A DNA stretch of 64,000 nucleotides from contig JBKQRA010000144.1 of assembly GCA_052144065.1 (NCBI GenBank), forward strand, positions 2,488 through 66,487, written 5' to 3'. Within the stretch, counting starts at the first letter, position 1, and each line of letters opens with the position of its first letter. Both the position numbers and the translations under genes were made by a program. The notes beneath the pieces are model-generated. The model was given only the letters and a program-made list of their open reading frames with translations. It made no database searches and was not told the origin of the DNA. The stretch comes from Methylovirgula sp. Lineage in GTDB: Bacteria > Pseudomonadota > Alphaproteobacteria > Rhizobiales > Beijerinckiaceae. Shown piece by piece: positions 1 through 64,000 of the stretch.

Positions 1-2
1 AT

Positions 3-2279
3 GAGCGCATTCCGCTCCTCTTCCTGTCGTTTACGGAAGATGCGTGGTTCATCGGCAAGAACGAAGGCGGCGTGCTCGTCGTCGGCGCCCTTTTGGCGCG
101 CCTCATCTTCTTGAGCGCGATCATTCTTGCCGGCTGGGCCGTCTTCGCGCGGCAGATTCATGCCTTTGTGTTGAGCCGGCGCCGCGGCCATATGGTGGTG
201 ATCGGCAATACGCCGACGGCGTGCGAGGTCGTCGCCCATCTCGAGACCAAAAAACGCAAATTCACCCATGTCGTCGGGACGGACACGGAGCTTGCCGGCG
301 AAAGTTCGCGGCTTGCTTTGCCCTTCAGCCTGCCGGTGATCGAAAGGCCGGCCGCCCTCGCCAGCGCCATGCGGATCATCGTCGACACGGGCGACATAGC
401 GACGAATATGGCGCTGACGCGCGCGATCCATCATGCCTTCGGCGAGCGGGCGCCGCCGGTCTCCTGCAACATTGAATCGACGCATCTCGCGGATGAGTTC
501 GGCGAATTGATTACCGGACAAAGCGACATATTGATCTATGACGAGGCGCGGCTTTCGGTGCGCGATACGCTGGCGCGCCATCCGCTCTACGCCTCGGCCG
601 ATCGGCAGGGCGCGGCGCGCGTGCATTTGCTGGTGATCGGCTTCGGCCGCTTCGGCCGCGTCTTTTTCGAAGAAGCTGTGCAGGATTCGGTCGCCGGCGC
701 TCTGGAAAAGCCTTTCGTCACCGTGATCGACCGGCAGGCCAAGGCGCGCGCGGCGGCGTTCGAGCGGGACAAGCCCCAGCACCGGATGGCGGCCGATACG
801 GTCTTCATCGAAGCGGATGTGTTGGAGACGCCGCTCGATGCGCAGGCAAGTGCGGCGCGCGCTATTCTTTATGATCGCGACGATGCGGCGCCAGTGACGG
901 CGATCGCTCTGTGTCTTCCAAGCGATGCCGAGAATGTCGCGGCGGCCATGACACTGCGCGCCATGCGGCGGCGCAGCGGCCGCTGCTTTGCACCGATTTT
1001 CATGCATATGCGCGAAGGCACGATCAACGGCACAGTGTTCATTGAAGCGGACAAGGATCGCATCGCGGATCCCTTCGATTCGGTCATCCCGCTGCGGCTC
1101 AGCCGCGAGGTATTGGCGGTCGACATCCTGGCCGAAGGCGAGCGCGACAGAATCGCCAAGCGCTTTCACGCGGCTTTCCGCGAGCTTTCGGACGATCGTC
1201 AGGCGGCGAATGTGTCCTGGCTCGCCTTGCAGGAAACCTATCGGCGTGCCGATCGCCATGCCGCAGATCACATGGCGGCAAAGCTCTGGTCGCTCGGGCT
1301 TGCGACGGAACGCCATTCGACGGAGAGCCCTTTCGCCGTCGATGCGGATTGGGAAAAGGCGCGGGTCGTGGCACCGGGAGATCATGAGCGCCTGTCGCGG
1401 CTCGAACATGAGCGCTGGATTGCCGACCGTGTGTTGGAAGGCTGGCAATTTGCGGACAAGCGCGACGATGATTCACGCCTTCACCCCGATCTCGTGCCCT
1501 TCGAGGACGTGTGCGGCAAGGATCAGGGCAAGGACCGCAAGCAAGTCGAGATACTTTATGCTCTGGCCAAGGAGGCGACGCGCGACAGAGGCAAGCGATT
1601 CATGCCGGAGCTGCGCATCGGTCTGACGGTCGCGCCGGGCATCACGCCTGCTATGGTCGAAGCCGCCGGCACAGAGATCGCGCAGCGGCTTGCAGAACCA
1701 CTTGCGGATCTTGCCGCGCATCATGTCATCACAATCATTTCGTCGCTGGCGATCGGCGGCGACTTCACTCTGGTCGAAACTGCGATCTCCAAGCTCAAGC
1801 AGCGGCTGCGGCTCAAGGAGCGGGCGGAGGGATGGAGCCTCGACAATGCAGATCTGCGGCTGCTCGCGATCGAAGGCGTTCCCTATCCCGTTCAGCTGAA
1901 GCAGGCCTTCAAGACGGCGCAGCTGCGCGAACATCAAATTCATGTCGGCCTGGAAGCGCGGCGGCATTTATTCCACCGGTTCAACCGGGTCGAAGTGGCG
2001 CGCATCGGCGTGCGGGGCCATTCCGACGATGCGATTTACCGGGACGCGGCTCTCTATGAGATGGGACGGCGCAAGGTGAGCGCCTATCTGGCGCGCCGCG
2101 CCGATGTGCTTTGCGTGCTTGGGCACAAGGGTGAAACGGGCAATGCCGATCTCCGCGAGCTGATCGGATTTTGGGCTGATCCATCGTCCATTCCCGCGGC
2201 GCTCGATTGCGGCCCCTCGCGCAGCGGCGCGTCCCGAACGAAAGCGGCGATGGAAACGCTGATCCAGATCGCCGTGTAG
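3..2279 (+). CDS. Membrane protein with TM segment, two RCK/TrkA-N-like Rossmann domains, RyR domain and C-terminal SLOG-like domain (5' truncated by window)
   Basis: The frame is open from nt 3 (ERIPLLFLSF...), so the start lies upstream of the window. Hydrophobic segment VLVVGALLARLIFLSAIILAGWAVF; Rossmann-like HMVVIG and HLLVIGFGRFG; RyR-type LSRLEHERWIADRVLEGW...RLHPDLVPFEDV. The C-terminal ISSLAIGGD...YLARRADVL resembles VSPLARGAD...FVVRHSDIL of the SLOG domain at 22682. Confidence 0.75.
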   Translation, partial: ERIPLLFLSFTEDAWFIGKNEGGVLVVGALLARLIFLSAIILAGWAVFARQIHAFVLSRRRGHMVVIGNTPTACEVVAHLETKKRKFTHVVGTDTELAGESSRLALPFSLPVIERPAALASAMRIIVDTGDIATNMALTRAIHHAFGERAPPVSCNIESTHLADEFGELITGQSDILIYDEARLSVRDTLARHPLYASADRQGAARVHLLVIGFGRFGRVFFEEAVQDSVAGALEKPFVTVIDRQAKARAAAFERDKPQHRMAADTVFIEADVLETPLDAQASAARAILYDRDDAAPVTAIALCLPSDAENVAAAMTLRAMRRRSGRCFAPIFMHMREGTINGTVFIEADKDRIADPFDSVIPLRLSREVLAVDILAEGERDRIAKRFHAAFRELSDDRQAANVSWLALQETYRRADRHAADHMAAKLWSLGLATERHSTESPFAVDADWEKARVVAPGDHERLSRLEHERWIADRVLEGWQFADKRDDDSRLHPDLVPFEDVCGKDQGKDRKQVEILYALAKEATRDRGKRFMPELRIGLTVAPGITPAMVEAAGTEIAQRLAEPLADLAAHHVITIISSLAIGGDFTLVETAISKLKQRLRLKERAEGWSLDNADLRLLAIEGVPYPVQLKQAFKTAQLREHQIHVGLEARRHLFHRFNRVEVARIGVRGHSDDAIYRDAALYEMGRRKVSAYLARRADVLCVLGHKGETGNADLRELIGFWADPSSIPAALDCGPSRSGASRTKAAMETLIQIAV

Positions 2280-2287
2280 CGCGGCGT

Positions 2288-3640
2288 TCACTTCGCCTTT
2301 GCACGCTTTTCCAGTTCGGCGATGATGTCGTCGAGCTTTTTGTCTGCCTTTTCGGCGGCGCGCCAGGCATCGCGGATCAGGCCAAGATTGCGGGCTGTCG
2401 TCTCGGCGTTCCAGCCTTCTTCGAGATGGACCAGCGCCTCGGGCAGCATTTGCTTGGCCTGCTTGAGATCGCCGGCGATGACGGCCAATTCGACGAGCGT
2501 CGCGAAATCCCAATAGTCGGCGGCGCCGCGCGCGATCTTGCGCTCCACCGCATAGCGCACGACAGGTGCGAGACGTTCGATGCGCGGATCGTCGGGATCG
2601 TTGAGCGCCATGAGGGTGAGCGCATTGATGCCTGGATAGGCATCGCGCCAATCGGCTTCAAATCCTTTGAGATAGGCGTCGATTGCCTTTTTCGCCCAGG
2701 CGGGCGCTTCAAAATCATCCGCTTTTACAGCGGCGTCCCAGCGGTCTTTGTAAACGCGGCCGAGGAGGCCGTAGGTTTCGCTCGACGCGCCGTGTTCATC
2801 GATGAGAGCGATCAAGACAGTTTCAGCCTCATGACGCTGGCCATCACGATTGAGCGCCATCGCATATTGTTCGCGCGGCATGGTCGAATGGGCGAGCACC
2901 GGGTCCATCGCCTTATAAAGTTCGATCATTTTCTTCCAGGCGCTGGCGGCGCGATAGGAAAGTAATAGATCGATGACAATGCCGGCCTGCACCACGGAAA
3001 TATCGCCGAGGTCCTTGCAGATCTGATCGAGAGCGGCGAGCCGTTCGTCACCCTTGAGGCGCCGGGCCTCGGCGAGCTTGCTCTTATAGTCGCGCGAATA
3101 GGTGACCTGCTGGCGGAAGACATCGGTCTTGCTGTGCGCGATGTCGTGCGGCTTCAGCCCGTCGATCAACTTGAAAAGGGGGCTGTCCGCTTCGCCATGC
3201 GTCTTGCAGTCATCGAGGCGCTTGGCGAGGGCCGCCCGAGCCGCCGCCGCGTCCTTGGGCCTTGCGCGCTCATCAAGACCATAGGGGAGGGTCCGCAGAT
3301 GCCCGACATCGAAGGGAAGACGGCTCGCATCGGCCGCCATCAGCACGGTCGTCTGTGGCCGCAGCGCATGCCGGACACCGAGCTCGTAATAGACATTGGG
3401 ATTGAAGATGGTGAGGTCGGCGATGGCAAATTCGCTGAGCATGAGCCGCTCATACATCGCCTTGTGGATGAGGCCGGCTTGCACCTCCTCGTCGGCGCGG
3501 ATCGGCTCGAAGCCGACATCATGGATCGCCGGTTCGATAATGTCCTTGTAAATGACGTCGAAATCGATCTCGCGGCCGGAATTGTCGGACTTTTTGCCGA
3601 ATGGCATGATGACGAAACAAATGGCACGCAGCGACAACAT
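2288..3640 (-). CDS. DUF4071 / MAP3K(ASK)-like protein: nucleoside deoxyribosyltransferase/hydrolase-like domain plus TPR-like helical domain
   Basis: CFVIMPFG...IRADEE...IADLTIFNPNVYYELGVRHA...LPFDV, then a helical region with ETYGLLGRVYKDRW, AYPGINALTL and DYWDFATLVELAV. GGAGAG RBS upstream of ATG 3640. Confidence 0.8.
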   Translation of the reverse strand: MLSLRAICFVIMPFGKKSDNSGREIDFDVIYKDIIEPAIHDVGFEPIRADEEVQAGLIHKAMYERLMLSEFAIADLTIFNPNVYYELGVRHALRPQTTVLMAADASRLPFDVGHLRTLPYGLDERARPKDAAAARAALAKRLDDCKTHGEADSPLFKLIDGLKPHDIAHSKTDVFRQQVTYSRDYKSKLAEARRLKGDERLAALDQICKDLGDISVVQAGIVIDLLLSYRAASAWKKMIELYKAMDPVLAHSTMPREQYAMALNRDGQRHEAETVLIALIDEHGASSETYGLLGRVYKDRWDAAVKADDFEAPAWAKKAIDAYLKGFEADWRDAYPGINALTLMALNDPDDPRIERLAPVVRYAVERKIARGAADYWDFATLVELAVIAGDLKQAKQMLPEALVHLEEGWNAETTARNLGLIRDAWRAAEKADKKLDDIIAELEKRAKAK

Positions 3641-3908
3641 CAGATCTCTCCGGCATTCCGTGATAATCTAGGCGTGGCAGCCGAGCTTTGGAATATGAAA
3701 AGAGCCCCGATTGGCGGCTCGGAAATCGGCGGCTTTCGCGGCGGAGAGAATAAGACGGACACGTTCCAGGAAATCCGCGCCGTCCGCGCCGTTTTAATCG
3801 GCTGGACAGGCAAGGCTCGATCGTTCTAATCCTTGCGGGCTTGCAAGCGCCGACGAAGCAATGCCGATCGCTTTGCGATGGCTTCCTTTGGACGGCGCGG
3901 GGACGATC

Positions 3909-5078
3909 ATGAGCGATGATGCGCTGACAGAAGTTGTTCTGCCGTTGCACCGCGCCGCGCCTGAGGGTTCAGCCCCTGAACAGGCGCTCGTCGCGCGCAT
4001 CATCAATGGCGATGGCAGAGTTGTCGCGGAATTTCTGCGGGCAGCAATTCCGCCGCTTCTGTCGGCGATCGCGAAGCTGGAACCGGATGCTGACGAGCAG
4101 CAGGCGGCACTGCTTTATGTTCTCGGCAAGCTCAAAGAGGATGGCTATCGACGGCTTCAGGCTTTTGATGGCCGCGCCAGCCTCGCGTCCTTTCTGCCGC
4201 TTGTCGCGCGCGAACTCTTGGCATTGCGCGCGGCCGAACGGCTGTTCGCCGATCCGCAGCAGGGCTGGACGCGCTTCAAGCGCATTTTCGATCGCGATAT
4301 CCAGACCCGCATCGCGCGGCGTTTTCCCTATGATGCGGGAACTGGGCGCTGGGAGGATATCTATCAGGATATCTGCATCAAGCTCGTCGAAGGCGATTGC
4401 CGGCGGCTGCGCGATTATGGCGGCAAGGGCAGCTTCATCGGCTTCGTGCTAAAGGTCGTCAAAAACCTTCTGAACGATGAGCTGCGCCGCGACGTTCCGC
4501 GTCGGCGCTTGCCGGCCTCGATCCTGCGCATGCCGGAGCTCGAGCAGGAAATCTACAAGGTGGTCGCCTGGGACGGCTGCGCTGCAGAAGCGGCGCGGGT
4601 GAACGATGTTTTGCGCGGAAGGCTTGCGGCCGATCCGCCGTCGGACGTGATCGGGGCGGCCTTGGTGCGCGTCACCGAAGCGATGACGACGCTTAAGACC
4701 GATGCGCATAAAAAGCCGAAAGTGGTCTCGCTCGACGCGGTCGCAAGCGCGATAGAAGGCCAGCTTCCGTCATCGGCGATGGCATCGAACCCTGAGGAAG
4801 AGCTGATGCTCGCCGAAGAGGAGCGCCAGCGCGAGGCCTTGATCGCAAGGATCCGCGCCAGCGCCGCCGAGCTTCCCGCGGAGGAGCAGCTTTATCTTCA
4901 ACTCGTTTTCGGGTCGACGGAGGGCATGCCACGCCGCAATGTGGCGCAGATCATGGGCTGTTCGGTCACCGACGTCGATCGGCTCAAGCAGAAGACGCAA
5001 CGCTGGTTCGCCAGCCTGCGTCGGGAGTTGCAAGATCACGAAGCGCGTCTCTCGCTCACAAAGTCAGATCCATCATGA
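3909..5078 (+). CDS. Sigma-70 family (ECF-like) sigma factor with tandem duplicated region 2
   Basis: Two similar blocks, KLKEDGYRRLQAFDGRASLASFL and EDIYQDICIKLVEGDCRRLRDYGGKGSFIGFV; region-3-like VVSLD; region-4 HTH ELPAEEQLYLQLVF...RRNVAQIMGCSVTDV. The ORF track starts at 3861; ATG 3909 is preferred. Confidence 0.8.
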   Translation: MSDDALTEVVLPLHRAAPEGSAPEQALVARIINGDGRVVAEFLRAAIPPLLSAIAKLEPDADEQQAALLYVLGKLKEDGYRRLQAFDGRASLASFLPLVARELLALRAAERLFADPQQGWTRFKRIFDRDIQTRIARRFPYDAGTGRWEDIYQDICIKLVEGDCRRLRDYGGKGSFIGFVLKVVKNLLNDELRRDVPRRRLPASILRMPELEQEIYKVVAWDGCAAEAARVNDVLRGRLAADPPSDVIGAALVRVTEAMTTLKTDAHKKPKVVSLDAVASAIEGQLPSSAMASNPEEELMLAEEERQREALIARIRASAAELPAEEQLYLQLVFGSTEGMPRRNVAQIMGCSVTDVDRLKQKTQRWFASLRRELQDHEARLSLTKSDPS

Positions 5079-5938
5079 CGGAAAGCTTGCATATGGCGAT
5101 TGTTGAGCTGCTCGAAGAGCTGGAATTGGAGCATGACCGCTCCGATTCCGCTGCCTTCGCGACGCTGCGCGCCCGTCTCATGGCCGATTTTTCCGACGCG
5201 CTTGCAAAGGAGGGTGATCTCGACAGCGATGGTGAGCGCCTGCTCAACGCGTTTGCCGCGCATCTTGAAGGCTGCGCGACGGAGGCGCAGCGCCAGCATT
5301 TGATCGCGGTTCTCGCGCATCGACCCGAAACGCTGGCGGCGCTTGAATCGGCGGCTGCTTTTCTGAGTGATCTCAAGCCGCATGAGGCGTCGGTGTCCGA
5401 TGCACTCTTCCGCGACGCCATGGCGGCTTTTGCACCTCAGCAAGCGTTTGTGCCCGCGGCCGTTGCTGCCGCCGTGCCGCTGCCGATCGCAGCGCGCCGG
5501 CGGGTCAATTGGCAGGTCTGGGGCGCTATGGCGGCAACGATCCTCGTCGGCGTCATCGGCGGCACGCGTCTGTGGCAGATCAATCGCACAACGTCCGACG
5601 CGACGCCGCCCAACGTCGCTGTGCATGAGCAAGCGCCGAGCACCGCGCCGGCGCCGCCACCGAACAAGGCGATTGCGCCTTTGCAGACGGCACCTGCCGT
5701 AGGGAGCGCGCCTGCGCCCGAGGCAGCGGCGCAAGGCGCATCTTCTGACTGCGCTTCGCCAACGCCGCCGACTGGTGACGCGGCGTCGAGCGATCATACG
5801 CCCCAAAAGCGCAGCCCAGCGCAATCGCAAATGCCATGTGCGCCGCACGCGCCGGCAGCGGCCGCAGCACTCCCGCATGCGCGGCAACCGCCAGTGCCGG
5901 TTGCACCCGAACCTCCCCCAAATGGGTCTCCCTACTAA
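5075..5938 (+). CDS. Putative membrane anti-sigma factor with Pro/Ala-rich extracytoplasmic tail
   Basis: ATGA overlap with the sigma gene; helical N-domain (LLNAFAAHLEG...RQHLIAVLAHRPE); single TM WQVWGAMAATILVGVIGG; low-complexity P/A tail. Confidence 0.65.
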   Translation: MTESLHMAIVELLEELELEHDRSDSAAFATLRARLMADFSDALAKEGDLDSDGERLLNAFAAHLEGCATEAQRQHLIAVLAHRPETLAALESAAAFLSDLKPHEASVSDALFRDAMAAFAPQQAFVPAAVAAAVPLPIAARRRVNWQVWGAMAATILVGVIGGTRLWQINRTTSDATPPNVAVHEQAPSTAPAPPPNKAIAPLQTAPAVGSAPAPEAAAQGASSDCASPTPPTGDAASSDHTPQKRSPAQSQMPCAPHAPAAAAALPHARQPPVPVAPEPPPNGSPY

Positions 5939-6037
5939 GACGAGCGTCCTTTAGAATTGCGTCAGGCGCGGCGTGCTGGGCCTCTGGCCTTTGAATTTGC
6001 GGTGGTTGATCCGGCGCCCTTTCTGTAAGATCGGGCC

Positions 6038-9000
6038 ATGTCGCGTATTTTTTTATCTCATTCCAGCAAGGATAATTTCGAGGCGCTCGCGCTGCGCGAC
6101 TTTCTCGTTGGCGAGGGCTTCGACGATGTGTTTCTCGATCTCGATCCCGATCGCGGCATTGCCGCCGGCGAGCGTTGGGAACGCGCGCTGCATGCGGCGG
6201 CCAAGCGTTGCGAAGCTGTCATCTTCTTCATTTCCGGCAATTGGCTCGCGTCCGGTTGGTGCCTGAAGGAATATTCGCTCGCCCGCGCGCTCAATAAGAA
6301 GCTCTTCGCGGTCATCATCGATCCGCAGAAGGCGATTGACGATCTGCCGCCGGAATTGGCCGGCACATGGCAGGCGGTCAATCTGACGGCCGGCCAGGAC
6401 GGCCGCATTTTCCGCGTCGAGCTGCCCGGCTCGCATGAAGAAAAGCATGTCACATTTTCGATCGATGGCTTGCGCCGGCTGAAGCACGGTCTCGATAAGG
6501 CTGGACTCGATCCGAAATTCTTCGCGTGGCCGCCGGAGGACGATCCCAAGCGCGCGCCATTTCGCGGGTTGAAGCCGCTCGAAGGCGTCGATGCCGGCAT
6601 CTTCTTCGGCCGCGATGCGCCGATCGTCGAGGCGCTTGACCGGCTGCGCGGTTTACGCGAGGCCGCGGCACCCCGTTTCCTTGCTATCCTCGGCGCCTCG
6701 GGCGCCGGCAAATCGTCGTTTCTGCGTGCCGGCCTGCTGCCGCGCCTGACGCGCGACGACGTGAACTTCCTGCCGCTGCCGCCGATCCGGCCCGAGCGCG
6801 CCGCGCTCACCGGCGAGACGGGTCTCTTGGGAACGCTCGAAAAGCTCTTTCCCCATCGCGCTCGCGCCGAGCTGCGCGCGGCGATCCTCGCCGGCGCCTC
6901 GGGCGTCCGGCCCTTGCTCGCCGAACGGGCGGGGGCCGCCTTTGCGCAGACGCTCACCGATGCGCAGCAAGGCGGAAGGCCGCCTTTGATCGTCTTTTCC
7001 GTCGATCAGGCGGAGGAGTTGTTTCGCAGCGAGGGCATGGAAGAGAGCATGGCGCTGCTCGCGCTGCTCCGCGATCTCGCGGTCGAGGATACGCCGGCCA
7101 TTGCGGTGTTGTTCGCTATCCGTTCGGATGCCTATGACGGACTTGAGAACGCCAAGCTGCTCGAAGGTCTGCCGCAGAGTACGCTGCCGCTGCTGCCCAT
7201 GCCGCGCGGCGCCTATATGGAGGTGATCGAAGGTCCGGCCCGCCGTTATGTTTCGGCCGGTGGAACGCTCGCCATCGAACCGCGGCTGACGCAAGCACTC
7301 CTTGAAGATCTGGAGCAGGGCGGCGGCAGCGATGCGCTGCCGCTCTTGGCCTTCACGCTTGAACAGCTGTTTCTGGAATATGGCGCGACGGGTGCCTTGC
7401 GCTATCAGGACTATCGCGCCTTCGGCGGTTTGCGCGGTGCCATCGACAAGGCGGTGACGCGCGCCTTTGCCCGTGCCGATGCCGATCCGCGCATTCCGCG
7501 AGAGCAGAAAAGCCGCGAAGCGCTGCTGCGGCGCGGCCTCATTCCCTGGCTCGCCGGTATTGATCCGGACAGCAAAAATCCGCGTCGCAATGTGGCGCGG
7601 CGTTCCGACATTCCCGACGAAGCAAGACCTTTGATCGATCTCTTGGTCGAGGAGCGGCTTCTCTCTACCGATACAAAGCGCATCAAAGATCCGGTGACGG
7701 GCGAAGATACGCAGATTGTCACCATTGAGCCGACGCATGAGGCTCTGCTGCGGCAATGGGGTCTGCTCGAAGGCTGGCTTGCCGAGGATCTCGGACGGCT
7801 CGCGACACTCGAAGGCGCCAAGCGCGGCGCCCGCGACTGGGATGCGAACGGCCGCGCCGATGCCTGGCTCGCCCATCATGGGCAGAGGCTCGCCGAAGCC
7901 TCGGCGCTCATCGACGAACGCCCCGACATTGCCGCCCGTTTCGATGCCGTCGACAAGGCCTATCTCGCGGCCTGCCGGAGCAAGGAAGCCGAAGAGCAAG
8001 CAAAAGAAGAGGCGCGGCGGCGCGAGCGCGAGGAAGAACAGGCGCGCCGTCTGGCCGATGCCGAAAAACTTGCCGCCGCCAATAAACGGACGGCGCAGCG
8101 CACCGGCATCGGGCTTGTCGCAGCGCTTGCGCTAGCTGGTCTCGCCGGCTGGCAAGGCTATGTCGCCACCCAGGAGAAGCAGGCGGCCTTGCAGCAGCAG
8201 CAGCGCGCCGAGAAGGATTTCAACGCGGCGAAACAGGCGATCAACGATCTCATTTTCAATGTCGCCGAACGGCTGACGGATATGGCGGGCGTGCCAATCG
8301 TCACCATTCGCCAGATTCTCGGAACCGCGAAGACGACCATCGATACGCTCGCGGCGAGCGAGCCGGACGACAAGGAATTGCAGCGCAGCCATTGGGCCAT
8401 GCTTGTCGATTTCGTCGACACCTATCTTCGGGCTGGCGATCTGGCTGACGCCAAGACCTCCGCCGATCAGGCGCTGGTCATTGCGTTGGAACTTGCCAAG
8501 GATCTCAAAAATGCCCAAGCCCAACGCGATCTGTCTGTGTCCTACAATAAGGTCGGCGATGTCTTCGTGGCCGAAGGCCATCTCAATGATGCGCTGAAGG
8601 CCTATCAGTCGGGACTTGCGGCGATCGCTCCCATCGCGAAGGCAAATCCCGGCAATGCCGGCTGGCAGTTCGATCTTGGCGTGAGCAATGAGCGGATCGG
8701 CGACGTTCAAATGGCGCAGGGCAATCTGGCCGCGGCGCTGAAATCCTTCGAGACGCGCCGCGATATCGTCGCCGCTCTCGTCAAATCCGATCCGAAGACA
8801 TTGGCATGGCAGCGCGATCTATCTGTCGCGAATGAAAAGGTCGGCGACGTGCTTGTCGCTCAAGGCCATCTGGACGATGCCTTGAAAGCCTATCAGATCT
8901 GTCTCGAGATCGCGACGAGACTTGCCGATGCCGATGCGAATAATGCCGGCTGGCAGCGTGATCTCTCTGTGGTCGACAATAAGATTGGCGACGTCCTCGT

Positions 9001-10132
9001 CGCGCAGGGTCATGTGGATGATGCGCTGCAGGCCTATCAAAAGGCGCTGGCGATCGGCGCGCGTTTGGCGAAGTCCGATCCCGACAACGCCGGCTGGCAG
9101 CGCGATCTGGCCTTCTCTTACAACAAGATCGGCGACATGCTCAAACTCCAGGGCCATCTCGCCGATGCGCTCAAATCCTACCAGGCGGGCCTTGTCATTT
9201 CGCAGCGTCTAGCGAAGTCCGATCCAGGCACGACCTTGTGGCAGCGCGACGTCTCCTTCTCCTATACGCGCATCGGCGATGTTCTAGCGGTGCAGGGACA
9301 GATCGACAATGCGCTGCAATCCTATCAAAAGGGCTTTGCGATCATCGATAGGCTCGCCAAGCTCGATCCGGCCGATGCCGGCCTGCAGCGCGAATTGTCT
9401 GTCTTCAACAATAAGCTCGGCGATATGTATGTCGCGCAGGGTAATCTTGCGCAGGCGCTGCAAGCCTATAAGTCCGGCCTCGACATCATGCAGCGGCTGG
9501 TCAAGGCCGATCCCGCCAATGCCGGCTGGCAATTCGATCTCGGCATCAGCAATGAGCGGGTAGGTGACGTTCAAATGAGCCAGAACCAGCCGGCCGAGGC
9601 GTTGAAATCCTATTCCGCCAAGCGCGACATCATCGCCGGACTGGTCAAGGCCGACCCGGGCAATGCCGCCTGGCAACGCGATCTCTCCGTCGCGATCGAA
9701 AAAATCGGCGATGCGCTGAAGACGCAGAGCCGTCTGCCCGAAGCGCTGCAGTCCTATCGGACGTGTCTCGAGATCAGACAGCGGCTCGTCAAGATCGATG
9801 CGGGGAATAGCGGGTGGCAGCGCGATCTGTCGATCGCTTATGAAAAGGTCGGCGATGTGCTGTCCTTGCAGAAGAATAATGCCGACGCGCTGCAAGCCTA
9901 TCAGGCATCATTGCAGATCCGCCGGCTTCTCGCCAAGGACAAGTCGAATGGGCAGGCGCAGATCGATCTTGTCATTGCGCTCGCCAAGGCCGCGGATCTG
10001 TCGGCCGACCCGCGGTCGAATTACCAGGAGGTTCTGACGATCCTGACCGAGCTTGACCAGCAGGGCCGGTTGACGAAAGTTCAGCAAGGCTGGATCGAGT
10101 GGGTCAAGAAGAAGCTCGCCCCATCGCAATAG
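6038..10132 (+). CDS. TIR - nSTAND1 NTPase - TM - TPR-repeat protein (NLR-like transmembrane receptor)
   Basis: TIR IFLSHSSKD...WCLKEY; APFRGLKPL; Walker A GASGAGKSS; Walker B VDQAEELF; LPLLAFTLEQLF; HEALLRQW; charged coil; TM GIGLVAALALAGLAGW; ten 48-aa repeats. Confidence 0.9.
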   Translation: MSRIFLSHSSKDNFEALALRDFLVGEGFDDVFLDLDPDRGIAAGERWERALHAAAKRCEAVIFFISGNWLASGWCLKEYSLARALNKKLFAVIIDPQKAIDDLPPELAGTWQAVNLTAGQDGRIFRVELPGSHEEKHVTFSIDGLRRLKHGLDKAGLDPKFFAWPPEDDPKRAPFRGLKPLEGVDAGIFFGRDAPIVEALDRLRGLREAAAPRFLAILGASGAGKSSFLRAGLLPRLTRDDVNFLPLPPIRPERAALTGETGLLGTLEKLFPHRARAELRAAILAGASGVRPLLAERAGAAFAQTLTDAQQGGRPPLIVFSVDQAEELFRSEGMEESMALLALLRDLAVEDTPAIAVLFAIRSDAYDGLENAKLLEGLPQSTLPLLPMPRGAYMEVIEGPARRYVSAGGTLAIEPRLTQALLEDLEQGGGSDALPLLAFTLEQLFLEYGATGALRYQDYRAFGGLRGAIDKAVTRAFARADADPRIPREQKSREALLRRGLIPWLAGIDPDSKNPRRNVARRSDIPDEARPLIDLLVEERLLSTDTKRIKDPVTGEDTQIVTIEPTHEALLRQWGLLEGWLAEDLGRLATLEGAKRGARDWDANGRADAWLAHHGQRLAEASALIDERPDIAARFDAVDKAYLAACRSKEAEEQAKEEARRREREEEQARRLADAEKLAAANKRTAQRTGIGLVAALALAGLAGWQGYVATQEKQAALQQQQRAEKDFNAAKQAINDLIFNVAERLTDMAGVPIVTIRQILGTAKTTIDTLAASEPDDKELQRSHWAMLVDFVDTYLRAGDLADAKTSADQALVIALELAKDLKNAQAQRDLSVSYNKVGDVFVAEGHLNDALKAYQSGLAAIAPIAKANPGNAGWQFDLGVSNERIGDVQMAQGNLAAALKSFETRRDIVAALVKSDPKTLAWQRDLSVANEKVGDVLVAQGHLDDALKAYQICLEIATRLADADANNAGWQRDLSVVDNKIGDVLVAQGHVDDALQAYQKALAIGARLAKSDPDNAGWQRDLAFSYNKIGDMLKLQGHLADALKSYQAGLVISQRLAKSDPGTTLWQRDVSFSYTRIGDVLAVQGQIDNALQSYQKGFAIIDRLAKLDPADAGLQRELSVFNNKLGDMYVAQGNLAQALQAYKSGLDIMQRLVKADPANAGWQFDLGISNERVGDVQMSQNQPAEALKSYSAKRDIIAGLVKADPGNAAWQRDLSVAIEKIGDALKTQSRLPEALQSYRTCLEIRQRLVKIDAGNSGWQRDLSIAYEKVGDVLSLQKNNADALQAYQASLQIRRLLAKDKSNGQAQIDLVIALAKAADLSADPRSNYQEVLTILTELDQQGRLTKVQQGWIEWVKKKLAPSQ
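8522..9958 (+). repeat. Ten in-frame 144-bp (48-aa) TPR-like repeats
   Basis: Units start at 8522, 8666, 8810 ... 9818, with consensus QRDLSVxxxKxGDVLxxQGxxxDALxxYQxxLxIxxRLAKxDPxNAGW. Confidence 0.9.
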
Positions 10133-10195
10133 ACCATATTATTTATTTCGCCGCACCGGCGGATCTCAGCGCGGAGACCGAGAAAGGCCTTTGCT

Positions 10196-12088
10196 GTGAC
10201 CGATACCAATACAGCCGAGACCGATGATGCGGTCTTGTCCACCGAGGCGATCATCAAAGCCTGCCGCGAGGCGCTTGTCGCCAATGCGCCGGAAGGCGAA
10301 GTCAGTAAGCGCCTGCGCGCCATCGAGGCCGCCGCCTGCGCCGAACCGGCGCTGCACGCGCAATGGCTTGTCGCCAAAGGCATCGCCACCAATCGGCTGG
10401 GTCTGCGCGGCGAAGCGCTGGGCGATCTCAACGAAGCCGCCGATCTCTTCGCGCAATTGAACGATGCCGCGCATGTCGCCGAGGCCAAGCGTGAAGCCGC
10501 CATTGTGCATTCCTGGTGCGGCGAAGGGCGCGAAGCCGGATTGGCGCTGTTGCGGGCGCTCGGCGAGAGCCTGTCGATCAAGGATATGACGGGGGCGGCG
10601 ATCGCACTCGCCGATGCCGGCCGTCTCGAATTGGAAATGGGCCGGCCCCGCGCTGCGGCCCCTTTGTTCGATCTCGCGCTCAAATTGCCCGGCACCGAAT
10701 TGCCGGCGGTGCAGCGCGGTCGCGCGATGGTCAATCAGTTGCAGGCGCTTGTCGCCTCCGGCCAGATCGATGCGGCCGTGACATTTCGCGCTGAGATGGC
10801 CGCTGAACTCGCTGCCGGCAATGAACGCATGCATCTTTTGACGGCGATCGAGGAGATCCGTTGCGCCAGCGCGCAAGGCGTGTTCGCGGAAGCGCATCGC
10901 GTACTCGATGCGGCGCGTCCGTTGGCGCCGGAGAGCAAAAGGTTCGAAGTCTTCGAACTCGCCGAGGCCGAGGCCGAACTCGCTCTCGCCGAAAAGAATT
11001 TCGTGCTCGCGGACGCAAAGATCAAAGACGTTATCGCCTGCTTCGCAGAGCGCGATCTCAACGGTCGCGAAGTGAAGGCGCGGCTGTTGCGCGCCAAAGC
11101 GCTCGAAGCGTTGCAGCGGCATGACGAAGCCCAACAAGTCCTCTCGACCGCGCTCCGCATCGCCGTGATGCGTGGTCTGATCGGCCACGCCGACGAAGTG
11201 CGCACCGCGCTTGCGGCCTCGGGCGGGTCGGAGAATATGGCGGCGCTCGACAGCTTCGCCGTCAGTCCGGCAGCGCAAGATCCGGGTCGCCGCTTTGTGC
11301 ATCGCAGGGCGCTGGGGGCAGGGGCGCAGGCCAGCGTCTATTGCGCCTATGATCTCGAGCTCGGCGGCGAAGTTGCGGTCAAAAGCGTCGATCTCTCGAC
11401 GCTCTATGATACTACGCAGAGAGAGATGGCGATCGAGACGGCGCGAACCGAGATCGCCGCTGCATCGCGCATCGATCATCCAGGCGTAGCCCGGGTGCGC
11501 GGCTTGATTGTGGAGCCGGCCGGCAATGTCACTTTGATTGAAGATATGATCAACGGCCCGAGCCTGCGCAGCGTCTTGCACGATCCGAGCAAGAAGGATC
11601 TCGTCAAGGGCCAGCGCGGCCTCGATCTCATCAATCGCATTGCCTATGCGCTCTCAGCCATCCATGCGGCGAAGATCGTTCATTGCGATCTCAAACCCGA
11701 CAACATCATGATGGCCGGCCCGACGCAGCCGGTCATCGTCGACTTCGGCATTGCTCTGCTTGGCCTAGGGAAGCGCTCGGGGCGCGGCACGCCGGCCTAT
11801 ATGGCGCCCGAGCAGAAAAGCGGCGGGCGGATCGACGCGCGGACCGATCTCTTCGCGCTCGGTGTCATCGCGCTTGAGTTCTACGGGATAGAGCCGAAAA
11901 TTGGCCGAAATTTTTGGGCACATGACAATGACATTACGGATTCACTGGCTGATGCCGGCGTTCCTTCGCAATGCATCAGCCTAATGCGGCGGCTCGTGGC
12001 GCCGATAAAATGGCTACGACCGCGGTCGGCTTCCGACGTGAGCCGGATCGTCGTTGCGGCTGCGGAGGCTGGGCGCCAATCACGTTGA
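10196..12088 (+). CDS. TPR-like helical domain fused to C-terminal Hanks-type Ser/Thr kinase
   Basis: GAGAQASVY loop, VAVK, HCDLKPDN, DFG, GTPAYMAPEQ, DARTDLFALG; the N-terminal ~360 aa are Ala/Leu/Glu-rich helical repeats; GTG start after GAAAGG; no TM seen. Confidence 0.88.
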   Translation: MTDTNTAETDDAVLSTEAIIKACREALVANAPEGEVSKRLRAIEAAACAEPALHAQWLVAKGIATNRLGLRGEALGDLNEAADLFAQLNDAAHVAEAKREAAIVHSWCGEGREAGLALLRALGESLSIKDMTGAAIALADAGRLELEMGRPRAAAPLFDLALKLPGTELPAVQRGRAMVNQLQALVASGQIDAAVTFRAEMAAELAAGNERMHLLTAIEEIRCASAQGVFAEAHRVLDAARPLAPESKRFEVFELAEAEAELALAEKNFVLADAKIKDVIACFAERDLNGREVKARLLRAKALEALQRHDEAQQVLSTALRIAVMRGLIGHADEVRTALAASGGSENMAALDSFAVSPAAQDPGRRFVHRRALGAGAQASVYCAYDLELGGEVAVKSVDLSTLYDTTQREMAIETARTEIAAASRIDHPGVARVRGLIVEPAGNVTLIEDMINGPSLRSVLHDPSKKDLVKGQRGLDLINRIAYALSAIHAAKIVHCDLKPDNIMMAGPTQPVIVDFGIALLGLGKRSGRGTPAYMAPEQKSGGRIDARTDLFALGVIALEFYGIEPKIGRNFWAHDNDITDSLADAGVPSQCISLMRRLVAPIKWLRPRSASDVSRIVVAAAEAGRQSR

Positions 12089-12183
12089 ACTCAAACGGTG
12101 CTTGCTTTTTGAAAAGCCACCACACACTATAGCGTTGCTCCAGTGCGTGGCTGCATGTCTTTATCTTTATTTGAGTATCGGTG

Positions 12184-14031
12184 ATGATTACAATTAGCCA
12201 CCTGTCCGGGCCGCTCGCCGGAAAAAGCCAAAGCTTTGACGATACTAAAGACAAGATTGAATTTGGACGCGAGTCAGATTGCGACGTCGTCTATCCCGCC
12301 GATGAAGAGACCATAGGCCGCCGGCACTGCGCGCTCGTACGCCAGCTGAGCGATTGGGAGCTTCATATTCATGAGGGCTCGCACGGCCTGCATTTCGTCA
12401 GCGTCAACGGTACGCCGGTTGGCGCCGATCAGCCGGTTGATCCGAATTCCGTATTTCATCTTGGCCGCAAGGATGGTCCGAGCTTCGAAGTGAAATTCGA
12501 TCAGGCCGGCCTGACACCGAACATCGGCGCGACCGGCCGCGAAGACAAATATGTGCCGCCCACCACGCAGCTTCGGCATGTGCGCATTGTCGGCGCCATC
12601 GTCGCCGTTCTCATCGTTGGTGTGCTTGGCTTCTGGTATCGCGCCTATGATGCGCAGCAAAAACAGGTCGCAGCAACAATCGCCAGTCTGACTGAAGACG
12701 AGGCGAAGGCGAAGCAAGCGCTGGCGGACAGCCAGAAGGCGGCCGCCGCCAGCATTTCGCAAAGCATCATCGACAAGGTCTGGAACGCGACCTTCCTCGT
12801 CATTCTGCAGGACGCGCAGGGCCGCAAGACGGCGCTCGGCACGGCCTGGGCGATCGGCCCGAATGTGCTCGCGACCAATGCGCATATCGCCGGCATCTGC
12901 GACGACAAATTTCCGGTGGCCGACCGCAAGATTGCCGAATGCGATGATCTGAAGCCTGGCGACAAACTCCTCGTTCTGCAATCCGGGACCGGCCATACGC
13001 CTTACGAGGTTGTCGGCCACAGCTTCCATCCGGGCTATATCGATTTCCCGAAGCTTGTGTTTGGCCAGGACCCGGCTTTCGTCGCCTCGATCTATAATGG
13101 CACCCCGAGCCAGATCAGCGGCTATGGCTATGATGTCGGCCTCTTGACGATCAAAGAGACTTTGCCGGCCGATCTTGCGCTGCAATTTGCATCGAAGGAT
13201 GAGATCCTGGCGCTGAAGCCCGGCATGCCCGTCGCCTCGGCCGGCTTCCCTTATGAGAATGTCTCAGGCGATCAGGTGCTGACGCTCGCGGCGACGCCGC
13301 AAGTCCATTATGGCAACATCACCGCCTTGACGGATTTTCTGTTCCTGCAGACCGATCCCGCGCATCGCTACCTCGTGCAGCATTCGGTGCCCGAGACGGG
13401 CGGCGGCTCAGGCAGCCCGATCGTTGCGGCCTCCGGCCATATCGTCGCGATCAACAATGCCGGCACCTTCGGTCCGAAGGGCGAGTGGAGCTATCGCGGC
13501 GCGCCGAGCGGCGTCGAGATCAATTATGCGCAGCGCGTCGATATTGTGGACGATATTTTCGCCGGTCGGGCGGCCGCGGCTTTCGAAGCCGACAAGCCCT
13601 ACTGGACTACGCAAATGGCGAATTTCAAGCGCGGTATCGATGTGATCGGCGCTTGGGTCCTGGATAAGGCGAAGCCCGATGCCAAATCAACCGCACAGCT
13701 CGTCTCGACGACGCCGGGTCAGCTGACCACAGGCGATATGCGCATCGATTCGACGACGAAGAAGAATGAGCGCATCAAGGTGCAGACGCTCAATCTGCAG
13801 GCGGGTGTTTCCTATTTCATTTTTGTGTACGCCGACAAGGAAACGCCGATCGCGGTCTATCTCAAGGACGCCAATAACCGGACCCTTGTCAGCAATACTG
13901 ACAGCCAATGGTATCCCGGCCTGTCCTTCAAGCCGACGGCATCGGGGCCTTTATCCCTAATGATCGTCGGTCCCGACCGTGATACGACTTACACAACAAA
14001 AGTGTATTCCTGGCAGCAATCGAATTCCTAA
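12184..14031 (+). CDS. FHA-like - TM - trypsin-like serine protease - C-terminal beta (PPC-like) domain, paralog 1
   Basis: FGRESDCDV...RHCAL...VNGT (FHA-like); TM IVGAIVAVLIVGVLGFWY; catalytic TNAH, YDVGLL, GGSGSP; upstream in-frame GTG at 12181. Confidence 0.85.
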   Translation: MITISHLSGPLAGKSQSFDDTKDKIEFGRESDCDVVYPADEETIGRRHCALVRQLSDWELHIHEGSHGLHFVSVNGTPVGADQPVDPNSVFHLGRKDGPSFEVKFDQAGLTPNIGATGREDKYVPPTTQLRHVRIVGAIVAVLIVGVLGFWYRAYDAQQKQVAATIASLTEDEAKAKQALADSQKAAAASISQSIIDKVWNATFLVILQDAQGRKTALGTAWAIGPNVLATNAHIAGICDDKFPVADRKIAECDDLKPGDKLLVLQSGTGHTPYEVVGHSFHPGYIDFPKLVFGQDPAFVASIYNGTPSQISGYGYDVGLLTIKETLPADLALQFASKDEILALKPGMPVASAGFPYENVSGDQVLTLAATPQVHYGNITALTDFLFLQTDPAHRYLVQHSVPETGGGSGSPIVAASGHIVAINNAGTFGPKGEWSYRGAPSGVEINYAQRVDIVDDIFAGRAAAAFEADKPYWTTQMANFKRGIDVIGAWVLDKAKPDAKSTAQLVSTTPGQLTTGDMRIDSTTKKNERIKVQTLNLQAGVSYFIFVYADKETPIAVYLKDANNRTLVSNTDSQWYPGLSFKPTASGPLSLMIVGPDRDTTYTTKVYSWQQSNS

Positions 14032-14076
14032 TTTTCTCGAGCGGCAACGCAGGCCGCAATTGTTTTGAGTTTTGCA

Positions 14077-15915
14077 ATGATCACAATAACGCATCTCTCT
14101 GGGCCGCTCGCCGGGCAAAGCCGGACGTTCGACGATAGCAAGGGCAAGATCGAATTCGGCCGTGAGTCGGGCTGCGATGTCGTCTATCCCGAGGAAACGG
14201 ATATCGTCGGGCATCGGCATTGCGCCTTGAAGTTTGAAGACGGTGACTGGCTGCTGCACTTGCACGAAAGCTCGCGCGGTATGCCGCATGTCGTTTTCGT
14301 GAATGGCACGCCGGGCGACACGGGGCAGGCGATCAATCCGAATTCCGTCCTTCATCTTGGCCGTAAGGATGGTCCCGGCTTCAGCTTCAAATTCGATCCG
14401 GTCGGGTTGGAGGAGAGCATGCTGCGGACGCGGGTCGAGGCGAAAGTCTCATCGACGCGCGACCTCTACCGCCGCCTCGCTGTGACGGGCGGCGTCATCG
14501 CGACGCTGCTGATCGTTGTCATTGGCGGCTGGATCGCCAAAAACATCGCGGATGAAAAGCAAAACGCTGCGATCTTTGCGAGCCTCGCCAAAGATCAGCA
14601 GAATGCCGCGGCGGCGATCGCGAATATGCGGACGGCCGCGGTCGCGAGCTTCTCGCCGAGCCTCATCGATCACATGGTGCACGCGACTTTCCTCGTCTAC
14701 AAGCAGGATGCGCAAGGCCGGCAATTCGCCGATGGAACGGCCTGGGTGATCGGCCCGGATCTGTTGGCGACAAACGCCCATATTGCGGCCTTATGCAGCG
14801 ACTTCCAGCCGGGTGACGACAAGCTCGCTTCTTGCGATCAGCTTGACGCTGGGCAGAAGCTTTATGTGCGACAACCCGGAGCGGGCGGAGCGTCCTATGA
14901 AGTCATCGGCCATAGCTTTCATCCGGGCTATGTCGCATTTCCGCGCTTCGTCCTGGCCAAGGATCCGGTGATTTCCACTTTTGCCGGGCCAAGACAGGTC
15001 GGCACGGATGGCTATGATGTCGGACTCTTGCGCATCAAGGGACAGTTCCCGGCGGATCTCGCGCTCAAAGTCGCCTCGAAAGAGGAACTGATGGAGTTGA
15101 AGCAGGGGACGCCACTCGCCTCGGCGGGCTATCCGAGCGAAAACATCTTCAACAGTGAGGTGCTTACGGTCGCTGCCACGCCGCAAGTCCATTACGGCAA
15201 TATCAGCGCGCTGACGGATTCGCTCTTTCTGCCGACCGATGCGGCGCATAATTTCCTCATTCAAAATTCAATTCCGATGACAGGAGGCTCGTCGGGCAGT
15301 CCGGTTATTAACACGGCAGGCCATGTCGTCGCCCTGCTGAACTCCGCTAATTTCGGTCCGGCGGCAGGCGGCTGGTCGCGTGGTGCGCCGAGCGGCGCCG
15401 AGATCAATTATGCGCAGCGCGCCGATTTCGTCGCCGATCTTCTCGCCGGCACGGCGCAAGACGTGTTTGCGAATGATTTGACTTATTGGGCCGGCCAGAT
15501 CGCCAAATTTCAGCGCGGCATCGATCTGATGAGCAAGACGCTGGTCGATCAAGCGACGCAAGGCTCGAAGGCGACGGCGCAGCTCGCGAGCGAAACGCAT
15601 GGCAAGCTTGTCGCCGACGACATGCGCATCGACTCTAAGACCAATCGCAAAGAGCGCATAAAGATCGAAAAAATCAATTTTTCGGCCGGCGTGCATTATT
15701 TGATCTTGATCTATGCGGAGAATGACGCCGCGGTTAGTCTTTATCTCAAAGACGCCAGCAACCAGACGATCGCCAACAATACCAATGCGGGATGGTACCC
15801 GAGCGTCTCCTTCAGCCCGGCGGCGAATGGGACCGGCTCTATCCTCATCGTCGGTCCGGATGCCGATACGGCCTATACGACGCGGATCTACAGCTGGCAG
15901 GCGTCCGGCTCATAA
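14077..15915 (+). CDS. FHA-like - TM - trypsin-like serine protease - C-terminal beta domain, paralog 2
   Basis: Collinear with the 12184 gene (MITITHLSGPLAG..., TNAH, YDVGLL, GSSGSP, GAPSGAEINYAQR); start chosen by alignment to paralog 1. Confidence 0.85.
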   Translation: MITITHLSGPLAGQSRTFDDSKGKIEFGRESGCDVVYPEETDIVGHRHCALKFEDGDWLLHLHESSRGMPHVVFVNGTPGDTGQAINPNSVLHLGRKDGPGFSFKFDPVGLEESMLRTRVEAKVSSTRDLYRRLAVTGGVIATLLIVVIGGWIAKNIADEKQNAAIFASLAKDQQNAAAAIANMRTAAVASFSPSLIDHMVHATFLVYKQDAQGRQFADGTAWVIGPDLLATNAHIAALCSDFQPGDDKLASCDQLDAGQKLYVRQPGAGGASYEVIGHSFHPGYVAFPRFVLAKDPVISTFAGPRQVGTDGYDVGLLRIKGQFPADLALKVASKEELMELKQGTPLASAGYPSENIFNSEVLTVAATPQVHYGNISALTDSLFLPTDAAHNFLIQNSIPMTGGSSGSPVINTAGHVVALLNSANFGPAAGGWSRGAPSGAEINYAQRADFVADLLAGTAQDVFANDLTYWAGQIAKFQRGIDLMSKTLVDQATQGSKATAQLASETHGKLVADDMRIDSKTNRKERIKIEKINFSAGVHYLILIYAENDAAVSLYLKDASNQTIANNTNAGWYPSVSFSPAANGTGSILIVGPDADTAYTTRIYSWQASGS

Positions 15916-16074
15916 GGGTTACCGAACCAAGAGGCATCGGAACCCTAGAAGTAGTGAACTAAGACCTGGAAGCCGGAGCATTTTCAAATACGGCATCTTG
16001 GTCTTCGTGGAGCGGATTGCGCAAGTGATCCTTCAACGTGTCTCGTAAACTGCCGTCATGGCGGGGGAGGTAAG

Positions 16075-16728
16075 ATGATGCGTATGCGATCTTCTGTGAT
16101 TGGGCTTTTCGCGATGGGTGCCGCCGCTCTTGTGGCGGGGCCCGCTTCTGCCGCTTGTACCGGCAAGCCGTCTTTTCAGGACACGTTCCAGACGCTGGAC
16201 CCCAGCTGGGGTGCCGCCGACGCGACTTTGTCCGTCGCCAATGGCGCGCTCGTCGTGAAGCCGCAGCCGGGCTATCTGCGCTGGGCCGTCAGCCAGAGCG
16301 ATTATTACGGCGACGGCAGCATCTGCGTGCAGGCGACGATCGCCCAGGCGAGCGCCATCGATCAGGCGCAGGCGCTCGTTCTGTTTTGGGCCACCGACTA
16401 TTCCAACATGTATGTCCTCAACATCGGCAGCGATGGCAAGCAGGGCTATTATAAGGTCGATCGCGTTTCCAACGGCCGTTGGCTGACGCCGATCAGCTGG
16501 ACCGCGGATCCGGGCATCAAATTCCAGCTCGGCGATGCGAATCAGGTTGAAGTCCAGCTGCAAGGCCGCACGGCGTCCATCATTATCAATGGCAAGAAGA
16601 TGACGCAGTTCAACGGCAGCCCGCCCGACAATGGCGCGCTGATCGGCGTCGGCGGAGGCGCCGGCAATGGCGTGACGGCGGAACTCACCTTCCAGAACTT
16701 CGAGTTCTTCAAGGCTCCGAGCCCCTGA
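16075..16728 (+). CDS. Secreted beta-sandwich protein (concanavalin/DUF1080-like)
   Basis: GGAGG RBS; signal peptide ending PASA-A; beta-rich with FQDTF, NQVEVQLQGRTASIIING and a terminal FQNFEF strand. Confidence 0.55.
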   Translation: MMRMRSSVIGLFAMGAAALVAGPASAACTGKPSFQDTFQTLDPSWGAADATLSVANGALVVKPQPGYLRWAVSQSDYYGDGSICVQATIAQASAIDQAQALVLFWATDYSNMYVLNIGSDGKQGYYKVDRVSNGRWLTPISWTADPGIKFQLGDANQVEVQLQGRTASIIINGKKMTQFNGSPPDNGALIGVGGGAGNGVTAELTFQNFEFFKAPSP

Positions 16729-16742
16729 TAAAAACGGCGCCC

Positions 16743-16774
16743 TCATGGCTTGCAGACGCCTCTCCAAGCCATGA
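16743..16774 (+). terminator. Stem-loop after the 16075 gene (possible terminator or stabiliser)
   Basis: TCATGGCTTG ... CAAGCCATGA, 10-bp perfect stem with a 12-nt loop; no clear U-tract. Confidence 0.35.
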
Positions 16775-16861
16775 AAAGGCCACTGTAACGCGAGATAAGA
16801 CGCAGCTCACAATTCATTGCGTGAGTCACCGAATTCACGGATGGATATGAAGGAGCTTCGG

Positions 16862-17659
16862 ATGGCACTTTCAGCTCGCAAGAGTAGGGCTGCGTCATTG
16901 TCTTTGCGTTATGTGTTCGTGGCAGGGGTGGTTGCGGCGTTCGGTGTCGGTTGCGCAACAGCTTCGGCCGACGAAGCGGGCGGGCCCGCGCATAAGAAGG
17001 TCGAGATGCATGGCTCGACTAGCATGCTGGCAAGTCCCGCCGCAGCGGTTTCTGGTGCGGCGAGCCGCTTGTCCTCGCCGGCCATGCCTGGATCGGCTTC
17101 GGTCGGCGCGTCCAGCATGGGTACGACGGGACGTGCGCTGACTGGCGGGATGTCGAGCATGGCGAGCGCCGCGAGCCCGGCGAGCAGCAAGATTTCCAGC
17201 GCCGCCAGCGTCGTCGCACCATCGTCAGGCATTAAAGCGTCGACGTCCGCGCGGATGTCGGCAAGCGCGATGGCATCGCCATCAACGACCTCGACCATCG
17301 CGGCTTCTGCTACGCCGCATGAGCCGACGACGATGTCTGCCGCATCCACGCTTTCGTCTTCGAGCGCGGCGCCGACGAAATCTCTTTCGTCGATGAATGC
17401 GTCGTCGTCATTGGGATTGCGCAGCGGTCTCGTGTCGATGGCGGTGCTGCAGCCTGTCGCAGCTGCTGCCCCAGGTGTTGCTGCGCCGTCGGCGTCGGCT
17501 GCGATGATGGGCCGTCCGAACGTGCTGCGTGCGAGCGCCGTCATGCATCATGGCGCTTCGGCAAAGGTGCTGGCGCATTCAACCCTTCATTGGGAGCAGC
17601 GCGTCAAATTCAATGCAACCTCGGTGAAGATGAAGAAGCACAGTCATCTGCCGTATTGA
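16862..17659 (+). CDS. Secreted Ser/Ala/Met-rich low-complexity protein
   Basis: AAGGAG RBS before ATG 16862; signal peptide ...VAAFGVGCATASA-DE; body dominated by S/A; basic His-containing C-terminus. Confidence 0.6.
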   Translation: MALSARKSRAASLSLRYVFVAGVVAAFGVGCATASADEAGGPAHKKVEMHGSTSMLASPAAAVSGAASRLSSPAMPGSASVGASSMGTTGRALTGGMSSMASAASPASSKISSAASVVAPSSGIKASTSARMSASAMASPSTTSTIAASATPHEPTTMSAASTLSSSSAAPTKSLSSMNASSSLGLRSGLVSMAVLQPVAAAAPGVAAPSASAAMMGRPNVLRASAVMHHGASAKVLAHSTLHWEQRVKFNATSVKMKKHSHLPY

Positions 17660-17686
17660 TCGGCAAATCGACCGGAGCAGAGCACT

Positions 17687-17716
17687 AAAAAGGAAGGCGA
17701 AATGCCTTCCTTTTTT
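17687..17716. terminator. Bidirectional rho-independent terminator
   Basis: AAAAAGGAAGGC-GAAAT-GCCTTCCTTTTTT between convergent genes ending at 17659 and 17737. Confidence 0.85.
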
Positions 17717-17736
17717 ATTGAGCGCTTCGCCAGCTC

Positions 17737-20052
17737 TCAGGGCTTTGTGATCAAATCGGCGGCTTGCCAAGCGGCGAGGCCGCCTCGGTACCAATAGACG
17801 TTGGAATAGCCCATCTGCAACGCACGCAGCGCTGCATTATAGCCTTCCCATGATTTGGAATCTCTACTGAAGAATATGATAGCGGTGTTGGAGGACGTAA
17901 CTGCCTTCGACAAATCATCGAAAAGCTGCCGTTGGACTTTATCCTTAGCATCGAATGTTCCTCCCGCGCCGGCATAAGGCCAGCGAAGAGAAGACGGAAT
18001 TGTCCGTGCGTGGGGCTCACTATCAACGTCTATAAGCAATATAGATACTTTCCTGTCGGTGCCAGGGAGCTTTCCGTTTGCGAGCATATGATAAAGGTCT
18101 TGTGTTGTAATGGCATTGCCGCCAGGAATTGTTCGCGGTGTAGGACCGTTTAATTTATTCGAGAGTGCGTCTGTCGGAGCAATCTGGTCGTCTTTGTCTT
18201 CGTCTTGAAACGTTCCGACGGGCGGCGGTCCAAACTCGGCGACGATCTTGGCATTCAGCTCTTTGGCGCTTTGCTCCCCCTCATATCGCGCCTGTATCTC
18301 CTTTAGCTGCTTCACCTGCTCCTGCAACTTAACTTGTGTGCTAGCAAGTACAGCGTTCATGTTGTCGAGCGCAGCCTGACTTTTGTTTAACTGATCGATC
18401 GTTTTGTCGAGCTTGTCCTTTTGTTGCTTGAGTTCGCCGATTGTTGTTTTTAGCTTTTCGTTCGCGTGCTGAGCTACCCACCATTCCGTTCCAGCGGTCA
18501 CGGACGATGCGATCAGAATGGCAAAAATTCCCGCGCCCGATATCCAGAATAGACGCCGCCGCGCTGTTTCGGCCTTCTCGCTCTTTTCGAGAAAAGCGAC
18601 AGCATCCTTGAAATGCCCACCGTAGCGCTGAGCCCAGGCTTCGTTGGGCTTTGTCTCCTCGTACCAAGCAACAAGATTGGCAAGCTCGCGGCCGCGGATC
18701 GGTTCGGCATCCCCCATGCGGTCCTTGAGTCGACGCCAGTTCTGCGCCGCTGTCGTTTCATCGTGCAGCCATTCCGCCATTTTTTTCCACTGGCGGATCA
18801 AGCTCTCATGGCTGATGTCGATCCATTGATCGGCATCGATCGGCACGCGTTTCTCTGGGCCAGGATCGCGCAGTTCTGGTGCGAGAAAATTGCAGCCCGG
18901 CGCGCAGAAGGTATAGAGCACGTCTTCGACCGCGCGGACATTGCCGTCGCAGAGCGCGATGAGTTCGCCGAAGCGCTGCGGTCGTCGCACGGCATCGGCG
19001 ACGCTCGTGCCTGAAACGAGCGCGCGAAAGATCTTTTCGGCTGTGCCGGCGAGACCTTTCTTCGTGAGTTCCCCCAGCAAAATATTGCCGTGCGTATTGA
19101 GCGCGCCGCCCAAGCCGCCGATCGCTTTGTAGTCCGAGAGCCGTAGCTGAATATAGCCGCCGCTGCCCGTATCCTTCGCATCGAGCCAAAGCCGGTTCAG
19201 CGTATATTGCAGCAGCGGCAATTGATCCGCGCGACGGACGAGGCGATCGAGCTGATCGGCGGCCCCGCCATCGTCCCACGGCGCGAAATTGGCGAGATCG
19301 TTGAGGATCTGAGTGACTAGAGGCTCTTCGACCTTGATACCGCAGACTTCTGCCGGACCGACGATGGCGCGGCGGCACTGTTCGCGCGTCATCCGCGGCG
19401 TGAGGACCATGCCTTTGCTGATCGTCTCGGCAAGGCCCTCCATCAAGGCGCAGGCGCCGAGATATTCGGAGCGCATGGTGAGGGTGACATAGATCGGAAA
19501 TTCGGGGCTGTGTGCGCTCTCGAGCAGCAATGCGGAGAAGGCTTCAGACTCTTCCTTGCCGGCATAGTCTTGATAGCGGAACAATTCTTCGAACTGATCG
19601 ACGAGCAGCAGCAGATTGGTCTTGGGCTTCGTCGGCAGATTGCCGTCCTGGCACCATTCGATGATCGAACGTGGACCGCGGGCGAGAAAGCCACGCAATA
19701 TCTTCGTCTCGATGTCAGTCGGCTCTTTGCCCTTGGCAGTCACCTTGAGGAGTTCGCGCGCCAGATTGGTGAGCGGCGTGCTGCCGGGCCTAAAATCGAT
19801 GACGCGCCAGCGCGCGCCGGCCTGTTCCATGAGGCCGATTTCGAGCGCTTCGAGAAGGCCGGTCTTGACGATCGAGGATTTGCCGGTACCGGACGAGCCG
19901 AGGACGGCGAGAAAGCGCGTCTCGGCGAGACGATCGACGAGCGTATGGATGCAGTCTTCACGGCCGAAGAAGAGATCGGTCTCGTCGCGACGGAACGATC
20001 TTAGGCCGGGGTAGGGCGCGCGCGCGACCTCGCCCGCTATCTCGTCAAACAT
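17737..20052 (-). CDS. nSTAND1 NTPase - TM - coiled coil - rhodanese-like domain
   Basis: APYPGLRSF; Walker A GSSGTGKSS; Walker B VDQFEELF; LPLLQYTLNRLW; ISHESLIRQW; TM LFWISGAGIFAILIASSV; K/Q heptads; C-terminal PTPRTIPG...YNAALRALQMGYSNVYWYRGGLAAW. Confidence 0.88.
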   Translation of the reverse strand: MFDEIAGEVARAPYPGLRSFRRDETDLFFGREDCIHTLVDRLAETRFLAVLGSSGTGKSSIVKTGLLEALEIGLMEQAGARWRVIDFRPGSTPLTNLARELLKVTAKGKEPTDIETKILRGFLARGPRSIIEWCQDGNLPTKPKTNLLLLVDQFEELFRYQDYAGKEESEAFSALLLESAHSPEFPIYVTLTMRSEYLGACALMEGLAETISKGMVLTPRMTREQCRRAIVGPAEVCGIKVEEPLVTQILNDLANFAPWDDGGAADQLDRLVRRADQLPLLQYTLNRLWLDAKDTGSGGYIQLRLSDYKAIGGLGGALNTHGNILLGELTKKGLAGTAEKIFRALVSGTSVADAVRRPQRFGELIALCDGNVRAVEDVLYTFCAPGCNFLAPELRDPGPEKRVPIDADQWIDISHESLIRQWKKMAEWLHDETTAAQNWRRLKDRMGDAEPIRGRELANLVAWYEETKPNEAWAQRYGGHFKDAVAFLEKSEKAETARRRLFWISGAGIFAILIASSVTAGTEWWVAQHANEKLKTTIGELKQQKDKLDKTIDQLNKSQAALDNMNAVLASTQVKLQEQVKQLKEIQARYEGEQSAKELNAKIVAEFGPPPVGTFQDEDKDDQIAPTDALSNKLNGPTPRTIPGGNAITTQDLYHMLANGKLPGTDRKVSILLIDVDSEPHARTIPSSLRWPYAGAGGTFDAKDKVQRQLFDDLSKAVTSSNTAIIFFSRDSKSWEGYNAALRALQMGYSNVYWYRGGLAAWQAADLITKP

Positions 20053-21611
20053 AGCTCGCCAACAAATTTCTGAATCAAATCGTCTGTTGCGCCGTTGCGA
20101 TAATCAATTGGATCGAAACTTGTCGCCATGCCGAGTTCGTCGGGATGGGCGCCGGGAGCCAGAAGCAATTTCTTGTAACGCGGAGGCTTGTCGCGCCGCG
20201 CCGCAAGCTTGATGTAACGGCGCAACTGCGCTCGTACCCAGTGGGGCGGCGCTTCGCCGAACACGAGGAGAAGACCGTCGCAATTGATCCAATTCTCGTC
20301 GATCTCTTCGTCCTTTTGCTTGGCGTTGCCTTTGTAGCTGGCCATAAAGGCATTGCGCCGGCGGGACTGAAAAGCCTTCAGCAGCGATTTTGCGAGATCC
20401 TGATCATCGTCATAGGCGTTGATGAAGAAGGCGCTCTCGTCGACCGGCGCTTCGGCGTTCGCCTGCTCGGCGGGCGCTTCCGCCAACCGGCGCTTGGTTT
20501 CTTCCTCGCGCCGGCGGGCCTCTTCTTCCCGGCGCTTTGCGGCCGCAGCCTCCGCCGCCTGCCGTTCGAAGGTGCCTTTGATTTCCTTTAGAAATTCTTG
20601 CAGGCCCATGACCCGCACGTCGGGGCCGCTCAGCAATTGCTTGTCGTAGTGGGTCACGGCTTCGGGATTGATGTCGGGCCGATGCCATTGCAGCGTCGGC
20701 ACGCCACGGCGTTTGGCGGCGGCATATTGGAAGACGGAGTAGCTTTGCGAGGGCTCGGCCTCGCTTTGCTTGAGATCGCTCGGCCGTTTGGAAGGCACCT
20801 GGCTCAGCAGCTGGACGAAGAGATCGGCCTTTTCGAGATCGGCCCGCACCGCCTTGGCGAAATCATTGCCGCCACCCGGATAGTCGCCATCGGGAAGGAC
20901 GCGGGCGCCATATTGTTCCAGATAGGTGCGGACCTGCAACGCTTCGTCATAGAGATCATCGGTCGCTTGCGCGAGCAAGACCGTCTTGCCGCTCAGCGGC
21001 AACGATGCGGCCTTCGCCGAGGCGGGCGCCGCACCGGTTGAGGCGCGCGCCTTGAGTTCGCGCAAGAGGCTGACGCAATTCTCAGCGAGTTCCGCGATGC
21101 TCTTGCCATAGCTGTCGCTGTTGCTGGGCTTCAGCGTGTAATCGATCTTGGTCTCCAGATCCTTGTAATAGAAGCGGGTGCGCTTGATGCCCATGCCTTT
21201 GGGACCGGCAAGCAGGCCGCTGATCTGCGGATTTTCCTCGAAGGGCAGAATTTCGATCGCGACAATCCGATTGATGCTGGATAACGCACTGTCGCCTTCC
21301 CGCACGGCATCGTTGAAAGCGGTCAGCTCCTTGATCGTCCAGTCGCGCGCGACATAGGCGCGCGAAAGAACCGGGATGAAGATCGCCGATCCTTTGGCAT
21401 TTTCGACCAGCGAAGCCAGTTCTTGATGCGCCTCGAGATTCGAATTGTCGAAGAAGAGGGAGACATCGTCGCTGCCGAGGCGCTTGCGCAGATGGCTTTC
21501 GAAATTGTTGCGGAATTCGCTAACCCATCTGACTTTTTGCTCATCCGGCTCATTGTCGAGATGCGTATAGCTGATGAAAATGTCGTGCAAGAATCCTGGA
21601 ACAAAAGTCAT
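20037..21611 (-). CDS. Protein with three TIR-like domains
   Basis: Domain 1 DIFISYTHLD...SRAYVARDWTIKEL; domain 2 TVLLAQAT...ADLFVQLLS...YSVFQY; domain 3 AFFINAYDDD...CDGLLLVFGEAPPHWVRAQL; overlaps the start of the nSTAND1 gene by 16 nt. Confidence 0.78.
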   Translation of the reverse strand: MTFVPGFLHDIFISYTHLDNEPDEQKVRWVSEFRNNFESHLRKRLGSDDVSLFFDNSNLEAHQELASLVENAKGSAIFIPVLSRAYVARDWTIKELTAFNDAVREGDSALSSINRIVAIEILPFEENPQISGLLAGPKGMGIKRTRFYYKDLETKIDYTLKPSNSDSYGKSIAELAENCVSLLRELKARASTGAAPASAKAASLPLSGKTVLLAQATDDLYDEALQVRTYLEQYGARVLPDGDYPGGGNDFAKAVRADLEKADLFVQLLSQVPSKRPSDLKQSEAEPSQSYSVFQYAAAKRRGVPTLQWHRPDINPEAVTHYDKQLLSGPDVRVMGLQEFLKEIKGTFERQAAEAAAAKRREEEARRREEETKRRLAEAPAEQANAEAPVDESAFFINAYDDDQDLAKSLLKAFQSRRRNAFMASYKGNAKQKDEEIDENWINCDGLLLVFGEAPPHWVRAQLRRYIKLAARRDKPPRYKKLLLAPGAHPDELGMATSFDPIDYRNGATDDLIQKFVGELCLTR

Positions 21612-21966
21612 GGCGCAGCAATAACTCCCGCCCTGTCGAAGCAGCTCGGCTCCGAAGTCTCATACGCATTATGCACGCCTTGGCTGAGCCGAGGCAAGGG
21701 GAACGCCGCGCTTCGGGCCGGAACATTGCGGCGACCGGTAGCAGTTTGCGTGAGTCTTGCGGTCACAATCGTTGGACCGAGCTTCGGATCGAGGCGGCAA
21801 GGCTCGTGGTGGAGGCGCTGCCGCTTTCGTCTGCTTGTCACAGATTGATTGCAAGGCTGAGCCAACGTTGCGCCAGGACCGGAAATAGGCTACCTCCTAG
21901 ACCGTATCTGTGCATGCGCATGCACGCACAGATACGTCGTTTCGTTTCGTAAAATGGTTGCCCACA

Positions 21967-22497
21967 ATGCGCATTTTCAGCCCGGGAATTTCAAGCCTCA
22001 TTTTGGCCGGCGGCATTGTGATCGCCGGCTCGGATCTGGGAACGGCGCAGCCGGCACCCCAGAATACGCCGGCGCCGGCCACCCAGACGGACATCGTCAC
22101 CTCGATCACGCCGGAAGGCCTCGCCGCGATCATGCGCGATGCCGGCTATAAGGCCGATGTCTACGAATACGGCACGACAACCAAACATAAAGCCATCGCC
22201 ACGGCGATGGAGGGCTATAAAGTCCGGGTCTATTTTTATAGTTGCGATGCCCAGAACAAGTGCGGTTCGCTCAACTTCGAAACCTCATTTACGAAGAGCC
22301 CGAATTTTACCCTCGCGCTGGCGAATAAATGGAACACGGATCACCGCTATACGAAGCTCTATATTGATCCGGCCGATCAATCGCTCACATTCGACTTCGA
22401 CATCTTCATTTATGGTGGTGTCACCAATGCGACGATCAAAGACGCCGTGACTCTCTACGACAGCACGCTCGGCGATCTGGCGAAGTTCCTGCCCTGA
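21967..22497 (+). CDS. Secreted YbjN-domain protein
   Basis: Signal-like N-terminus, Pro/Gln linker, then PEGLAAIMRDAGY...FYSCD...CGSLNF...ANKWNTDHRYTKLYID...GGVT. Confidence 0.75.
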   Translation: MRIFSPGISSLILAGGIVIAGSDLGTAQPAPQNTPAPATQTDIVTSITPEGLAAIMRDAGYKADVYEYGTTTKHKAIATAMEGYKVRVYFYSCDAQNKCGSLNFETSFTKSPNFTLALANKWNTDHRYTKLYIDPADQSLTFDFDIFIYGGVTNATIKDAVTLYDSTLGDLAKFLP

Positions 22498-22681
22498 GCC
22501 TTGGTTGGGACGGCACCCCAAATCGGCGCCGACCCCGTGGCCTCCTGCGTCCAGATATTTCCATGCTCTGCCTGACCCCGATCCGCGAGCGCGCGCGACC
22601 GGACGCGCCACTCTCCTCCCCAATTTGGGGTAGACTGCGATGCGTCGTGAGTGGGCGGCGCGTGACGGACGGAGGGTGCCA

Positions 22682-24646
22682 GTGACGGAAGGGGCGTCGT
22701 CGCATTTCCCACAGCTTGCATTGCGCATCGGCATTACCGGCGCGCGCAGCCTCGATGCGGCCCGCATCGACGATCTGCGGAAAAAGCTGCGCGACGTGCT
22801 GGGTTCGGTTAAAGCCGACATGCGGCGGCTCGCCGAAGACAAAGACGTGCGCGCGCATTACGCCGGCGTGGAGACGGGCGAGCCCTGGTTGCGGTTCGTT
22901 TCGCCTTTGGCGCGCGGAGCCGACCGTCTCGCGGCCGAGACCGCCCTCGATCTTGGCTATGATCTCTATGTCCCGATGCCTTTCGACCGGGCGGAATATG
23001 AGAAGGATTTCCGGGGCGCCCAAGATCCGCATGAGCCGCCGCTGTCGGCGGCCGAGGATCTCGCGCAATTCACAACGCTGCTGCAGCGCGCGGGGCAATC
23101 CGGCCAAGCTTGGCTCACCCTCGACGGCGGTCGGGAGGAAGAAAACCGCGCCTATGAAGCTGTCGGTCGCTTCGTCGTGCGCCACAGCGACATTCTGATT
23201 GCCATTTGGGATGGCAAGCCGAGCAACGGCCGCGGCGGCACAGCGGAGATCGTCGAATATGCGCTGACAAGCGGCGTGCCGGTCTGGTGGATCCATGCCA
23301 CCGAGGCAAGAGACCCTGTCTGGCTCACCAGCCAGCTGGATTTGCGCGATCCGCGCGCGCCGACGATTGAGCCCCTTGCGGCTGTGCGGCGCTATATCGA
23401 TCGGCAAATTCCGCCGCCGCCGCCCGTGTCGCGCGAACGCGAGGGGCTGGTTGAAGCCGTTGCGCGCTTCGGTCAGCGGCGAAATGTGTCGCCACTTGAT
23501 GTCTATTTCGGCGAAGATGGGAAGCCGCCGGCGTTTTGGGCCAGCGCCTATTCCGCGATGATGCGTTGGGCAGTGCCGCCGACTCCCCCGCCGTCGTCCC
23601 CCATTTCATCGCTTCCCAAACCGTCATCGCCGACTGGCGCCGCCGACACTTATTGGCGCGAGCGTTATACGCCGGCCGATCTGTGCGCCGGCCAATATGC
23701 GAGCCGGTATCGTTCGGCCTATGTCTGGCTGTTTGCTTTTGCGACGGCGACGCTCGTGTTCGGCGCGCTCGCCGCGGTGGCGCATGGCGTGAAGCCCTTG
23801 GTCATTGCGTCCATCGCGCTTGAATTGGCGATGCTGCTGTTGATCTGCGTGGTGGTGAATTCGGCCATCCGTGGCGATTGGCATGAGCGCTTTGTCGAAT
23901 ATCGTCTGCTCGCAGAATTATGTCGCAAGCAGCAGGTCTTGGCATTGCTCGGCAGCGGCGTATCGCTGGGCGCCGTCGGCCGCATGATCCTGCGCGAAAT
24001 CGAAATCGCAGCAAAACAGAAAGATAAAGGCGTCCACCCGGTGGGGCACGTGCCGGATCGCGCCGCCTGGGTTGCCTGGCTCTTCACCGCTTGGGAACGC
24101 GCCGCGCCGATGCCGACGGGCGAGCTCGCTGCCTCATTGCATACGGTCGTCCATGAGCAGGTGATGCAAGGATTGATCGACGAGCAATTGCATTATCATC
24201 GCGAGCGTGGGGCGCGGTCGGTGCATGCCGATAAGAAATTCTCGAAATTCGGTCAGTGGTGCTTCATCGCGGTGATTGTCTGCGTGCTGTGCAAATTCGC
24301 CGTGGTAGGGTTCATTCAACCGCTGGATGAGGATAAAGCCTCTTTCGTCCGCGAGGCGGGTGAAATCGGCGTTCTGTTTCTGACATGGCTTGCGATCGTG
24401 CTCCCGGCCGTCTCGGCCGCTTTTTTCGGCATTCGCAGCTATGCGGAACTGCAGCTCCTCGCCGAGCAGTCGCGGCATATGGTCGATGAGCTTGAAAGCG
24501 CCAAGCGGCGGATCGAGCGCATTAATTTGAAGCGCCCGCTGTCAGCTGAAGATATCGGCGCCGAAACCCATGGCGTTGCGACCTTGATGCTGCAGGATCT
24601 CGACGGATGGTCGCGCTTGTTCAAAGTCAAAGCGATCGAACCTTAG
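22682..24646 (+). CDS. SLOG-like domain fused to two SLATT (DUF4231-like) 2TM modules
   Basis: IGITGAR, VSPLARGADRLAAE, VPMPF, YEAVGRFVVRHSDILIAIWDG...GRGGTAEIVEYA...GVPVWWI; SLATT-like TM pairs ending WHERFVEYRLLAE and AELQLLAEQSRHM; GGAGG RBS before GTG 22682. Confidence 0.8.
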   Translation: MTEGASSHFPQLALRIGITGARSLDAARIDDLRKKLRDVLGSVKADMRRLAEDKDVRAHYAGVETGEPWLRFVSPLARGADRLAAETALDLGYDLYVPMPFDRAEYEKDFRGAQDPHEPPLSAAEDLAQFTTLLQRAGQSGQAWLTLDGGREEENRAYEAVGRFVVRHSDILIAIWDGKPSNGRGGTAEIVEYALTSGVPVWWIHATEARDPVWLTSQLDLRDPRAPTIEPLAAVRRYIDRQIPPPPPVSREREGLVEAVARFGQRRNVSPLDVYFGEDGKPPAFWASAYSAMMRWAVPPTPPPSSPISSLPKPSSPTGAADTYWRERYTPADLCAGQYASRYRSAYVWLFAFATATLVFGALAAVAHGVKPLVIASIALELAMLLLICVVVNSAIRGDWHERFVEYRLLAELCRKQQVLALLGSGVSLGAVGRMILREIEIAAKQKDKGVHPVGHVPDRAAWVAWLFTAWERAAPMPTGELAASLHTVVHEQVMQGLIDEQLHYHRERGARSVHADKKFSKFGQWCFIAVIVCVLCKFAVVGFIQPLDEDKASFVREAGEIGVLFLTWLAIVLPAVSAAFFGIRSYAELQLLAEQSRHMVDELESAKRRIERINLKRPLSAEDIGAETHGVATLMLQDLDGWSRLFKVKAIEP

Positions 24647-24652
24647 CGCTTC

Positions 24653-25135
24653 CTAAGGCAACACTTTCCAATGATCCGCGAAGAAACCGTGTGCATCGAG
24701 CGGCTCGCTCTTGCCAAAGGTTTTGGCCTTGCGTCCGACGCAGCGCCACTCATAAGGTGTGTCATGGCCCGTCACGACCATCGGGATGAATTTCGAATTC
24801 GGATTTTTGCTGCACCATTGATCCGCAGCCGCCATGCTTCGCCGCTGGTCAGCCTTGCCGCAGGAGAGATTGGCGCCGACGTAACATAGAAGGACCTTGC
24901 CGCCAGCGCAGCGAAAATAGGCTGCTCCGGCGGCTTCTTGAGCGTCGACATCGAAGAGCTGTTTGATTGCTGCGGCAAGTGAGGCCGGCGGTGTCCGGGT
25001 CTCGTCGTCATTGCCGACACGGGCACAATATTGGCGCGGATCCTCATCCGCGCGCGCGGCTGTTACGGCGAGCGGCGCGCTCAATGCCTGCGGCAACGAC
25101 AGAAGCAGCAGAAGTCTGATGAGATGCGGGCGCAT
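24653..25135 (-). CDS. Secreted hypothetical protein with six Cys
   Basis: GGAGGAG RBS before ATG 25135; signal peptide ending AARA-DE; six Cys in the mature part. Confidence 0.7.
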   Translation of the reverse strand: MRPHLIRLLLLLSLPQALSAPLAVTAARADEDPRQYCARVGNDDETRTPPASLAAAIKQLFDVDAQEAAGAAYFRCAGGKVLLCYVGANLSCGKADQRRSMAAADQWCSKNPNSKFIPMVVTGHDTPYEWRCVGRKAKTFGKSEPLDAHGFFADHWKVLP

Positions 25136-25161
25136 ATGCTCCTCCGTCTTCAGGCGATTTT

Positions 25162-25377
25162 CTATAGCGGCTGCGGCAAGGTCGGATGGATCGGCGGCAG
25201 CGCGCAGCCGCAATGCGGCGCCGGCCTAGCCCACAGAAGTCCGATAATACTGACGATCGCGAGCGACAAAAGCGCGACGGCGATCAGCCACCGGTGCCGT
25301 CGCGGCGGCTGCGCTTTCGGGATCGTCACCCAGGAGACACGCGGCGCGCTTTCGCGCAATTCCATCGGGTGGGTCAT
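25162..25377 (-). CDS. Small single-TM hypothetical protein
   Basis: RRHRWLIAVALLSLAIVSIIGLLWA TM followed by HCGC and a Pro-rich tail; start uncertain. Confidence 0.35.
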   Translation of the reverse strand: MTHPMELRESAPRVSWVTIPKAQPPRRHRWLIAVALLSLAIVSIIGLLWARPAPHCGCALPPIHPTLPQPL

Positions 25378-25622
25378 CACAAATTCTGCGGAGGGGAGGG
25401 TTGCGGACGAACGCATTTTGTCTTTCCTCGCATTGCGGGCCGCTCGGGCCAAACGCAGCTGAAGACGGACGCGATCCGTTTTCTCGAGGCCGATTTTTAA
25501 CGCCGGCGCCCGCGAACGCATGTCCTTTTTCGAAAACCCGCCGCCTGTCCGTCTCCTGCAAACGATGCCGCGCCGCCTGCCTTTGGAGGCGGCTGCGCCA
25601 GAGATGTTTTCAGGAGGTCTTT

Positions 25623-26705
25623 ATGGGCGAGCCCTGGTTACGGTCGACCGCAATTCTTTGGACGGCGCTTTTGTCGTTCTTTTCGCCAAACTCCGGCGCG
25701 AGCGCCGAAGGCTATAAAATTTCGCAGCCGCTGACGCATGACAATTTGACCCTCTATCTCGTGCATGGACGATCGGCACCGGGTCCCGTGCCGATGACCT
25801 TGGAAGAGGCGCTGACGCGTCAAAGCGTGCGGGTCGCCGAGATCGGCAGCGTCAATGCGCTGGCCGTCGAGAATTTTGGCGACCGCGAGGTCTTCATCCA
25901 GTCGGGCGATATCGTCACCGGCGGCAAGCAGGATCGCGTCTTCGTGTCGAGCCTGGTGCTGCCGCCGCATTCCGGCCGGCAGATACTCGCCGTTTTCTGC
26001 GTCGAGCCCGGCCGCTGGACCGCGCGGCAAGGCACGCAGGACGGGCATTTCGTGGCAGCCGCCGCGGCGATGCCGTCGCCGCAGGCACGCACCATTCTCT
26101 ATGAAGCGGTTGCGGCACCGCCCGTCACGGATTCGCCAGTCCCCGATGCGCCGTCCGGCGCCAGCCTGCAGCAGCGCATGTGGGCGCAGACCGCCGAGGT
26201 ACAAAGCAAGCTCAGCCGGCAATTGCAGGGAAGCGCCGCGGATCCCGCGTCGCCGACAAGTCTCGCCCTGTCGCTCGATCTCGAGAAGCTGAAGGTCGCG
26301 CAAAAATCCTTCGTCGATGCGCTCGCCCCGCATGGCCTGCGCGACAGCGACGTCGTCGGCTATGTGATCGCGGTGAACGGCAAAGTGAGCAAGGCCGAGA
26401 TCTATGCCTCGAACGCGCTGTTCCGGGCGATGTGGATGAAGCAATTGCGGGCCGGCGCGGCCGAGGCCATTCAGGCCAAGACGTCCGACAAGACGTCCGA
26501 CAAGACTTCGGAAAAGGCAGCGCCGCCGTCCTCCGCCGCTGTCGAGAAGCTCCTGGATCTCGGCAGCTTCGGCAAGCCGATCGAAAAGCCTCTGAGCGTC
26601 TCCGGAACTGAGATCATCCGCGAAGCGCCGAGAATGGTCTTTGTCGAAACGCGCCGCGGCGACGGCAGCTTCGTGCTGCGCAACTATCTTGCAAGGGCGT
26701 CGTGA
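25623..26705 (+). CDS. Secreted ARPP-1 (DUF6569)-like protein
   Basis: CAGGAGGT RBS; signal peptide; NLTLYLVHG, LEEAL...V.EIGSVNALAVEN...FIQSGDIVTGGKQDRV, VFCVEPGRW, QQRMWAQ, VGYVIAVNG...AEIYASNALF. Family recognised from memory. Confidence 0.6.
   Translation: MGEPWLRSTAILWTALLSFFSPNSGASAEGYKISQPLTHDNLTLYLVHGRSAPGPVPMTLEEALTRQSVRVAEIGSVNALAVENFGDREVFIQSGDIVTGGKQDRVFVSSLVLPPHSGRQILAVFCVEPGRWTARQGTQDGHFVAAAAAMPSPQARTILYEAVAAPPVTDSPVPDAPSGASLQQRMWAQTAEVQSKLSRQLQGSAADPASPTSLALSLDLEKLKVAQKSFVDALAPHGLRDSDVVGYVIAVNGKVSKAEIYASNALFRAMWMKQLRAGAAEAIQAKTSDKTSDKTSEKAAPPSSAAVEKLLDLGSFGKPIEKPLSVSGTEIIREAPRMVFVETRRGDGSFVLRNYLARAS
26478..26513 (+). repeat. 12-bp in-frame tandem repeat x3 (KTSD KTSD KTSE)
   Basis: AAGACGTCCGAC AAGACGTCCGAC AAGACTTCGGAA. 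Confidence 0.8.
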
Positions 26706-26731
26706 TCGACGCTGCATATTGAGTGAAGCTG

Positions 26732-26769
26732 GCGGCGGTTTTCCTTCCTTGATTGAAGGAAGCCGCCGC
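26732..26769 (+). terminator. Long stem-loop between the 25623 and 26790 genes
   Basis: GCGGCGG-TT-TTCCTTC loop GAAGGAA-G-CCGCCGC; no U-tract, and it sits just before the next RBS. Confidence 0.4.
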
Positions 26770-26789
26770 GATGATGAGAGGAGGTATCA

Positions 26790-27095
26790 TTGACCGAGAT
26801 CAAGCCGCAGCGGATTGTCCTTCAATGTCCAGGCTGCTTACGGCCGTCCGACAGCATCAAGCGTTTCACGATGCCGGATCTCTTCGTCTTTTTGTGGATT
26901 TTCGCCTGGTGGCGGCGCGCGACCTATAGCCTCTGTCCGAGCTGCATGCGCAAGAAGATCGCGGAGAAGATGGCAATCAACATCATCCCAGCCAATCTCA
27001 TATGGCCGTTCCTGGCGGTCTTCTGGCTGGTGCTGCTCGCGCGCACTTTTCCGAAAGGCCACAGCAAGAGCCTGTTGAAACTGATTTCGCATTGA
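26790..27095 (+). CDS. Small membrane protein with CxxC...CxxC (zinc-ribbon-like)
   Basis: GAGGAGG RBS, TTG start; CPGC and CPSC flank a hydrophobic stretch; C-terminal TM. Confidence 0.65.
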   Translation: MTEIKPQRIVLQCPGCLRPSDSIKRFTMPDLFVFLWIFAWWRRATYSLCPSCMRKKIAEKMAINIIPANLIWPFLAVFWLVLLARTFPKGHSKSLLKLISH

Positions 27096-27217
27096 CCGGC
27101 GCTGGCCAACCGCCGGAGTCGGCGAAATTTCGCGTCTTGCGTCAAAAAATTCTCCCGCGCGTCCGTCTTCGAGCACAGCCGAGCCTTTGCATCGGCTTCT
27201 GCCGGAAGGGGACTTTC

Positions 27218-27604
27218 ATGGCTCAAGCGCTCATCCATTTCGCCGCCGCACTGATCGCGCTGCCGATCTGCGCCTCGGCCCCCGAGTGCCGAGCCGCGCC
27301 CATCGACCCGCTTGTGCTTTCCAGCACAGATGGCCCCGTCGCCGCCGATTATGGTCCAGCCTTGGAAAGCGGGGAACCCATGATCCGGGCTTTGGCAATC
27401 GCAGACGCGCAGCGAGACGATCCCGGCACCTCGGATTTCGCCGCCGCCTGGCGTCTCGGCGTCCTGCTCGATGAGATCGAGCAGGAGATCGCGATGCTTT
27501 GGGATCCAAGGCTTCTCGGCGTGCTGGCCTGGTTCTGTGTCCTCGCCGTGCTGCTGCGGTCGCCCAAATCGGCATCGAGGACCGGAACGGACGAGAGACA
27601 CTGA
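27218..27604 (+). CDS. Hypothetical membrane/secreted protein
   Basis: GAAGGGGA RBS; hydrophobic N- and C-terminal segments. Confidence 0.4.
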   Translation: MAQALIHFAAALIALPICASAPECRAAPIDPLVLSSTDGPVAADYGPALESGEPMIRALAIADAQRDDPGTSDFAAAWRLGVLLDEIEQEIAMLWDPRLLGVLAWFCVLAVLLRSPKSASRTGTDERH

Positions 27605-27636
27605 ACCCTTATTCGAATGCCATGGGAGATCGCGGC

Positions 27637-28341
27637 ATGAAACGCAAAGAGGCCTTGTCCAGATCCAAATCGAGTTTTTGGCTCGAGGGTCCGGTGCCGC
27701 AGCAAAAATCAACCGCGCTTGCGACTGCCGGAGACCGTCAGCGGCCGGCCTCCATCGCGCCTGGATTTCTCGCGCATCACTGGAGTGTGACGGCGGTGAA
27801 CGACTTGAAGAAGAATTGGACGGCGCTCGAAATCATCCGCCGGACACGCTCGGACCTGCTCGCCTGCCTCTGTCGCGAGAGCCTCAATCAGGACGCCGCC
27901 GTGCTGGCGCAATTATCCAGCAAGCCGATATTCGATTTCGTCGAATTCTTTTACGCCATCCATGCGCTCGCCTTGACGGGGCCAGACGACATCATCGTGC
28001 TGCTCGATCTCCACAATGCCCGCGTCGCGGCGCTCGCCAAAGGGCAAATGCCGCCGCAGCGGCTCGCGGGCGCGATCTTTCCGGATAAGGATCTGCTGCG
28101 GCTGGAGGAAATCTGGCGCGATATGCCGGGCGGCTTCGAGCAATCCACCCTGGCGCGCTTCCTGGCGCCCAATATGTCGGAAGAGACGGTCTATATGCTC
28201 GTCATCGCCTGCGAGGCCGCCGGCTTTCTGACGCGGATGGCGACGGTCTGCAATGCGGTGGTCGTCTCCTCGACCGGACTCATGGAAGAGGTGATGACGA
28301 ACTGCCTGCGGGACATGCGTTTCGCAATCAGGGAATTGTGA
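27637..28341 (+). CDS. Conserved-looking hypothetical protein (possible C-terminal winged helix)
   Basis: Globular-looking sequence (FVEFFYAIHA...EQSTLARFLAPNMSEET...CEAAGFLTR...SSTGLMEEV); start uncertain. Confidence 0.55.
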   Translation: MKRKEALSRSKSSFWLEGPVPQQKSTALATAGDRQRPASIAPGFLAHHWSVTAVNDLKKNWTALEIIRRTRSDLLACLCRESLNQDAAVLAQLSSKPIFDFVEFFYAIHALALTGPDDIIVLLDLHNARVAALAKGQMPPQRLAGAIFPDKDLLRLEEIWRDMPGGFEQSTLARFLAPNMSEETVYMLVIACEAAGFLTRMATVCNAVVVSSTGLMEEVMTNCLRDMRFAIREL

Positions 28342-28644
28342 AGCGCGGGCGCGTCGCGTGGGACTTGCTCTCGCTTCGGGTTTCCTTATTGGGGGTCCCG
28401 AGCATGCCGACCACTCTGCCGCACGGTTTCAAAGCCGGTTTTCGCCGCCCAACACGCGAATCCGGGGCGGACTTCATCCGCGTCGCGCTCGGCTTGCTGG
28501 TTTTGCAGCCCTCCGCGCCGTTCGCCCGGGGGCTCGCCGCGATCGCGCTGGTGAACGGCGGCCATATTCCCTTGGTGCTCTTCGACGACATCGGGCTGCA
28601 GCCGCTTTGAGTGGCGTTTGCGGCGAATGTGACGTTTGAATGAA

Positions 28645-28658
28645 ATGATTTAGCGCAA
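28645..28658 (+). promoter_or_regulatory. Degenerate FNR/FixK-type box upstream of the DUF47/PPDK-like operon
   Basis: ATGAT-TTAG-CGCAA versus consensus TTGAT-N4-ATCAA; centred ~65 nt upstream of the alternative GTG start at 28717. Confidence 0.3.
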
Positions 28659-28683
28659 GGCGAGGGGGCTCGCTTTCGGTTGA

Positions 28684-30651
28684 ATGGCACCACCGTCATC
28701 GACCCCGAGTCCGCCCGTGACCGCCAAGATCGAGATTGTTGAAAAACTGGGTGAGCAAGCCTTGCTCCTGCCAAGCCTGCTTGCCGAAGCCCTTGCCGCG
28801 AACGACCGAGTGAAATTGCGCCTGACATTGCTGCAGGAAGCGGCAGCGCATGCCCGCCATCCGGAGGGCGCCGCGCGCGACTTTTCATCGGAACGGCGCG
28901 CTGCCGGTCTTGCGGATGGTCCTTTCGATACGACGGTTGCCGGCGCGAAGCTCCTGTCCGCCGATCAGATCTATGCGCCGAGCGCTGCAGTGCTGCTGAA
29001 AGGCGTCGGCACGGATCTTGACGCCATGCTGGCGCCGCTGAAGGCGGCGACTGTGGAGGCATCGGCTGCTTTGGAGCAGCGTTGCGCGGCCCTCGTCGCG
29101 GCCATGCCCGCTGCGGACAATGACTCTCTCTCGATCCATGATCTCGATGCGATGACGGCGGCACGGCGGGGCGGCGCCGACAGCATCCATCTCTGGGTGA
29201 TGGATGCGCATAAAGCGATCAATCAGCTGGCTGCGGAAACCGCCGCCGAGACGATCGACGGTGCCCGCGTGCACCACGTCACCGATGCGGATCGCGCCTG
29301 CATCAAAGCCTTCATGGCGGGGCTCAACCGAACGGCAGGACTGGCCTTCGGTCATCCGGGCCTCGGCACGACGGCCGTGCGGATGGGCGCGCGGCTCACC
29401 ATCCAAAACGACATCGGCACGACCGACGCGCATGTCCTCGTCGTGCATGTTGAAGACCGCCAGGTCAGTGTCACCTATACGGATGTGCATCGACAGCGCG
29501 CGAAATTCTTCATCGCGCTCTTCGAGGGGCATAATGTCAGCTGGAGCCCGCTCGCCGAGCAATCCCAGGCGATCGGCGAAGAAGAGATGTTTTATCTCGT
29601 TACCGGCCAATTCGCGGCTCAAGACGATGTCGCGCTCATGCGCTTTCTCACCTTTCTCGGCTCGCGCATCGTCTTTCTGATCGATTGGAACAAGGCGCGC
29701 AAAGCCTTGCAGACCTTCATCGGCAAGGAGGCTGCGATCGAGATTTTGAACTGGGCCGCCGTGCACGACTACGGCCATCGCGCTTTCATCGAGCTCGGCG
29801 GCATCGATCTTGTCTTCGAGGCGATCAGGCGCTCGGCAGCCGGACGCATTCCTTATGGGGCACGGCTCGACGACGCGCTGGGCGAGGCGGAGGCCGCGAA
29901 TTTCCTGAAGCTCGTGCTGCGCCAGACCAGCGAAGGCTTGCGCGCCGGGCGCTCGACACGTCTCATCCGCGATGAATTGCAGGCCGATCTGTCGCAGCTC
30001 TTCGATACGGCAGAAGCGGCGGTCCTGACCGTGCTTCTGCGCCATCTCGGCATCACCCGCATGCTCGCGACGGAACTCACCGAAGCTCTAGTCGAAGACC
30101 AATGGGTGGCCGGCGCTGAGCGTGCGCATCTTGCCCGCAACGCCAAGCGCATGGAAGAAAAAGCCGATCGCCTGACGCTTGAAGCGCGCGAGATCTGCGC
30201 CCGCGTGCAGCATAGCGAGCGCTTGCGCCATGTGATCGACGAGGTCGAGAATGCCACCGACATGCTGGACGAAGGCGCCTTCCATCTGAGCCTTGTCCCG
30301 CGCAATGATGGTGTCGCGCACGTCGCCGCTTTGTCGACATTGGCCGATATCCTCATCGAAAGCATTGCCAATCTGATCCGCGCGGTCGAGGCGGCGTCCC
30401 GCCTGCCCGAGGGCCAGCAAGCGGATGCGACGGATGCCTTGCAGGCGATCGATGTTGTGCTTTTGGAGGAGCGGCGCGCCGATGACGCGGAGCGCGAGGC
30501 GATCCGTACCTTCATGGGCGCGCCAGTCGCCGATGCGCGGCCGCTCGTCCTTGGATTGGAAATCGCCCGCGCTTTCGAGACGGCGACCGATCATCTCGCG
30601 CATGCGGCGCTGGCCCTGCGCGATCTCGTTCTCGAGGAATTGTCTGCATGA
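28684..30651 (+). CDS. Large protein with C-terminal DUF47/PhoU-like domain (phosphate transport regulator-like)
   Basis: C-terminal MEEKADRL...DEVENATDMLDE...ERRADDAER...ARAFETATDHLAH helical pattern; ~450-aa unassigned N-terminal region; the start may be GTG 28717. Confidence 0.7.
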   Translation: MAPPSSTPSPPVTAKIEIVEKLGEQALLLPSLLAEALAANDRVKLRLTLLQEAAAHARHPEGAARDFSSERRAAGLADGPFDTTVAGAKLLSADQIYAPSAAVLLKGVGTDLDAMLAPLKAATVEASAALEQRCAALVAAMPAADNDSLSIHDLDAMTAARRGGADSIHLWVMDAHKAINQLAAETAAETIDGARVHHVTDADRACIKAFMAGLNRTAGLAFGHPGLGTTAVRMGARLTIQNDIGTTDAHVLVVHVEDRQVSVTYTDVHRQRAKFFIALFEGHNVSWSPLAEQSQAIGEEEMFYLVTGQFAAQDDVALMRFLTFLGSRIVFLIDWNKARKALQTFIGKEAAIEILNWAAVHDYGHRAFIELGGIDLVFEAIRRSAAGRIPYGARLDDALGEAEAANFLKLVLRQTSEGLRAGRSTRLIRDELQADLSQLFDTAEAAVLTVLLRHLGITRMLATELTEALVEDQWVAGAERAHLARNAKRMEEKADRLTLEAREICARVQHSERLRHVIDEVENATDMLDEGAFHLSLVPRNDGVAHVAALSTLADILIESIANLIRAVEAASRLPEGQQADATDALQAIDVVLLEERRADDAEREAIRTFMGAPVADARPLVLGLEIARAFETATDHLAHAALALRDLVLEELSA

Positions 30652-32255
30652 CATTAACGAGTGATCCGCTTCTGATCGCACGCAATACGAGTTCGCCCAC
30701 GGTTGCGCCGGAGATCGGCGGCTCCAAAGCGGCGCAGCTTTGGCACATGGCGCGGCTCGGCCTCGATGTGCCGCCGGCTTTCGTGTTGCCCACGACGCTC
30801 TGCGCTGCCGTCAATGCCGGCGACAAGGACGCGCTCGATGCCTTACGGCATGGGCTCGGCAAAGGCATCGCCTGGATGGAAGAGGTGACGGGCCTGCGCT
30901 TCGGCGACAGTCGCGCGCCTCTGCTTGTCTCGGTGCGGTCCGGTGCCGCGCTTTCTATGCCCGGCATGCTGGAAACCATTCTCGACGTCGGCTTGAACGA
31001 TCAGACGGTGCGCGGGCTCATGCGCGTGAGCGGCAATCCGCGCCTCGCCTTCGACAGTTTTCGCCGCTTTGTGCAGGGCTATGCCGAGGTCGTGAGCCAA
31101 GTGCCGGGCGTGCAATTCGAGCGGCGGCTCACCGAGATGATGCGGCGCGAGGGCGTCGAGACCGAAATCGAACTCGATCCTGAAGCCTTGGAGCGTTTGA
31201 CGCTCGAATTCCGCGAGCTCGTCCTTCGCTTTACCGGACATCCAATACCGGAGGATCCGCGCGAGCAGCTCAAAGCCGCGGCGATCGCCGTCTATCGATC
31301 CTGGGACAGCGCCAAAGCGCGCGAATATCGCCGCCTCAATCAGCTCGATCACCTAAAAGGCACGGCCGTCACCGTGCAAGCGATGGTCTTCGGCAATTCC
31401 GGCGGCAATTCCGGCGCGGGCGTCGCCTTCAGCCGCAATCCGGCGACGGGCGATAAGGAGCTTTACGTCGATTTCCTCTTCGATGCGCAAGGCGAAGATG
31501 TGGTCTCCGGCCGGCGCACGCCCGGCCATGCCTCGCGGCTCGCGGCGCGTCTTCCCGCGGTCGCAAAGGCACTCGCAGAGGGCGTCCAACGTATCGAAAA
31601 CGAGATGCATGATGCGCAGGATGTCGAGTTCACCGTCTCCGGCGGCAAGCTCTATTTTCTGCAGACGCGCGCGGCAAAGCGCACGCCGCTCGCGGCGCTG
31701 CGCATCGCGGTCGATATGGTTCATGAAGGCATGATTGATCGCAAAACGGCGGTCGCACGGCTCGCCGGGCTTGATGCCGGAAGCCTCGCGATCGCACGTT
31801 TCGAGACGGACGCGCCGGCGATCGCGACCGCCATCTCCGCCGCGCCGGGCGTGGCGAGCGGCCGCATCGCCTTCACGTCGGCACGCGCCAAGGAATTGGC
31901 GGCAAGCGGTTCGCCGGTCATTCTGGTGCGGCCGGAAACATCAACGGAAGATGTCGAGGGATTCGCCATCGCCTCCGGCATATTGACCTCGGTCGGCGGC
32001 CGCACGGCGCATGCGGCGGTGGTGGCGCGGCAGCTTGGCAAGGTCTGTCTTGTCGGCTGCCATGCGCTTGTCATTGATGAGGCCCAGGCGACGGCGAAGA
32101 TCGGCGATGCCGTCATTTGCGACGGCGATTGGCTGTCGCTTGACGGTGATAAAGGAGCGGTGAGCCTGGGCCGGCGTGTCATCGTGACCGCGCCGCCGCC
32201 GCAACTGGCGGAATTTCTGAGTTGGCAAGCCGAGGTGCGACAGATGTCGGCGTGA
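30648..32255 (+). CDS. PPDK-like protein with ATP-grasp and phospho-His domains but no PEP/pyruvate-binding domain
   Basis: PLLVSVRSGA, SMPGML, VQAMVFGN, GVAFSRNPATG, QGEDVVSG, DVEFT...LQTR, GGRTAHAAVVAR; ends ~60 aa after the His motif at 535 aa; ATGA coupled to the upstream gene. Confidence 0.85.
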   Translation: MTLTSDPLLIARNTSSPTVAPEIGGSKAAQLWHMARLGLDVPPAFVLPTTLCAAVNAGDKDALDALRHGLGKGIAWMEEVTGLRFGDSRAPLLVSVRSGAALSMPGMLETILDVGLNDQTVRGLMRVSGNPRLAFDSFRRFVQGYAEVVSQVPGVQFERRLTEMMRREGVETEIELDPEALERLTLEFRELVLRFTGHPIPEDPREQLKAAAIAVYRSWDSAKAREYRRLNQLDHLKGTAVTVQAMVFGNSGGNSGAGVAFSRNPATGDKELYVDFLFDAQGEDVVSGRRTPGHASRLAARLPAVAKALAEGVQRIENEMHDAQDVEFTVSGGKLYFLQTRAAKRTPLAALRIAVDMVHEGMIDRKTAVARLAGLDAGSLAIARFETDAPAIATAISAAPGVASGRIAFTSARAKELAASGSPVILVRPETSTEDVEGFAIASGILTSVGGRTAHAAVVARQLGKVCLVGCHALVIDEAQATAKIGDAVICDGDWLSLDGDKGAVSLGRRVIVTAPPPQLAEFLSWQAEVRQMSA

Positions 32256-32277
32256 ACTCACGTGACCTTTGAGCGTC

Positions 32278-32955
32278 TTAGACTTCCGCCCATTGCCGCA
32301 GCAGATTGTGGTAGATCGAGGTAAGCGACACGAGCGCCGGATTGCCCGGCACAGCGCGGCTGAGCTGCATGATCGAGCCGTCGAGTTCGAACAGCAATGC
32401 GCGCTTGGCGCGATCGCGGATCAGGCTTTGAATCCAGAAGAAGGACGCGAGCCTTGCGCCGCGCGTGACAGGCGTGACGTGATGCAGGCTGTCTGACGGA
32501 TAGACCACGAGATCGCCGGCCGGCAGTTTCACTGTGTGGCTGCCGTAAGTATCCTCCATCGTGAGCTCGCCGCCGTCATAGTCCTCCGGGTTGCAGAGGA
32601 ACAGGGTCGCCGAGACATCCGTGCGGATGCGGATGCCGTTTCCCGTTTGGCGCACAGCATTGTCGACATGCGCGCCGAAGGCCATCTCCGACTCATAGCG
32701 ATTGAAGAGGGGCGGGAAGACGGTGTGCGGTAGCACTGCCGAGAAGAACAGCGGATTGCGGTCGAGCGCCTTGGTGACGATCATCCCCATCATTTGATGC
32801 TCGGGGCTGCCTTCCGCGATCTGCAGATTGTTCTTCACTTGCGCCGATTGGTGGCCGGCGGTGGCACGGCCGTCGACCCATTCGGCGCGGGCCATCATCT
32901 CGCGGCATTGCGCGACTTCTTCAGGCGTCAGCAAATTGGGGATGTGAACGATCAT
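32278..32955 (-). CDS. piuC: Fe(II)/2-oxoglutarate dioxygenase, PKHD-type (PiuC/YbiX)
   Basis: [72 protein letters not shown]. Confidence 0.93.
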
Positions 32956-34250
32956 GAATCGAGTGCGGTTTCGACTGAGGGAGGCATGGGTTCACGCCGC
33001 GATGTTATGGCCGCGATGCGCCTTTGCCGCGCGAGCCAGCTCATCACGCCTGTGACAAAGAAAAGGACCGGCGACAGGCCGCAAAGCATGGAGATGATCG
33101 CCCAGATCAACCCCATGCCCTTATTTTCGTGAATGCGGCGCAGCGTATCCGAAATAACATCGCCGGCGAAAGTCGGGGCATGCGTCACGGCGCTGGTCGT
33201 GTCGTCGACAAGATAAGTCCGTTCATGGCCATCGGTGGCTGTAGCCTCGATCCGCCATGTGTGGCTTACGCGATTGGGGAAAGCGATGGTCAGAAGCTGC
33301 AGCTTTTCATCCTTGGCCGCCGCGGCGACAGCGGCATCCGGATCGAGTTGCGGATGCGCGAGAAGGGCGCTGCGCCGGTCTTCTTGCGGCGTCATCGGCG
33401 CCAGCGCCGCCAGGATCGGCTGCAGCTGCTGGCCAAAGGCCAGATAGATGCCGGTGAAGGCGATCGCCGCCAACGGCAGGGCGACCCAGGCGCCGATATA
33501 TTGATGGAGATTGATGCTGAGCGTCACGCCACGCCGAAATCGCAGCGCCGTCGCGAAAGTGAAGATGCGCGGCCACCAGATGACCAAGCCTGTAACCGCG
33601 AACAGGAACAAAACAATCCCGCCGACGCCCACGATCTGGCGGCCAATCGGACCCTGAAGCAGAAGATTGGTGTGGAAGGTGCGGATGGTCGAAAAAAGTC
33701 CCGACTGTGGATTGGCCAGATCGAGCACAGCGGCTGTCGGCGGATCGAGATAGACTTTGATGAAATTCATCTGCCGGCCGCCGCCGCCGCGCTCTCCTCC
33801 CGCTCTTTGTTCGCCATTTCCTTGTGCGCCACCCTCTTGATCGCCGCCGGCATTTGATCCGCCGTCATGATGATGATGGCGGTGTTGCGGCTCAGCGGCA
33901 TCCGTCTTCGCCGCGGCGGGGTCGGCCAACGCATGCTCGCCGCCGCGGTCGCTCTTGCGCACGAACGCAACGACGGGCGCACCTTTCGTCACGGGGATCT
34001 GCAGGCGCATCACACTGCTGCCTTGTACGACAGCAACCGCGCTCGCCGCATAGGCGGCGAGCGGCTTTGCGACGATATCGCCAGTGACGGCATAGCGCTG
34101 TGGCTCGAGCCGAGCCTCGAATTGATCGGTGAAGACGAGGATCGCTCCGGTCAACGTCACCAGCATCACCACGCCGCCAATCCCGAGACCTAACCATTGA
34201 TGCAGGCTGCGCGCGAAGCGTTTGAATTGAGCGGACGGTCGCTGGGACAA
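32952..34250 (-). CDS. PepSY-associated TM helix domain protein (PiuB-like)
   Basis: SLHQWLGL...[42 protein letters not shown]; TTG 34250 preferred as start (the ORF track gives 34331). Confidence 0.85.
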
Positions 34251-34331
34251 GTGTTCGGCCTCATATTTCAAAGCGAGAGCGAATTGCGGATCGCGCCTCA
34301 TACAGGCCCAATGCCAGAAAAAGCAAGCCAT

Positions 34332-34462
34332 AGGGTCACGTTTATACTTAGTATATTTACGATTATTGCCACCCTGACGTTTTTAGCTTGCCAGCAAAAG
34401 TTGGTGAGTCATAGAAATAGTAATCATAACAATGGTTTATACGCTTTATAAAGTGGGGGCAT
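34332..34462. promoter_or_regulatory. AT-rich divergent promoter region, possibly iron-regulated
   Basis: AT-rich intergenic DNA between the PepSY and TonB-receptor genes; AATAGTAATCATAAC only loosely resembles a Fur box. Confidence 0.25.
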
Positions 34463-36838
34463 TTGGCAGTGTATACTAAGATCGACTATGAAACGGATGT
34501 CGGAACACAAAGTACTGATCCGGTAGATAGGAATAATTCCAAGTCAGAATACATAAAATCCCAGATCCGCTCACCGCGCTCGACCTCCGTCCTCGGTCTC
34601 GCGTCGCTGTTTCTGATGGGCACGCCGGCGTTGGCTCAAGAGGCGGGCGAAGGGGGCGCCGTGCAATTGGAGCAGGTGGATGTCGCGGGCGAAAAGGGCA
34701 CAGCCTACAATCCGGGTACGATCTCGCTCCAGCGTCTGCCGACGCCGATCCTCGATACGCCGGCGACGATCAATGTGATCCCGCAGCAGGTGCTGCAGGA
34801 TCAGCACGTATCGACGGTCGTCGAGGGCTTGCACAATTCGCCGGGCATCACCTTCTTCGGCGGCGAGGGCGGCACGCAGGGCGACAATATCAACATTCGC
34901 GGCTATTCCGCCCGCAACGATTTCTATCGCGACGGCATTCGCGATCCCGGCTGGTACACCCGCGATGCCTTCAGCGTACAAGACATCGAAGTGTTGAAGG
35001 GGCCGGCTTCCTTCCTCTTCGGTCGCGGCTCGACGGGCGGCGTCGTCAATATGACGAGCAAGCTGCCGAAATTCGCCGAATTCACCACGATTGAAATGAG
35101 CGGCTATAGCGCGCCGGGTGCGCGCGTCACGGCCGACATCAATCGCATGGTCGGCGACAACGCGGCCGCGCGCATCGTCCTCCTCGGCAACGATACGGGC
35201 GTCGCGGGCAGAGACAATATCGTGACGAAAAGGATCGGCGTCGCGCCGTCCTTCACGGTCAATATGGCTCAAGATTGGAAGATGACGCTGAGCTACATCT
35301 TCCAGAAGGACGATAATGTTCCAGACTACGGCATTCCAATCCTTCCGGGATCCTATTTCGGAACGCCATATGGGCAGCCGGCGCCGGTTTCAAGCAGCAC
35401 CTATTACGGGCGATTGAGTTCGACGCTCCCCGACACGGAGCAGGTCGACGCGCATATCATCACCATGCGGATCGATCATGATTTGAGCGCCGATTGGAAG
35501 GTGAGCAATGAAACACGCTATTCCTATATCGATCGCTTCGTGCGCATCCGCGCCGTCCAGATCGGCAGCCAGGCCGTCGGATCGACGCCGAATCTCTATA
35601 GTGCGGCGAGCGGCGGCGTTCTGCTCAATCCCGTCCCTTATGACTATCCGCTCTCAAACCTCTATGTCGCCAACACCAACGACTTCCAGAACCATACGCA
35701 AAATGCACTGCTGACCAATCAGACTGATCTCGTCGGCCATTTCTCGACATGGTTTCTGCAGCACACTTTCATGAGTGGCATCGAGCTCAGCCAGGAGAAC
35801 CGCAGCCAGTATCGCACGACGCTTGTGCGGGGCGATCTCGTCAATATCGGCGATCCCAATCCCTATCCGTCTAATCCCGGCTCATATCCGGCGACGAGCA
35901 CGTTGCAGTCGGATATTTCGCGCACGGTTGGCGTTTATTTGAGCGATCAGGTCAAGGTCAATCGATATCTCGAACTGCTCGGTGGTCTGCGCTACGATTC
36001 CTTCGAGGCCTGGCAATATGCGGCGACCGTCCTCAGCAATACTTACACTGCGACCGGCCAGTATAATGCGACAACGCCCTATAATCTCTCCAATCCCGTC
36101 ACTTTTGTGAGCTGGCGCGCTGGGCCTGTCGTGCATCCGACGGAAAACTCCAGCGTCTATCTCATGTATGGCACCTCATTCGATCCGCCGAGCGAATATC
36201 TGACGCTCAGCGGCGGCCAGCAGAATTTGGCGCCGACGACCAATGCGACGATGGAGCTCGGCAGCAAGATCAATCTGCTTGGTGATCGCCTGAGCCTGAA
36301 CGGGGCTTTGTTCCGCACCACGCAGCAGAACGCGATCGAGGCGGTGAACTCGGCGCTTGGCCTCTATGCCGAGGTCGGCACGACCCGCGTGCAAGGCTTC
36401 GAGCTTGGCATAGCGGGAAAGATCACGGATCAATGGAGCGCCTTTGGCGGCTATACCAATATGGCCGGCCGTGTGCTCGCGAGCGCGACGTCGCAGACGA
36501 CAGGCACCTTTGTCAGCGCGCCGGGCAATGGCTTGCAGAATGTGCCGCGCAATACGCTGACCTTTACGACAACCTATGCGCTGACGCCGAAATTCACCGT
36601 CGGCGGCACCGCCTATTTCGTCGACAAGCGATGGACGAGCAGCACCGACGTCGCGCTCGTGCCGGGCTATTGGCGCTTCGATGCGATGGCAAGCTACAAG
36701 GTCGACGAACATATGTCGCTGCAGCTCAATCTCATCAATCTCGCCAATACGACGAATTATGAGACGATCTCCGGCTATGGCTCGGCGACGCCGGGGCCAG
36801 GTCTCAGCGCCATCGTGACGGCGAAGATGACCTTCTAG
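34463..36838 (+). CDS. TonB-dependent siderophore receptor (Fiu/PiuA-like)
   Basis: Plug motifs TPATINVIPQ, INIRGY, IEVLKGPASFLFGRGSTGGVVN; barrel GGLRYD, LFRT, VPGYWRFDAMASY, NLINLAN; terminal Phe. Start uncertain. Confidence 0.92.
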   Translation: MAVYTKIDYETDVGTQSTDPVDRNNSKSEYIKSQIRSPRSTSVLGLASLFLMGTPALAQEAGEGGAVQLEQVDVAGEKGTAYNPGTISLQRLPTPILDTPATINVIPQQVLQDQHVSTVVEGLHNSPGITFFGGEGGTQGDNINIRGYSARNDFYRDGIRDPGWYTRDAFSVQDIEVLKGPASFLFGRGSTGGVVNMTSKLPKFAEFTTIEMSGYSAPGARVTADINRMVGDNAAARIVLLGNDTGVAGRDNIVTKRIGVAPSFTVNMAQDWKMTLSYIFQKDDNVPDYGIPILPGSYFGTPYGQPAPVSSSTYYGRLSSTLPDTEQVDAHIITMRIDHDLSADWKVSNETRYSYIDRFVRIRAVQIGSQAVGSTPNLYSAASGGVLLNPVPYDYPLSNLYVANTNDFQNHTQNALLTNQTDLVGHFSTWFLQHTFMSGIELSQENRSQYRTTLVRGDLVNIGDPNPYPSNPGSYPATSTLQSDISRTVGVYLSDQVKVNRYLELLGGLRYDSFEAWQYAATVLSNTYTATGQYNATTPYNLSNPVTFVSWRAGPVVHPTENSSVYLMYGTSFDPPSEYLTLSGGQQNLAPTTNATMELGSKINLLGDRLSLNGALFRTTQQNAIEAVNSALGLYAEVGTTRVQGFELGIAGKITDQWSAFGGYTNMAGRVLASATSQTTGTFVSAPGNGLQNVPRNTLTFTTTYALTPKFTVGGTAYFVDKRWTSSTDVALVPGYWRFDAMASYKVDEHMSLQLNLINLANTTNYETISGYGSATPGPGLSAIVTAKMTF

Positions 36839-36841
36839 TGC

Positions 36842-37822
36842 TCAGGTAAAGCCCACGACGGGATGCGGCACATAAGGGGCTTCCAGTGCCGTAATCTCGT
36901 CGGGGCTGAGCGTCACTTTGAGCGCGCCGACCGCATCGTCCAGGTGCTGCGGCTTGGTCGCGCCGATGATCGGCGCGGTGATTTCGCTCTTTTGCAGGAG
37001 CCAGGCGAGCGCGATCTGCGCGCGCGGCAGGCCGCGCGTCGCGGCAATCTTCGCGACGCGCGCGATCACCTGATGATCGGCTTCGACATTCGCATTGTAG
37101 AGCGTGCGGCCATATTCGTCAGTCTCGGTCCGTGCGGTCTTTTCATCGAGATCGCGGGTTAGCCGGCCGCGGGCGAGCGGGCTCCAGGGAATGACGCCGA
37201 TGCCTTCCGCTTTGCAGAGCGGCAGCATTTCGCGCTCTTCTTCGCGGTAGAGCAGGTTGAGGTGGTTCTGCATGGTCGCAAAGCGCGTCCAGCCATGGCG
37301 TTCGGAGATGCAGAGCGCCTTGGCGAATTGCCACGCATGCATGGAGGAGGCGCCGATATAGCGGACCTTGCCGGACTTCACGACATCATGCAGCGCTTCC
37401 AGTGTCTCTTCGAGCGGCGTGGCATAGTCGAAGCGATGGATCTGATAGAGATCGACGTAATCCATGCCGAGCCGTTTGAGGCTCGCATCGATGCCCTGGA
37501 AGATCGCTTTGCGCGAAAGACCGGAAAGATTGGGGCCCGTCTCATCGGCAAAGAAGACCTTGGTCGCGACGACGACCTGATCGCGCCGAGCAAATTCCTT
37601 CAAGGCGCGGCCGAGGATTTCCTCGCTCGATCCGGCCGAATAGCTGTTCGCCGTATCGAAGAAATTGATCCCATAATCCAGTGCCTTGCGAATGAAGGGC
37701 CGGGCCTCTTCTTCGGGCAGGGTCTATGCGTGTTTGCCGCGCTTCGGGTCGCCATAGCTCATGCAGCCGAGGCAGAGGCGCGAGACGTCGAGGCCGGTGT
37801 GACCGAGTTTCACATAGTTCAT
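36842..37822 (-). pseudogene. Aldo/keto reductase interrupted by an in-frame TAG at codon 33
   Basis: ATG 37822 gives MNYVKLGHTGLDVSRLCLGCMSYGDPKRGKHA*TLPEEEARPFIRKALDYGINFFDTANSYS..., continuing in frame into the 37603 ORF (VVVATK, YVDLYQIHR, WSPLARG). The TAG is at 37726-37724. Confidence 0.85.
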
Positions 37823-38009
37823 GCAAATGACCTTCATCCCGGCGGAAGCACCGGTCACTCATACGCGATATGCTCTAAAGCAAATTTATAGAGCTGATGA
37901 GCGCGAAGGCCATGGATCAAGGAGAATTGACCGCATATGGCGCATTTTTCCTCTGCGTGCCGGGGGGACGTCACGCAGAGGACGCAATGCAAATGGCGCA
38001 ACGAAGAGA

Positions 38010-38555
38010 TCAGGCGGCCTTGATCTCGATGGTCTTATCGTTCTTCATCGATTCAGCGGATTTCGGCAGTTTGACCGTCAGCACGCCTTTGGAAAAATTC
38101 GCCTCGATCTTGCTGACATCGACGCCGGCCGGGACTTGGAAGGACCGGCTGAATGCGCCGTAGCGGCGCTCGGACATGTAATAGTCCTTGTCCTTCTCTT
38201 CTTTCTCTTCCTTCTTCTCGCCCTTGATCAAGAGCACGCCATTGGAGAGCTTGACCTCGATATTCTTCTCGTCGAGGCCGGGCAATTCGGCGGTGATCTC
38301 ATAGTCCTTGTCGTGCTCGACGATATCGACGGCCGGCGCAACGCTGAAGCCGACATCATGCGGCCAAGCGAAATCGAAAAGAGACGACGGACGCGGCAAA
38401 CGCGATCCTGTTTCACGGAAGCGATCGAAGATCTGATCGACCTCGCGGCGGAGCGTATCGAGTGGCGCCCAGGGGTTGGCGGAGACACCGAAGAGATTGG
38501 GAAGCGACGCTTTCTTCTCTGTCTTGACCGGAATTTTGCTCGTGGACTCAGCCAT
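38010..38555 (-). CDS. Hsp20/alpha-crystallin small heat-shock protein
   Basis: PAVDIVE...YEITAELPGL...GVLLIKGEKKEEKEE...SERRYGAFSRSF...ANFSKGVLTVKLPK; AAGGAGG RBS. Confidence 0.95.
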   Translation of the reverse strand: MAESTSKIPVKTEKKASLPNLFGVSANPWAPLDTLRREVDQIFDRFRETGSRLPRPSSLFDFAWPHDVGFSVAPAVDIVEHDKDYEITAELPGLDEKNIEVKLSNGVLLIKGEKKEEKEEKDKDYYMSERRYGAFSRSFQVPAGVDVSKIEANFSKGVLTVKLPKSAESMKNDKTIEIKAA

Positions 38556-38757
38556 AACAATTCCTCCTTCATGAAAGCGGATGCCGCTTTAGGGACAGCT
38601 GCGTTTTAGCTCTCGACGCATCGTGCGGCGAGCGCTGCGCCTGCCGATTCATTGGCTCCGCTTAGCTTGCATTTGGTTGCGCCTGGCGCCGTCGCAAGGC
38701 TTCGCGGCTTCAAATCGACTGACGCCAAGATAAAATCGGTTTTTGCCAAGGCAGGAA

Positions 38758-38771
38758 TTGATTTGAATCAT
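38758..38771. promoter_or_regulatory. FNR/FixK box
   Basis: TTGAT-TTGA-ATCAT, one mismatch from consensus and 13/14 identical to the ccoN box; centred ~61 nt upstream of the PRTase ATG. Confidence 0.7.
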
Positions 38772-38825
38772 CTGCCTCGATCCTGAGCGGCGCATTGCTG
38801 AAACGCGTCATCACGAGATTGCCAC

Positions 38826-39479
38826 ATGCCCTTCAAAAATCGGGTCGAGGCAGGGCGAGAGCTTGCCCAGTCTTTGCTGAAATACCAGCCGATGCATCCC
38901 ATCGTTCTGGCCTTGCCGCGCGGCGGCGTACCCGTTGCGGCGGAAGTCGCAAGGGCGCTTCACGCTTCGCTCGATCTTGTTCTTGTGCGCAAGATCGGCC
39001 TACCTGGCCATGACGAATTGGCGATGGGCGCTATCGTTGACGGCGGCACGCCGATCACCGTGCGCAATGAAGACGTCATTGAAAGCGCCGGTGTCACCGA
39101 GCCGGAGTTTGCCGAAGTGCGTGATCGCGAGCTTGCGGAGATCGAGCGTCGCCGCGCGCGCTATATCGGCGCGCGTCCCCGCGCCGATGTGCGTGACCGC
39201 GTGGTCATCGTCGTCGATGACGGTATAGCGACGGGCGCGACCATGCGCGCCGGACTGCAAGCCTTGCGGCGGCGTGGACCAAAGATGTTGATCGTCGCGG
39301 TGCCGGTCGGCCCGGCCGATACGATGGCTGCGCTGCGCGACGAGGCCGACGAAGCGATCTGCCTGGAGGAATACGAATTTTTTGGTGCGATCGGCGCCTA
39401 TTATTCAGATTTCCGGCAGGTTTCCGATGATGAGGTCATCGCTGCATTGGCGCGATGTCCTGTAAAGCCCCTGCCATAG
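38826..39479 (+). CDS. Phosphoribosyltransferase family protein
   Basis: FKNRVEAGRELA, VLALPRGGVPVA, VRKIG.PG..ELAMGA, VIVVDDGIATGATM, VAVPV. Confidence 0.92.
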   Translation: MPFKNRVEAGRELAQSLLKYQPMHPIVLALPRGGVPVAAEVARALHASLDLVLVRKIGLPGHDELAMGAIVDGGTPITVRNEDVIESAGVTEPEFAEVRDRELAEIERRRARYIGARPRADVRDRVVIVVDDGIATGATMRAGLQALRRRGPKMLIVAVPVGPADTMAALRDEADEAICLEEYEFFGAIGAYYSDFRQVSDDEVIAALARCPVKPLP

Positions 39480-39565
39480 CGTCAATCCGGCGATCGCTTT
39501 TGTGATCGGTCTGCCGCTGTCCTATGCGCGGAAACGCGGTTGGCTGAAGATCTAATGCTCAGCAT

Positions 39566-39579
39566 TTGATTCATCGCAA
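39566..39579. promoter_or_regulatory. Possible degenerate FNR/FixK box upstream of mop
   Basis: TTGAT-TCAT-CGCAA. Confidence 0.25.
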
Positions 39580-39593
39580 ACGTCATCCTATGC

Positions 39594-39639
39594 GTCGCTA
39601 TATATATCTTATTGTTATATACAGTCGGCTATAGGACAT
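39594..39639 (+). promoter_or_regulatory. Putative ModE/Mo-box upstream of the TOBE gene
   Basis: GTCGCTATATA...TTGTTATATA-N8-TATAGGAC resembles ModE-type CGNTATATA half-sites; lies directly upstream of a molbindin gene. Confidence 0.45.
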
Positions 39640-39681
39640 CGAGGTGCCGATCAGGTCCCGAACGATAAGAAGGAATATGCG

Positions 39682-39891
39682 ATGAAGATTTCCGGACGTA
39701 ATTTCATTCAAGGCAAGGTCGTCGACCTTCAAAAGGGCTCGACGACGGCGCATGTTCATATCGAGATCGCCGGCGGCGTGATCTTGACGGCGTCGATCAC
39801 CAATGAAGCCGTCGATGATCTGAAGCTCGAGAAGGGCAAGCCGTGCCATGCCCTCATCAAATCATCCGATGTGATGGTCGCCGTCGACTAA
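39682..39891 (+). CDS. mop: Molybdenum-pterin binding protein (TOBE/molbindin)
   Basis: MKISGRN...G.V...KG...ASITNEAVDDLKLEKG...ALIKSSDVMV. Confidence 0.95.
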   Translation: MKISGRNFIQGKVVDLQKGSTTAHVHIEIAGGVILTASITNEAVDDLKLEKGKPCHALIKSSDVMVAVD

Positions 39892-39923
39892 GCTTGTCGA
39901 TTGAGCTTGGCGCTGCCAAGCCC

Positions 39924-41204
39924 TTAGAGAGAAGCGCGCCGGTTCGGTTCGTCGGCGCGCGTCACTTGTTGTTCGTTCGATCCTGTCGTCGTCACCCGCA
40001 TGCCGTCGATAAGACCGACCGGCGGATTGAGAATGATCTGATCGTTGGGTTTCAAGCCCGCCCGAACTTCGACATCAGCACCATTATCGGCCAGTACGTC
40101 GAGGTGGCGCAAATGTGCGACGCCATTTTCATAGACGGCAACGCTCAGCCCCGTCTTGTCGAAGATGATCGCCTGCGATGGCACGGTGATGACCGGTTGC
40201 GGCCGCGGCACCGCCAGATGCACGGTGCAATAGACGCCCGGCAAGAGCGTTCCATCCTTATTGTCCACGTCGACTTCGGTCAGAAGCGTACGCGTGCCCG
40301 GTTGTAGTGCGCGGGCATTGCGCGCGACCGTGCCTTTGAAGACGCGACCTGGAATCTCGGGAATCAGGACATCGGCGGATTCCCCGTCTTTGATGCCGAA
40401 TGCCGAATCCTGAGGCACGTAAACCTGGACGCGCAGCACGTCGCTGCGGACGATCGAGAATAGCGCAGTACCGCTTGAGATATCCGCCGTCACGAGGCTG
40501 CCGACGTCGATGTCGCGGGCGCTGACGACACCGTCGAAAGGCGCAATCACCTTCTCGAAGCCGGTGAGCTTTTCAAGCCGTAAGACCTGCGCCTGCTGCG
40601 CCTTCAGATTGGCCTCGGCGACCTTCACTGCTGCGCTCTGTGCATCGAAGGTCAGGCGGTCCGTGTCGCCCTGCTGCTTCGTCTGCCAGCCTTGCGCTAC
40701 GAGCTGCACTGTGCGGGCATTGGTGCGCTTGGCGAGTTCCTGATTGGCATTGGCCTGGGCGATGGAGGCCTGCAGCTGGACCAGCTGAGCGCGGGCCTGA
40801 AGCAGCTGCTGGTCGAGATCGGGCGCTGCGATGATTGCGAGCACGTCGCCGGCATGCACGCGGGTGCCGATGTCGACATTGCGCTTGGCGATATAGCCGG
40901 TTGCGCGGGCAAAGATGATGGCGCTGTCGAAGGCTTGGATGTTGCCGGGCAGGCTCAGCATGCGCGGCGCACTCGTCGCTTTGACTGCGGCGGTCCGCAC
41001 ATGCGGCACGAGGCTCTGCTGCTGTTGCAGCGTCTGTTCCGCGGCGGCCGAGCGCGCCGCATGTCCCCATACGCCATAGGCAGAGAGACCGATGAGAAGA
41101 GCCAGCGCTCCTATGCCGAACATCCAGCGGCCGGCTCCTCCGGACCGCCGTGCTTCATGTTCCCGCGCCAAGGGATCGGAACTCGGGGTGACGTCATCAC
41201 GCAT
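39924..41204 (-). CDS. RND efflux periplasmic adaptor subunit
   Basis: N-terminal TM, ARATGYI, VDIG..V..GD.LA, helical hairpin, APFDGVV, TRTLLTEV. Confidence 0.92.
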   Translation of the reverse strand: MRDDVTPSSDPLAREHEARRSGGAGRWMFGIGALALLIGLSAYGVWGHAARSAAAEQTLQQQQSLVPHVRTAAVKATSAPRMLSLPGNIQAFDSAIIFARATGYIAKRNVDIGTRVHAGDVLAIIAAPDLDQQLLQARAQLVQLQASIAQANANQELAKRTNARTVQLVAQGWQTKQQGDTDRLTFDAQSAAVKVAEANLKAQQAQVLRLEKLTGFEKVIAPFDGVVSARDIDVGSLVTADISSGTALFSIVRSDVLRVQVYVPQDSAFGIKDGESADVLIPEIPGRVFKGTVARNARALQPGTRTLLTEVDVDNKDGTLLPGVYCTVHLAVPRPQPVITVPSQAIIFDKTGLSVAVYENGVAHLRHLDVLADNGADVEVRAGLKPNDQIILNPPVGLIDGMRVTTTGSNEQQVTRADEPNRRASL

Positions 41205-41315
41205 TTTCCAGCATCCTCATCGCATCGGCTCCGTCGGGCAGGATCATAAGCGCCGCCATATTTGGCGCCAGCCTTGGAGCATCAATCTTTCGAAACCGAG
41301 CATAAATCATACTTA

Positions 41316-44300
41316 TCACGCTTCGCCGATCGGATGCGCTTCGCGCTTCTCGAAACGGCCCAGCAATGAATAGAGATAGGGCACGAACAGCAGGGTCGTG
41401 ACCGTGCCGATCAAGACGCCGCCGATGACGGCGCGCGCCAGTACGGCATTCTGCTCTTCACCGGGCGCGCCGATCGCCATCGGAATCATGCCGACGATCA
41501 TCGCCGCAGCCGTCATCAGAACCGGGCGGATACGGGTGCGGCCAGCGGCCCGCGCCGCATCCAGCGCGCTCATGCCCTCCTGGCGGCGTTCGCGGGCGAA
41601 GGTCACGAGCAGAATGGAATTCGCCGAGGCGACGCCGACCGACATGATCGCGCCCATCAGCGACGGCACGCTCAACGTCGTTCCGGTGACATAGAGCATC
41701 AGAAGAATGCCGGTGAAGGCGCCCGGCAGCGCGAGAATAACCGCGAGCGGATCGATGAAGCTCTGGAAGTTCACCACCATCAGCAGATAGACGAACACGG
41801 CCGCGAAGATCAGTCCGAGCTCGAGGTTGGCGAAGGCGGAATTCATGCTTTCGATCTGGCCGCGCACGGCGAAGTGATTGCCGGGCTTCAACTCATGCTG
41901 CAGACCGGTGAGGATCGCCGACATCCGTTTGGCGACCGAGCCGAGGTCGGCATCCTGCACCGAGGCGTAGACGTCATAGACGCCCTGGATGTTGGTGTGG
42001 TTGAAGACCGACTGCACTTGCTTGCGCTGCATCGTCGCGACATTGCCCAACACATTGGGGATGGGCGAGTTCACCGTCGCTTGGCTGACAAGCGGCACAT
42101 TGTTGAGGTCGTTGATGGTCGAAATCCTATATTCCGGCGTCTGCACCGCGAAATAGTAGGGAATGCCGTTCTTCGGATCCGTCCAGAAGTTCGGCGAGAC
42201 CTGCTCGGACGAGCTCAAGGTTATGTTGAGATTGTTGGCGATGGAATTGACCGTGAGCCCCAATTGCTCGGCGCGCGTCCGGTCGATCGCATAATAGAGT
42301 TGCGGCGCGTCGAGCTCCTGCTGGATATGGACATCGACGAGGCCTGGCACTTTCGACATCTGTTGTTGCAGCTGCTTGGCAATGCGCTTGTCGTCTTCCG
42401 CATCGCGCCCCTGGATCTGAACGTCGATCTGCGACGGAATGCCGAAATTCAGGATCTGCGTGACCATGTCGGCCGGCTGGAAATAAAAGAGGACGTCGGG
42501 AAAGTCCTTCTGCAGCTTTGCGCGGAGCTGCTTGATATAGCTGCTCGTCGGCGCATGGCCTTCCTTCAGCGCGACGAGAATCTGGCCGTCGTTCACGCCG
42601 ATCGTCGAGCCGTCGGTAAAAGCGAGATTATAAAGCCGCGCCGGCAGGCCGATGTTGTCGAGGACGAGTTCGAGATCTTTCGCCGGCACTTCCGAGCGGA
42701 TTTCCTGCTCGATCTGGTTGAAGATTTGTTCGGTGACTTCGATTCGGGTGCGTGCCGGGGCTCGCACATGAAGTTGAATCAGACCCGCATCGACCTGCGG
42801 GAAGAAATCGTTGCCGACATTGATGAACATCAGCGCCGCGCCGGCGAGGACGATGATTACGACGACGCCGACGATCAGATGATGGTGCAGCACGCCGTCG
42901 AGCACGATGGAATAGGATTGTCGGAATTTCTCGAATCCATCGTTGAAGCGCGCATGAAAGCGGTCGAGCCAATTTCCCGGTTGGCCGGACTCATGCCGCT
43001 CCTGTTCCGTGCGCAACAGCATACGGATGATGATCGGGGTAAGCGTACGCGAGATCACATAGGAGGTGATCATCGCGAAGACGACGGCTTCGCCGAGCGG
43101 CGTGAAGAGATAATGCGCGGCGCCTTGAAGAAAGAAGACCGCAAGAAACACGCTGCTGATGGCAAGCGTCGATACGAGCGTTGGCAGGGCGATGCCGGCC
43201 GAGCCTTCGAGGACGGCGGTATCGAACGCGACATGCTCCTCGAACAGACGGTGGGTGTTCTCGATCGCGACGGTCGAGTCATCGACGAGAATGCCGACCG
43301 CCAACGCGAGACCGCCGAGCGTCATCGTATTGATCGTCTGGCCGAGCGCCGAAAGGACCGCGATGGAGCTCAGGATCGACAGCGGGATCGATACCATGAC
43401 GATCAAGGTCGAGCGCCATGAGCCGAGGAAGATGAGGATCATCAAGGCGGTCAGCGCAGCGGCGATGGCGCCTTCGCGCAACACGCCGTTGATGGCTTCC
43501 TGCACGAAGACCGACTGATCGAACAGCATGTGCACTTCCATGCCGGGCGGCGCCGCCTTCTCGATTTCCGGCATGGCCGCCTTGACGCGATTGACGACAT
43601 CGAGCGTCGAGGCATTGCCGTTCTTGATGATCGTCAGCAGCACCGACCGGCGGCCATTGGTGTGGACGATGTTTTGCTGCACGGCCCAGCCGTCGCGGAC
43701 ATGCGCCACATCCTGCAGATGGATGGTGGTGGCACCGATCTGGCGGATCGGGATGCGGTTCAGCGCCTCGATCGAGGGCGCCATCGCATCGACGCTGACG
43801 ATATATTGCTTGTCGCCGATCTTCACGTCGCCGGAGGGCAGTGTGAGGCTCTGCGTGTTGACGGCATTGACGATATCGCTCGGGGTCAGGCCGTTGGCGC
43901 GCAGCGCATCCGGGTCGAGATCGACCATGATCTGGCGGTATTTGCCGCCATAGGGAGTCGGCAGGGTGATGCCCTGGATCGGCGCCAGCGCCTGGCGCAG
44001 CTGATAGATGCCGTAATCATATAATTGCTGCTCGTTCATCCGGTCCGAGCTCAAGCTCAATTGCAGGACGGGGACGGCCGAGGCGGAATATTGGACGATG
44101 ATCGGCGGCTGAATGCCCGACGGCATCAAGGCGCGGATCGAATTCGAGGCCGAGACGATCTGGGCGATCGCGAGATCGACGTTCACATCGGGCTGGAAGA
44201 AGATTTTCTCGACGGCAATGCCGGCGAGCGTTTGAGATTCGATATTCTTAATATTGTTGACGTTGGAGCTGATCGAATATTCGCTGTAGGTCGTGACGCG

Positions 44301-44483
44301 GGCCTGCATCTCCTGCGGCGTCAGACCGGTGTACTGCCAGATCACGCTGACGACAGGGATATTGATGCTCGGGAAGATGTCCTTCGGCGCCGAGAAGATC
44401 GCGCTGATACCGAGAAACAGGATCGCCAGCGCCATCACATAGAACGTATGTGGAAAGCGCAAAGCGAAACGAACTATGCCCAT
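41316..44483 (-). CDS. RND efflux permease (AcrB/CusA/NolG-like)
   Basis: 1055 aa; DIFPSINIPVV, GLALAVGILVDD, RIRPVLMT; two TM bundles with large periplasmic loops. Confidence 0.95.
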   Translation of the reverse strand: MGIVRFALRFPHTFYVMALAILFLGISAIFSAPKDIFPSINIPVVSVIWQYTGLTPQEMQARVTTYSEYSISSNVNNIKNIESQTLAGIAVEKIFFQPDVNVDLAIAQIVSASNSIRALMPSGIQPPIIVQYSASAVPVLQLSLSSDRMNEQQLYDYGIYQLRQALAPIQGITLPTPYGGKYRQIMVDLDPDALRANGLTPSDIVNAVNTQSLTLPSGDVKIGDKQYIVSVDAMAPSIEALNRIPIRQIGATTIHLQDVAHVRDGWAVQQNIVHTNGRRSVLLTIIKNGNASTLDVVNRVKAAMPEIEKAAPPGMEVHMLFDQSVFVQEAINGVLREGAIAAALTALMILIFLGSWRSTLIVMVSIPLSILSSIAVLSALGQTINTMTLGGLALAVGILVDDSTVAIENTHRLFEEHVAFDTAVLEGSAGIALPTLVSTLAISSVFLAVFFLQGAAHYLFTPLGEAVVFAMITSYVISRTLTPIIIRMLLRTEQERHESGQPGNWLDRFHARFNDGFEKFRQSYSIVLDGVLHHHLIVGVVVIIVLAGAALMFINVGNDFFPQVDAGLIQLHVRAPARTRIEVTEQIFNQIEQEIRSEVPAKDLELVLDNIGLPARLYNLAFTDGSTIGVNDGQILVALKEGHAPTSSYIKQLRAKLQKDFPDVLFYFQPADMVTQILNFGIPSQIDVQIQGRDAEDDKRIAKQLQQQMSKVPGLVDVHIQQELDAPQLYYAIDRTRAEQLGLTVNSIANNLNITLSSSEQVSPNFWTDPKNGIPYYFAVQTPEYRISTINDLNNVPLVSQATVNSPIPNVLGNVATMQRKQVQSVFNHTNIQGVYDVYASVQDADLGSVAKRMSAILTGLQHELKPGNHFAVRGQIESMNSAFANLELGLIFAAVFVYLLMVVNFQSFIDPLAVILALPGAFTGILLMLYVTGTTLSVPSLMGAIMSVGVASANSILLVTFARERRQEGMSALDAARAAGRTRIRPVLMTAAAMIVGMIPMAIGAPGEEQNAVLARAVIGGVLIGTVTTLLFVPYLYSLLGRFEKREAHPIGEA

Positions 44484-44882
44484 GCCTCAGCTCCATAGGG
44501 CCGATCCGATCGCCGCCCAGGGCAGCGATCCTGCAAAACACCGAATTGTAAGGGTGCGCAGCCAAACGATTCTTCGCCGGCGACCGGGGTAACCTAACCT
44601 AAATGTAGGGAATGCATTTCGCTTGTTCGATCTTGCTCATCTGCATTGCTTCGCAGCAAGATCTAACAGGCCAATGCCTATCTAATATTCAATTGTTTGT
44701 GACGCACTGCAACATGGTTGGAAGGGGCTGCGATTCATCTGCCACAGGATTATCCGAGGGCCCGGCATTGAAGGGCGACCCGCCCGACCCATAAATGAGA
44801 CAAGCTTGGCAGAAGTTGCACGAGACGATAGGCCAAGAGCCAAAATCCGGGCCGAGACACAGGCCAACGCATAGGCCAAAGC

Positions 44883-45839
44883 ATGGCAATGAACGAACTT
44901 TTACTGAGGAAGCCGCTGCCCGACGATTCGCTGCCCGACGATTCGCTGGCCGATATGGCTGGCCGGGTGTCGCCGGCGATCGGCTTCACCCCGTCGGACA
45001 TCGCTGCCCGCGAGGCCGTCGTCTGGACCGGCATCCAGGCGGAAACCTTGCGGATCGTCGATCAGCGGCCGTTCGAATATGACTTTTGCGCTCCTTATCA
45101 TCTGCTGCTTGTCATCGAGCGAGCTGCCCGCTTCGACGGCGAGACCTCGATCGAGGGCCTGCCGGCGTCCAATCTGCGCGATCTCAGCCGCAAGCTGATC
45201 TTCGTGCCAGCCGGCACCCAATATCGCGGCTGGGGCCGGCCGCGGCTGTTGAGCCGGGTCACCTGTTTCTACATCGATCCGCGCGGGCCGCTGCTCGATC
45301 CGGCGCTTGGCTTCGACCACATCGATTTCAAGCCGCGCCTGTTCTTCTTCGATCAGGCGATCTGGGAGACGGCGCAGAAGCTGAAGGCTGAGATCGGCCG
45401 GGGCGGCGAGGGGCCCCATTACGCCGAAGCGCTGGGGCGGGTGCTCTGCCTCGAGCTGATGCGTCTCAATGGAAGCAATGGCGGCGCGATGCTATCAGCC
45501 GGACAGACCGGCGGCCTCGCCGAATGGCAGAAGAAGCGGATCGTCGATTATATCGAGGCCAATCTCGATCAGCCGATCATGCTGGCGACCATGGCGGAGA
45601 TCGTCCGCCTCAGCCCCTATCACTTCGCCCGCGCCTTCAAGCGCTCCTTCGGGGTGCCGCCGCACCGTTATCACATGATGCGGCGGATCGAGGCGACCAA
45701 GATCCTGCTTGGCAAGACATCGGTGCCGGTGACGGAAATCGCCTTTCGCCTGGGGTTCAGCGATACGAGCGCCTTCACGGCGGGCTTTCGCCGCATCACC
45801 GGGCGCAGCCCCTCCGAATATCGCCGCAGCCTCGGATAG
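44883..45839 (+). CDS. AraC family transcriptional regulator
   Basis: C-terminal GLAEWQKKRIVDYI...LSPYHFARAFKRSFG...VTEIAFRLGFSDTSAFT..FRR.TG.SP; divergent from the RND genes. Confidence 0.93.
   Translation: MAMNELLLRKPLPDDSLPDDSLADMAGRVSPAIGFTPSDIAAREAVVWTGIQAETLRIVDQRPFEYDFCAPYHLLLVIERAARFDGETSIEGLPASNLRDLSRKLIFVPAGTQYRGWGRPRLLSRVTCFYIDPRGPLLDPALGFDHIDFKPRLFFFDQAIWETAQKLKAEIGRGGEGPHYAEALGRVLCLELMRLNGSNGGAMLSAGQTGGLAEWQKKRIVDYIEANLDQPIMLATMAEIVRLSPYHFARAFKRSFGVPPHRYHMMRRIEATKILLGKTSVPVTEIAFRLGFSDTSAFTAGFRRITGRSPSEYRRSLG
44916..44945 (+). repeat. 15-bp in-frame tandem duplication (LPDDS x2)
   Basis: CTGCCCGACGATTCG twice. Confidence 0.8.
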
Positions 45840-45845
45840 AGCGAT

Positions 45846-46112
45846 CTACATCGCATCCGTCGCCGCGACATAGCCGTCGGCGGTGAGTTCGATTGTCTCG
45901 CCGTCGGTCACGACGAGCTTCTTGTTGACGAGCGAGGAAACGATCACCGACAGGATCTTGCCATCCTTGAAACCGCAAGGCTCCTCCGCCGCGTCGAGGC
46001 TCTCGCAGAAGATGGCGCTGCCGATGCGCGCTTCGCCCGGCGGCTCGCTGTGAAACTCATTCGTCAGGATCGCGCGCAGCACTTTGAATTCATCTTGACT
46101 GACGTCGGCCAT
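45846..46112 (-). CDS. Small hypothetical protein (winged-helix-like end)
   Basis: MADVSQDEFKVLRAIL...VSSLVNKKLVVTDGETIELTADGY. Confidence 0.55.
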   Translation of the reverse strand: MADVSQDEFKVLRAILTNEFHSEPPGEARIGSAIFCESLDAAEEPCGFKDGKILSVIVSSLVNKKLVVTDGETIELTADGYVAATDAM

Positions 46113-46199
46113 GCGGATTGCTCTTTGCGAGAGATGGAAAGAGGTTCTCAGCACCAATCGGGCCAGCCGCTGCAAGCGTCGCCAAAACCTGTCGCGTCG

Positions 46200-46733
46200 C
46201 TAAGGTGTTCCCGGCGTGAAGCGGCATTTGGCGCCGCCGCCGTCCTTGCTCGCGATCTCGGCCGGATCGATGCTGCAAGAGAGATGCGACAGCCCCTCAT
46301 AGATCGAGCCTGCCGCGCCGTCGGACGGGACACCGACCTCGACCAGCGTTGCATAGAGCTCATGCGCAGCGCGGCCGGTGAGGCTGGCTTTGGTCTTGCC
46401 GAAGGCGAGATCGCAGGAATGATCGGTGAGATCGACATTGCTCGCCCGGCAGGTGACGCTGTCGGCGGTGACGGTGATCGTCTTGCCGGCATGCGATGTC
46501 ACACCCGTATTGCCGGCAAGGAAAGCGGCGAGCACGGCTTTCTCATTCGCAGGCAGGCTTGAATTTTCGCCAACCAATGCGGCGAGCGCGAGTGCGCCGC
46601 TGCCGGACAGATCCTGCGGCTTCGTTTGGCCCGTATCGCTTGCAAATGCGGAAGGCGCCAAAATCGATGTCGCCAGCCAGCTCGCAACGGCAAGGCTCAT
46701 CAAAGAGAACGCGCGCAAAAAGAAGCTCTTCAT
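46200..46733 (-). CDS. Secreted hypothetical protein with four Cys
   Basis: Signal peptide ending PSAFA-SD; four Cys in the mature region. Confidence 0.7.
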   Translation of the reverse strand: MKSFFLRAFSLMSLAVASWLATSILAPSAFASDTGQTKPQDLSGSGALALAALVGENSSLPANEKAVLAAFLAGNTGVTSHAGKTITVTADSVTCRASNVDLTDHSCDLAFGKTKASLTGRAAHELYATLVEVGVPSDGAAGSIYEGLSHLSCSIDPAEIASKDGGGAKCRFTPGTP

Positions 46734-46806
46734 GACGGAAAAATGTCGGCTGTGAAGATCGACCGATCTTATCCGTCCGCGCGCAGCTTGTCACGAAAGT
46801 GCGCTG

Positions 46807-47925
46807 TCAATGCAGAAAGGCCGCCGCCATGGCACCGAGGATCGCGCCGGTGAAGAGCGCGCCGTCATGCAAGGCCAGGAGCGGCCGCGCCAGCACGCCT
46901 TTGGCATGCACCATCAGCGTCGCGCCGAACATGGCGAGCGACCAGCCGCACCCGGCAATGATCAGCACCACGCCGAAATCGACAAAGCTCGTCAGCTTCG
47001 TCAATACGAAGATCGCCGCGGCAAGGAGCGCGAGGCCGATGGCCGTCAGCACCTCGCCCTTCGGCTTCGCAAAGACGAGGCCGAGGATTGCGGCCGGCGC
47101 ATACATCGCGAGACTATGCCAGGAGATGACTTCGGCGCGTCCCGCCATGCCGATGCCGCAATGGGCCATGAGGCTGGGACTTCCCGCCATCATCAGCGCC
47201 ATGCCGAACCAGGCGAGTGCGCCGGCGATGCTCGCCCAAACATAAGTCGCATCGACGGAGATCGTTTGCGCCTCCGGTTTCGCGGCGATGCTCTTGCCCG
47301 GCAGAGCGAGACACAAAGCCAAGACGATGATTTGCACGCCGCCGCCGAAGAGCAATGCCATTGCCGGCGCGAGCGGACCGGAAAGATCTTCCGCGAGGCT
47401 CAAGAGGGTCGGCGCGGCGATGGCCGCAATCGCGCCAGCGCCGAGAACGATGGCAATCGCTTTTGTCTTGTCCTTCGCCGCGAGCGCCGCCGAATGGCGG
47501 TAGAAGAAGCCAAAACCCTGGGCGACGCCGAGCCAGAAACTGCCGAGTGCCAGGCCGGCGAATTGCCGATCGACGATGCCCCAAGCGGCGAGTGCCGCGC
47601 CTGCAAGGCCGAGACTGGCACCAAGCGCAAACGCGGATTTGCGGCCGAAGACATCAGAGAGCATTGCCGCCGGCAGCGAGGCGGCGAGCGCGCCGACGAG
47701 CGTCAGCGCATAAGGAAGGGTGGCGAGCATCGGCCGCGCAGCGAGTTCGCTTCCGGCGATCGGCAGCACGGCGATATAGAGCGATTGGACGAGGATTGTA
47801 AGGCCAAAGCCGAGCGCCGTCGGCGTCAGAGCCGGACGTTCCGCGGCTTCGCCGTCGGCCACATCGCAGCTACAGAAGAGCTGGCCGGCGCGGGCTTTCG
47901 CGGGTTCGAGATCGATCAGACTCAT
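46807..47925 (-). CDS. ccoA: MFS transporter, CcoA/CalT-type putative copper importer
   Basis: MFS motif SDVFGRK; GFGFFYRHSA; MALMM (MxxxM) and HSLAM (HxxxM) 28 residues apart; ATGA-coupled to ccoS. Confidence 0.7.
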   Translation of the reverse strand: MSLIDLEPAKARAGQLFCSCDVADGEAAERPALTPTALGFGLTILVQSLYIAVLPIAGSELAARPMLATLPYALTLVGALAASLPAAMLSDVFGRKSAFALGASLGLAGAALAAWGIVDRQFAGLALGSFWLGVAQGFGFFYRHSAALAAKDKTKAIAIVLGAGAIAAIAAPTLLSLAEDLSGPLAPAMALLFGGGVQIIVLALCLALPGKSIAAKPEAQTISVDATYVWASIAGALAWFGMALMMAGSPSLMAHCGIGMAGRAEVISWHSLAMYAPAAILGLVFAKPKGEVLTAIGLALLAAAIFVLTKLTSFVDFGVVLIIAGCGWSLAMFGATLMVHAKGVLARPLLALHDGALFTGAILGAMAAAFLH

Positions 47926-48071
47926 TTGTGCAGATCATCGTCCGAGAGGACGCGATAGGCCGCGCCCTCAAGATCGTCATATTGGCCGCTGCGCAGCGAC
48001 CAGAGAAAGGCGATAAGGCCGAGTCCGCCGAGACCGAGCGCCAAAGGGATGAGGACAAGCAGGATTGTCAT
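47922..48071 (-). CDS. ccoS: cbb3 oxidase assembly protein CcoS/FixS (not in ORF track)
   Basis: MTILLVLIPLALGLGGLGLIAFLWSLRSGQYDDLEGAAYRVLSDDDLHK, 49 aa; ATGA overlap with fixI. Confidence 0.95.
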   Translation of the reverse strand: MTILLVLIPLALGLGGLGLIAFLWSLRSGQYDDLEGAAYRVLSDDDLHK

Positions 48072-50320
48072 GAGCGCGCTTCCATCACTTGCGGCAGGGG
48101 CTGCGCCGTCGGGCGCTCCTGCGCTGGCTTGCTCGCACCTATCTTGGGCGCCGATGCGCGCAGGCGCAAGGCATTGGCGGTGACGAGGATCGAGGATCCC
48201 GACATGGCGAGCGCCGCGATGAGCGGTGTCACGACACCGGCCATCGCGAGCGGCACGGCAATGAGATTATAGAGTGCCGCAAAGCCGAGATTCTCGCGCA
48301 TGAGGCGATGCGCTTTGCGGCTGATCGATAGTGCGGTTGCGACGGGGCTTAGCTGATCGCCAAGAAAGACCGCATCGGCTGAGGCTTGCGCGAGATCAGT
48401 TGCGGTAATGGGTGACAAAGACGCAAAGGCGGCCGCGAGCGCCGGCGCGTCATTGAGCCCGTCGCCAACCATCAAGACTTTCTTGCCTTGTGCCTTCAGA
48501 TCCTCGAGGAGAGCGATCTTGTCGGCGGGCTTTAGCCCGCCGCGCCAATCCGCGATGCCGAGCTTTTCGGCGACGTCGCGGACGGCATGGGCATTGTCAC
48601 CAGACGCGACCATCAGGGCGAAGCCGCGTTGGCGCAAAGTCTCGATCGTCGCCAGCGCATCGGGGCGCAGCATCTGCCGCATCAGAAAGACGGCTTTCGT
48701 ATCGCCGCAACGGAAGGCGAGCACGGAGGCTTCCGGGTCTTGCGCCTGCGCGGCTTTGGCCTCGGCGTCGAGATCGCAGAAGGCCGGACTGCCGAGGCGG
48801 GCCTTGGCAGTGCCGATCATCGCTTCGACGCCGGAGCCGTGAATTTCCGCCGCCTCTTTGATGGTGGCGCTTCCGTGCCTGTGGCTCGCCAGCGCGCGGG
48901 CCAGCGGGTGCCGGCTTGCGGTCGCAAGCTGCGCCGCTATTTCGAGCGCCGCATGATCGATGGCGGCGACATTGGCGAGCGCCGGCTCGGGCTGGGTTAG
49001 CGTTCCGGTCTTGTCGAAGACGATGAGATCGACCTTGGCGAAGCGCTCGATCGCATCGCCGGCATTAAGCAGAATGCCGGAACGGAACAGAGCCCCGGCC
49101 GAGACCACCTGAACCGCGGGTATGGCCAGCGCCAGCGCGCAGGGGCAGGTGATGATCAGCACCGCGATGGCGGCGATGACCGCATCGTGGAAGCTTGCGC
49201 CCGTCAGCATCCAGAAGACGAGCGTCGCCGCCGCTGTCGCATGCACGACCGGCGCGTAAAGCCGGCTGGCGCGATCGGCGAGCCGCAGATAGCGCGATTT
49301 TGCCGCCGTCGCGCGCTCGATCATATGCTCGATGTCGTCGAGCAAAGTGCCGGTGCCGGCGGCTTTGACTTCGAGTGTGAGAAGGCCGTCGAAATTAATG
49401 CTGCCGGCATAGACCATGGCGCCCGGCGCGACGCTTTGATGCGCGGTTTCGCCGGTGATGAGGCTGGCATCGATTTCGGACCGCCCGGCGACCACAAGCC
49501 CGTCGACCGGCAGCTTCTCACCCGGCTTGACGATCACATGGTCGCCGGCAGCGAGCACATTCACCGGCACGATCTCGGTCGTGTCGTCGGCCCCGATGCG
49601 GGTCGCGACAGGCGCGCGCAGCGCCGCGAGATTGGTCGCGACGGCGCGCGTCTTGCGCCGCATCGCCTGATCGAAATAGCGGCCGATCAGCAGAAAGAAG
49701 ATCAGCATGATCGCCGTGTCGAAATAGGCGGCCTGGGCATGCCGAGCGGTTTCGACGACCGACATGATGAGCGCGCCGCAGATGCCGATCGAGATCGGCA
49801 CATCCATATTGAGGCTGCGGGCTCGGACGGCGGCAAAGGCACTTTGGAAGAAAGGCTGGCCGGCGAAGGCCGCGGCGGGCAGGACGATGAGCGCCGAGAG
49901 CCAATGGAAGAAGTCGCGCGTCGCAGGCGCCATGTCGCTCGCATTGCCGGCCCAGATCGAGACAGACAGCAGCATGATGTTCATCGCGGCGAAGGCCGCG
50001 ACCGCAAGGCAGCGCAACAGCCAGCGCGAGCGCCGCGTCTCTGCTTCTTCGGTCGCATCGAAGCTGAACGGATAGGCGCGATAGTTGATGCGCGCCAATG
50101 CCTCGATCGCTTGCGCCGGATCGAAGCTGCCTTCTGCCCATTCGACGGTGAGACGATGATTCGTGTAATTGACGCGCGCTCGCGTGAGGCCCGGAAGCGG
50201 CTTCAGAGCGCCTTCGATGTCGCCGATGCAGGCGGCGCAAGTGATACCATCAACGGCGAGATCCAGAGTGGCGCTGCCGTCGGCATGGTGCTTGACGAAG
50301 ACCGAGAGGTCGGCTGCCAT
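48068..50320 (-). CDS. fixI: Cu-translocating P1B-type ATPase FixI/CcoI
   Basis: GITCAAC, TGE, CPC, DKTGT, GDGLNDAP. Confidence 0.95.
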   Translation of the reverse strand: MAADLSVFVKHHADGSATLDLAVDGITCAACIGDIEGALKPLPGLTRARVNYTNHRLTVEWAEGSFDPAQAIEALARINYRAYPFSFDATEEAETRRSRWLLRCLAVAAFAAMNIMLLSVSIWAGNASDMAPATRDFFHWLSALIVLPAAAFAGQPFFQSAFAAVRARSLNMDVPISIGICGALIMSVVETARHAQAAYFDTAIMLIFFLLIGRYFDQAMRRKTRAVATNLAALRAPVATRIGADDTTEIVPVNVLAAGDHVIVKPGEKLPVDGLVVAGRSEIDASLITGETAHQSVAPGAMVYAGSINFDGLLTLEVKAAGTGTLLDDIEHMIERATAAKSRYLRLADRASRLYAPVVHATAAATLVFWMLTGASFHDAVIAAIAVLIITCPCALALAIPAVQVVSAGALFRSGILLNAGDAIERFAKVDLIVFDKTGTLTQPEPALANVAAIDHAALEIAAQLATASRHPLARALASHRHGSATIKEAAEIHGSGVEAMIGTAKARLGSPAFCDLDAEAKAAQAQDPEASVLAFRCGDTKAVFLMRQMLRPDALATIETLRQRGFALMVASGDNAHAVRDVAEKLGIADWRGGLKPADKIALLEDLKAQGKKVLMVGDGLNDAPALAAAFASLSPITATDLAQASADAVFLGDQLSPVATALSISRKAHRLMRENLGFAALYNLIAVPLAMAGVVTPLIAALAMSGSSILVTANALRLRASAPKIGASKPAQERPTAQPLPQVMEARS

Positions 50321-50341
50321 GGACGCTTACGAGACCTCATG

Positions 50342-50863
50342 TCAGGGCAGGGCGATGCGGCTGCGTGAAAGGAACATCTGTTTGGCGCCGCGCTTGGCTT
50401 GGATGACGAGGTCCCACTGGCCACTCGCGACGGCGAGCGTGCCGCGATAGACGCCGGGCGCCGTCTCGGTGAGGGCGACCTTGTGATCGTGCGTCATGTC
50501 CGTCGCGAAATCGAGCGACGCGCTGACGGTAAGTCCGGCGACAGCCTGATTGGCGCTGTCGTGAAACACGGCTTCGACGGTCTTCGCCGAGTCCGTGCCG
50601 GAGAGATGCGCCGTCACCTGCCAATGCAGTTGGTCTTGCGCTTCGGCCGCGGCGATGTCGCGATTATAGGCGAGACCATGCTCGTAAGGATGCGGATCGA
50701 CCTCGCCGCTGAAGGTCGAGATCGCCAAATAGCACATTGTTGCATTCACGCTTCCGACGACGGCGAATGAGCCGAGCAATATGGCGAGAAATCCGAGACC
50801 GGTCAGTTTGCGGCCGGAGGGGCGGGGTTCGCCGTAGTGGGCCTGTGCGGTCAAAGTCGTCAT
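50342..50863 (-). CDS. fixH: FixH/CcoH
   Basis: TM FAVVGSVNATMCYLAISTFSG, YEHGLAYN, Ig-like C-terminus (PGVYRG...GQWDL); position in the operon. Confidence 0.9.
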   Translation of the reverse strand: MTTLTAQAHYGEPRPSGRKLTGLGFLAILLGSFAVVGSVNATMCYLAISTFSGEVDPHPYEHGLAYNRDIAAAEAQDQLHWQVTAHLSGTDSAKTVEAVFHDSANQAVAGLTVSASLDFATDMTHDHKVALTETAPGVYRGTLAVASGQWDLVIQAKRGAKQMFLSRSRIALP

Positions 50864-50881
50864 GGTCGATTCTTTCTCGTC

Positions 50882-52351
50882 TCACTTGGTGAGGAAATGA
50901 TCGCGGGCGACCGCTGTGTGCCCGCCCGAGCCTTCCCGGATCGCCTGGAAGGTGATGTCGCGCGAAGCGTCGTCGCTCGCGCTTGCCGGCAAGGTTACGA
51001 GAACCCGCAGCTCATAGGTTTGATCTGGGCCAATTTCGACCTGCGGCCAGCCATCGGCGCTCTTGCTGGTGCCGATCGCGCTGACATTGGCGGCGGCGAA
51101 AGGCATGACCTTCAACTCATAGCGGTTGGTCGTCGCCGTGTGATTGAGGATGCGCACCGTAAAGGCGTTGCGGATCGAGCCGTCGGCAAGCTGCAGATAG
51201 AGCGGATTACGGTCGTGCAGGACCGAAACGCCGAGATCGCTGCGCATCGCCAGAGTCGTCAGCATGAGGCCGCCGATGCCGGCGATTAGCGCGAAATAGA
51301 GGAGCGTCCGGATCCGGATCGGCCGGAACAGATTCGGCAATCCAGCGAGACGCCGGCGGATATTGACATCGGTATCGTAGGCGATGAGACGCGGCGGGCG
51401 GCCGATCTTCGTCATCACAGTATCGCAGGCGTCGATGCAGAGCCCGCATTGGATGCAGCCGAGGCTGGGGCCTTGCCGAATGTCGACGCCGGTCGGGCAG
51501 ACCGCGACGCATTGGCCGCAGTCGACGCAGTCGCCGGCGCTCTTGCCTTCGGCGCGCAGAGCCAGGGCCTTCTTCAAGGAGACGCGCGGCTCGCCGCGGT
51601 CGTAGCGATAGGTGACGTTCAGCGCATTTTCATCGATCAAGGCCGCCTGAATGCGCGGCCATGGGCACATATAGGTGCAGACCTGCTCGCGCATATGGCC
51701 AGCGAGCGTATAGGTCGTGAAGGTCAGAATGCCGATCGAGACATAGGCGACGGCCGGCGCGTTGAAGTTGATGAGATCGGAAACGAGCGTCGGCGCATCG
51801 GCGAAATAAAGCACCCAGGCGCCGCCTGTCCACCAGGCGATGATCAACCAAATGGAATGTTTGAGGACCTTGCGCCAGATGCGGTCGGCCGTCCAAGGGC
51901 CGGCGTCGCGTTCCATCCATTCGCGCCGGTCGCCCTCAATGGCGCGCTCGACGGTGAGATAGAGATCCGTCCAAACCGTCTGCGGGCAGAGATAGCCGCA
52001 CCAGACGCGGCCGGCGATTGCGTTCAGCAGGAACAGGGTGAGCGCCGCGATGATCAACAGGCCGGTGAAGTAATAGACTTCCTGCGGCCAGATCTCGATG
52101 AAGAAGAAATAGAAGCGGCGATGCGCCAGATCGACGAGCACGGCCTGGCTCGGCTCATTCGGACCACGGTCGAACCGCAGGAAGGGCAGCAAATAATAGA
52201 TGCCGAGGGTGACGACGAGGACCGCCCATTTGATCCGGCGAAAAGTACCGTGAACGCTCTGCGGATAGATTTTCGGCGCAGCGGCATAGAGGCTGCCGTC
52301 GTCGGCAGCCTCCGGGAGCTTTCCAGTCTGGCGTGCCTCGATGCCGCTCAT
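50882..52351 (-). CDS. ccoG: cbb3 oxidase accessory ferredoxin-like protein CcoG/FixG
   Basis: GRVWCGYLCPQTVW, REQVCTYMCPWPRIQ, CVDCGQCVAVCP, CIQCGLCIDAC. Confidence 0.97.
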   Translation of the reverse strand: MSGIEARQTGKLPEAADDGSLYAAAPKIYPQSVHGTFRRIKWAVLVVTLGIYYLLPFLRFDRGPNEPSQAVLVDLAHRRFYFFFIEIWPQEVYYFTGLLIIAALTLFLLNAIAGRVWCGYLCPQTVWTDLYLTVERAIEGDRREWMERDAGPWTADRIWRKVLKHSIWLIIAWWTGGAWVLYFADAPTLVSDLINFNAPAVAYVSIGILTFTTYTLAGHMREQVCTYMCPWPRIQAALIDENALNVTYRYDRGEPRVSLKKALALRAEGKSAGDCVDCGQCVAVCPTGVDIRQGPSLGCIQCGLCIDACDTVMTKIGRPPRLIAYDTDVNIRRRLAGLPNLFRPIRIRTLLYFALIAGIGGLMLTTLAMRSDLGVSVLHDRNPLYLQLADGSIRNAFTVRILNHTATTNRYELKVMPFAAANVSAIGTSKSADGWPQVEIGPDQTYELRVLVTLPASASDDASRDITFQAIREGSGGHTAVARDHFLTK

Positions 52352-53232
52352 TGTCCGCCGCCCAAACTATGCACGAAGACCGCGAGGGTCTTGATCGCCG
52401 TCTCGTCGAGACGGCCGGACCACGCCGGCATTGTGGCGCCGCCGCCGTTCTGGACGCGCTCCATGATGTCGGCCTTGGTCGGGCCATAGAGCCAGATCTT
52501 GGTTGTGAGGTTCGGTGCGCCCATTTCGATGTTGCCCTTGCCTTTCGGCCCATGGCAGGCGGAGCAATTGTCGGCGAAGATTTTCGCGCCCTTGGCGAGA
52601 TCGGCACCGGGAGCCGGCGCATTGCCCGAAAGCGTGCGGACGAAGTCCGCGACTTGCGAGATCTGCTCCTGCGTGAGGATCCCGTCTTTGCCGAAGGAAG
52701 GCATCATCATCATATGCGTATTCGGATCGGTCGGCGAGCGGGCGCCGTGTTCGATCGTCGTATAGATCTGCTCGAGCGTGCCGCCCCAGATCCAACGGTT
52801 GGCGTTGAGATTGGGATAGCCGCGCGAACCCTGCGCGCCGGCGCCATGGCAGGGCGCGCAATTCTGCGCGAAGGCGGCACTGCCTTCGGCACGGGCAAAA
52901 GCGAGCAGCTCGGGCGTCTGCTCGATGTCCTTGAGCGAGGCCTGGGCGATCTTCGCGTTCATCGGTGCCCGCAGCGTCTGCAGATCCTTGATGTCGGCGA
53001 CGACCGCATTGCGCGACTGCCAGCCGAGCAAGCCGTGCGTATAGCCGTTGATCAGCGGCCACGACGGATAGGCGAACCAATAGAGGACCGCGAAGGCGAT
53101 GCAGGCGTAGAAAGTATAGAGCCACCAGCGCGGCAGCGGCGTGTTGAGCTCGCGAATCCCGTCCCATTCATGGCCCGTCGTCGCGGTGCCGGTCGCGGCA
53201 TCGATCGGCTTTTCGGTCGTGTGCATGATCAA
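52348..53232 (-). CDS. ccoP: cbb3 oxidase subunit III
   Basis: TTGHEWDGIRELNTPLPRWW; two heme motifs, CAPCH and CSACH; the start may be ATG 53226. Confidence 0.97.
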   Translation of the reverse strand: MIMHTTEKPIDAATGTATTGHEWDGIRELNTPLPRWWLYTFYACIAFAVLYWFAYPSWPLINGYTHGLLGWQSRNAVVADIKDLQTLRAPMNAKIAQASLKDIEQTPELLAFARAEGSAAFAQNCAPCHGAGAQGSRGYPNLNANRWIWGGTLEQIYTTIEHGARSPTDPNTHMMMMPSFGKDGILTQEQISQVADFVRTLSGNAPAPGADLAKGAKIFADNCSACHGPKGKGNIEMGAPNLTTKIWLYGPTKADIMERVQNGGGATMPAWSGRLDETAIKTLAVFVHSLGGGQ

Positions 53233-53381
53233 TCCTCTTCAAGCGGCATGCGAGCGGCTTTTTCAAATGTTTTGCGGTTCGACGGCTTCAGCGCATAAAA
53301 AAGCGCAATCGCGAAGATCACCGCGAAATAAATGAATCCCCAAGAGGCGACCCAGTGGCTGAGAGTTTCATACGTCGACAT
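53229..53381 (-). CDS. ccoQ: cbb3 oxidase subunit IV (not in ORF track)
   Basis: MSTYETLSHWVASWGFIYFAVIFAIALFYALKPSNRKTFEKAARMPLEED, 50 aa, between ccoO and ccoP. Confidence 0.95.
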   Translation of the reverse strand: MSTYETLSHWVASWGFIYFAVIFAIALFYALKPSNRKTFEKAARMPLEED

Positions 53382-53388
53382 GATCGCC

Positions 53389-54144
53389 TCACCGTATGTT
53401 GGCTTTATCGTCGTAAAGCTTGAAGTTCACATGCGTGCCGAGCTGCTGCAGATAGGCGATGAGCGCATCGGCTTCCGTGAGCTGGCCTTTGTCGGCGCCG
53501 AGATCGCGGCTGATCGCGTCGGGATAGTGCTTCTGCAGCGCGTCGGCCTGCGGCGAATCGGCGGTGCCTTGCGCGATCAGATCGGCCTGCGCCGAGGCGA
53601 TCATTTCCTTCGAGTAAGGCACGCCTTCGATCGCAAGCGTCCGCATATGTTCGCCGATATGCGCTGCATCGAGCGGCGTCTTCTCGAGCCAGGGATAGCC
53701 CGGCATGATCGAGCCCGGCACGACCGCGCGCGGATTGCGCAGATGGTCACGATGCCAGCCGTCGGAATATTTGCCGCCGACGCGAGCAAGGTCAGGACCG
53801 TTGCGCTTCGAGCCCCATTGGAAGGGGTGGTCGTACATGCTCTCGGCCGCGAGCGAGTAATGGCCGTAGCGCTCCACCTCGTCGCGCAGTGGCCGGATCA
53901 TCTGCGAGTGGCAGAGATAGCAGCCTTCGCGCACATAGATATTGAAGCCGGCGAGTTCGAGCGGCGTATAGGGCCGCACGCCGTCGACCTTTTCGATCGT
54001 GCTCTTGAGATAGAAGAGCGGCACGATCTCGACGAGACCGCCGATCGAGATGGCGATTAAAATGCCGATCAGAAGAATGATCGAGTTCTTTTCGAAAATC
54101 TGATGCCGTTCCCACAGAGAGCGGCGTTCAACCGTCGTTGTCAT
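53389..54144 (-). CDS. ccoO: cbb3 oxidase subunit II
   Basis: EGCYLCHSQMIRP, WGSKRNGPDLARVG; ATG 54144 preferred. Confidence 0.97.
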   Translation of the reverse strand: MTTTVERRSLWERHQIFEKNSIILLIGILIAISIGGLVEIVPLFYLKSTIEKVDGVRPYTPLELAGFNIYVREGCYLCHSQMIRPLRDEVERYGHYSLAAESMYDHPFQWGSKRNGPDLARVGGKYSDGWHRDHLRNPRAVVPGSIMPGYPWLEKTPLDAAHIGEHMRTLAIEGVPYSKEMIASAQADLIAQGTADSPQADALQKHYPDAISRDLGADKGQLTEADALIAYLQQLGTHVNFKLYDDKANIR

Positions 54145-54154
54145 TTGGTTGTCC

Positions 54155-55828
54155 TCACTCAGCGGGCGACAGGGCAGGGGTGGGCGCGATCGGCCGCTCT
54201 TCCGGCACGTCGGCTGCATCGGGCGACACCATCGTCATGACAAGGTTGTAGGCCATGATGATCGCGCCAATCAGGAACATGCCACCGCCAAGCGCGCGGA
54301 CGATGTAGAGCGGATGCACGGCCTCGACGGTTTCCACGAAGGAATATTCGAGGAAGCCGAGGCTCGTGTAGGCGCGCCACATCAAGCCTTCCATGATGCC
54401 CGCGACCCACATCGCCGAAATGTAGAAGACGATGCCGATGGTCGAGATCCAGAAGTGCCAGTTGACGAGCTTCAGTGAGTAGAGACCCTTGCGGTTCCAC
54501 AGCCACGGCACGAGGCAGTAGAGCGCGCCGAAGGAGACATAGCCGACCCAGCCGAGGCTGCCCGAATGGACATGGCCGATGCCCCAATCAGTGTAATGGC
54601 TGAGCGAGTTCACCGTCTTGATCGACATGAGCGGACCTTCAAAGGTCGACATGCCGTAAAAGGCGACAGAGACGATCAGCATGCGCAGCACCGGATCGGT
54701 CCGCAGCTTGTCCCAGGCGCCCGAGAGCGTCATGAGGCCGTTGATCATGCCGCCCCATGAGGGCATCCACAGCATGACGGAGAAGGTCATGCCGAGCGTC
54801 TGCGCCCAGTCGGGCAGCGCGGTATAGTGGAGGTGATGCGGGCCGGCCCAGATGTAAAGGAAGATCAGCGCCCAGAAATGCACGATCGAGAGTCGATAGG
54901 AATAGATCGGCCGGTCTGCCCGCTTCGGGATGAAATAATACATGATGGCGAGGAAGCCGGCGGTCAGGAAGAAGCCGACCGCGTTATGGCCATACCACCA
55001 CTGGATCATCGCATCCTGGACGCCGGACCACAGCACATAGGATTTCGACGAGAAGAGCGAGACGGGGATCGCGGCATTATTGCCGAGCACCAGCACGGCG
55101 ATGGTCACGATGAAGGCGAGGTAGAACCAGTTCGCCACATAGATATGCGGCTCGCTGCGCTTCATGAGCGTGCCGAGGAAGATCAGGAGATAGGTGACCC
55201 AAACGGCGACGAGCAGCAGATCGGCATACCATTCCGGCTCGGCATATTCCTTCGAATGGGTGATGCCGAGGAGATAGCCGGTACCGGCGATGACGATGAA
55301 GAAATTGTAGCCGAGGATGACGAACCAGGGCGCGAGATCACCTGCGAGGCGGGCGCGGCAGGTGCGTTGCACCACATAGAGCGAGGTCGCGAGCAGCACA
55401 TTGCCGCCGAAGGCGAAGATCACCGCAGAGGTATGCAGCGGACGCAGTCGGCCGAAGGAAATCCACGGCAGATTGAAGTTGAGCAGCGGAAAGGCCATCT
55501 CGAGGGCGACATAAAGCCCGACAGAGAAGCCGGCGATGCCCCAGAAGATTGCCGCAGCGGTCCCGAATTTAACGGGCCCGAAATTGTAGTTCGGCTTGCC
55601 GTCGATCGTCTGCGGCGGCCGCTCGGCCGGGCGCGCATAGAAGCGATTGACGATGGCGAAGCAGCCGGCCGCCGAAGCCACGGCGAAAAGCAGGGCGTGA
55701 AACCCATAAGCCGGCTCATAAGCTTTGCCGGCAACAAAGAGCGCAAAAAGCGCGAAGCAGAAAAGGCCGGCCGCGAAGATCATTTCGCTCGGCCAAAGGG
55801 TTTTAATTTGCGGCTGGGCTTGCGCCAT
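54155..55828 (-). CDS. ccoN: cbb3 oxidase subunit I
   Basis: [42 protein letters not shown]. Confidence 0.98.
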
Positions 55829-55867
55829 TGGAAAGCCTCTTTGTGGCGATCATCCGCGATCGGCAGG

Positions 55868-55897
55868 GACTTGGACTGCAAAGACTTGGACAGCAAA
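55868..55897. repeat. 15-bp direct repeat in the ccoN leader
   Basis: GACTTGGACTGCAAA GACTTGGACAGCAAA (14/15 identical). Confidence 0.75.
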
Positions 55898-55951
55898 GAA
55901 TCGACCTTTGCGGTTCACCCGCATCATTCGACGACTGCCGCATTTCAGGCG

Positions 55952-55965
55952 TTGATTTGAATCAA
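55952..55965. promoter_or_regulatory. Perfect FNR/FixK box upstream of ccoN
   Basis: TTGAT-TTGA-ATCAA. Confidence 0.92.
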
Positions 55966-56117
55966 CCATCCAAGATGTGTAAATCGCTGCAGGGCGCGAA
56001 ATCTTGTCTCAGCCAATCCGCCGCATGCGGCATGATGCCGAGCGAGATCGATGACCGCACAAAGCACAGCGCGGAAGCGGATGCTTCGGTAAAGAACGGT
56101 TGAATCGGGAGGATAGG

Positions 56118-57026
56118 ATGCGAATTGGAATCGATCTCGGCGGTACCAAGATCGAGGCCGTCGCATTGATGCCGGACGGATCGGAGCATGCGCGGCGGCG
56201 GCGGCCGACGCCGCAGGGCGATTATCGCGGCATCATGCAGGCGGTCCGCGATCTCATCGCCGAAATCGAAAGCGCGACGGGCTTGCAAGGCATGATCGGC
56301 ATTGCAACGCCGGGCTCTCTGTCACCGCACACCGGGCTGATGCGCAATTCGAACAGCACTGTACTGAACGGCATGCCCTTCAATGCCGATCTTGCGGCCT
56401 TTCTTTGCCGTGAGGTGCGCATCGCCAATGACGCCAATTGCTTCGCGCTCTCGGAAGCGGTCGACGGCGCCGCGGCCGAAGCCGCGACCGTGTTCGGCGT
56501 CATCCTCGGTACTGGGGTCGGCGGTGGCCTCGTCGTTGAGCGCAAACTGCTCAACGGCCACAACGGCATCGGCGGCGAATGGGGCCATAATCCCATTCCC
56601 TTCGAAATCGATCCGGCGACGCCGCCGCGGCCTTGCTTCTGCGGCCGCAACAATTGCATCGAAACCTTTTTGTCGGGTGGGGCGCTCGCCAAGGATCATC
56701 AGCAGCGGACCGGCAAAGTATTGAGTGCCGAAGCAATCGCTGACGCCGCAACGAAGGGCGATGCCGCAGCACAGCAAACGCTTGCGCTTTATGGCGATCG
56801 GCTGGCGCGGGCGCTGGCGGTTGTGATGAACATCTTCGATCCGGATGCCATCGTGCTCGGCGGCGGCGTGTCGAATGTGCTGCAGCTTTATGAGATGCTG
56901 CCGCCGCTGCTCAATCGCTATGCCTTCGCCGATAAGGTGACGACGCCGGTTCTGCGCGCGCTCCACGGCGATTCGAGCGGCGTGCGCGGCGCGGCCTGGT
57001 TGTGGCCGCAAGAAGAAAGCGATTGA
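56118..57026 (+). CDS. mak: ROK family sugar kinase (fructokinase-like)
   Basis: IGIDLGGTKIE, GIATPG, IANDANCFALSEA, GTGVGGG, GEWGHNP, CFCG..CIE, VLGGG.SN, HGDSSGVRGAAWL. Confidence 0.9.
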   Translation: MRIGIDLGGTKIEAVALMPDGSEHARRRRPTPQGDYRGIMQAVRDLIAEIESATGLQGMIGIATPGSLSPHTGLMRNSNSTVLNGMPFNADLAAFLCREVRIANDANCFALSEAVDGAAAEAATVFGVILGTGVGGGLVVERKLLNGHNGIGGEWGHNPIPFEIDPATPPRPCFCGRNNCIETFLSGGALAKDHQQRTGKVLSAEAIADAATKGDAAAQQTLALYGDRLARALAVVMNIFDPDAIVLGGGVSNVLQLYEMLPPLLNRYAFADKVTTPVLRALHGDSSGVRGAAWLWPQEESD

Positions 57027-57039
57027 TCAGCTACGTAAT

Positions 57040-57438
57040 TCAAGCTGAATCTACGGCTTTCTTTATCGCCTCGAAATTGAAAGAAAGTGCCCAAGTAGCG
57101 CCGTTGTTTAAAAGTGCCTTTGGGCTCTCGTTGGCCTTTTCTATCTTAACGCCTATGAGCTTTTTCTTCAGAGTGGCAGCGGTTTCAACCTCCCAGTTGA
57201 TCCATTCGCTTTTTGCGCTTTCCTTACCAACAACGCAGAGTAGGTGCGTAGCCTTGCTAATCAGTGGCTTGATCTTACTCTTGATGTAAGTGGCATCTTC
57301 GCTGTTGATCGCTTTCTTTAGAGAACCATTGTAGAGTTCGAAATCAAAGTCGTTGTTTTTGTCCCATGCCAACAGAAGATTTTTATAGTGTGCATCATTA
57401 TCAAAATCGAAACTGATAAAGATAGTTTTCTTGGCCAT
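57040..57438 (-). CDS. Stand-alone ThsB-like TIR-domain protein (DUF1863)
   Basis: IFISFDFDND...YIKSKIKPLISKATHLLCVVGKESAKSEWINWEV...KKLIGV; GGAG RBS before ATG 57438; sampled lines ~37-43% GC. Confidence 0.85.
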   Translation of the reverse strand: MAKKTIFISFDFDNDAHYKNLLLAWDKNNDFDFELYNGSLKKAINSEDATYIKSKIKPLISKATHLLCVVGKESAKSEWINWEVETAATLKKKLIGVKIEKANESPKALLNNGATWALSFNFEAIKKAVDSA

Positions 57439-57543
57439 TTTGGCGTCTCCCGTTTTTTGCCAAAGCAATTTTTGCAATTTCGGTATTCGAAAAATGCCCA
57501 CTCAACTGAATACTTAAGCCGGACAACACTGATCCACAGATAA

Positions 57544-58431
57544 TCATCCAAATGTCGTGGCCGCTTCGCGCAGCGCCGCATCATATTCGGCCCGCACCAG
57601 ATCGGCGCCATAGATACGTTCTAGGCGGCGGACCGTAAAATGTCCGCGTGCCAGCGTCTGGAAATGATCGATGAAGGCGTAATTGATCGCCGCGCCGCCG
57701 GCGGCGCCGATGATCGGTACGGCCTGCGCCGCGATTTTCTGCGAGACGACGAGACCGAAGCGCGTCGCGATCTGCGACACCACGCGCAAGATCACCGGCG
57801 CGGTTTCCTCGACGACACCGCGCTCCACGACGAAGCGCGCCGCTTCTGTGACGGATTGCGCCAAGACGGCGCGAACGGCGAAATAGCCGCTTTCGGTCAG
57901 CCCTGAAGGCTCGACGATGTTATCCGGGTTGCCGAGCCTTTGCTCCGTGTCCTGGCCACCGAGCGCAAAGACCTGCAGGCAGGCAAAGGCGGTCTCGGGA
58001 TCGGTCAGATCCTCTCCTTCCGCCCCGGCGATCGCGGCGATGGAGCGCAGCATCAGAAGTGTGGATAGCGGTAATTCGATCGGCAGGCTCGCAAGACCGA
58101 AAGCGCCGCCGGCGGCGCCCGACAAGGTCGCTGCTGCCTTGTGCCAGAGCCGGCGGTCCTGCCGCGCTTGCGTCTTCAGGCTGCGCATGGCGGCGGCAAG
58201 CCCCAGCGCAATCGCCCGTTCGGCGGCCTTATCGACGATTTCGGTGAAATTCGCCGGCAGCAGCTTGCCGAACCGGCTCAATTGCTGGCCCAGCACCTGC
58301 GACAGCCTTGTCGCGAGGCTGCGGTGTTCGAGATAGCCGACGGCGCGCCGCAGCAGGACGCGGTCAGCCTCCGCCATGACGCCGGGCGGCATCGCTTCGA
58401 CGTGATCCGTCATGACCGGGAAAAGGCTCAT
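57544..58431 (-). CDS. EcsC family protein
   Basis: SGAAGGAFGLASLPIELPLSTLLMLRSIAAIA..EGEDL, QAVPIIGAAGGAAINYAFIDHFQ..ARGHF.VRRLER.YG. Confidence 0.9.
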   Translation of the reverse strand: MSLFPVMTDHVEAMPPGVMAEADRVLLRRAVGYLEHRSLATRLSQVLGQQLSRFGKLLPANFTEIVDKAAERAIALGLAAAMRSLKTQARQDRRLWHKAAATLSGAAGGAFGLASLPIELPLSTLLMLRSIAAIAGAEGEDLTDPETAFACLQVFALGGQDTEQRLGNPDNIVEPSGLTESGYFAVRAVLAQSVTEAARFVVERGVVEETAPVILRVVSQIATRFGLVVSQKIAAQAVPIIGAAGGAAINYAFIDHFQTLARGHFTVRRLERIYGADLVRAEYDAALREAATTFG

Positions 58432-58604
58432 CTTGCGCTCCGCAGCTGGTGGACCGGCGACTCTCATCCATGCCGGTCGCGTAAGGCGCGAGCGTGGCAC
58501 GGCGAAATCCTGCCAGTTCGGGGCCTCAGCCGCAATGAAAGCGCGAAATCCCCGGCAAAGTTCCCGCTTTCCGGAAATTGCGCGCGGCTGGCGCGGCCAT
58601 GCCC

Positions 58605-59171
58605 TCAGATATAGGCCACCGCGGCGCCGATGGTTCCGGCGATGCCGAGCGCGATGGCGCTGTACCAGGGCCAGCGCGCCCCACGCAGGATGACGGAGAG
58701 TGTCGCGATGGCGATCGCTACATGAACCAGGGTCACCGACATCGTCAGGACATGATGGCGATGCTCGTGCTTTTCGCTTTCGCCGAGTTTGGCCTCGGTC
58801 TGTTTCTCAAGCGATTCACCTTTCTCCTGCAGCTCTTTTTCATCGGCGCCATAGCGCTTCGCGTTGGCCTTGAAGTCTTCGACCGGGCCGGTCCCGACGG
58901 CGGCAGCGATCTGATAGGAATTCTTCTTGATGCTTTTCGCCTGGAAGAAATTCCACGTATCTGTCGCCTTGTTCTGCAACAGCACCGCATCGTTTTTGGC
59001 ATTGATGGTCGCGGCCGTCTCGATCGATTCGAGGCTGCCGATCGTCGCGGCGGCGACCGCGAGAATCGCGATGGTCATCGAGACCGTCGAGAGAAAGGAA
59101 TCGCCAGTGTGGGCGGCATGTTCGGCGTGTTCGAGATGCTCGAAATGTTCAGTCGGGGACTCTTCGGCCAT
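58605..59171 (-). CDS. DUF4337 family membrane protein
   Basis: VSMTIAILAVAAA, QNKATDTWNFFQAKSIK, HEHRHH, C-terminal TM pair; GGAG RBS before ATG 59171. Confidence 0.85.
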   Translation of the reverse strand: MAEESPTEHFEHLEHAEHAAHTGDSFLSTVSMTIAILAVAAATIGSLESIETAATINAKNDAVLLQNKATDTWNFFQAKSIKKNSYQIAAAVGTGPVEDFKANAKRYGADEKELQEKGESLEKQTEAKLGESEKHEHRHHVLTMSVTLVHVAIAIATLSVILRGARWPWYSAIALGIAGTIGAAVAYI

Positions 59172-59372
59172 GCAATCACTCCGAGTATTGGCGGTCGGCA
59201 AAGGTTGTCGGGCGCAATGACCTGCGTCCAAGAGGCCGGCAAACTGCCATCTAGAGCGCGACCGTGCAACCGCATTCCCCAACAGGAGTCGCCAGCGCAA
59301 TTCCCCAGATGGACAGCTTTGCCGTGCCGACCTATAAGCAGCGCCGCTGCCCAACAAGAGACAGGCCTCTCC

Positions 59373-60077
59373 ATGCCCGCTTCAAATCTCACCGAACCGG
59401 CGCCGGATTATGCGGCTCAGCGGCGCACCATGGTCGATTGTCAGATCCGCACCTTCGATGTTACCGATCATGCGGTGATCGCGCGCTTCCTCGACGTACC
59501 GCGCGAAGCATTTCTGCCGCCGGAGCTTGCGCCTTTCGCTTATTCGGACATGGCCTTGAAGCTGCCGATGGGTCAGGCCGGCTGGCATCTGCTGCCGCCG
59601 GCGATCTTGGCGCGTCTCATTCAAGCCGCCGGCATCAGGCCGACCGACAAGATCCTCGATGTCGGATCGGGCAACGGCTATTCGGCGGCGATCCTGGCCG
59701 GCCTCGCGCCCGATGTCGTGGCGCTCGAATCCGACGCTGCCCGCTGCGACGCCGTCAAAGCCAATCTGGCACGGGCCGATGTGACGACGGTCCGCGTTCT
59801 CAACGGTCCGCTCGCCGATGGCGCGGCGGCCGAAGCGCCCTTCGATGTCATCGTGATCGACGGCGGGGTCGAAGCGCAGCTCGATCGCCTGCTGCAACAG
59901 TTGCGCACGGGTGGCCGCCTGCTCACCATTGTCCGCAAAACCACCGCGCCGGGCTATGGAGCGAGCCACGCAGTTTGCTTCGAGAGCCAAGCCGGCCGCA
60001 TCAGCTCATCGATGCTGTTCGATGCGGACGCTGTGGTGCTGCCGGAATTCCACAAGGCGGCCGAGTTCGTCTTCTAA
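59373..60077 (+). CDS. pcm: Protein-L-isoaspartate O-methyltransferase
   Basis: RRTMVDCQIRTFDV, VPREAF, LDVGSGNGYSAA, APFDVIVIDG; true start lies inside the longer ORF 58578..60077. Confidence 0.92.
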   Translation: MPASNLTEPAPDYAAQRRTMVDCQIRTFDVTDHAVIARFLDVPREAFLPPELAPFAYSDMALKLPMGQAGWHLLPPAILARLIQAAGIRPTDKILDVGSGNGYSAAILAGLAPDVVALESDAARCDAVKANLARADVTTVRVLNGPLADGAAAEAPFDVIVIDGGVEAQLDRLLQQLRTGGRLLTIVRKTTAPGYGASHAVCFESQAGRISSSMLFDADAVVLPEFHKAAEFVF

Positions 60078-60560
60078 TCAGACGCAAATCGTCGATACAG
60101 TTCGGATAGATAGCGCGGCGATCCGTCCCGGCGCGCTCTGTCGAAAGTGCCGCACTGTCGCATTTTTGTGCCAACTCACGGAATTCTGAATCCCAATCGG
60201 CAGCGTGAGGGTTTGCGGGCGCCGGAGAAGAGTAATATGTCCGCTGATGAGACGGCCCCGCAGCGCTGGCGCTGCGTGCCGCGATCGTTTCAAGCAGTTG
60301 GTCTGCTTGAATTATCGGAATTCGCTGCAAGCCGATCACCAAAACAAGAAACGATCCGCGCCCAAGCGTGGAAGAATGGGACGAGACGGCAATGAGGCTG
60401 CAGGCCGGCGCTATCAGCCGGTTTTGCAGGACCGCTATTGCTGAGAACAGAGTTTTCGAGAGAGGCGCCGGAAGCAAATTCAAAACAGAATTTTCCGGAG
60501 CTGCATTGCCAGGACAATATTGCCAGGACTCGAACGGGGCGTGTTTTGGAGTTCAAACGG

Positions 60561-62033
60561 GTGGGCATAGGCGGGGCGTATAAAGGCATTGGCGCGCGGC
60601 AGCTGGCGTGCGCCAAAGGACCGAACATACGATCGTCCGTCAGACTATGGGCCTTGCTGGGAGTCGCTGCTTTGCTGCAGGGGACTCTTCCAGCCCGGGC
60701 CGAAACGATGTCGAGCGCTCTGGCGCTGGCCTATCGCGGCAATCCGGATCTCAACCAGCAACGTGCTGGTGTCCGCGCCATCGATGAGACGATCCCGCAG
60801 GCGACCTCCGCCTATCGGCCGACGGTCGGTCTGACTGGCCAATTCGGTGTCACACATTTCGTCGAGACAGGCGCAGGCGTCGGTAACTCAATTTTCACCG
60901 GCGGCAGCGGCAAGATAAGCGATTTGACCGATCCGGGCAGCCTGGCGCTCACCGTCACGCAGACGGTCTTCAACGGCAACCGCAATTACAATTCGGTTCG
61001 GCAGGCGGAAAGCAATGTCTTCGGCGCCCGCGAAAACCTCCGCAATGTCGAGGAGACCGTCCTGCAGAATGGCGCCATCGCCTATATGAATGTGCTGCGC
61101 GATACGGCGATCCTCGATCTCAACCGCAACAACATCATCGTCCTCGAGCAGCAGCTGCGGCAGACGCGCGACCGCTTCAATGTCGGTGAAGTCACCCGGA
61201 CCGATGTCGCGCAGGCCGAGTCGAGCTTGGCGTCCGCCCGCTCCTCCTATTTCACCGCGCAGTCCAATCTGCAGACGAGCGTCGCCACTTATCGGCAGGT
61301 CATCGGTGTGCAGCCGACCAAGCTGCAGCCGGCCCGCACGATCGAAGGGCTGTTGCCGCGGACCATGGCGGAAGCCGTGTCGATCGGTCTCGCCGAGCAT
61401 CCCACCGTCCAGGCGGCCCTGCACGCGGCCGATGCCGCGGCCCTTCAGGTGAAGATCGCCGAAGGCGCGCTCTATCCGACCGTGACCGTCAACGGCAGCG
61501 CCCAGCGCGACTGGAACTATGACGGCCTGCCCGGCATCAAAGTCTTCGACGGCGCCGTCTACGGCCAGGTAACGATCCCGCTCTATCAGGGTGGCACCGA
61601 ATATGCGCAGGTCCGGCAGGCAAAAGAAAGCTATACCCAGGCGCGCATCCAGGCCGACGTCCAGCGCGAAATCGTCCGCGCTAATGTGGTCACGGACTGG
61701 GGTCTGCTCGACGCCGCCAAGGCGGCGATCGCCTCGAATGAAGCCGCCGTCAAGGCGGCGGAGATCGCGCTCGAAGGCGTGCGCGAGGAAGCCCGCGTCG
61801 GGCAGCGCACCACGCTCGACGTCTTGAACGCGCAGCAGACGCTGCTGAACGCACGCGTCAGCCTTGTCTCCGCCCAGCGCGACCGCGTCGTCGCGTCCTA
61901 TGTCGTGATGGCGGCGATCGGCCGGCTCGTCGCGGCCACTCTTCACCTCGACGTCACAACCTATGATCCGACCGTGCATTTCGATCAGGTCAAGGACAAA
62001 TGGTTCGGCCTGCGTACGCCTGACGGCCAGTGA
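60561..62033 (+). CDS. tolC: TolC family outer membrane protein
   Basis: ALALAYRGNPDL, RFNVGEVTRTDVAQAE, YPTV, PLYQGG, EARVGQRTTLDVLNAQQ; GTG 60561 after GGAG preferred. Confidence 0.92.
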   Translation: MGIGGAYKGIGARQLACAKGPNIRSSVRLWALLGVAALLQGTLPARAETMSSALALAYRGNPDLNQQRAGVRAIDETIPQATSAYRPTVGLTGQFGVTHFVETGAGVGNSIFTGGSGKISDLTDPGSLALTVTQTVFNGNRNYNSVRQAESNVFGARENLRNVEETVLQNGAIAYMNVLRDTAILDLNRNNIIVLEQQLRQTRDRFNVGEVTRTDVAQAESSLASARSSYFTAQSNLQTSVATYRQVIGVQPTKLQPARTIEGLLPRTMAEAVSIGLAEHPTVQAALHAADAAALQVKIAEGALYPTVTVNGSAQRDWNYDGLPGIKVFDGAVYGQVTIPLYQGGTEYAQVRQAKESYTQARIQADVQREIVRANVVTDWGLLDAAKAAIASNEAAVKAAEIALEGVREEARVGQRTTLDVLNAQQTLLNARVSLVSAQRDRVVASYVVMAAIGRLVAATLHLDVTTYDPTVHFDQVKDKWFGLRTPDGQ

Positions 62034-62225
62034 GCTCTGCACCGCGGCTGAGGCCGCGGCGCATCGCCTTGCGCGAACATTGCGACGCTTTTGCAAAAGC
62101 TTGCGAATTGCCCTTGCCGGTGATGGAGGGCTGGGACTAACCTTGCACGTCGCAGCGTCTGCGCACGCGACGGCGGGAGTTTCGTTCGCCTCAAGCTGTT
62201 ATTTGCATGCGAAAGCGTGAAAACC

Positions 62226-63026
62226 ATGAATGCGCCGAACCATCCCATTGCCGCCGATAGACGCAACGCTGATCGCAAATCCTATGAACCCTCGATGGAG
62301 GAGATTCTCGCCTCCATCCGCCGGATCATCGCGGATGATCAGGCTTTCGCCCAGACTCCTATCGCCGCCCAGGCGCCTGCCACCGCGCCAATGGCAGCAC
62401 CAATTGCAGCCCCTGCGCCAATGGCCCCAAAGCCAATGGTTCCAAAGCCTATGGCCCAAGCGCCCGTCGCAGCGCCGGAGCCGGTAAGGGCGCCAGCAGT
62501 CGTCGCTGAGGCCGCTGTTCCGCGGCCGCTGCCGAGCGTCCGGCCAGTCTCGCCGAACGATCGTCTGCTTGGCGACAGCCGCTTAGCACCGCCGCCGCTC
62601 GCGCCGTCCACGCCCTTTTCGGTCGATGCCCAGTTCCATGGCTATAAGACCGCGACCTTGCCGCCGCTCGGGCCTGAAGTGGCCGAGCCGGTCGCCGAAT
62701 CACCTGCGGAGTCTGCGCCAGTCCCGGCTGCAAGAGCCGAAATCCCCCCCGCACCCTTCGCCGAGGCCGTTTTCGAACCGGAAAGCTATGTGCCGGACGA
62801 GCGCGCCGAGCTGCCGCTTGTGTCCCCGCACACGGATGCCGCGGTCTCCTCGGCCTTCAGCGCGCTGATCGCCAGCCAGCATCTGCCCTCCGACGAAGCG
62901 CTCAGGGACATGGCCCGCGAGATGCTGCGGCCCATGTTGAAGGCCTGGCTCGACGACAATCTGCCGGTGCTGGTGGAGCGTCTGGTCCGCGCCGAAATCG
63001 AGCGCGTCGCCCGCGGCGGCCGCTAA
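62226..63026 (+). CDS. popZ: Pole-organizing protein PopZ (DUF2497)
   Basis: EPSMEEILASIRRII, Pro/acidic linker, LRPMLKAWLDDNLPVLVERLVRAEIERV. Confidence 0.95.
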   Translation: MNAPNHPIAADRRNADRKSYEPSMEEILASIRRIIADDQAFAQTPIAAQAPATAPMAAPIAAPAPMAPKPMVPKPMAQAPVAAPEPVRAPAVVAEAAVPRPLPSVRPVSPNDRLLGDSRLAPPPLAPSTPFSVDAQFHGYKTATLPPLGPEVAEPVAESPAESAPVPAARAEIPPAPFAEAVFEPESYVPDERAELPLVSPHTDAAVSSAFSALIASQHLPSDEALRDMAREMLRPMLKAWLDDNLPVLVERLVRAEIERVARGGR

Positions 63027-63175
63027 GCCAAGGTCGCTAACCCAGGCCGCTAAGCCCTCCCAGTCGCAAGCGCCGCACGCAGGCGCGTTGACTTCCGCTG
63101 TCGCATTCGCTTCTTAAGCGCCAATCTCCGGCGGGCGCCGAGCGCTACGCTTTTCATTTTCAAACCGGCTTCGTG

Positions 63176-64000
63176 ATGGACAAGACTTTCGATCCCGCCA
63201 GCGTGGAAGGGCGGATTTCCGCATTGTGGGAAGAGGCGGGCGCCTTTCGCGCGGGGCGCCCCGAACGGGCGGGGGCCGAGCCCTTCACCATCGTGATCCC
63301 GCCGCCGAATGTCACCGGCTCGCTGCATATGGGCCACGCGCTCAACAACACGCTGCAGGATATTCTCTGCCGCTTCGAGCGCATGCGCGGCAAGGATGTG
63401 CTTTGGCAGCCCGGCACCGATCACGCCGGCATCGCGACGCAAATGGTCGTCGAGCGGCGCTTAATGGAGCGCCAAGCGCCGGGCCGGCGCGAACTTGGAC
63501 GCGAAAAGTTTCTTGAAGAGATCTGGCGCTGGAAAGAAGAATCCGGCGGCGCCATCGTCAACCAGCTGAAGCGGCTGGGCGCTTCCTGCGACTGGTCGCG
63601 CGAGCGCTTTACGATGGACGAGGGTCTGTCGCGCGCGGTCGTGAAGGTCTTCGTGCAGCTCTACAAGGAAGGGCTGATCTATAAGGACAAGCGCCTCGTC
63701 AATTGGGACCCGAAGCTTCTAACCGCGATCTCCGATCTCGAGGTCGTGCAGGTCGAGGTGAAGGGCCATCTGTGGCACTTCAAATATCCGATCGTCGACG
63801 ATAACGGCCAAGAGACCGGCGAATTCATCATCGTCGCGACGACGCGGCCCGAGACCATGCTCGGCGATACCGCCGTTGCCGTGCATCCCGACGATGAGCG
63901 CTATAAGGATCTCGTCGGCAAGCGCGTGCGCCTGCCGCTCGTCGGCCGGCTGATCCCGATCGTCGCCGATGAATACTCAGATCCCGAAAAGGGAACGGGC
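63176..64000 (+). CDS. valS: Valine--tRNA ligase (3' truncated by window)
   Basis: MDKTFDP...[55 protein letters not shown]; not in the ORF track because it has no stop in the window. Confidence 0.97.

What the first reader, a model, noticed from the sequence alone, without database searches (positions are those of the whole stretch)
1..27095. Candidate multi-component envelope-spanning immune signalosome island (STAND/TIR + kinase + protease + sigma + SLOG effectors)
Seen: about 18 adjacent genes, nearly all carrying conflict or signalling domains. These include two nSTAND1 NTPases, four TIR-like domains, a DUF4071 hydrolase-TPR, two SLOG-like domains fused to membrane modules, a Ser/Thr kinase, two FHA-proteases, sigma/anti-sigma, YbjN and ARPP-1. 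Strikingly, both STANDs, both proteases and the anti-sigma are single-pass proteins whose C-terminal module is predicted outside the cytoplasm, and several partners have signal peptides. Known: TIR, STAND, SLOG and SLATT domains are core parts of bacterial immunity (Thoeris, Avs, CBASS effectors). Inference: this is one system that senses an extracytoplasmic or envelope threat (phage adsorption, contact weapons, predators). It would signal both by nucleotide messenger to membrane effectors and transcriptionally via kinase, protease and sigma. I do not recognise this combination as a named system.
Basis: partly seen in the sequence, partly recalled or inferred. Interest (0 to 1): 0.92.

Follow-up and report, generated by a model that had tools for sequence, protein, structure and literature searches.

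The report
Modular TIR/STAND membrane-sensor defence island
This 27-kb stretch of a soil alphaproteobacterium is a real cluster of immune-type genes, but it is a mosaic of at least three separable modules rather than one 18-gene machine; its most interesting feature is that its TIR and STAND (NLR-like) proteins are anchored in the membrane with their sensor domains predicted to face outward.

Summary
Window 1-27095 carries about 18 genes, and nearly all the claimed domains are present: two nSTAND1 NTPases, TIR domains, DUF4071/TPR-S, an active-looking Ser/Thr kinase, two FHA-TM-trypsin proteases, an ECF-type sigma factor, YbjN, ARPP-1 and a SLOG-SLATT membrane protein. No PADLOC system matches the block.

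The 'one system' reading is not supported. In related genomes the genes come and go as modules:
- TPR-kinase + FHA-TM-protease is the conserved core. A TIR gene lies within 10 kb in 12 of 16 such loci, against 0 of 11 loci with a protease homolog but no kinase.
- TIR(524 aa) followed by nSTAND1 is an autonomous pair, found in about 40 of 80 loci across many phyla without the other genes.
- SLOG-SLATT has a TIR gene within 6 kb in 24 of 56 loci. It forms a SLOG-SLATT/TIR/nSTAND1 operon in Caballeronia, Eremiobacterota and other lineages.
- DUF4071 recurs beside SLOG-SLATT.
- ARPP-1 and its small neighbours show no linkage outside close relatives.

The predicted membrane topology is real and general: 59 of 74 nSTAND1 relatives have a hydrophobic helix right behind the NTPase module.

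Closest known: Thoeris-type TIR signalling (the putative 'SLOG and 4TM' type, and types VII/VIII) and Avs-like STANDs. I rate it a new variant of a known kind; no component family found here has an experimentally shown function.

The parts
1..2279 (+). g01: channel-like 2TM + tandem RCK (TrkA_N) + RyR repeat + C-terminal Rossmann-like domain. The window cuts off its 5' end; full length is 807 aa.
   Evidence: Pfam RyR E 4e-8 and TrkA_N E 6e-4. Full-length P0241. AlphaFold2 pLDDT 80; Foldseek GsuK/TrkA E 6e-9, RyR repeat E 4e-5. SLOG not shown.
2288..3640 (-). g02: DUF4071. N-terminal TIR/deoxyribohydrolase-like domain + TPR-S; a ThsI-like architecture.
   Evidence: Pfam MAP3K_TRAF_bd and TPR-S. 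PADLOC TIR effector E 2e-9. ASK1 regulatory region E 2e-22 and weak DNPH1 hits. Lies at or near SLOG-SLATT in L118, L121, L127, L149, L154. Lies beside SLATT + TIR + nSTAND1 in L066.
3861..5078 (+). g03: divergent ECF-type sigma-70 family factor with an N-terminal extension. Start may be 3909.
   Evidence: TIGR02937 52.8 bits, above cut-off. Region 4 resembles FliA, E 6e-4. Sigma70_r2 E 1e-4.
5075..5938 (+). g04: anti-sigma-like single-pass protein with a Pro/Ala-rich C-terminus. Assigned by position and topology only.
   Evidence: Overlaps the g03 stop. TM at about residues 138-160 with an RRR N-flank. No family hit. Co-occurs with g03 in L005, L006, L007, L011.
6038..10132 (+). g05: TIR - nSTAND1 - TM (residues about 689-709, nt about 8102-8164) - TPR array.
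   Evidence: TM conserved in position in homologs. Catalytic Glu and Walker A/B present. Present in L006-L008, replaced by TIR-TM-TPR in L005, L009, L012, L018, L028.
10196..12088 (+). g06: MalT-like TPR + Ser/Thr protein kinase, cytoplasmic.
   Evidence: Pkinase E 2e-30. Motifs intact. Beside the FHA-protease in 16 loci, at identities down to about 33%.
12184..14031 (+). g07: FHA - TM - trypsin-like serine protease - beta-rich C-terminal domain.
   Evidence: Catalytic triad invariant in the family.
14077..15915 (+). g08: paralog of g07 (54% identity).
   Evidence: One to three copies in relatives.
16075..16728 (+). g09: secreted DUF1080/3-keto-disaccharide-hydrolase-like (lectin-fold) protein.
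   Evidence: Pfam E 1e-6. Signal peptide. Follows the FHA-protease in 8 loci outside the window, including L010 and L013, which lack the kinase.
16817..17659 (+). g10: secreted Ser/Ala-rich low-complexity protein. The gene call is ambiguous with 16909-17544(-).
   Evidence: Signal peptide. N-terminal 60 aa conserved in L006 and L007. A public gene caller chose the minus-strand ORF.
17737..20052 (-). g11: nSTAND1 - TM (residues 501-519, nt 18496-18552) - coiled coil - Cys-less rhodanese-like domain.
   Evidence: (resembles PQQ_CXXCW).
20037..21611 (-). g12: soluble TIR protein (524 aa). Overlaps the g11 start by 16 nt.
   Evidence: TIR_2 E 2e-14. A g12-then-g11 same-strand pair occurs in about 40 of 80 loci.
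21910..22497 (+). g13: secreted YbjN-like protein, divergent from g12.
   Evidence: Pfam E 1e-13. Signal or anchor sequence. Present beside all 6 rhodanese-type nSTAND1 loci that have enough flank.
22640..24646 (+). g14: SLOG (YpsA-like) + 4-TM SLATT/DUF4231-like membrane effector.
   Evidence: TIR neighbour in 24 of 56 loci. Family has 6400 cluster representatives.
24653..27095 (.). g15 (24653-25213 -, secreted 186 aa), g16 (25401-26705 +, secreted ARPP-1), g17 (26790-27095 +, 101 aa, TM). Neighbours with no shown link to the modules.
   Evidence: g16 accompanies g14 only in close relatives L112 and L113.

Best explanation
This is a chromosomal conflict (defence-type) island of a Methylovirgula-like Beijerinckiaceae bacterium. 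It is assembled from separable modules that recombine across bacteria and probably talk to each other through NAD-derived nucleotides.

**Module B (g12-g11, g13, g14)**
- A membrane-anchored STAND NTPase has its NTPase in the cytoplasm, one TM helix, and a Cys-less rhodanese-like domain outside. It senses an extracytoplasmic cue, possibly together with the secreted YbjN-like protein.
- It oligomerises and activates the soluble TIR protein encoded just upstream.
- The TIR product either depletes NAD+ or acts as a messenger. As a messenger it would bind the SLOG domain of g14, whose 4-TM SLATT part then damages the membrane.

**Module A (g03-g10)**
- TIR-nSTAND1-TM-TPR is a second outward-facing receptor.
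- It is coupled to a cytoplasmic TPR-kinase and to two FHA-TM-proteases. Their FHA domains read phospho-threonine inside the cell, and their protease domains act outside.
- A plausible protease target is the anti-sigma-like g04, which would release the ECF-type sigma g03.

**Module C (g02, g01)**
- These are extra nucleotide-responsive effectors: a DrHyd/TIR-like + TPR-S protein, and an RCK/RyR channel-like protein.

**Shown versus inferred**
- Shown: domain content, motif integrity, conserved TM helices, and which genes co-occur.
- Inferred: every step of signal flow, the trigger, and an immune role.
For: - Domains and motifs.
- No named PADLOC system.
- Presence/absence of modules among close relatives.
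- Kinase + FHA-protease is kept out to about 30-47% identity in Hyphomicrobiales. A TIR gene lies within 10 kb in 12 of 16 kinase+protease loci, against 0 of 11 protease-only loci. Fisher p = 2e-4, or p = 0.02 after collapsing relatives.
- A TIR524-then-nSTAND1 pair occurs in about 40 of 80 loci across phyla without the other genes.
- SLOG-SLATT has a TIR gene within 6 kb in 24 of 56 loci.
- SLOG-SLATT/TIR/nSTAND1 operons occur in L156, L158, L160 and on a Caballeronia plasmid.
- SLOG-SLATT lies directly beside the TIR-STAND/kinase/protease genes in L008, and beside kinase/protease in L114.
- DUF4071 lies beside SLOG-SLATT in 5 loci, and beside SLATT + TIR + nSTAND1 in L066.
- The TM helix is conserved in 59 of 74 nSTAND1 relatives and in TIR-TM-TPR/FGE-sulfatase proteins.
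- The SLOG fold of g14.
- Published TIR-to-SLATT and TIR-to-(CMP hydrolase + TPR) cADPR signalling, and a putative 'SLOG and 4TM' effector type: bioRxiv 10.64898/2025.12.03.692087.
Against: - No experiment exists on any of these families. The two 'SLOG and 4TM' operons tested in E. coli gave no defence.
- Topology rests on hydrophobicity and charge only.
- Most TIR524-nSTAND1 pairs outside this clade lack a g14-type SLOG-SLATT (0 of about 37). In those, the TIR may be a plain NADase effector rather than a signal generator.
- The kinase/protease/sigma link is positional. Sigma and anti-sigma-like genes accompany the kinase only in the Methylovirgula-like clade.
- Distant FHA-protease homologs sit in lasso-peptide and RiPP clusters, so the protease family is not intrinsically immune.
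- Synteny among close relatives may simply be inherited.
Confidence: 0.55

Rival explanations
1. One integrated envelope-spanning 'signalosome': all of the roughly 18 genes work as a single system.
For: - The genes are contiguous, and largely syntenic in four related genomes.
- Cross-links recur between families in distant lineages: L008, L056, L066, L114.
Against: - Modules are individually missing in close relatives: g05 in L005 and L011; g11-g13 in L005; g02 in L011; g16 in L111 and L123.
- Each module occurs alone across phyla.
- Genes lie on both strands in at least six transcription units.
- ARPP-1, g15 and g17 are never linked outside the clade.
Confidence: 0.12
2. The island is not antiviral. 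It would be a cell-envelope signalling or regulated cell-death circuit used for envelope stress, kin or competitor sensing, or social behaviour: an ECF sigma regulon controlled by kinase, FHA-protease and periplasmic sensors. The TIR/STAND parts would serve self-directed death or dormancy.
For: - Sigma, anti-sigma-like protein, kinase and periplasmic protease are classic envelope-signalling parts.
- Many components are secreted or periplasmic.
- nSTAND1 systems have been tied to multicellular and aggregating bacteria (PMC8195603, PMC7159879).
- No phage or mobile-element genes and no tRNA flank the island.
Against: - TIR + SLOG/SLATT + STAND is the signature of anti-phage systems.
- Module gain and loss is typical of defence islands.
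- One SLOG-SLATT/TIR/nSTAND1 operon sits on a mobilizable plasmid.
Confidence: 0.2
3. Chance neighbourhood: unrelated genes that happen to lie together, with no functional relation between any modules.
For: - Most g14 loci and most g12-g11 loci lack the other window genes.
- Close-relative synteny can be inherited.
Against: - The TIR association with kinase+protease is statistically strong.
- SLOG-SLATT has a TIR neighbour in 24 of 56 loci.
- The same family combinations recur in Beta- and Gammaproteobacteria, Eremiobacterota, Acidobacteriota and Leptospirae.
Confidence: 0.08

Closest known systems
Thoeris-type TIR signalling: putative 'SLOG and 4TM' type, type VII (TIR + SLATT ThsH, cADPR) and type VIII (TIR + 'CMP hydrolase and TPR' ThsI). 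Source: bioRxiv 10.64898/2025.12.03.692087.
   Same: - TIR genes with a catalytic Glu lie beside a SLOG + 4-TM SLATT-like protein (g12/g14).
- A deoxyribohydrolase-like + TPR protein (g02) recurs next to SLOG-SLATT and TIR.
- That preprint notes rare operons carrying both effector types.
   Different: - Here a STAND NTPase sits between sensing and the TIR.
- The TIR/STAND proteins are membrane-anchored, with predicted outward-facing sensors.
- g14 is not directly in the TIR operon; it is divergent, with YbjN between them.
- Homology of g02 to ThsI and of g14 to the tested 'SLOG and 4TM' proteins was not tested, because no sequences were available.
- The two tested 'SLOG and 4TM' operons did not defend E. 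coli.
Avs/AVAST and bacterial NLR-like STAND defence proteins
   Same: g05 has the tripartite layout: an N-terminal effector (TIR), a central STAND NTPase and a C-terminal TPR sensor.
   Different: - The NTPase belongs to the nSTAND1 clade. No Avs model in PADLOC matched at E <= 1e-3.
- A TM helix separates the NTPase from the sensor, so the sensor is predicted to be periplasmic. Characterised Avs proteins sense phage proteins in the cytoplasm (general knowledge).
nSTAND1 and related computationally defined conflict systems (PMC8195603, PMC7159879; SLOG treated in PMC9503650; SLATT known to me from earlier work by the same group)
   Same: The same domain vocabulary appears: nSTAND1, TIR, trypsin, S/T kinase, FHA, SLOG, SLATT, TPR-S and ARPP. 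The same logic of variable sensors and effectors applies.
   Different: - No effector-associated adaptor domains or vWA-MoxR components were detected.
- I did not find the combination of ECF sigma/anti-sigma-like protein + TPR-kinase + FHA-TM-protease + DUF1080 in the papers I read.
ECF sigma factors controlled by Ser/Thr kinases or by regulated proteolysis of a single-pass anti-sigma (general knowledge, not tested here)
   Same: An ECF-type sigma, a downstream single-pass partner, an adjacent Ser/Thr kinase and periplasmic serine proteases.
   Different: - The sigma is atypically long (389-405 aa).
- The partner has no anti-sigma family signature.
- The proteases carry cytoplasmic FHA domains.
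- The linkage is seen only in one clade.
Animal Toll-like receptors (analogy of topology only)
   Same: Repeat-rich ectodomain, single TM helix and cytoplasmic TIR. This applies to the TIR-TM-TPR and TIR-TM-FGE-sulfatase proteins of related loci, and to g05 with an inserted NTPase.
   Different: - The polarity is opposite: the TIR is N-terminal.
- The repeats are TPR, not LRR.
- The bacterial TIR probably acts as an enzyme.
- No homology of the ectodomains is implied.

Membership tests
Thoeris (TIR-signalling defence) | A TIR-domain protein with the catalytic glutamate | tested here: met
   g12 TIR_2 E 2e-14 with WTIKE (Glu95). g05 TIR_2 E 4e-15 with WCLKE (Glu78)..
Thoeris (TIR-signalling defence) | An effector with a nucleotide-sensing domain encoded next to the TIR gene, with the adjacency conserved | tested here: met
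   g14 has a SLOG fold and lies 1 kb from g12. A TIR gene lies within 6 kb of g14 homologs in 24 of 56 loci. Same-strand operons occur in L156, L158, L160 and L168. In the window the two genes are divergent, not co-operonic.
Thoeris (TIR-signalling defence) | The TIR makes a signalling nucleotide on infection, and that nucleotide activates the effector; phage protection results | not testable with these tools
   Needs LC-MS of infected cells and plaque assays.
Thoeris type VIII effector ThsI | Sequence homology to the validated ThsI ('CMP hydrolase and TPR') | not tested
- g02 has the same described architecture. Its N-terminus gives weak hits to DNPH1-type N-hydrolases (E about 0.5-1) and carries TPR-S.
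Avs/AVAST | A match to an Avs STAND NTPase family model | tested here: not met
   PADLOC gave no Avs hit for g05 or g11 at E <= 1e-3. Pfam assigns both to nSTAND1.
Avs/AVAST | Tripartite layout: effector, STAND NTPase, repeat sensor | tested here: met
   g05 is TIR-nSTAND1-TPR, but with a TM helix before the TPR array.
CBASS | A CD-NTase/SMODS cyclase | tested here: not met
   No SMODS or CD-NTase hit appeared in any Pfam or PADLOC scan of the 18 gene products.
nSTAND1 conflict systems | An nSTAND1 NTPase with intact Walker A/B, an effector and a repeat sensor | tested here: met
SLATT membrane effectors | A match to a SLATT family model above its cut-off | tested here: inconclusive
   - g14: NCBIfam SLATT_1 E 6e-4, 19.7 bits, below the 41-bit cut-off.
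- The N-terminal-domain relative in L158 (31% identity over residues 23-206) hits DUF4231 and, more weakly, SLATT_3. The L008 SLOG protein hits DUF4231 only.
- Source annotations call full-length homologs SLATT or DUF4231.
ECF sigma / anti-sigma pair | The sigma matches an ECF model | tested here: met
   The sigma matches TIGR02937 at 52.8 bits, above the 42.9-bit cut-off.
ECF sigma / anti-sigma pair | The partner matches an anti-sigma family | tested here: not met
   The partner g04 has no hit in Pfam or NCBIfam.

The most novel reading that the evidence does not exclude
A large, unstudied class of bacterial immune receptors may sense threats outside the cytoplasm. These are single-pass TIR-TM-repeat and nSTAND1-TM-repeat proteins, with a topology analogous to Toll-like receptors and to a membrane-bound NLR. 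They would detect phage adsorption, contact weapons or predators at the envelope, before or without cytoplasmic entry. They would relay the signal inward to TIR nucleotide signalling and SLOG-SLATT pores. In this lineage they would also relay it to a kinase, FHA-protease and ECF sigma transcriptional arm.
Probability: 0.25. Interest if true: 0.85.

Novelty: new variant of a known kind. Interest (0 to 1): 0.62.

Why it matters
Characterised bacterial STAND and TIR defences detect phage components inside the cell. If these membrane-anchored versions really place their TPR, WD40, rhodanese-like or FGE-sulfatase-type sensors in the periplasm, bacterial innate immunity would include surface surveillance, as in animal Toll-like receptors.

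The families are large. The SLOG-SLATT family alone has about 6400 clusters at 50% identity. The helix behind nSTAND1 occurs from Actinomycetota to Planctomycetota.

The window offers a compact natural test bed. One organism holds two such receptors, two candidate nucleotide-responsive membrane effectors and a kinase/protease/sigma branch. Close relatives that naturally lack single modules can serve as controls.

Tried and rejected
- Exact-protein look-up with the TTG start of g08 failed. The ATG start at 14077 worked.
- A single-protein scan of representative genomes for g08 found nothing. A 19-sequence alignment was too diverse to seed a scan. A 9-sequence alignment worked.
- Pfam at a lax threshold gave nothing for the g14 N-terminus. 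A profile search of g14 against PDB sequences gave only noise. The fold search was needed.
- BLASTP and an HMM built here could not show that the g01 C-terminus is a SLOG (E 0.04 and 0.17). The whole-chain fold search was dominated by the RCK and RyR domains, so the claim stays open.
- TIR sequences of published 'SLOG and 4TM', type III and type VIII Thoeris systems gave only generic TIR similarity to g05 and g12. No subtype could be assigned.
- The promoter/terminator scan was uninformative. No tRNA genes were found.
- I considered a RiPP or lasso-peptide role for the FHA-proteases, because distant homologs sit in such clusters. I rejected it for this locus: no precursor or maturase genes are present, and the kinase-linked clade associates with TIR instead.
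- I considered ARPP-1 and YbjN as parts of an ADP-ribosyl-glycohydrolase-centred system (PMC9503650). I rejected it: no ARG, Macro or NADAR hit appeared in any scan of the 18 gene products, and both proteins carry signal peptides.

Full report
**Source and gene map**

The window (about 61% G+C) matches a 90-kb metagenomic contig. The closest relatives of its proteins are Methylovirgula and other Beijerinckiaceae MAGs.

Between positions 1 and 27095 I count 17-18 genes:
- g01: RyR/TrkA_N protein. The window cuts off its start; full length is 807 aa.
- g02: DUF4071/TPR-S, on the minus strand.
- g03: sigma factor. g04: single-pass partner.
- g05: TIR-nSTAND1-TPR.
- g06: TPR-kinase.
- g07 and g08: FHA-TM-trypsin paralogs.
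- g09: secreted DUF1080-like protein. g10: secreted Ser/Ala-rich protein.
- g11: nSTAND1-TM-rhodanese-like, and g12: TIR, an overlapping minus-strand pair.
- g13: secreted YbjN.
- g14: SLOG + 4TM.
- g15: secreted 186-aa protein. g16: secreted ARPP-1. g17: 101-aa TM protein.

From about 28 kb onward the genes are ordinary: PPDK-like, TonB receptor, RND efflux, fixG/fixI, ccoN. No tRNA or mobile-element gene is present. Upstream of the window lie a GerE regulator, DUF1003 and two highly repetitive 'TTAQ' proteins.

**Check of the observation**

- The sigma factor passes the curated cut-off of TIGR02937.
- Catalytic and nucleotide-binding motifs are intact in both TIRs, both STANDs, the kinase and both proteases.
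- The rhodanese-like domain of g11 has no cysteine at all, so it cannot be a sulfurtransferase. It is better read as a binding module. It resembles the periplasmic PQQ_CXXCW family.
- g14 has no Pfam hit. A confident AlphaFold2 model (pLDDT 88) places its N-terminal domain with YpsA and DprA, the SLOG fold. The C-terminal half is four long membrane helices with weak SLATT/DUF4231 signals in g14 and its relatives.
- The second claimed SLOG (g01) is not demonstrated. The model shows a 2TM channel-like N-terminus, tandem RCK domains like GsuK and TrkA, a RyR repeat, and a five-stranded Rossmann-like C-terminal domain of unassigned family.
- g04 is 'anti-sigma' by position and topology only.

**Topology**

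g04, g05, g07, g08 and g11 each have one hydrophobic helix with an Arg/Lys-rich N-flank.
- The helix of g05 is weakly hydrophobic in the window protein. It is conserved in position and more hydrophobic in homologs whose sequence there has diverged.
- The same is true, on a much larger scale, for relatives of g11. In 59 of 74 evaluable proteins, a strongly hydrophobic 19-mer follows the NTPase module. These come from Alpha-, Beta- and Gammaproteobacteria, Planctomycetota, Cyanobacteria, Bacteroidota, Chloroflexota, Actinomycetota and others.
- TIR-TM-TPR and TIR-TM-FGE-sulfatase proteins show the same design.

The NTPase, TIR and FHA domains need ATP, NAD+ or phosphoproteins, so they must be cytoplasmic. 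The sensor or protease parts are therefore predicted to lie outside. This is inference from hydrophobicity and charge, not from a dedicated predictor.

**Is it one system?**

I anchored genome searches on three genes and scored every fetched locus with all window proteins and with HMMs built here for TIR, SLOG and SLATT.

(a) Kinase + FHA-protease
- This pair is the evolutionarily stable core. The two genes are adjacent in 16 loci, with protein identities down to about 30-47% (Methyloceanibacter, other Hyphomicrobiales and an unclassified proteobacterium).
- DUF1080 follows the protease in most Beijerinckiaceae.
- A TIR gene lies within 10 kb in 12 of these 16 loci, usually as TIR-(nSTAND1)-TM-TPR. 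It lies near none of the 11 loci that have a protease homolog but no kinase (Fisher p = 2e-4; p = 0.02 after collapsing relatives).
- Sigma and anti-sigma-like genes accompany the pair only in the Methylovirgula-like clade.
- g05 is absent from its slot in L005 and L011.

(b) TIR(g12) followed by nSTAND1(g11)
- This same-strand pair occurs in about 40 of 80 loci from many phyla, with none of the other window genes. It is therefore an autonomous two-gene unit.
- Its C-terminal sensor swaps between rhodanese-like, TPR and WD40 modules.
- The secreted YbjN gene accompanies all six rhodanese-type loci that have enough flank.

(c) The g14 family
- It is very large: 6400 cluster representatives.
- It usually lacks the other window genes, but 24 of 56 loci have a TIR gene within 6 kb.
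- SLOG-SLATT, TIR (about 507 aa) and nSTAND1 form a same-strand operon in Eremiobacterota, Vulcanimicrobiota and Acidiferrales MAGs, and on a mobilizable Caballeronia plasmid.
- In Rhodoblastus (L008), a SLOG-DUF4231 gene sits divergently beside TIR-nSTAND1-TM-TPR, kinase, FHA-protease and DUF1080.
- In L114, g14 is immediately followed by the kinase and the FHA-protease, with a TIR-FGE-sulfatase gene and a caspase gene upstream.

(d) DUF4071
- It lies next to or near SLOG-SLATT in five loci.
- In a Leptonemataceae genome it lies beside a SLATT_1 gene, divergent from a TIR-nSTAND1 pair.

(e) ARPP-1, g15 and g17
- These never travel with the others outside close relatives.

The picture is a network of recombining modules, not an obligate block and not a random pile-up.

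**Mechanism (inferred)**

The best-supported flow has four parts.
- An outward-facing sensor on a membrane-anchored STAND or TIR protein detects a cue.
- Cytoplasmic oligomerisation activates the TIR.
- The TIR's NAD-derived product either kills by depletion or gates SLOG-SLATT (g14). It may also act on the TPR-S protein (g02) and the RCK/RyR channel-like protein (g01).
- In the kinase branch, the cytoplasmic TPR-kinase would create phospho-threonine marks read by the FHA domains of g07 and g08. This couples an inside event to periplasmic proteolysis. The Pro/Ala-rich outer tail of g04 is an obvious candidate substrate, and cleaving it would free the sigma factor g03.

None of these steps has been tested.

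**Comparison with what is known**

- PADLOC recognises only domains, such as kinase models of PD-T4-6 and MADS and generic TIR models, and no system.
- The nearest experimental precedent is the expanded Thoeris family. Type VII is TIR + SLATT and type VIII is TIR + 'CMP hydrolase and TPR'; both respond to canonical cADPR. Rare operons carry both effectors.
- That survey also lists an untested-to-negative putative type, 'SLOG and 4TM' (bioRxiv 10.64898/2025.12.03.692087).
- g05 has the Avs-like tripartite layout, but belongs to the nSTAND1 clade and is interrupted by a TM helix.
- The domain families were defined computationally in the conflict-system papers (PMC8195603, PMC7159879, PMC9503650).
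- A periplasmic location for a STAND-linked sensor has been predicted once before, for DGR targets (10.1101/2023.09.22.558884).
- I found no description of the ECF sigma + TPR-kinase + FHA-TM-protease + DUF1080 combination. I also found no description of the general TM hallmark of this nSTAND1 group in the papers I could search. Absence from that library is not proof of novelty.

**Verdict**

- The single-system interpretation is too strong.
- The nucleotide-messenger and outside-sensing ideas are reasonable and now have comparative support.
- I rate it a new variant of known kinds (Thoeris-like TIR signalling and STAND receptors) sitting in a modular island. Interest is moderate to high, because of the membrane-receptor topology and the untested kinase/protease/sigma branch.

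Noticed in passing
L031-L110 (relatives of window 17737-20052): In 59 of 74 evaluable nSTAND1 proteins from many phyla, a strongly hydrophobic helix sits right behind the NTPase module, before TPR, WD40 or other repeats. Membrane anchoring looks like a hallmark of this STAND group.
   Followed up: partly
L168 (NZ_CP049320.1, Caballeronia sp. SBC2 plasmid pSBC2-4) 7058-14458: An annotated operon on a mobilizable plasmid: DUF4231 protein (g14 homolog, 28%), then a TIR protein, then a 'WD40 repeat' protein that is in fact nSTAND1-TM-WD40 (31% to g11).
   Followed up: yes
L141-L147, L114, L121, L118, L132, L149: Single-pass TIR-TM-TPR or TIR-TM-FGE-sulfatase proteins have a TM at about residue 190 with an Arg-rich N-flank. 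They lie directly beside SLOG(-SLATT) genes in Lysobacterales, Oceanospirillales and several Alphaproteobacteria. The topology is like a Toll-like receptor with reversed polarity.
   Followed up: partly
L027 5364-11791; L029 10001-14906: Distant FHA-less or FHA-bearing homologs of the protease (30-34% identity) sit at the end of a lasso-peptide cluster (Asn synthase-like, PqqD/transglutaminase, ABC exporter). Others sit beside an ABC exporter within a radical-SAM RiPP cluster.
   Followed up: no
window 1-2279 and L167 10001-12424: The window cuts off the start of g01. The full 807-aa protein begins 145 nt upstream, and its N-terminus looks like a 2TM pore-loop channel with a non-canonical filter (SFTEDAWFIG).
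   Followed up: partly
L167 3764-8528 (about 1.6-6.4 kb upstream of the window start): Two adjacent proteins of 816 and 762 aa have no Pfam hit and are made almost entirely of 'ALTTAQV.NLTTDE.VALGTAQVQ'-type repeats. They are 72-80% identical to each other. They may be a surface repeat protein pair or a collapsed or duplicated assembly.
   Followed up: no
window 17737-18250 (C-terminal domain of g11): The rhodanese-like domain has no cysteine. The usual active-site loop position reads FFSRDSKSWE. It resembles the periplasmic PQQ-associated CXXCW protein family but lacks that motif.
   Followed up: partly
window 16817-17659 (+) versus 16909-17544 (-): Two overlapping ORFs on opposite strands. 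A public gene caller chose the minus-strand 211-aa ORF. However, the plus-strand ORF has a signal peptide, and its first 60 residues are conserved in L006 and L007.
   Followed up: partly
L114 13900-15570; L124 10001-11836; L016 4965-6799: Homologs of the FHA-protease (L114, L016) and of SLOG-SLATT (L124) are split over two or three reading frames. These are possible pseudogenes or assembly errors, which would fit rapid turnover.
   Followed up: no
L018, L019 and L028 (for example L028 7200-10004 and 13788-16543): In the more distant kinase/FHA-protease loci, the partners are a cNMP-binding + Crp HTH + TPR-S protein (934 aa) and one to five tandem secreted trypsins (five in L018, three called in L028, one in L019). 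These take the place of the sigma, anti-sigma-like and DUF1080 genes.
   Followed up: partly
window 46800-55900: A cbb3 oxidase and fixGHI-type gene set (CcoN, FixG, P-type ATPase), plus an RND efflux pump at 39.9-44.5 kb. This is ordinary chromosomal context, showing that the island is not on a plasmid or prophage.
   Followed up: no

What the first reader, a model, noticed from the sequence alone, without database searches (positions are those of the whole stretch)
3..2279. RCK-RyR membrane protein with a C-terminal SLOG-like domain: possible nucleotide-gated ion-channel effector
Seen: TM segment, two Rossmann (RCK/TrkA-N-like) motifs and a RyR domain. The ~250-aa C-terminus aligns by eye with the SLOG domain of the 22682 gene (ISSLAIGGD vs VSPLARGAD; YLARRADVL vs FVVRHSDIL) but lacks the WDG...GGT motif. 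Known: RCK domains gate K+ channels, and SLOG binds TIR-made gcADPR in ThsA. Inference: a ligand-gated flux effector in the island.
Basis: partly seen in the sequence, partly recalled or inferred. Interest (0 to 1): 0.62.

Follow-up and report, generated by a model that had tools for sequence, protein, structure and literature searches.

The report
Channel-like protein with RyR and SLOG sensors
This gene encodes a membrane protein built like a ligand-gated potassium channel with an altered pore. Its tail carries a ryanodine-receptor-type pocket for cyclic ADP-ribose and a decayed SLOG nucleotide-sensor domain, so it is a testable candidate for an immune-signal-gated ion channel in bacteria.

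Summary
The ORF is cut at the window's 5' end; the whole gene encodes 807 aa. The domain order is TM1, P-loop-like re-entrant segment, TM2, RCK1, RCK2, RyR (R12) domain, then a C-terminal alpha/beta domain.

- **SLOG claim:** The C-terminal domain is homologous to the N-terminal domain of the 22640 gene (hhalign 98.2%, E 4e-14). That domain folds as a YpsA/DprA-type SLOG (Foldseek, YpsA E 2e-6). The SLOG reading is therefore right, but only by transitive evidence. The target's own model has no significant PDB match, and its GGT loop has decayed.
- **Channel claim:** The family profile aligns over 470 columns, from the pore helix onward, with a canonical TVGYGE channel-TrkA_N-RyR protein (99.1%). 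The filter here reads T-x-D-G/A-W-F.
- **New point:** The RyR domain keeps all four residues that bind 2'/3'cADPR in phage RyDEP, in a gapless alignment. It is the better candidate sensor.

The gene is rare. In its genus it always lies 0.3-15 kb from TIR genes and 9-25 kb from the SLOG-SLATT gene. Gating, ligand and ion flux are inferred, not shown.

The parts
3..2279 (+). Target gene, 5'-truncated by the window edge. The true start is an ATG 145 nt upstream (C144:2343). The product is 807 aa; residue numbers in this report use the 817-aa GTG translation P0001 (window nt = 3n-177).
   Evidence: homologues start at the same Met.
3..71 (+). P-loop-like re-entrant segment (P0001 58-82: WYERIPLLFLSFTEDAWFIGKNEGG). 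It comprises a putative pore helix plus T-x-D-x-W-F in place of TVGYG. D72 and W74 are invariant in the close clade. TM1 (P0001 ~26-46) lies upstream of the window.
   Evidence: Conservation is 0.76 against 0.64 for TM1. It aligns in register with the pore helix and filter of Ion_trans_2 proteins (E 0.005, 99.1% for the whole protein).
72..155 (+). TM2 (inner helix), followed by a basic stretch, SRRRGH.
   Evidence: Hydropathy and charge distribution.
189..605 (+). RCK1 (TrkA_N-like Rossmann domain directly after TM2). The GxGxxG motif has degenerated to GNTPTA.
   Evidence: TrkA_N is above the cut-off at this position in relatives. It aligns with TrkA_N of P0163.
606..1055 (+). RCK2 (second Rossmann domain, with GFGRFG intact).
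   Evidence: Weak TrkA_N hit at 269-379; alignment A1.
1143..1580 (+). RyR (R12) domain with its preceding helices. The Pfam core is at 1386-1547. The ligand-pocket residues are H528 (1407-1409), W531 (1416-1418), H553 (1482-1484) and D570 (1533-1535).
   Evidence: PF02026 above the cut-off. Gapless BLASTP alignment to RyDEP 75-117, E 5e-8; hhalign 95.4%. Residue roles are from PMC13232231. This is the most conserved part of the protein (0.77-0.87).
1587..2276 (+). C-terminal SLOG-derived domain (P0001 588-817). The GxD motif G644-G645-D646 is at 1755-1763. The loop that replaces WDG...GGT (LGHKGETGN) is at about 2121-2144.
   Evidence: AF2 model with pLDDT 88.7 and beta-alpha-beta topology. 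hhalign 98.2% to the P0002 SLOG. G644 is invariant across diverse members.
2288..3640 (-). Convergent neighbour: a TIR-like N-terminal domain fused to MAP3K_TRAF_bd/TPR-S. It is a possible signal generator or sensor, present next to the target in 3 of the 5 Methylovirgula-type contig contexts read.
   Evidence: Pfam; PADLOC TIR-effector model E 1.9e-9; contexts.
22640..24646 (+). SLOG-SLATT protein P0002. Its N-terminal domain (22697-23389) is the closest relative of the target's C-terminal domain.

Best explanation
The gene encodes a derived member of the 2TM P-loop channel family with a cytoplasmic RCK gating apparatus, of the MthK/GsuK/Kch kind. The proposed mechanism has five parts.

1. 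Assembly (inferred): subunits probably form a tetramer. TM1, the re-entrant loop and TM2 would form a pore whose K+ filter (TVGYG) is replaced by T-x-D-G/A-W-F. The invariant Asp would form an acidic ring, giving a cation path that is not K+-selective and may pass divalent ions.
2. Gate (inferred): two RCK domains per subunit would couple cytoplasmic events to the gate.
3. Sensors (pocket residues shown, binding inferred): two nucleotide-sensor modules are appended to the RCK domains. The first is a RyR/R12 domain that keeps the four residues contacting 2'/3'cADPR in phage RyDEP. The second is a YpsA/DprA-type SLOG domain. In this clade the SLOG keeps its GxD motif but has lost the distal GGT phosphate loop.
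4. Ligand (inferred): the RyR domain is proposed as the main sensor of an ADP-ribose-derived signal made by the TIR proteins of the island. The decayed SLOG would be a second or structural module.
5. Output (inferred): ligand binding would open the channel, and the ion flux would depolarise the cell or act as a signal.

Shown here: domain order, the homologies, residue conservation and synteny. Inferred: oligomer state, conduction, ligand identity and the role in the island.
For: - Architecture and topology.
- Homology of the whole TM-RCK-RCK-RyR part to a protein with a canonical Ion_trans_2 pore (P0163: Pfam Ion_trans_2 E 3e-15, TrkA_N E 1e-14): hhalign 99.1%, E 6e-19, 470 columns starting at the pore helix.
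- Pore region: the P-loop segment is better conserved than TM1.
- RyR pocket: H528, W531, H553 and D570 align without gaps to RyDEP H75, W78, H100 and D117. They are invariant or at least 90% conserved across 12 diverse family members. RyDEP-family proteins bind 2'/3'cADPR at nanomolar affinity (PMC13232231).
- SLOG; GxD is kept.
- RyR plus the same SLOG type also occurs as a pair behind an AAA ATPase (P0020; 91.5 bits to the P0002-type SLOG HMM).
- Genus survey of 31 genomes: the RyR domain occurs in only 6 genomes, once each, and always in this island. It lies on the same contig as a SLOG-SLATT homologue 9-25 kb away (Fisher one-sided p 0.011-0.026, not corrected for shared ancestry). A TIR_2 domain lies within 0.3-15 kb.
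- Precedent: a TIR gene paired with an ion-channel effector exists as type X Thoeris (10.64898/2025.12.03.692087).
Against: - Pfam Ion_trans_2 does not hit this protein.
- The pore region alone against an Ion_trans_2 alignment gives only E 0.005, probability 7%.
- No structure of the TM part was computed, and the K+ filter is absent, so the pore may not conduct.
- The target's own C-terminal model has no PDB match at E <= 1e-3. The best by probability is the LOG-family YgdH (0.80, TM 0.35-0.39).
- The canonical SLOG loops are the least constrained regions (0.57-0.64).
- The target is convergent with its TIR-like neighbour, not operonic with it, and that neighbour is missing in some relatives.
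- The synteny comes from one genus and is not independent evidence.
- Distant relatives with intact GGT motifs (P0158, P0159) lie beside LacI, ABC-permease or aldolase genes on short contigs.
- The H/D dyad is also the catalytic dyad of RyDEP, so the domain might cleave the signal rather than sense it.
Confidence: 0.5

Rival explanations
1. It is a housekeeping or stress-responsive cation channel, regulated by cellular nucleotides (NAD(H) or ATP on RCK2, ADPR-type metabolites on RyR/SLOG). It would sit in the island only through inherited synteny and would not be an immune or conflict effector.
For: Distant full-length relatives with intact SLOG motifs lie next to LacI, ABC-permease and HMGL-like genes. 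The most widely kept neighbour is a GerE/LuxR regulator upstream, not a TIR gene. The TIR-like neighbour is dispensable. All island evidence comes from one genus.
Against: In the genus the gene is patchy (5 of 31 genomes, plus one SLOG-less paralogue) and never occurs outside the island. That pattern suits an accessory conflict gene better than a housekeeping one. The RyR and SLOG families are known as sensors or binders of TIR-made signals. The contigs of the distant relatives are only 5-6 kb long.
Confidence: 0.2
2. It is a non-conducting membrane-anchored sensor or scaffold. The degenerate P-loop would no longer conduct, and the protein would pass a nucleotide or envelope signal to the sigma/anti-sigma pair or to the TPR-kinase and FHA-trypsin proteins of the island.
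For: The K+ filter is lost, and the region gets no Pfam channel hit. In a congener (G009) a SLOG-less paralogue (P0164, 673 aa) overlaps the start codon of the TPR-kinase gene, which is followed by the FHA-trypsin gene. In the window clade the target always precedes the sigma/anti-sigma, kinase and protease run.
Against: The re-entrant segment keeps an invariant Asp/Trp motif and is better conserved than TM1. The architecture is colinear with true channels. Operon coupling is equally compatible with a channel acting as effector.
Confidence: 0.17
3. It is a signal-terminating enzyme. The RyR domain, with the RyDEP catalytic dyad H528/D570 intact, would hydrolyse 2'/3'cADPR at the membrane and reset or buffer TIR signalling. 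The channel-like part would serve only as an anchor.
For: The dyad and both other pocket residues are conserved.
Against: Six of the eight RyDEP homologues tested bound the signals, and none of the eight cleaved them despite conserved residues. A simple hydrolase would not need two RCK domains and a conserved P-loop.
Confidence: 0.08
4. The C-terminal resemblance to SLOG is chance, and the domain is an unrelated Rossmann-like fold.
For: The target's own model has no significant Foldseek hit. There is no Pfam or PDB sequence hit. Profile comparisons with DprA and LOG are not significant.
Against: hhalign gives 98.2%, E 4e-14, to a domain whose model hits YpsA and DprA at probability 1.00. A plain HMM of that domain finds P0158 and P0159 at E 1e-11 and 3e-10. 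The DprA-versus-LOG positive control also failed, so that test had no power.
Confidence: 0.03

Closest known systems
MthK / GsuK / Kch-type prokaryotic K+ channels (2TM P-loop pore plus C-terminal RCK gating ring)
   Same: The order TM1, pore helix, TM2, then an RCK domain directly after the inner helix. Two RCK domains per subunit, as in GsuK (the GsuK comparison is from my own knowledge). Family-level homology to an Ion_trans_2-TrkA_N-RyR protein.
   Different: The TVGYG filter is replaced by T-x-D-G/A-W-F. Pfam Ion_trans_2 gives no hit. RyR and SLOG domains are added after the RCK pair.
[quoted passage not shown]
   Same: The same Pfam family. All four ligand residues (H, W, H, D) are kept at identical spacing. 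As in animal RyRs, the domain is attached to a P-loop cation-channel protein.
   Different: The protein is host-encoded and fused to a channel-like protein rather than being a free phage sponge or glycosidase. Binding has not been tested.
SLOG-SLATT protein of the same island (P0002) and Thoeris type VII ThsH (SLATT effector, cADPR signal)
   Same: The same SLOG subfamily and the same island. Both are membrane proteins with a nucleotide-sensor domain.
   Different: The effector part is a P-loop/RCK module rather than SLATT. The SLOG is C-terminal and its GGT loop has decayed.
ThsA (SIR2-SLOG) of type I Thoeris
   Same: The general logic of a SLOG sensor fused to an effector. The ThsA SLOG (7uxs) is a fold relative of the P0002 domain (probability 0.90).
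   Different: A different SLOG clade (YpsA/DprA-like here). The effector is membrane flux rather than an NADase.
TRPM2 (cation channel gated by ADPR through its N-terminal SLOG/MHR1-2 domain)
   Same: A SLOG domain on a P-loop cation channel. TRPM2 and TRPM8 appear among the fold matches of the P0002 SLOG.
   Different: TRPM2 is a 6TM eukaryotic channel with the SLOG at the N-terminus and of the LSDAT clade. The resemblance may be convergent.
Type X Thoeris (TIR plus 'ion channel' effector ThsK; 10.64898/2025.12.03.692087)
   Same: A TIR gene linked to a predicted ion-channel effector. Its signal molecule is still unknown.
   Different: It is a two-gene operon. The text held does not give the domain make-up of ThsK, so relatedness could not be tested.

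Membership tests
SLOG superfamily, YpsA/DprA-like clade | Rossmannoid three-layer alpha/beta fold with parallel strands | tested here: met
   AF2 model of residues 588-817: pLDDT 88.7, six beta-alpha units.
SLOG superfamily, YpsA/DprA-like clade | Significant structural match of the domain itself to solved SLOG proteins | tested here: inconclusive
   No PDB hit at E <= 1e-3. The best by probability is the LOG-family YgdH, 9us2_B (0.80, TM 0.35/0.39).
SLOG superfamily, YpsA/DprA-like clade | Homology to a domain with a demonstrable SLOG fold | tested here: met
   hhalign 98.2%, E 4e-14, to the P0002 N-terminal domain. That domain's model hits YpsA 2nx2 (E 2e-6), DprA (1e-4 to 2e-3), TM1055, ShosA, the MoCo carrier and the ThsA SLOG. 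Its HMM finds P0158 and P0159.
SLOG superfamily, YpsA/DprA-like clade | GxD/E motif after strand 2, the predicted substrate-binding signature of the YpsA clade (PMC6459960) | tested here: met
   G644-G645-D646. The Gly is invariant in 17 diverse sequences.
SLOG superfamily, YpsA/DprA-like clade | Distal glycine-rich loop (WDG...GGT in this subfamily) | tested here: not met
   The window protein reads LGHKGETGN, and the close clade shows no conserved glycines. The loop is intact in P0021, P0022, P0024, P0158 and P0159.
RCK-gated 2TM P-loop cation channels (Ion_trans_2 + TrkA_N) | Two TM helices flanking an extracytoplasmic re-entrant loop, with N- and C-termini inside | tested here: met
   Only two hydrophobic peaks. 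The loop has net charge -3 and the flanks +2 and +4.
RCK-gated 2TM P-loop cation channels (Ion_trans_2 + TrkA_N) | Sequence homology of the pore region to Ion_trans_2 | tested here: inconclusive
   No Pfam hit. The pore-only hhalign gives E 0.005, probability 7%, in the expected register. The full-length profile against P0163 reaches 99.1% and extends into the pore helix.
RCK-gated 2TM P-loop cation channels (Ion_trans_2 + TrkA_N) | TVGYG-type K+ selectivity filter | tested here: not met
   The sequence is FTEDAWF, with family consensus T-x-D-G-x-F.
RCK-gated 2TM P-loop cation channels (Ion_trans_2 + TrkA_N) | RCK/TrkA_N domain immediately after the inner helix | tested here: met
   Sub-threshold in this protein (about 20 bits) but above the cut-off in relatives (30-48 bits). 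It aligns with TrkA_N of P0163.
RCK-gated 2TM P-loop cation channels (Ion_trans_2 + TrkA_N) | Tetrameric assembly and ion conduction | not testable with these tools
No multimer modelling or assay was available.
RyR / R12 domain (PF02026) with an ADPR-signal pocket | Pfam match above the gathering score | tested here: met
   33.4-33.6 bits against 27.4.
RyR / R12 domain (PF02026) with an ADPR-signal pocket | The four ligand residues of RyDEP (H75, W78, H100, D117) | tested here: met
   H528, W531, H553 and D570 in a gapless alignment. W531 and D570 are invariant, and H528 and H553 are at least 90% conserved.
RyR / R12 domain (PF02026) with an ADPR-signal pocket | Binding or cleavage of 2'/3'cADPR | not testable with these tools
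   Needs biochemistry.
Thoeris-like TIR signalling system | TIR signal-generator gene genetically coupled to the effector | tested here: inconclusive
   TIR_2 domains lie 0.3-15 kb away in all six genus genomes that carry the gene. A TIR-like/TPR-S gene is the immediate convergent neighbour in some. There is no operon, and the data come from a single lineage.
Thoeris-like TIR signalling system | Anti-phage protection dependent on TIR and effector | not testable with these tools
   Experimental.

The most novel reading that the evidence does not exclude
This would be a host-encoded cation channel opened by a TIR-made cyclic ADP-ribose isomer that binds its RyR/R12 domain. It would be a bacterial prototype of 'cADPR gates a ryanodine-receptor-type channel', with the acidic T-x-D-x-W pore passing divalent or non-selective cations as the killing or signalling output.
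Probability: 0.3. Interest if true: 0.85.

Novelty: new variant of a known kind. Interest (0 to 1): 0.66.

Why it matters
Whether cADPR acts directly on ryanodine receptors is an old open question in animal physiology. The 2026 RyDEP preprint showed that free phage R12 domains bind 2'/3'cADPR, and it explicitly called for tests on channel-attached R12 domains. This protein offers a small, bacterial, probably homotetrameric P-loop channel homologue. It carries a single R12 domain with the complete ligand residue set, and it is encoded beside TIR enzymes. It can be expressed, reconstituted and tested directly.

The protein would also add a channel-type effector with two tandem nucleotide-sensor families (RyR and SLOG) to the known TIR-signalling designs. 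It further documents a natural series in which the SLOG sensor loop is intact in distant relatives, decayed here, and absent in a congener. That series is useful for dissecting which module does the sensing.

Tried and rejected
- Pfam, NCBIfam, PADLOC and PDB sequence searches with the C-terminal domain, singly and as profiles, gave nothing meaningful. The CD86 and Gtr2 hits are chance.
- phmmer of the P0002 N-terminal domain against PDB sequences gave nothing.
- Pfam scans of 42 P0002-family members gave only SLATT/DUF4231 hits in the C-terminal half and one YpsA hit at E 0.31.
- hhalign of both domain families against home-made DprA and LOG alignments from related genomes was not significant (E 0.08-0.3). 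The DprA-versus-LOG positive control also failed (E 0.048), so the test had no power and was set aside.
- Foldseek with the target's own C-terminal model gave no hit at E <= 1e-3. The top E-value rows (carbamate and glutamate kinases, G-alpha) have TM < 0.3 and rmsd > 11 A and were disregarded.
- tblastn of the RyR region against the phage collection did not find DyoEdafos. The RyDEP gene was fetched by the accession given in the paper instead.
- The text and supplements held for the type X Thoeris paper give no domain make-up for ThsK.
- Literature searches for a described host RyR-domain channel effector found none in the library.
- The idea that the target is operonic with the TIR-like/TPR-S gene was rejected. 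The two genes are convergent, with stop codons 8 nt apart.
Full report
**1. What is in the sequence**

Window 3-2279 (+) is an open frame that runs off the 5' end. The window is C144:2488-66487 of a 3.77-Mb, 226-contig assembly. I fetched the upstream DNA (L002). The complete frame is 817 codons from a GTG (P0001). All database homologues start at the Met that is residue 11 of P0001, giving an 807-aa protein whose start codon lies 145 nt before the window. Residue numbers below follow P0001.

Only two hydrophobic segments exist in the whole protein. Their centres are at residues 19-33 and 79-97 of the 807-aa form. The 36-residue loop between them has net charge -3, and the flanks are basic (+2 and +4). 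This predicts N-in, C-in, with the loop outside.

**2. Domains**

- **Pfam on the target.** Pfam finds RyR (PF02026; 33.4 bits against a cut-off of 27.4; residues 521-574). It also finds a sub-threshold TrkA_N at 269-379. NCBIfam and PADLOC add nothing.
- **Close relatives.** Seventeen close relatives (54-65% identity, about 800 aa) share the whole architecture. Where named, they are called 'RyR domain-containing protein [Methylovirgula sp.]'.
- **Rarity.** A profile of the C-terminal 230 residues was searched against 1.84 billion representative proteins. Only 18 clusters matched at E <= 1e-3. Nearly all are about 800-aa proteins carrying the domain at the same place, or short proteins of 100-460 aa with the domain at or near their C-terminus, likely fragments.
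- **Distant relatives.** In these, the first Rossmann domain, directly after TM2, is a clear TrkA_N (30-48 bits). The order is therefore TM1, loop, TM2, RCK1, RCK2, RyR, C-terminal domain.

**3. Is the C-terminal domain SLOG?**

Direct evidence is weak. There are no Pfam or PDB sequence hits. The AF2 model is confident (pLDDT 88.7, pTM 0.87, alternating beta/alpha). Even so, it gives no Foldseek hit in the PDB at E <= 1e-3. The only match with a fair probability is the LOG-family protein YgdH (probability 0.80, TM 0.35-0.39).

The indirect chain is strong.

- **(a) Motifs in distant members.** P0021, P0022, P0024, P0158 and P0159 carry SPLAPGAD and WDGxPxxGxGGT. These are the same motifs as the N-terminal domain of the 22640 gene product P0002.
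- **(b) Profile links.** An HMM of the extended C-terminal family hits P0002 at 26.4 bits in three colinear pieces. Profile-profile comparison gives 98.2%, E 4.1e-14, over 163 columns spanning the whole domain.
- **(c) Reverse search.** An HMM of the P0002-type domain finds P0158 (E 8e-12) and P0159 (E 3e-10). It does not find the window protein itself (E 0.08).
- **(d) Fold of the P0002 domain.** Its AF2 model (pLDDT 89.1) matches the following:
  - YpsA 2nx2 (E 2e-6)
  - DprA 3uqz, 5mll, 4ljk and 3maj (E 1e-4 to 2e-3)
  - TM1055, ShosA and the MoCo carrier protein
  - TRPM2/8 N-termini and the ThsA SLOG (probability 0.7-1.0)

From my own knowledge and PMC6459960, these proteins all belong to the SLOG superfamily.

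The domain is a YpsA/DprA-type SLOG derivative.

The GxD/E motif is the predicted substrate-binding signature of the YpsA clade. It is kept here as G644-G645-D646, and the Gly is invariant in diverse members. The distal GGT loop has decayed in the window clade. The two canonical loops are also the least conserved stretches of the protein (0.57-0.64 mean column identity, against 0.77-0.87 for RyR).

Profile comparisons with DprA and LOG alignments built from related genomes were uninformative, because the DprA-LOG control also failed.

**4. Is the N-terminus channel-like?**

Pfam Ion_trans_2 does not hit the protein, either directly or in a six-frame genome search that finds the genome's two ordinary K+ channel genes. 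The pore region alone against an Ion_trans_2 alignment gives E 0.005 and probability 7%. The register is the expected one: W-x-D/E-x-x-Y/P-x-L-L-x-F-T on the pore helix, and T-x-D-G-x-F on T-T-V-G-Y-G.

The decisive link came from a metagenomic contig, L083. There a family relative (P0161) lies next to a 522-aa protein (P0163) that has:

- a canonical TTVGYGE filter
- Ion_trans_2 at E 3e-15
- TrkA_N at E 1e-14
- a C-terminal RyR domain

The profile of the target family aligns with P0163 at 99.1%, E 6e-19, over 470 columns. The alignment runs from the pore helix through both RCK domains to the end of RyR.

The family is therefore a derived branch of Ion_trans_2-RCK-RCK-RyR channels with a changed filter. 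In the close clade the loop is well conserved (0.76 against 0.64 for TM1), with Asp72 and Trp74 invariant. Distant members keep T-x-D-x-x-F.

I infer a cation path that is not K+-selective, possibly with an acidic ring. This is inference only, and no structure of this part could be computed.

**5. The RyR domain as sensor**

[quoted passage not shown] The founding member, RyDEP, cleaves them. Four residues contact the ligand:

| RyDEP residue | Role | Target residue | Conservation in 12 diverse members |
|---|---|---|---|
| H75 | terminal ribose, catalytic | H528 | at least 90% |
| W78 | stacks on adenine | W531 | invariant |
| H100 | phosphates | H553 | at least 90% |
| D117 | ribose, catalytic | D570 | invariant |

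I fetched DyoEdafos gp78 (MN234187). BLASTP aligns RyDEP 75-117 with P0001 528-570 without a gap (E 5e-8), and hhalign gives 95.4%.

The RyR region is the most conserved part of the protein. It is thus a better candidate than the decayed SLOG for sensing an ADPR-derived signal. Whether it binds or cleaves cannot be told from sequence. Six of the eight RyDEP homologues tested bound the signals, and none of the eight cleaved them.

RyR followed by the same SLOG type also occurs behind an AAA ATPase (P0020; SLOG HMM 91.5 bits). The pair therefore behaves as a mobile two-sensor module.

**6. Context**

In the window clade the gene order is:

1. DUF1003
2. a GerE/LuxR regulator
3. the target
4. optionally a convergent TIR-like/TPR-S gene
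5. an ECF-like sigma and anti-sigma pair
6. optionally TIR-nSTAND1-TPR
7. TPR-kinase
8. FHA-trypsin
9. further on, nSTAND1-rhodanese with a multi-TIR partner, SLOG-SLATT and ARPP-1

I surveyed the 31 species genomes of the genus.

- The full-length gene is in 5 genomes, and a SLOG-less paralogue is in a sixth.
- PF02026 occurs nowhere else in these genomes.
- All six carry a SLOG-SLATT homologue on the same contig 9-25 kb away, whereas 10 genomes have SLOG-SLATT without the target. Fisher one-sided p is 0.011-0.026, uncorrected for shared descent.
- All six have a TIR_2 domain within 0.3-15 kb.
- In G009 the SLOG-less paralogue P0164 overlaps the start of the TPR-kinase gene, which is followed by FHA-trypsin. 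This suggests a functional tie to that module.

Against an obligatory immune role, P0158 and P0159 (GGT intact) lie on short contigs beside GerE, LacI, ABC-permease and HMGL-like genes.

**7. Comparison with the known, and novelty**

The protein resembles an RCK-gated prokaryotic channel of the MthK/GsuK kind. It fails the K+-filter test, so I do not file it as a K+ channel.

Its sensor logic resembles three systems: ThsA (SLOG), RyDEP (R12) and TRPM2 (SLOG on a cation channel). Type X Thoeris shows that TIR genes can pair with ion-channel effectors whose signal is unknown, but the make-up of ThsK is not given in the text held.

Four full-text searches found no description of a host-encoded RyR-domain channel effector.

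Earlier notes of this scan report similar TIR-linked TrkA_N/RyR(±SLOG) genes in other genomes, and they read P0002 as a SLOG-gated SLATT effector. I treated these as leads. The P0002 SLOG claim was tested here and holds.

I class the finding as a new variant of a known kind.

**8. Verdict**

The architecture and homologies are secure (about 0.9). The proposal that this is an ADPR-signal-gated cation-flux effector, with RyR as the main sensor, is the best-supported mechanism (0.5). Conduction, ligand and the link to the TIR proteins remain inferences.

Noticed in passing
L086 (G009:C4) 12338-18461: A congener carries a 673-aa paralogue (P0164: 2TM, degenerate P-loop, RCK, RCK, RyR, no SLOG). 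Its stop overlaps the start of a TPR-kinase gene, which in turn overlaps an FHA-trypsin gene. The same 19-kb stretch holds SLOG-SLATT, a TIR protein, a DUF4062-nSTAND1-TPR protein and a DDE transposase.
   Followed up: partly
P0020 (1100 aa, JGI metagenome protein): A soluble architecture: an N-terminal region without a Pfam hit, then AAA ATPase, RyR, and a SLOG of the P0002 type (91.5 bits) with an intact WDG...GTG motif. It shows that RyR+SLOG is a reusable pair.
   Followed up: partly
L083 91-3460: Two convergent RyR-domain channel-type genes lie side by side. One has a degenerate filter (P0161, FTLDPQSF) and one a canonical TTVGYGE filter (P0163). They may form a heteromeric or paralogous pair.
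   Followed up: partly
L002 1-870 (C144:1-870, upstream of the window): An open frame at the contig start encodes a highly repetitive protein. It is made of roughly 10-residue units of the type ALTTAQV(A/S)NLTTD(E/Q). The opposite strand is also open.
   Followed up: no
L002 953-2230; L005/L006, L085, L082: A DUF1003 gene and a GerE/LuxR-type regulator sit upstream of the target in most relatives. The regulator has an N-terminal part weakly like an MmyB-type ligand-binding domain. GerE is kept even next to the 36%-identical relative P0158, so it may be the target's dedicated regulator.
   Followed up: partly
window 2288-3640 (-): The convergent neighbour's N-terminal ~120 residues hit a PADLOC TIR-effector model (E 1.9e-9) but no Pfam TIR model. 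Motifs such as FVIMPFG and NVYYELG recall nucleoside 2-deoxyribosyltransferase-like domains; this is from memory and was not tested.
   Followed up: no
L087 (G122:C1) 2816-4702: A family-level relative without TM segments (P0165, 629 aa: RCK, RCK, RyR and a very degenerate SLOG-like tail) lies next to a PrsW-family intramembrane protease gene.
   Followed up: no
L088 (phage DyoEdafos MN234187) 10387-10803: The phage that encodes RyDEP (gp78) also has a small gene annotated 'DprA-like DNA processing chain A' (gp89, 138 aa), which is a SLOG-family protein, 5 kb downstream. RyR and SLOG thus co-occur in a phage genome too.
   Followed up: no

Follow-up and report, generated by a model that had tools for sequence, protein, structure and literature searches.

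Tandem sigma-2 domains, the first of them degenerate, in an ECF-type sigma factor family of Alphaproteobacteria

What would a second sigma-2 domain be doing in an ECF sigma factor? ECF sigma factors are defined by a minimal two-domain architecture and are widely used as orthogonal synthetic-biology parts. The question is raised by a gene in the stretch of 64,000 nucleotides of Methylovirgula DNA analysed here (the window), the product of which had been proposed, from a reading of the sequence, to carry a tandem duplication of sigma-2 with a degenerate first copy. We examined this proposal with family profiles and structural models, and considered the role of the additional domain in the light of the genes found around it.

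Two sigma-2 folds in one sigma factor

The open reading frame spans 3861-5078 on the forward strand. We chose the start at 3909 (N-terminus MSDDALTEV), in agreement with the N-termini of homologues in the family alignment, and a GGGA(G/A) sequence is kept upstream of the Methylovirgula homologues at the place equivalent to the Shine-Dalgarno-like element listed in Table 1. The protein scored 53 bits against the sigma70-ECF model TIGR02937 (cutoff 42.9) over residues 141-366. Pfam Sigma70_r4_2 matched residues 337-359 below threshold (E 0.017), and some homologues have precomputed matches to PF08281. No Pfam match at E <= 1 was found in the 389-residue protein for Sigma70_r1_2 or Sigma70_r3, there was no Pfam match to Response_reg, and the NCBIfam models for FliA/WhiG and SigB/F/G gave weak, sigma-4-driven matches only, far under their cutoffs. 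The gene product is an ECF-type (group 4-like) alternative sigma factor and belongs to an unannotated alphaproteobacterial family. [quoted passage not shown]

Table 1. The sigma factor gene, its domains and neighbouring features, in positions of the window.
Feature	Position	Strand	Remarks
TIR-like / MAP3K_TRAF_bd / TPR-S protein, 450 aa	2288-3640	-	divergent; Pfam
Candidate promoter CTGGACAG-N15-TCTAAT	3802-3830	+	conserved upstream block
Shine-Dalgarno-like GGGGA	3899-3903	+	5 nt ahead of the ATG at 3909; read from the sequence
Sigma factor gene, 389 aa	3909-5078	+	ECF-type; layout sigma2'-sigma2-insert-linker-sigma4
Block 1 (sigma2'), residues 21-114	3969-4250	+	complete four-helix ECF sigma-2 fold
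Block 2 (functional sigma2), residues 116-198	4254-4502	+	three long helices, without its own helix alpha1
Three-helix insert, residues 199-266 (68 residues)	4503-4706	+	at the place where sigma-3 would be
Flexible linker, residues 267-294	4707-4790	+	pLDDT <50 at 268-278 and 283-291
Sigma-4 with helix-turn-helix, residues 295-384	4791-5060	+	Sigma70_r4_2, TIGR02937 and model
Partner gene, 287 aa, putative single-pass anti-sigma factor	5075-5938	+	ATGA overlap with the sigma gene
TIR-nSTAND1-TPR protein, 1364 aa	6038-10132	+	Pfam nSTAND1 2.9e-63, TIR_2, TPR repeats
TPR-Ser/Thr kinase, 630 aa	10196-12088	+	Pfam Pkinase 1.6e-30
FHA-trypsin-like protease, 616 aa	12181-14031	+	Pfam FHA and Trypsin_2
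Paralogue of the FHA-trypsin-like protease	14065-15915		

The pattern KL.E...RRL..F/Y.G..S...F...V...LL, which had been pointed out in the original prediction, recurs in the two blocks (K74-L104 and K158-L188), with equivalent positions 84 residues apart throughout. For the question of block 1, HMMER profiles lack the sensitivity and pairwise BLASTP is uninformative alone, so family profiles were used. With hhalign, block 1 aligned to block 2 with a probability of 96.6% and an E-value of 6.4e-10 over 46 ungapped columns (residues 62-107 versus 146-191). The profile of block 2 matched the sigma-2 domain of M. tuberculosis SigE in register (E 0.009), and of ten weak matches of the block 1 profile to PDB sequences seven were sigma factors, again in register. 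Structural comparison gave the same answer. The AlphaFold model of block 1 alone had a pLDDT of 94.1 and a pTM of 0.85, the predicted helices of the block being residues 21-32, 36-57, 61-77 and 92-114, and every one of its top 19 Foldseek matches in the PDB was an ECF sigma-2 domain, aligned over 88-95 of 96 columns. The best of these was region 2 of sigmaE (TM 0.68/0.68, rmsd 2.4 A), and AlgU and SigW also have sigma-2 domains onto which block 1 can be superposed; the Foldseek E-values are singly non-significant (at least 0.06), and the support comes from the probability, the TM-score and the uniformity of the matches. In block 1 the ECF-type sigma-2 fold is complete, and the two blocks are paralogues.

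A profile search had been expected to return two Sigma70_r2 matches, and it did not. Pfam/HMMER found one stretch only, in block 2 (residues 134-194), with 22.4 bits and below the gathering score of 24, and in isolated block 1 sequences a Pfam scan detected Sigma70_r2 only faintly, in 2 of 22. The rule that a single sigma-2 profile match refutes the duplication is too strict; block 1 is a four-helix fold homologous to block 2.

In a GC-rich genome, two helical stretches rich in Ala, Leu and Arg might resemble each other by chance or through their composition, and the self-similarity of the blocks in BLASTP is weak indeed (9/23 identities, 20 bits), with no repeat found at the DNA level at an offset of 252 nt. 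However, the profile score of 53.7 between the blocks compares with 11.1 +/- 2.4 in 200 column-shuffled controls (maximum 20.9) and 21.4 in a reversed control, and all remaining domain pairs of this protein, helical as they are, stayed below 1% probability in hhalign. The structural match of block 1 to sigma-2 is independent of these scores, and both blocks are kept across the 153 representatives of the family. A chance origin, to which we give next to no credence, is refuted by hhalign, the shuffle controls and Foldseek. Since no DNA repeat is left at the 252-nt offset, the duplication is ancient, and the tandem sigma2'-sigma2 module appears to have arisen within the gene by duplication of sigma-2. 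From the Q position of sigma-2.2 to the aromatic residue of the specificity loop there are 17 residues in both blocks, versus 13 in AlgU and M. tuberculosis SigE, and this +4 insertion is common to the two copies.

The limits of the domains differ from those first given. There are two consecutive blocks, as proposed, but the first does not end at 4200 and continues to about 4250, the second following from about 4254 to 4502. They meet at a one-residue break between helices 92-114 and 116-138 (pLDDT 92-96), where the sequence is not conserved in the family alignment. The insert that comes after block 2 had been overlooked. It opens with an invariant PRRRLP motif and is predicted to form helices at 210-221, 228-235 and 245-266 (pLDDT about 90), and no match to it was found among PDB sequences. 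Faint Sigma70_r4_2 matches occurred in the insert of 6 of 21 members; a second sigma-4 at this place (sigma2'-sigma2-sigma4'-sigma4) was considered, and hhalign put the two in register but with less than 1% probability, which makes this a lead only. The region-4 helix-turn-helix of the original prediction is present (helices 295-319, 324-335, 342-349 and 353-384; pLDDT about 90-97), whereas the VVSLD sequence described there as region-3-like (277-281) sits in the low-confidence linker. This linker carries conserved VSLD (277-281) and PTPEE motifs and takes the part of the ECF sigma2-sigma4 linker (region 3.2-like).

Asymmetry of the two blocks and conservation in the family

As had been read from the sequence, the canonical EDxxQD occurs in the second block only, as E149-D150-I-Y-Q153-D154, and block 1 has E63-Q-Q-A-A-L-L-Y70 in its place. 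In the family alignment D150, Q153, R166, G174, G178, D190 and R193 of block 2 are invariant, position 186 is N or R, and the region 2.4 residues N186, D190 and R193 are retained. Key residues were mapped with the help of PMC6411747, to N88 and I91 of sigmaH and to the conserved contacts with beta'CC. At the matching positions block 1 has A66, L69, D/E102 and A105, and it lacks both the -10 wedge residue and the DxxQ motif that binds the beta' coiled-coil; the equivalent helix (EAAFLxV) shows no conserved Ser or Thr. Block 2 retains both DxxQ and the residues for reading and melting the -10 element (aromatic, hydrophobic, N/R wedge) which makes it the working sigma-2.

Block 1 is degenerate, both sets of residues being lost, and yet it is almost as conserved as block 2, with a column entropy of 1.51 versus 1.24 bits. 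Its N-terminus carries the ECF-type LVxxxxxGD helix. F86, G88 and R89 are found in at least 97% of the members, with an aromatic residue at 95 and an invariant R101, and F86-x-G88-R89 resembles a specificity loop. The mean net charge of the block is +1.3. For the surface contacted by block 1, coevolution measured by mutual information was swamped by phylogenetic noise (116 sequences, Neff 87).

The family comprises 153 representatives at E <= 1e-30, most of them covering profile positions 20-380, from Methylovirgula, Bradyrhizobium, other Xanthobacteraceae and Marinicaulis. Every clade was found to have block 1, at identities as low as 32%, and the block is also kept in a short subfamily that has no insert. 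Five representatives (P0060, P0092, P0099, P0100 and P0109) start at the block 2 boundary, all of them inside the last helix of block 1, and one of the five opens with a non-Met residue; these are probably truncated or mis-started gene calls, and not natural variants devoid of block 1. Members are annotated as hypothetical or as generic sigma factors because their Pfam scores for sigma domains are mostly around or below the gathering thresholds, and pipelines that rely on Pfam domain matches have probably missed the family.

The partner gene and the neighbourhood

The gene that follows appears to be translationally coupled to the sigma gene through the ATGA overlap. In 20 of the 22 loci BLAST detected a homologous partner, overlapping or abutting, behind the sigma gene, and it detected none in L021 and L022, which diverge most. 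The partner has a conserved segment, LAA(Y/F)LDGxLSxxER...DPxxRAEL, preceded by an extra conserved N-terminal segment of about 50 residues, and a transmembrane helix at about residues 148-166, with two conserved Cys in the tail. Faint zf-HC2 matches were obtained for 5 of 13 partner members (best E 0.019). The profile of the cytoplasmic region, when compared with PDB sequences, matched nothing but Protein A and designed helical repeats, and these matches we regard as spurious. From the weak profile matches, the topology and the gene linkage, the partner is a putative anti-sigma factor, and a natural fusion of sigma factor and partner (P0056) supports the physical pairing of the two.

The other neighbours change from clade to clade. 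The kinase is kept beside the sigma/partner pair in the Methylovirgula clade only, most clades of the family having no kinase, and a trypsin-like protease comes after it in L001-L003 and also in L009 and L011. The TIR-nSTAND1-TPR gene is a clade-specific accessory, found in some of the Methylovirgula-clade loci only. The divergently transcribed TIR-like protein, which is conserved in the Methylovirgula clade, was recognised by PADLOC as 'Effector TIR' (E 1.9e-9). Bradyrhizobium loci have caspase-like genes (Peptidase_C14) instead, ARPP-1 is the neighbour in Xanthobacteraceae MAGs, and in L005 there is nSTAND1 only. PADLOC reported no known defence system covering the sigma factor or its partner, there was no CRISPR or CBASS at the sigma locus, and nothing relevant was found in the literature on nSTAND1 or TPR-S together with a sigma factor.

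The candidate promoter is a block conserved in 4 of 5 upstream regions of the Methylovirgula clade, and a scan for the sigma-70 consensus gave no match. The promoter expected of an autoregulated ECF operon has an AAC-type -35 and a CGT-type -10. Conserved upstream blocks are clade-specific and differ between clades, and no promoter motif was found that is common to the clades or recurs upstream of the accessory genes.

Possible roles of the first block

The explanation that we favour, with moderate confidence, is that of a duplicated sigma-2 in which block 1 is a structural and docking pseudo-sigma-2, within a sigma factor that is held by its partner and released by neighbouring modules. Block 1 would be structurally integrated, N-terminal to the working sigma-2, where primary sigma factors have, in topological terms, region 1.2 and their non-conserved region. 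Most likely it would serve as a buttress and as a docking surface for the anti-sigma-like membrane partner, and the extra N-terminal segment of the partner could be the match for this docking. Partner binding by block 1, one of the functions suggested at the outset, is plausible; a second -10 reader it probably is not. The sigma factor would probably be held inactive by the partner, and freed when the conflict-type neighbours act on the partner. The acting modules would be the caspase-like protease in Bradyrhizobium, and the kinase and trypsin-like proteases, with or without TIR-STAND, in Methylovirgula, and release of the sigma factor would give the transcriptional output.

Perhaps block 1 is autoinhibitory instead, packing over the beta'-binding helix or the DNA face of block 2, or over sigma-4, until a signal displaces it. 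N-terminal extensions of some sigma factors do block DNA contact, as in SigC or with region 1.1 (PMC7826278), the junction between the blocks is rigid and confidently modelled, and block 1 could equally mask the beta'-binding helix of block 2. A kinase, an FHA-protease and caspase-like proteases are among the neighbours, and the displacing signals named for such a mechanism are phosphorylation by the neighbouring kinase, proteolysis and partner exchange. But region 1.1 mimics DNA and is acidic, which block 1 is not, and the connection of block 1 to block 2 is a one-residue helix break modelled with a pLDDT above 90, which does not look like a cleavable linker. As modelled, this helix junction also argues against a cleavable pro-peptide of the kind processed in BldN and in the sporulation factors pro-sigmaE/K. 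The family already has a dedicated anti-sigma-like partner, the kinase is clade-specific, and block 2 lacks a first helix of its own, suggesting a permanent structural role for block 1. We consider autoinhibition unlikely on balance. Control by the kinase, which the original prediction had entertained, is not the general reason for the duplication, because the kinase is confined to the Methylovirgula clade and the double sigma-2 is found in every clade. In ECF43 (EcfP-PknT, EcfK-PknS) a phosphate replaces the missing acidic residues of sigma-2.2. As in ECF43, a Ser/Thr kinase gene adjoins the sigma gene in the window and in its closest relatives; unlike in ECF43, the kinase is not conserved across the family, and a phospho-switch of that style is not indicated because block 2 retains the acidic E149-D150-x-x-Q153-D154. 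Groups of ECF sigma factors associated with kinases are listed in PMC7826278.

Block 1 might also act as a second reader of single-stranded DNA, contacting a flipped base or the discriminator and so giving an extended or bipartite -10 specificity. It may bind nucleic acid, because the specificity-loop-like residues F86, G88 and R89, the aromatic at 95 and the invariant R101 are retained, and it occupies the topological position of region 1.2, which in sigmaA supplies pockets for bases and supports the specificity loop (PMC6411747). Against this stand the Ala at the position of sigmaH I91 and the acidic D/E102 at the wedge, which disfavours a second -10 reader, and no extended promoter element conserved across clades was found upstream of the sigma genes; we regard this role as quite doubtful. 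A generic region-1.2-like extension had been offered as the alternative to a duplication. It seems very improbable that block 1 is such an N-terminal extension, made of region 1.2 and the non-conserved region as in primary or group 3 sigma factors, in a group 3-like protein with regions 1.2-2-3-4. The single Sigma70_r2 stretch, the weak FliA/WhiG and SigB/F/G matches and the 'primary sigma factor' label given to homologues by JGI would fit such a protein. So would the full-length model, which aligned best, over about 400 columns, with sigmaA, sigmaS, sigma28 and sigmaB, but these alignments have Foldseek E-values of at least 2e-3 and a TM of about 0.2, and the overall pTM of that model is 0.54. 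Sigma70_r1_2 and Sigma70_r3 gave no match, short members of the family have no middle domain altogether, and block 1 alone, with its ECF-type LVxxxxxGD helix, matches ECF sigma-2 domains only, over its full length, and aligns to block 2 (E 6e-10) with the +4 insertion in both. What was found in the place of a region-1.2-like extension is a complete ECF sigma-2 fold.

Returning to the docking pseudo-sigma-2 that we favour, block 2, the linker and sigma-4 make up a normal ECF core, like those of sigmaE-RseA, AlgU-MucA and SigW-RsiW, and as in these canonical pairs of E. coli, P. aeruginosa and B. subtilis a single-pass membrane partner, here putative and probably co-transcribed, is encoded downstream. 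Unlike the canonical pairs, there is an extra sigma-2 fold in front and a 68-residue insert at the sigma-3 position, and the partner has no zinc-binding H/C motif and bears its additional N-terminal segment. N-terminal extensions of ECF sigma factors are rare and generally short, and none has been described as sigma-2-like (PMC7826278). BldN (an ECF121 pro-sigma), SigC (ECF36s4) and the long isoforms sigmaR'/SigH resemble the present protein in having an N-terminal segment, presumed regulatory, before the ECF core (PMC7826278), but here the extension is a folded, conserved sigma-2 paralogue of about 95 residues, rigidly joined. There is also a likeness to the group 1 factors sigmaA/sigma70, in that block 1 lies directly N-terminal to region 2.1 and the full-length model can be aligned with sigmaA from one end to the other. 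Region 1.2 of sigmaA buttresses the specificity loop and reads the discriminator, and without region 1.2 the specificity loop of sigmaH is disordered (PMC6411747). Block 1 is a sigma-2 four-helix domain, however, and not the region 1.2 helix and non-conserved insertion of sigmaA.

PhyR, an anti-anti-sigma factor in the general stress response of Alphaproteobacteria, offers a precedent, as its degenerate sigma-like domain has ceased to function as a sigma factor and binds an anti-sigma factor. It is a protein of its own, carries a receiver domain and mimics both sigma-2 and sigma-4, whereas in the present family only sigma-2 is copied, in cis within a functional sigma factor whose sigma-2/sigma-4 core is intact, and there is no receiver domain. 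Partner switching is mentioned in PMC7826278. In type III-E CRISPR the Csx29 (CHAT protease)-Csx30-CASP-sigma system frees its sigma factor by cleavage of the inhibitor (PMC10028731), and associations of ECF sigma factors with caspases are noted in PMC8195603. The Csx29 system, CalpL-CalpT-CalpS (PMC11506125) and DdvS-DdvA of Myxococcus are like the present locus in placing a sigma factor and its inhibitor (here putative) beside proteases or immune-type modules. The accessory genes are different ones here, namely Peptidase_C14, TIR-nSTAND1-TPR, TPR-kinase, FHA-trypsin or ARPP-1, depending on the clade. In the accessible parts of PMC10028731, PMC11506125 and PMC8195603 no double sigma-2 is described for the Csx29, CalpL and DdvS modules.

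A second, non-canonical sigma-2 in a conserved family would be a new way to build or regulate a sigma factor. It would have a bearing on the way in which ECF sigma factors manage in the absence of region 1.2, and the few known mimics of sigma domains, PhyR among them, would be joined by one that lies in cis. The placement of these genes beside caspase-like, TIR-STAND, kinase and ARPP-1 genes suggests that they may be the transcriptional output arm of conflict systems, and the family is directly testable because cultured Bradyrhizobium strains carry it. One may speculate further, and we do so as a long shot, that the pseudo-sigma-2 provides an ECF core with its own substitute for region 1.2 and the non-conserved region and doubles as a receiver of conflict signals, which would switch on a dedicated immune or stress regulon. 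If this were true, the pseudo-sigma-2 would organise the specificity loop in advance or read additional bases of the non-template strand, and the caspase-like proteases, TIR-STAND NTPases and kinase/FHA-protease modules would act through the sigma factor and its anti-sigma partner. Double-sigma-2 sigma factors would then form a class of transcription initiation factors of their own, not recognised before.

Two sigma-2 folds in tandem

N-termini of homologues (MSDDALTEV, MSDHALTKF and MGDDTLTKF) align with the Met at 3909 of the sigma factor open reading frame and GGGA(G/A) is conserved 5 nt upstream of it, and both therefore point to the 389-aa protein that had been assumed in the original prediction. 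In Pfam, Sigma70_r2 matched a single stretch (residues 134-194, 22.4 bits against a gathering score of 24), Sigma70_r4_2 matched weakly at residues 337-359, and residues 1-130 had no match; more than one sigma-2 domain per protein was never detected by Pfam in any family member tested. The NCBIfam ECF superfamily model TIGR02937 scored above its cutoff (53 versus 42.9 bits, residues 141-366). Pairwise BLASTP of block 1 (residues 21-114) against block 2 (residues 116-198) gave only 20 bits, with 9/23 identities.

A database search for the family yielded 54 clusters of homologues (330-460 aa), most of them unnamed or labelled 'hypothetical protein' or 'primary sigma factor'. Both blocks are conserved in a 35-sequence alignment, with the consensus SExALVAxVxAGDxxAAAxFL...EAAFLxVxxxLKADGYxRLRAFDGRARLxTFLALVARDLLAER for block 1 and W.RF.R.F..DIRRR.A.RFP......D.YQDIC.KLVEDD.RRLR.Y.G.GSF.GFVLT.V.RLLID..RRD.PRRR for block 2. 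Compared by hhalign, the two sub-alignments matched with a probability of 96.6% and an E-value of 6.4e-10 over 46 columns without gaps (62-107 versus 146-191), and all remaining domain pairs within the sigma factor were below 1% probability. The real score was 53.7 versus 11.1 +/- 2.4 (maximum 20.9) in 200 column-shuffled controls, with 21.4 for a reversed control, and chance similarity between the blocks can essentially be excluded. From the sigma-2.2 'Q' position to the first specificity-loop aromatic there are 17 residues in both blocks, compared with 13 in AlgU and M. tuberculosis SigE, and HMMER opened a 4-residue gap at the same place with either block. Having this derived insertion in common, and matching strongly at the profile level, the two blocks probably arose by tandem duplication within the gene and not by fusion. 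At the DNA level nothing repeats at an offset of 252 nt, and the duplication is therefore old. The first short helix (LVxxxxxGD) is kept in block 1 and missing from block 2.

Against PDB sequences the block 1 profile gave only weak matches (E 0.02-0.7), although seven of the ten were sigma factors (AlgU, sigmaH, sigmaF, SigC, sigmaE region 2, sigmaK), in register from the sigma-2 N-terminus. The AlphaFold model of the full-length protein is confident (mean pLDDT 85.1) and gives block 1 the four-helix layout of ECF sigma-2 domains (helices 21-32, 36-57, 61-77 and 92-114), with helices 116-138, 146-168 and 176-198 in block 2. Modelled in isolation, block 1 reached a pLDDT of 94.1 and a pTM of 0.85, and its top 19 Foldseek PDB matches were all ECF sigma-2 domains, including E. 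coli sigmaE region 2, AlgU, M. tuberculosis sigmaH, SigW, Bartonella EcfG and SigK, the best being 2map (TM 0.68/0.68, rmsd 2.4 A, 88 columns). Because the domain is short, the Foldseek E-values (at least 0.06) are individually non-significant, and the structural case lies in matches that are uniform, span the full length and have probabilities of 0.75-1.00. Given this layout and these uniform matches, block 1 is, as modelled, a sigma-2 fold in full rather than a helix of the region 1.2 type.

The match between the block profiles and the modelled fold of block 1 thus bear out the tandem sigma-2 of the original prediction. That prediction had also considered that a profile search might find only one sigma-2 domain, the first block being a region-1.2-like extension; Pfam does find only one, but such an extension is essentially ruled out by the complete fold. 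Speaking for it, sigmaA, sigmaS, sigma28 and sigmaB can be aligned over the whole length of the modelled protein, if weakly (E at least 2e-3, TM about 0.2), and the model shows block 1 at the topological place of region 1.2 and the non-conserved region, which does not imply homology to them.

Functional positions, remaining domains and extent of the family

Sigma-2 residues that touch the beta' coiled-coil are conserved across sigma factors, and in the sigmaH holoenzyme the -10 element is read by the specificity loop with W81, I85, the wedge residue N88 and I91/N92, N88 being replaced by R or H in other ECFs (PMC6411747). The sigmaH positions were transferred to both blocks through the sequence register of block 2 with SigE. 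In block 2, D150 and Q153 never vary (E-D-x-Y-Q-D), and the other positions read F/Y179, V183, N or R at 186, and D190/R193. In block 1 A66/A67/L69 stand in place of DxxQ, which agrees with the earlier proposal of a degenerate first copy and a core-binding motif in the second only. Because DxxQ is lost, the wedge position is acidic (D/E102) and A105 occupies the I91 position, block 1 is degenerate at both canonical functional sites. Scaffold residues are kept (L75, R82, L83, F86, G88, R89, F/Y95, V99, L103-L104), R101 is invariant, and the first copy is strongly conserved, nearly as much as the second (mean column entropy 1.51 versus 1.24 bits). It is not acidic (mean net charge +1.3).

Directly after block 2 come an invariant PRRRLP and a 68-residue middle domain, overlooked in the original prediction, then a low-confidence linker (267-294) holding the conserved VSLD and PTPEE motifs, and finally sigma-4 (295-384). 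The middle domain had no match among PDB sequences; Sigma70_r4_2 is faint in it in 6 of 21 members, and its in-register alignment with the true sigma-4 is not significant. A degenerate second copy of sigma-4 is one possible identity, a sigma-3-like domain another.

When 1.84 billion representatives were searched exhaustively with the family profile, 153 proteins matched at E <= 1e-30, rising to 582 at a threshold of E <= 1e-10. Most of them have 350-390 aa and align as a single segment to profile positions ~20-380; in a short subgroup (about 295-320 aa) both blocks are present, the middle domain is missing and a short linker connects block 2 to sigma-4. Block 1 is kept even in members at 32% identity. 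Carriers among the reference genomes are Methylovirgula MAGs, several cultured Bradyrhizobium (including B. jicamae PAC68 and B. lablabi CCBAU 23086), Xanthobacteraceae MAGs and Marinicaulis. Five representatives without block 1 (P0060, P0092, P0099, P0100 and P0109) begin at the block 2 boundary, inside the last helix of block 1, and are best explained as truncated gene calls or wrong starts; a short isoform from an internal start may also lie behind them. One representative, P0195 (514 aa), has both blocks, no detectable sigma-4 and a C-terminal SAM-methyltransferase-like domain, and this single sequence suggests that the double-sigma-2 unit might be reusable outside sigma factors. According to the 2021 ECF reclassification, N-terminal extensions of ECFs are rare and generally short, and the named cases (BldN, SigC and sigmaR'/SigH) are not sigma-2-like, whereas block 1 is (PMC7826278). 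We found no description of a duplicated sigma-2 in the literature.

Partner gene and genomic neighbourhood

A gene of 240-310 codons lies 3' of the sigma gene in 20 of the 22 homologous loci, and BLAST found none in the two most divergent (L021 and L022). In the window, ATGA is shared by the end of the sigma gene and the start of the partner gene. The first ~50 residues of the partner are conserved (MxERLxxEIxxLL...LRARL...E.L) and are followed by LAA(Y/F)LDGxLSxxER...L..DPxxRAEL, a segment which we take to resemble class I anti-sigma domains, but without the HxxxCxxC zinc site. One TM helix (about residues 148-166 of the window protein) precedes a Pro/Ala-rich tail; the L005 variant has no TM helix. 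zf-HC2 is faint in 5 of 13 members, and PDB sequence matches were rejected as spurious. The extracytoplasmic tail, the C-terminal third, is poorly conserved except for two Cys ('sC' and 'DPC' motifs) that are retained across clades and are possibly a disulfide, redox-sensing or metal-binding element. In P0056 (686 aa) the sigma factor and the partner are naturally fused, TM helix and Cys-containing tail included, which would be Rosetta-stone evidence of physical pairing provided that neither sequencing nor gene calling created the fusion artificially. From the gene linkage, the segment, the TM helix, the faint zf-HC2 and this fusion, we infer that the membrane partner is a putative anti-sigma factor.

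Features of the window around the sigma operon
Feature	Position	Strand	Remarks
RyR-domain protein	72-2279	+	
TIR-like/MAP3K_TRAF_bd/TPR-S protein	2288-3640	-	N-terminus matches PADLOC TIR-effector model
CTGGACAG-N15-TCTAAT block	3802-3830		kept in 4/5 Methylovirgula-clade upstream regions
Sigma factor open reading frame	3861-5078	+	
Middle domain of sigma factor	4503-4706		residues 199-266; three confidently modelled helices between sigma-2.4 and ECF linker
Partner	5075-5938	+	287 aa
TIR-nSTAND1-TPR protein	6038-10132		
TPR-Ser/Thr kinase	10196-12088		
Trypsin-like protease	12181-14031	+	616 aa; N-terminal FHA (phospho-Thr-binding) domain
Trypsin-like protease, second paralogue	14065-15915	+	616 aa
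nSTAND1-Rhodanese protein	17737-20052	-	
TIR-domain protein	20037-21611	-	

The sigma operon lies within an island of conflict-system-type genes, in which no complete known defence system was identified. The two trypsin-like proteases, directly 3' of the kinase, are 54% identical, and the kinase and FHA-protease genes look like a kinase-to-FHA-protease relay. A trypsin-like protease is found 3' of the kinase in L001-L003, L009 and L011, and the Methylovirgula clade keeps RyR, sigma factor, partner, kinase and trypsin-like protease, TIR-STAND being optional. Since Bradyrhizobium loci have a Peptidase_C14 caspase-like gene in place of this set, Xanthobacteraceae MAGs a divergent ARPP-1 gene, and one locus nSTAND1 only, the kinase is not general to the family. 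Comparative genomics has recorded ECF sigma factors adjoining caspase systems (PMC8195603).

Six Bradyrhizobium loci (L012, L013, L016, L017, L019 and L020) share a strongly conserved CATAAT(C/G)TCGCC(A/G)GATTG about 100-170 nt upstream of the sigma start (for example L012 6745-6761) and two direct repeats of ACCAGTTGTTT upstream of the gene. Neither was found elsewhere in those loci, and they are possible regulator-binding or promoter elements. The upstream block of the Methylovirgula clade is sigma-70-like in form (TGGACA-N16-TCTAAT) and fails a sigma-70 consensus scan because position 2 of its second hexamer is C.

Possible role of block 1

The junction between the blocks is tight and confidently modelled by AlphaFold. 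The likeliest reading is that block 1 forms a permanent pseudo-sigma-2, completing or buttressing a block 2 deprived of its own first helix, and it would add extra surface, to which the partner most plausibly docks with its additional N-terminal segment. Block 1 may otherwise be autoinhibitory, or may serve as a second reader of single-stranded DNA. A phospho-switch of the kind found in ECF43-type sigma factors is not indicated because here, in contrast to those, the acidic motif of block 2 is intact. A CHAT protease has been established experimentally to cut a sigma-binding inhibitor and free an ECF-like sigma factor (PMC10028731). Here, protease, kinase or STAND modules from the gene neighbourhood would act on the partner, and the sigma factor would be released.
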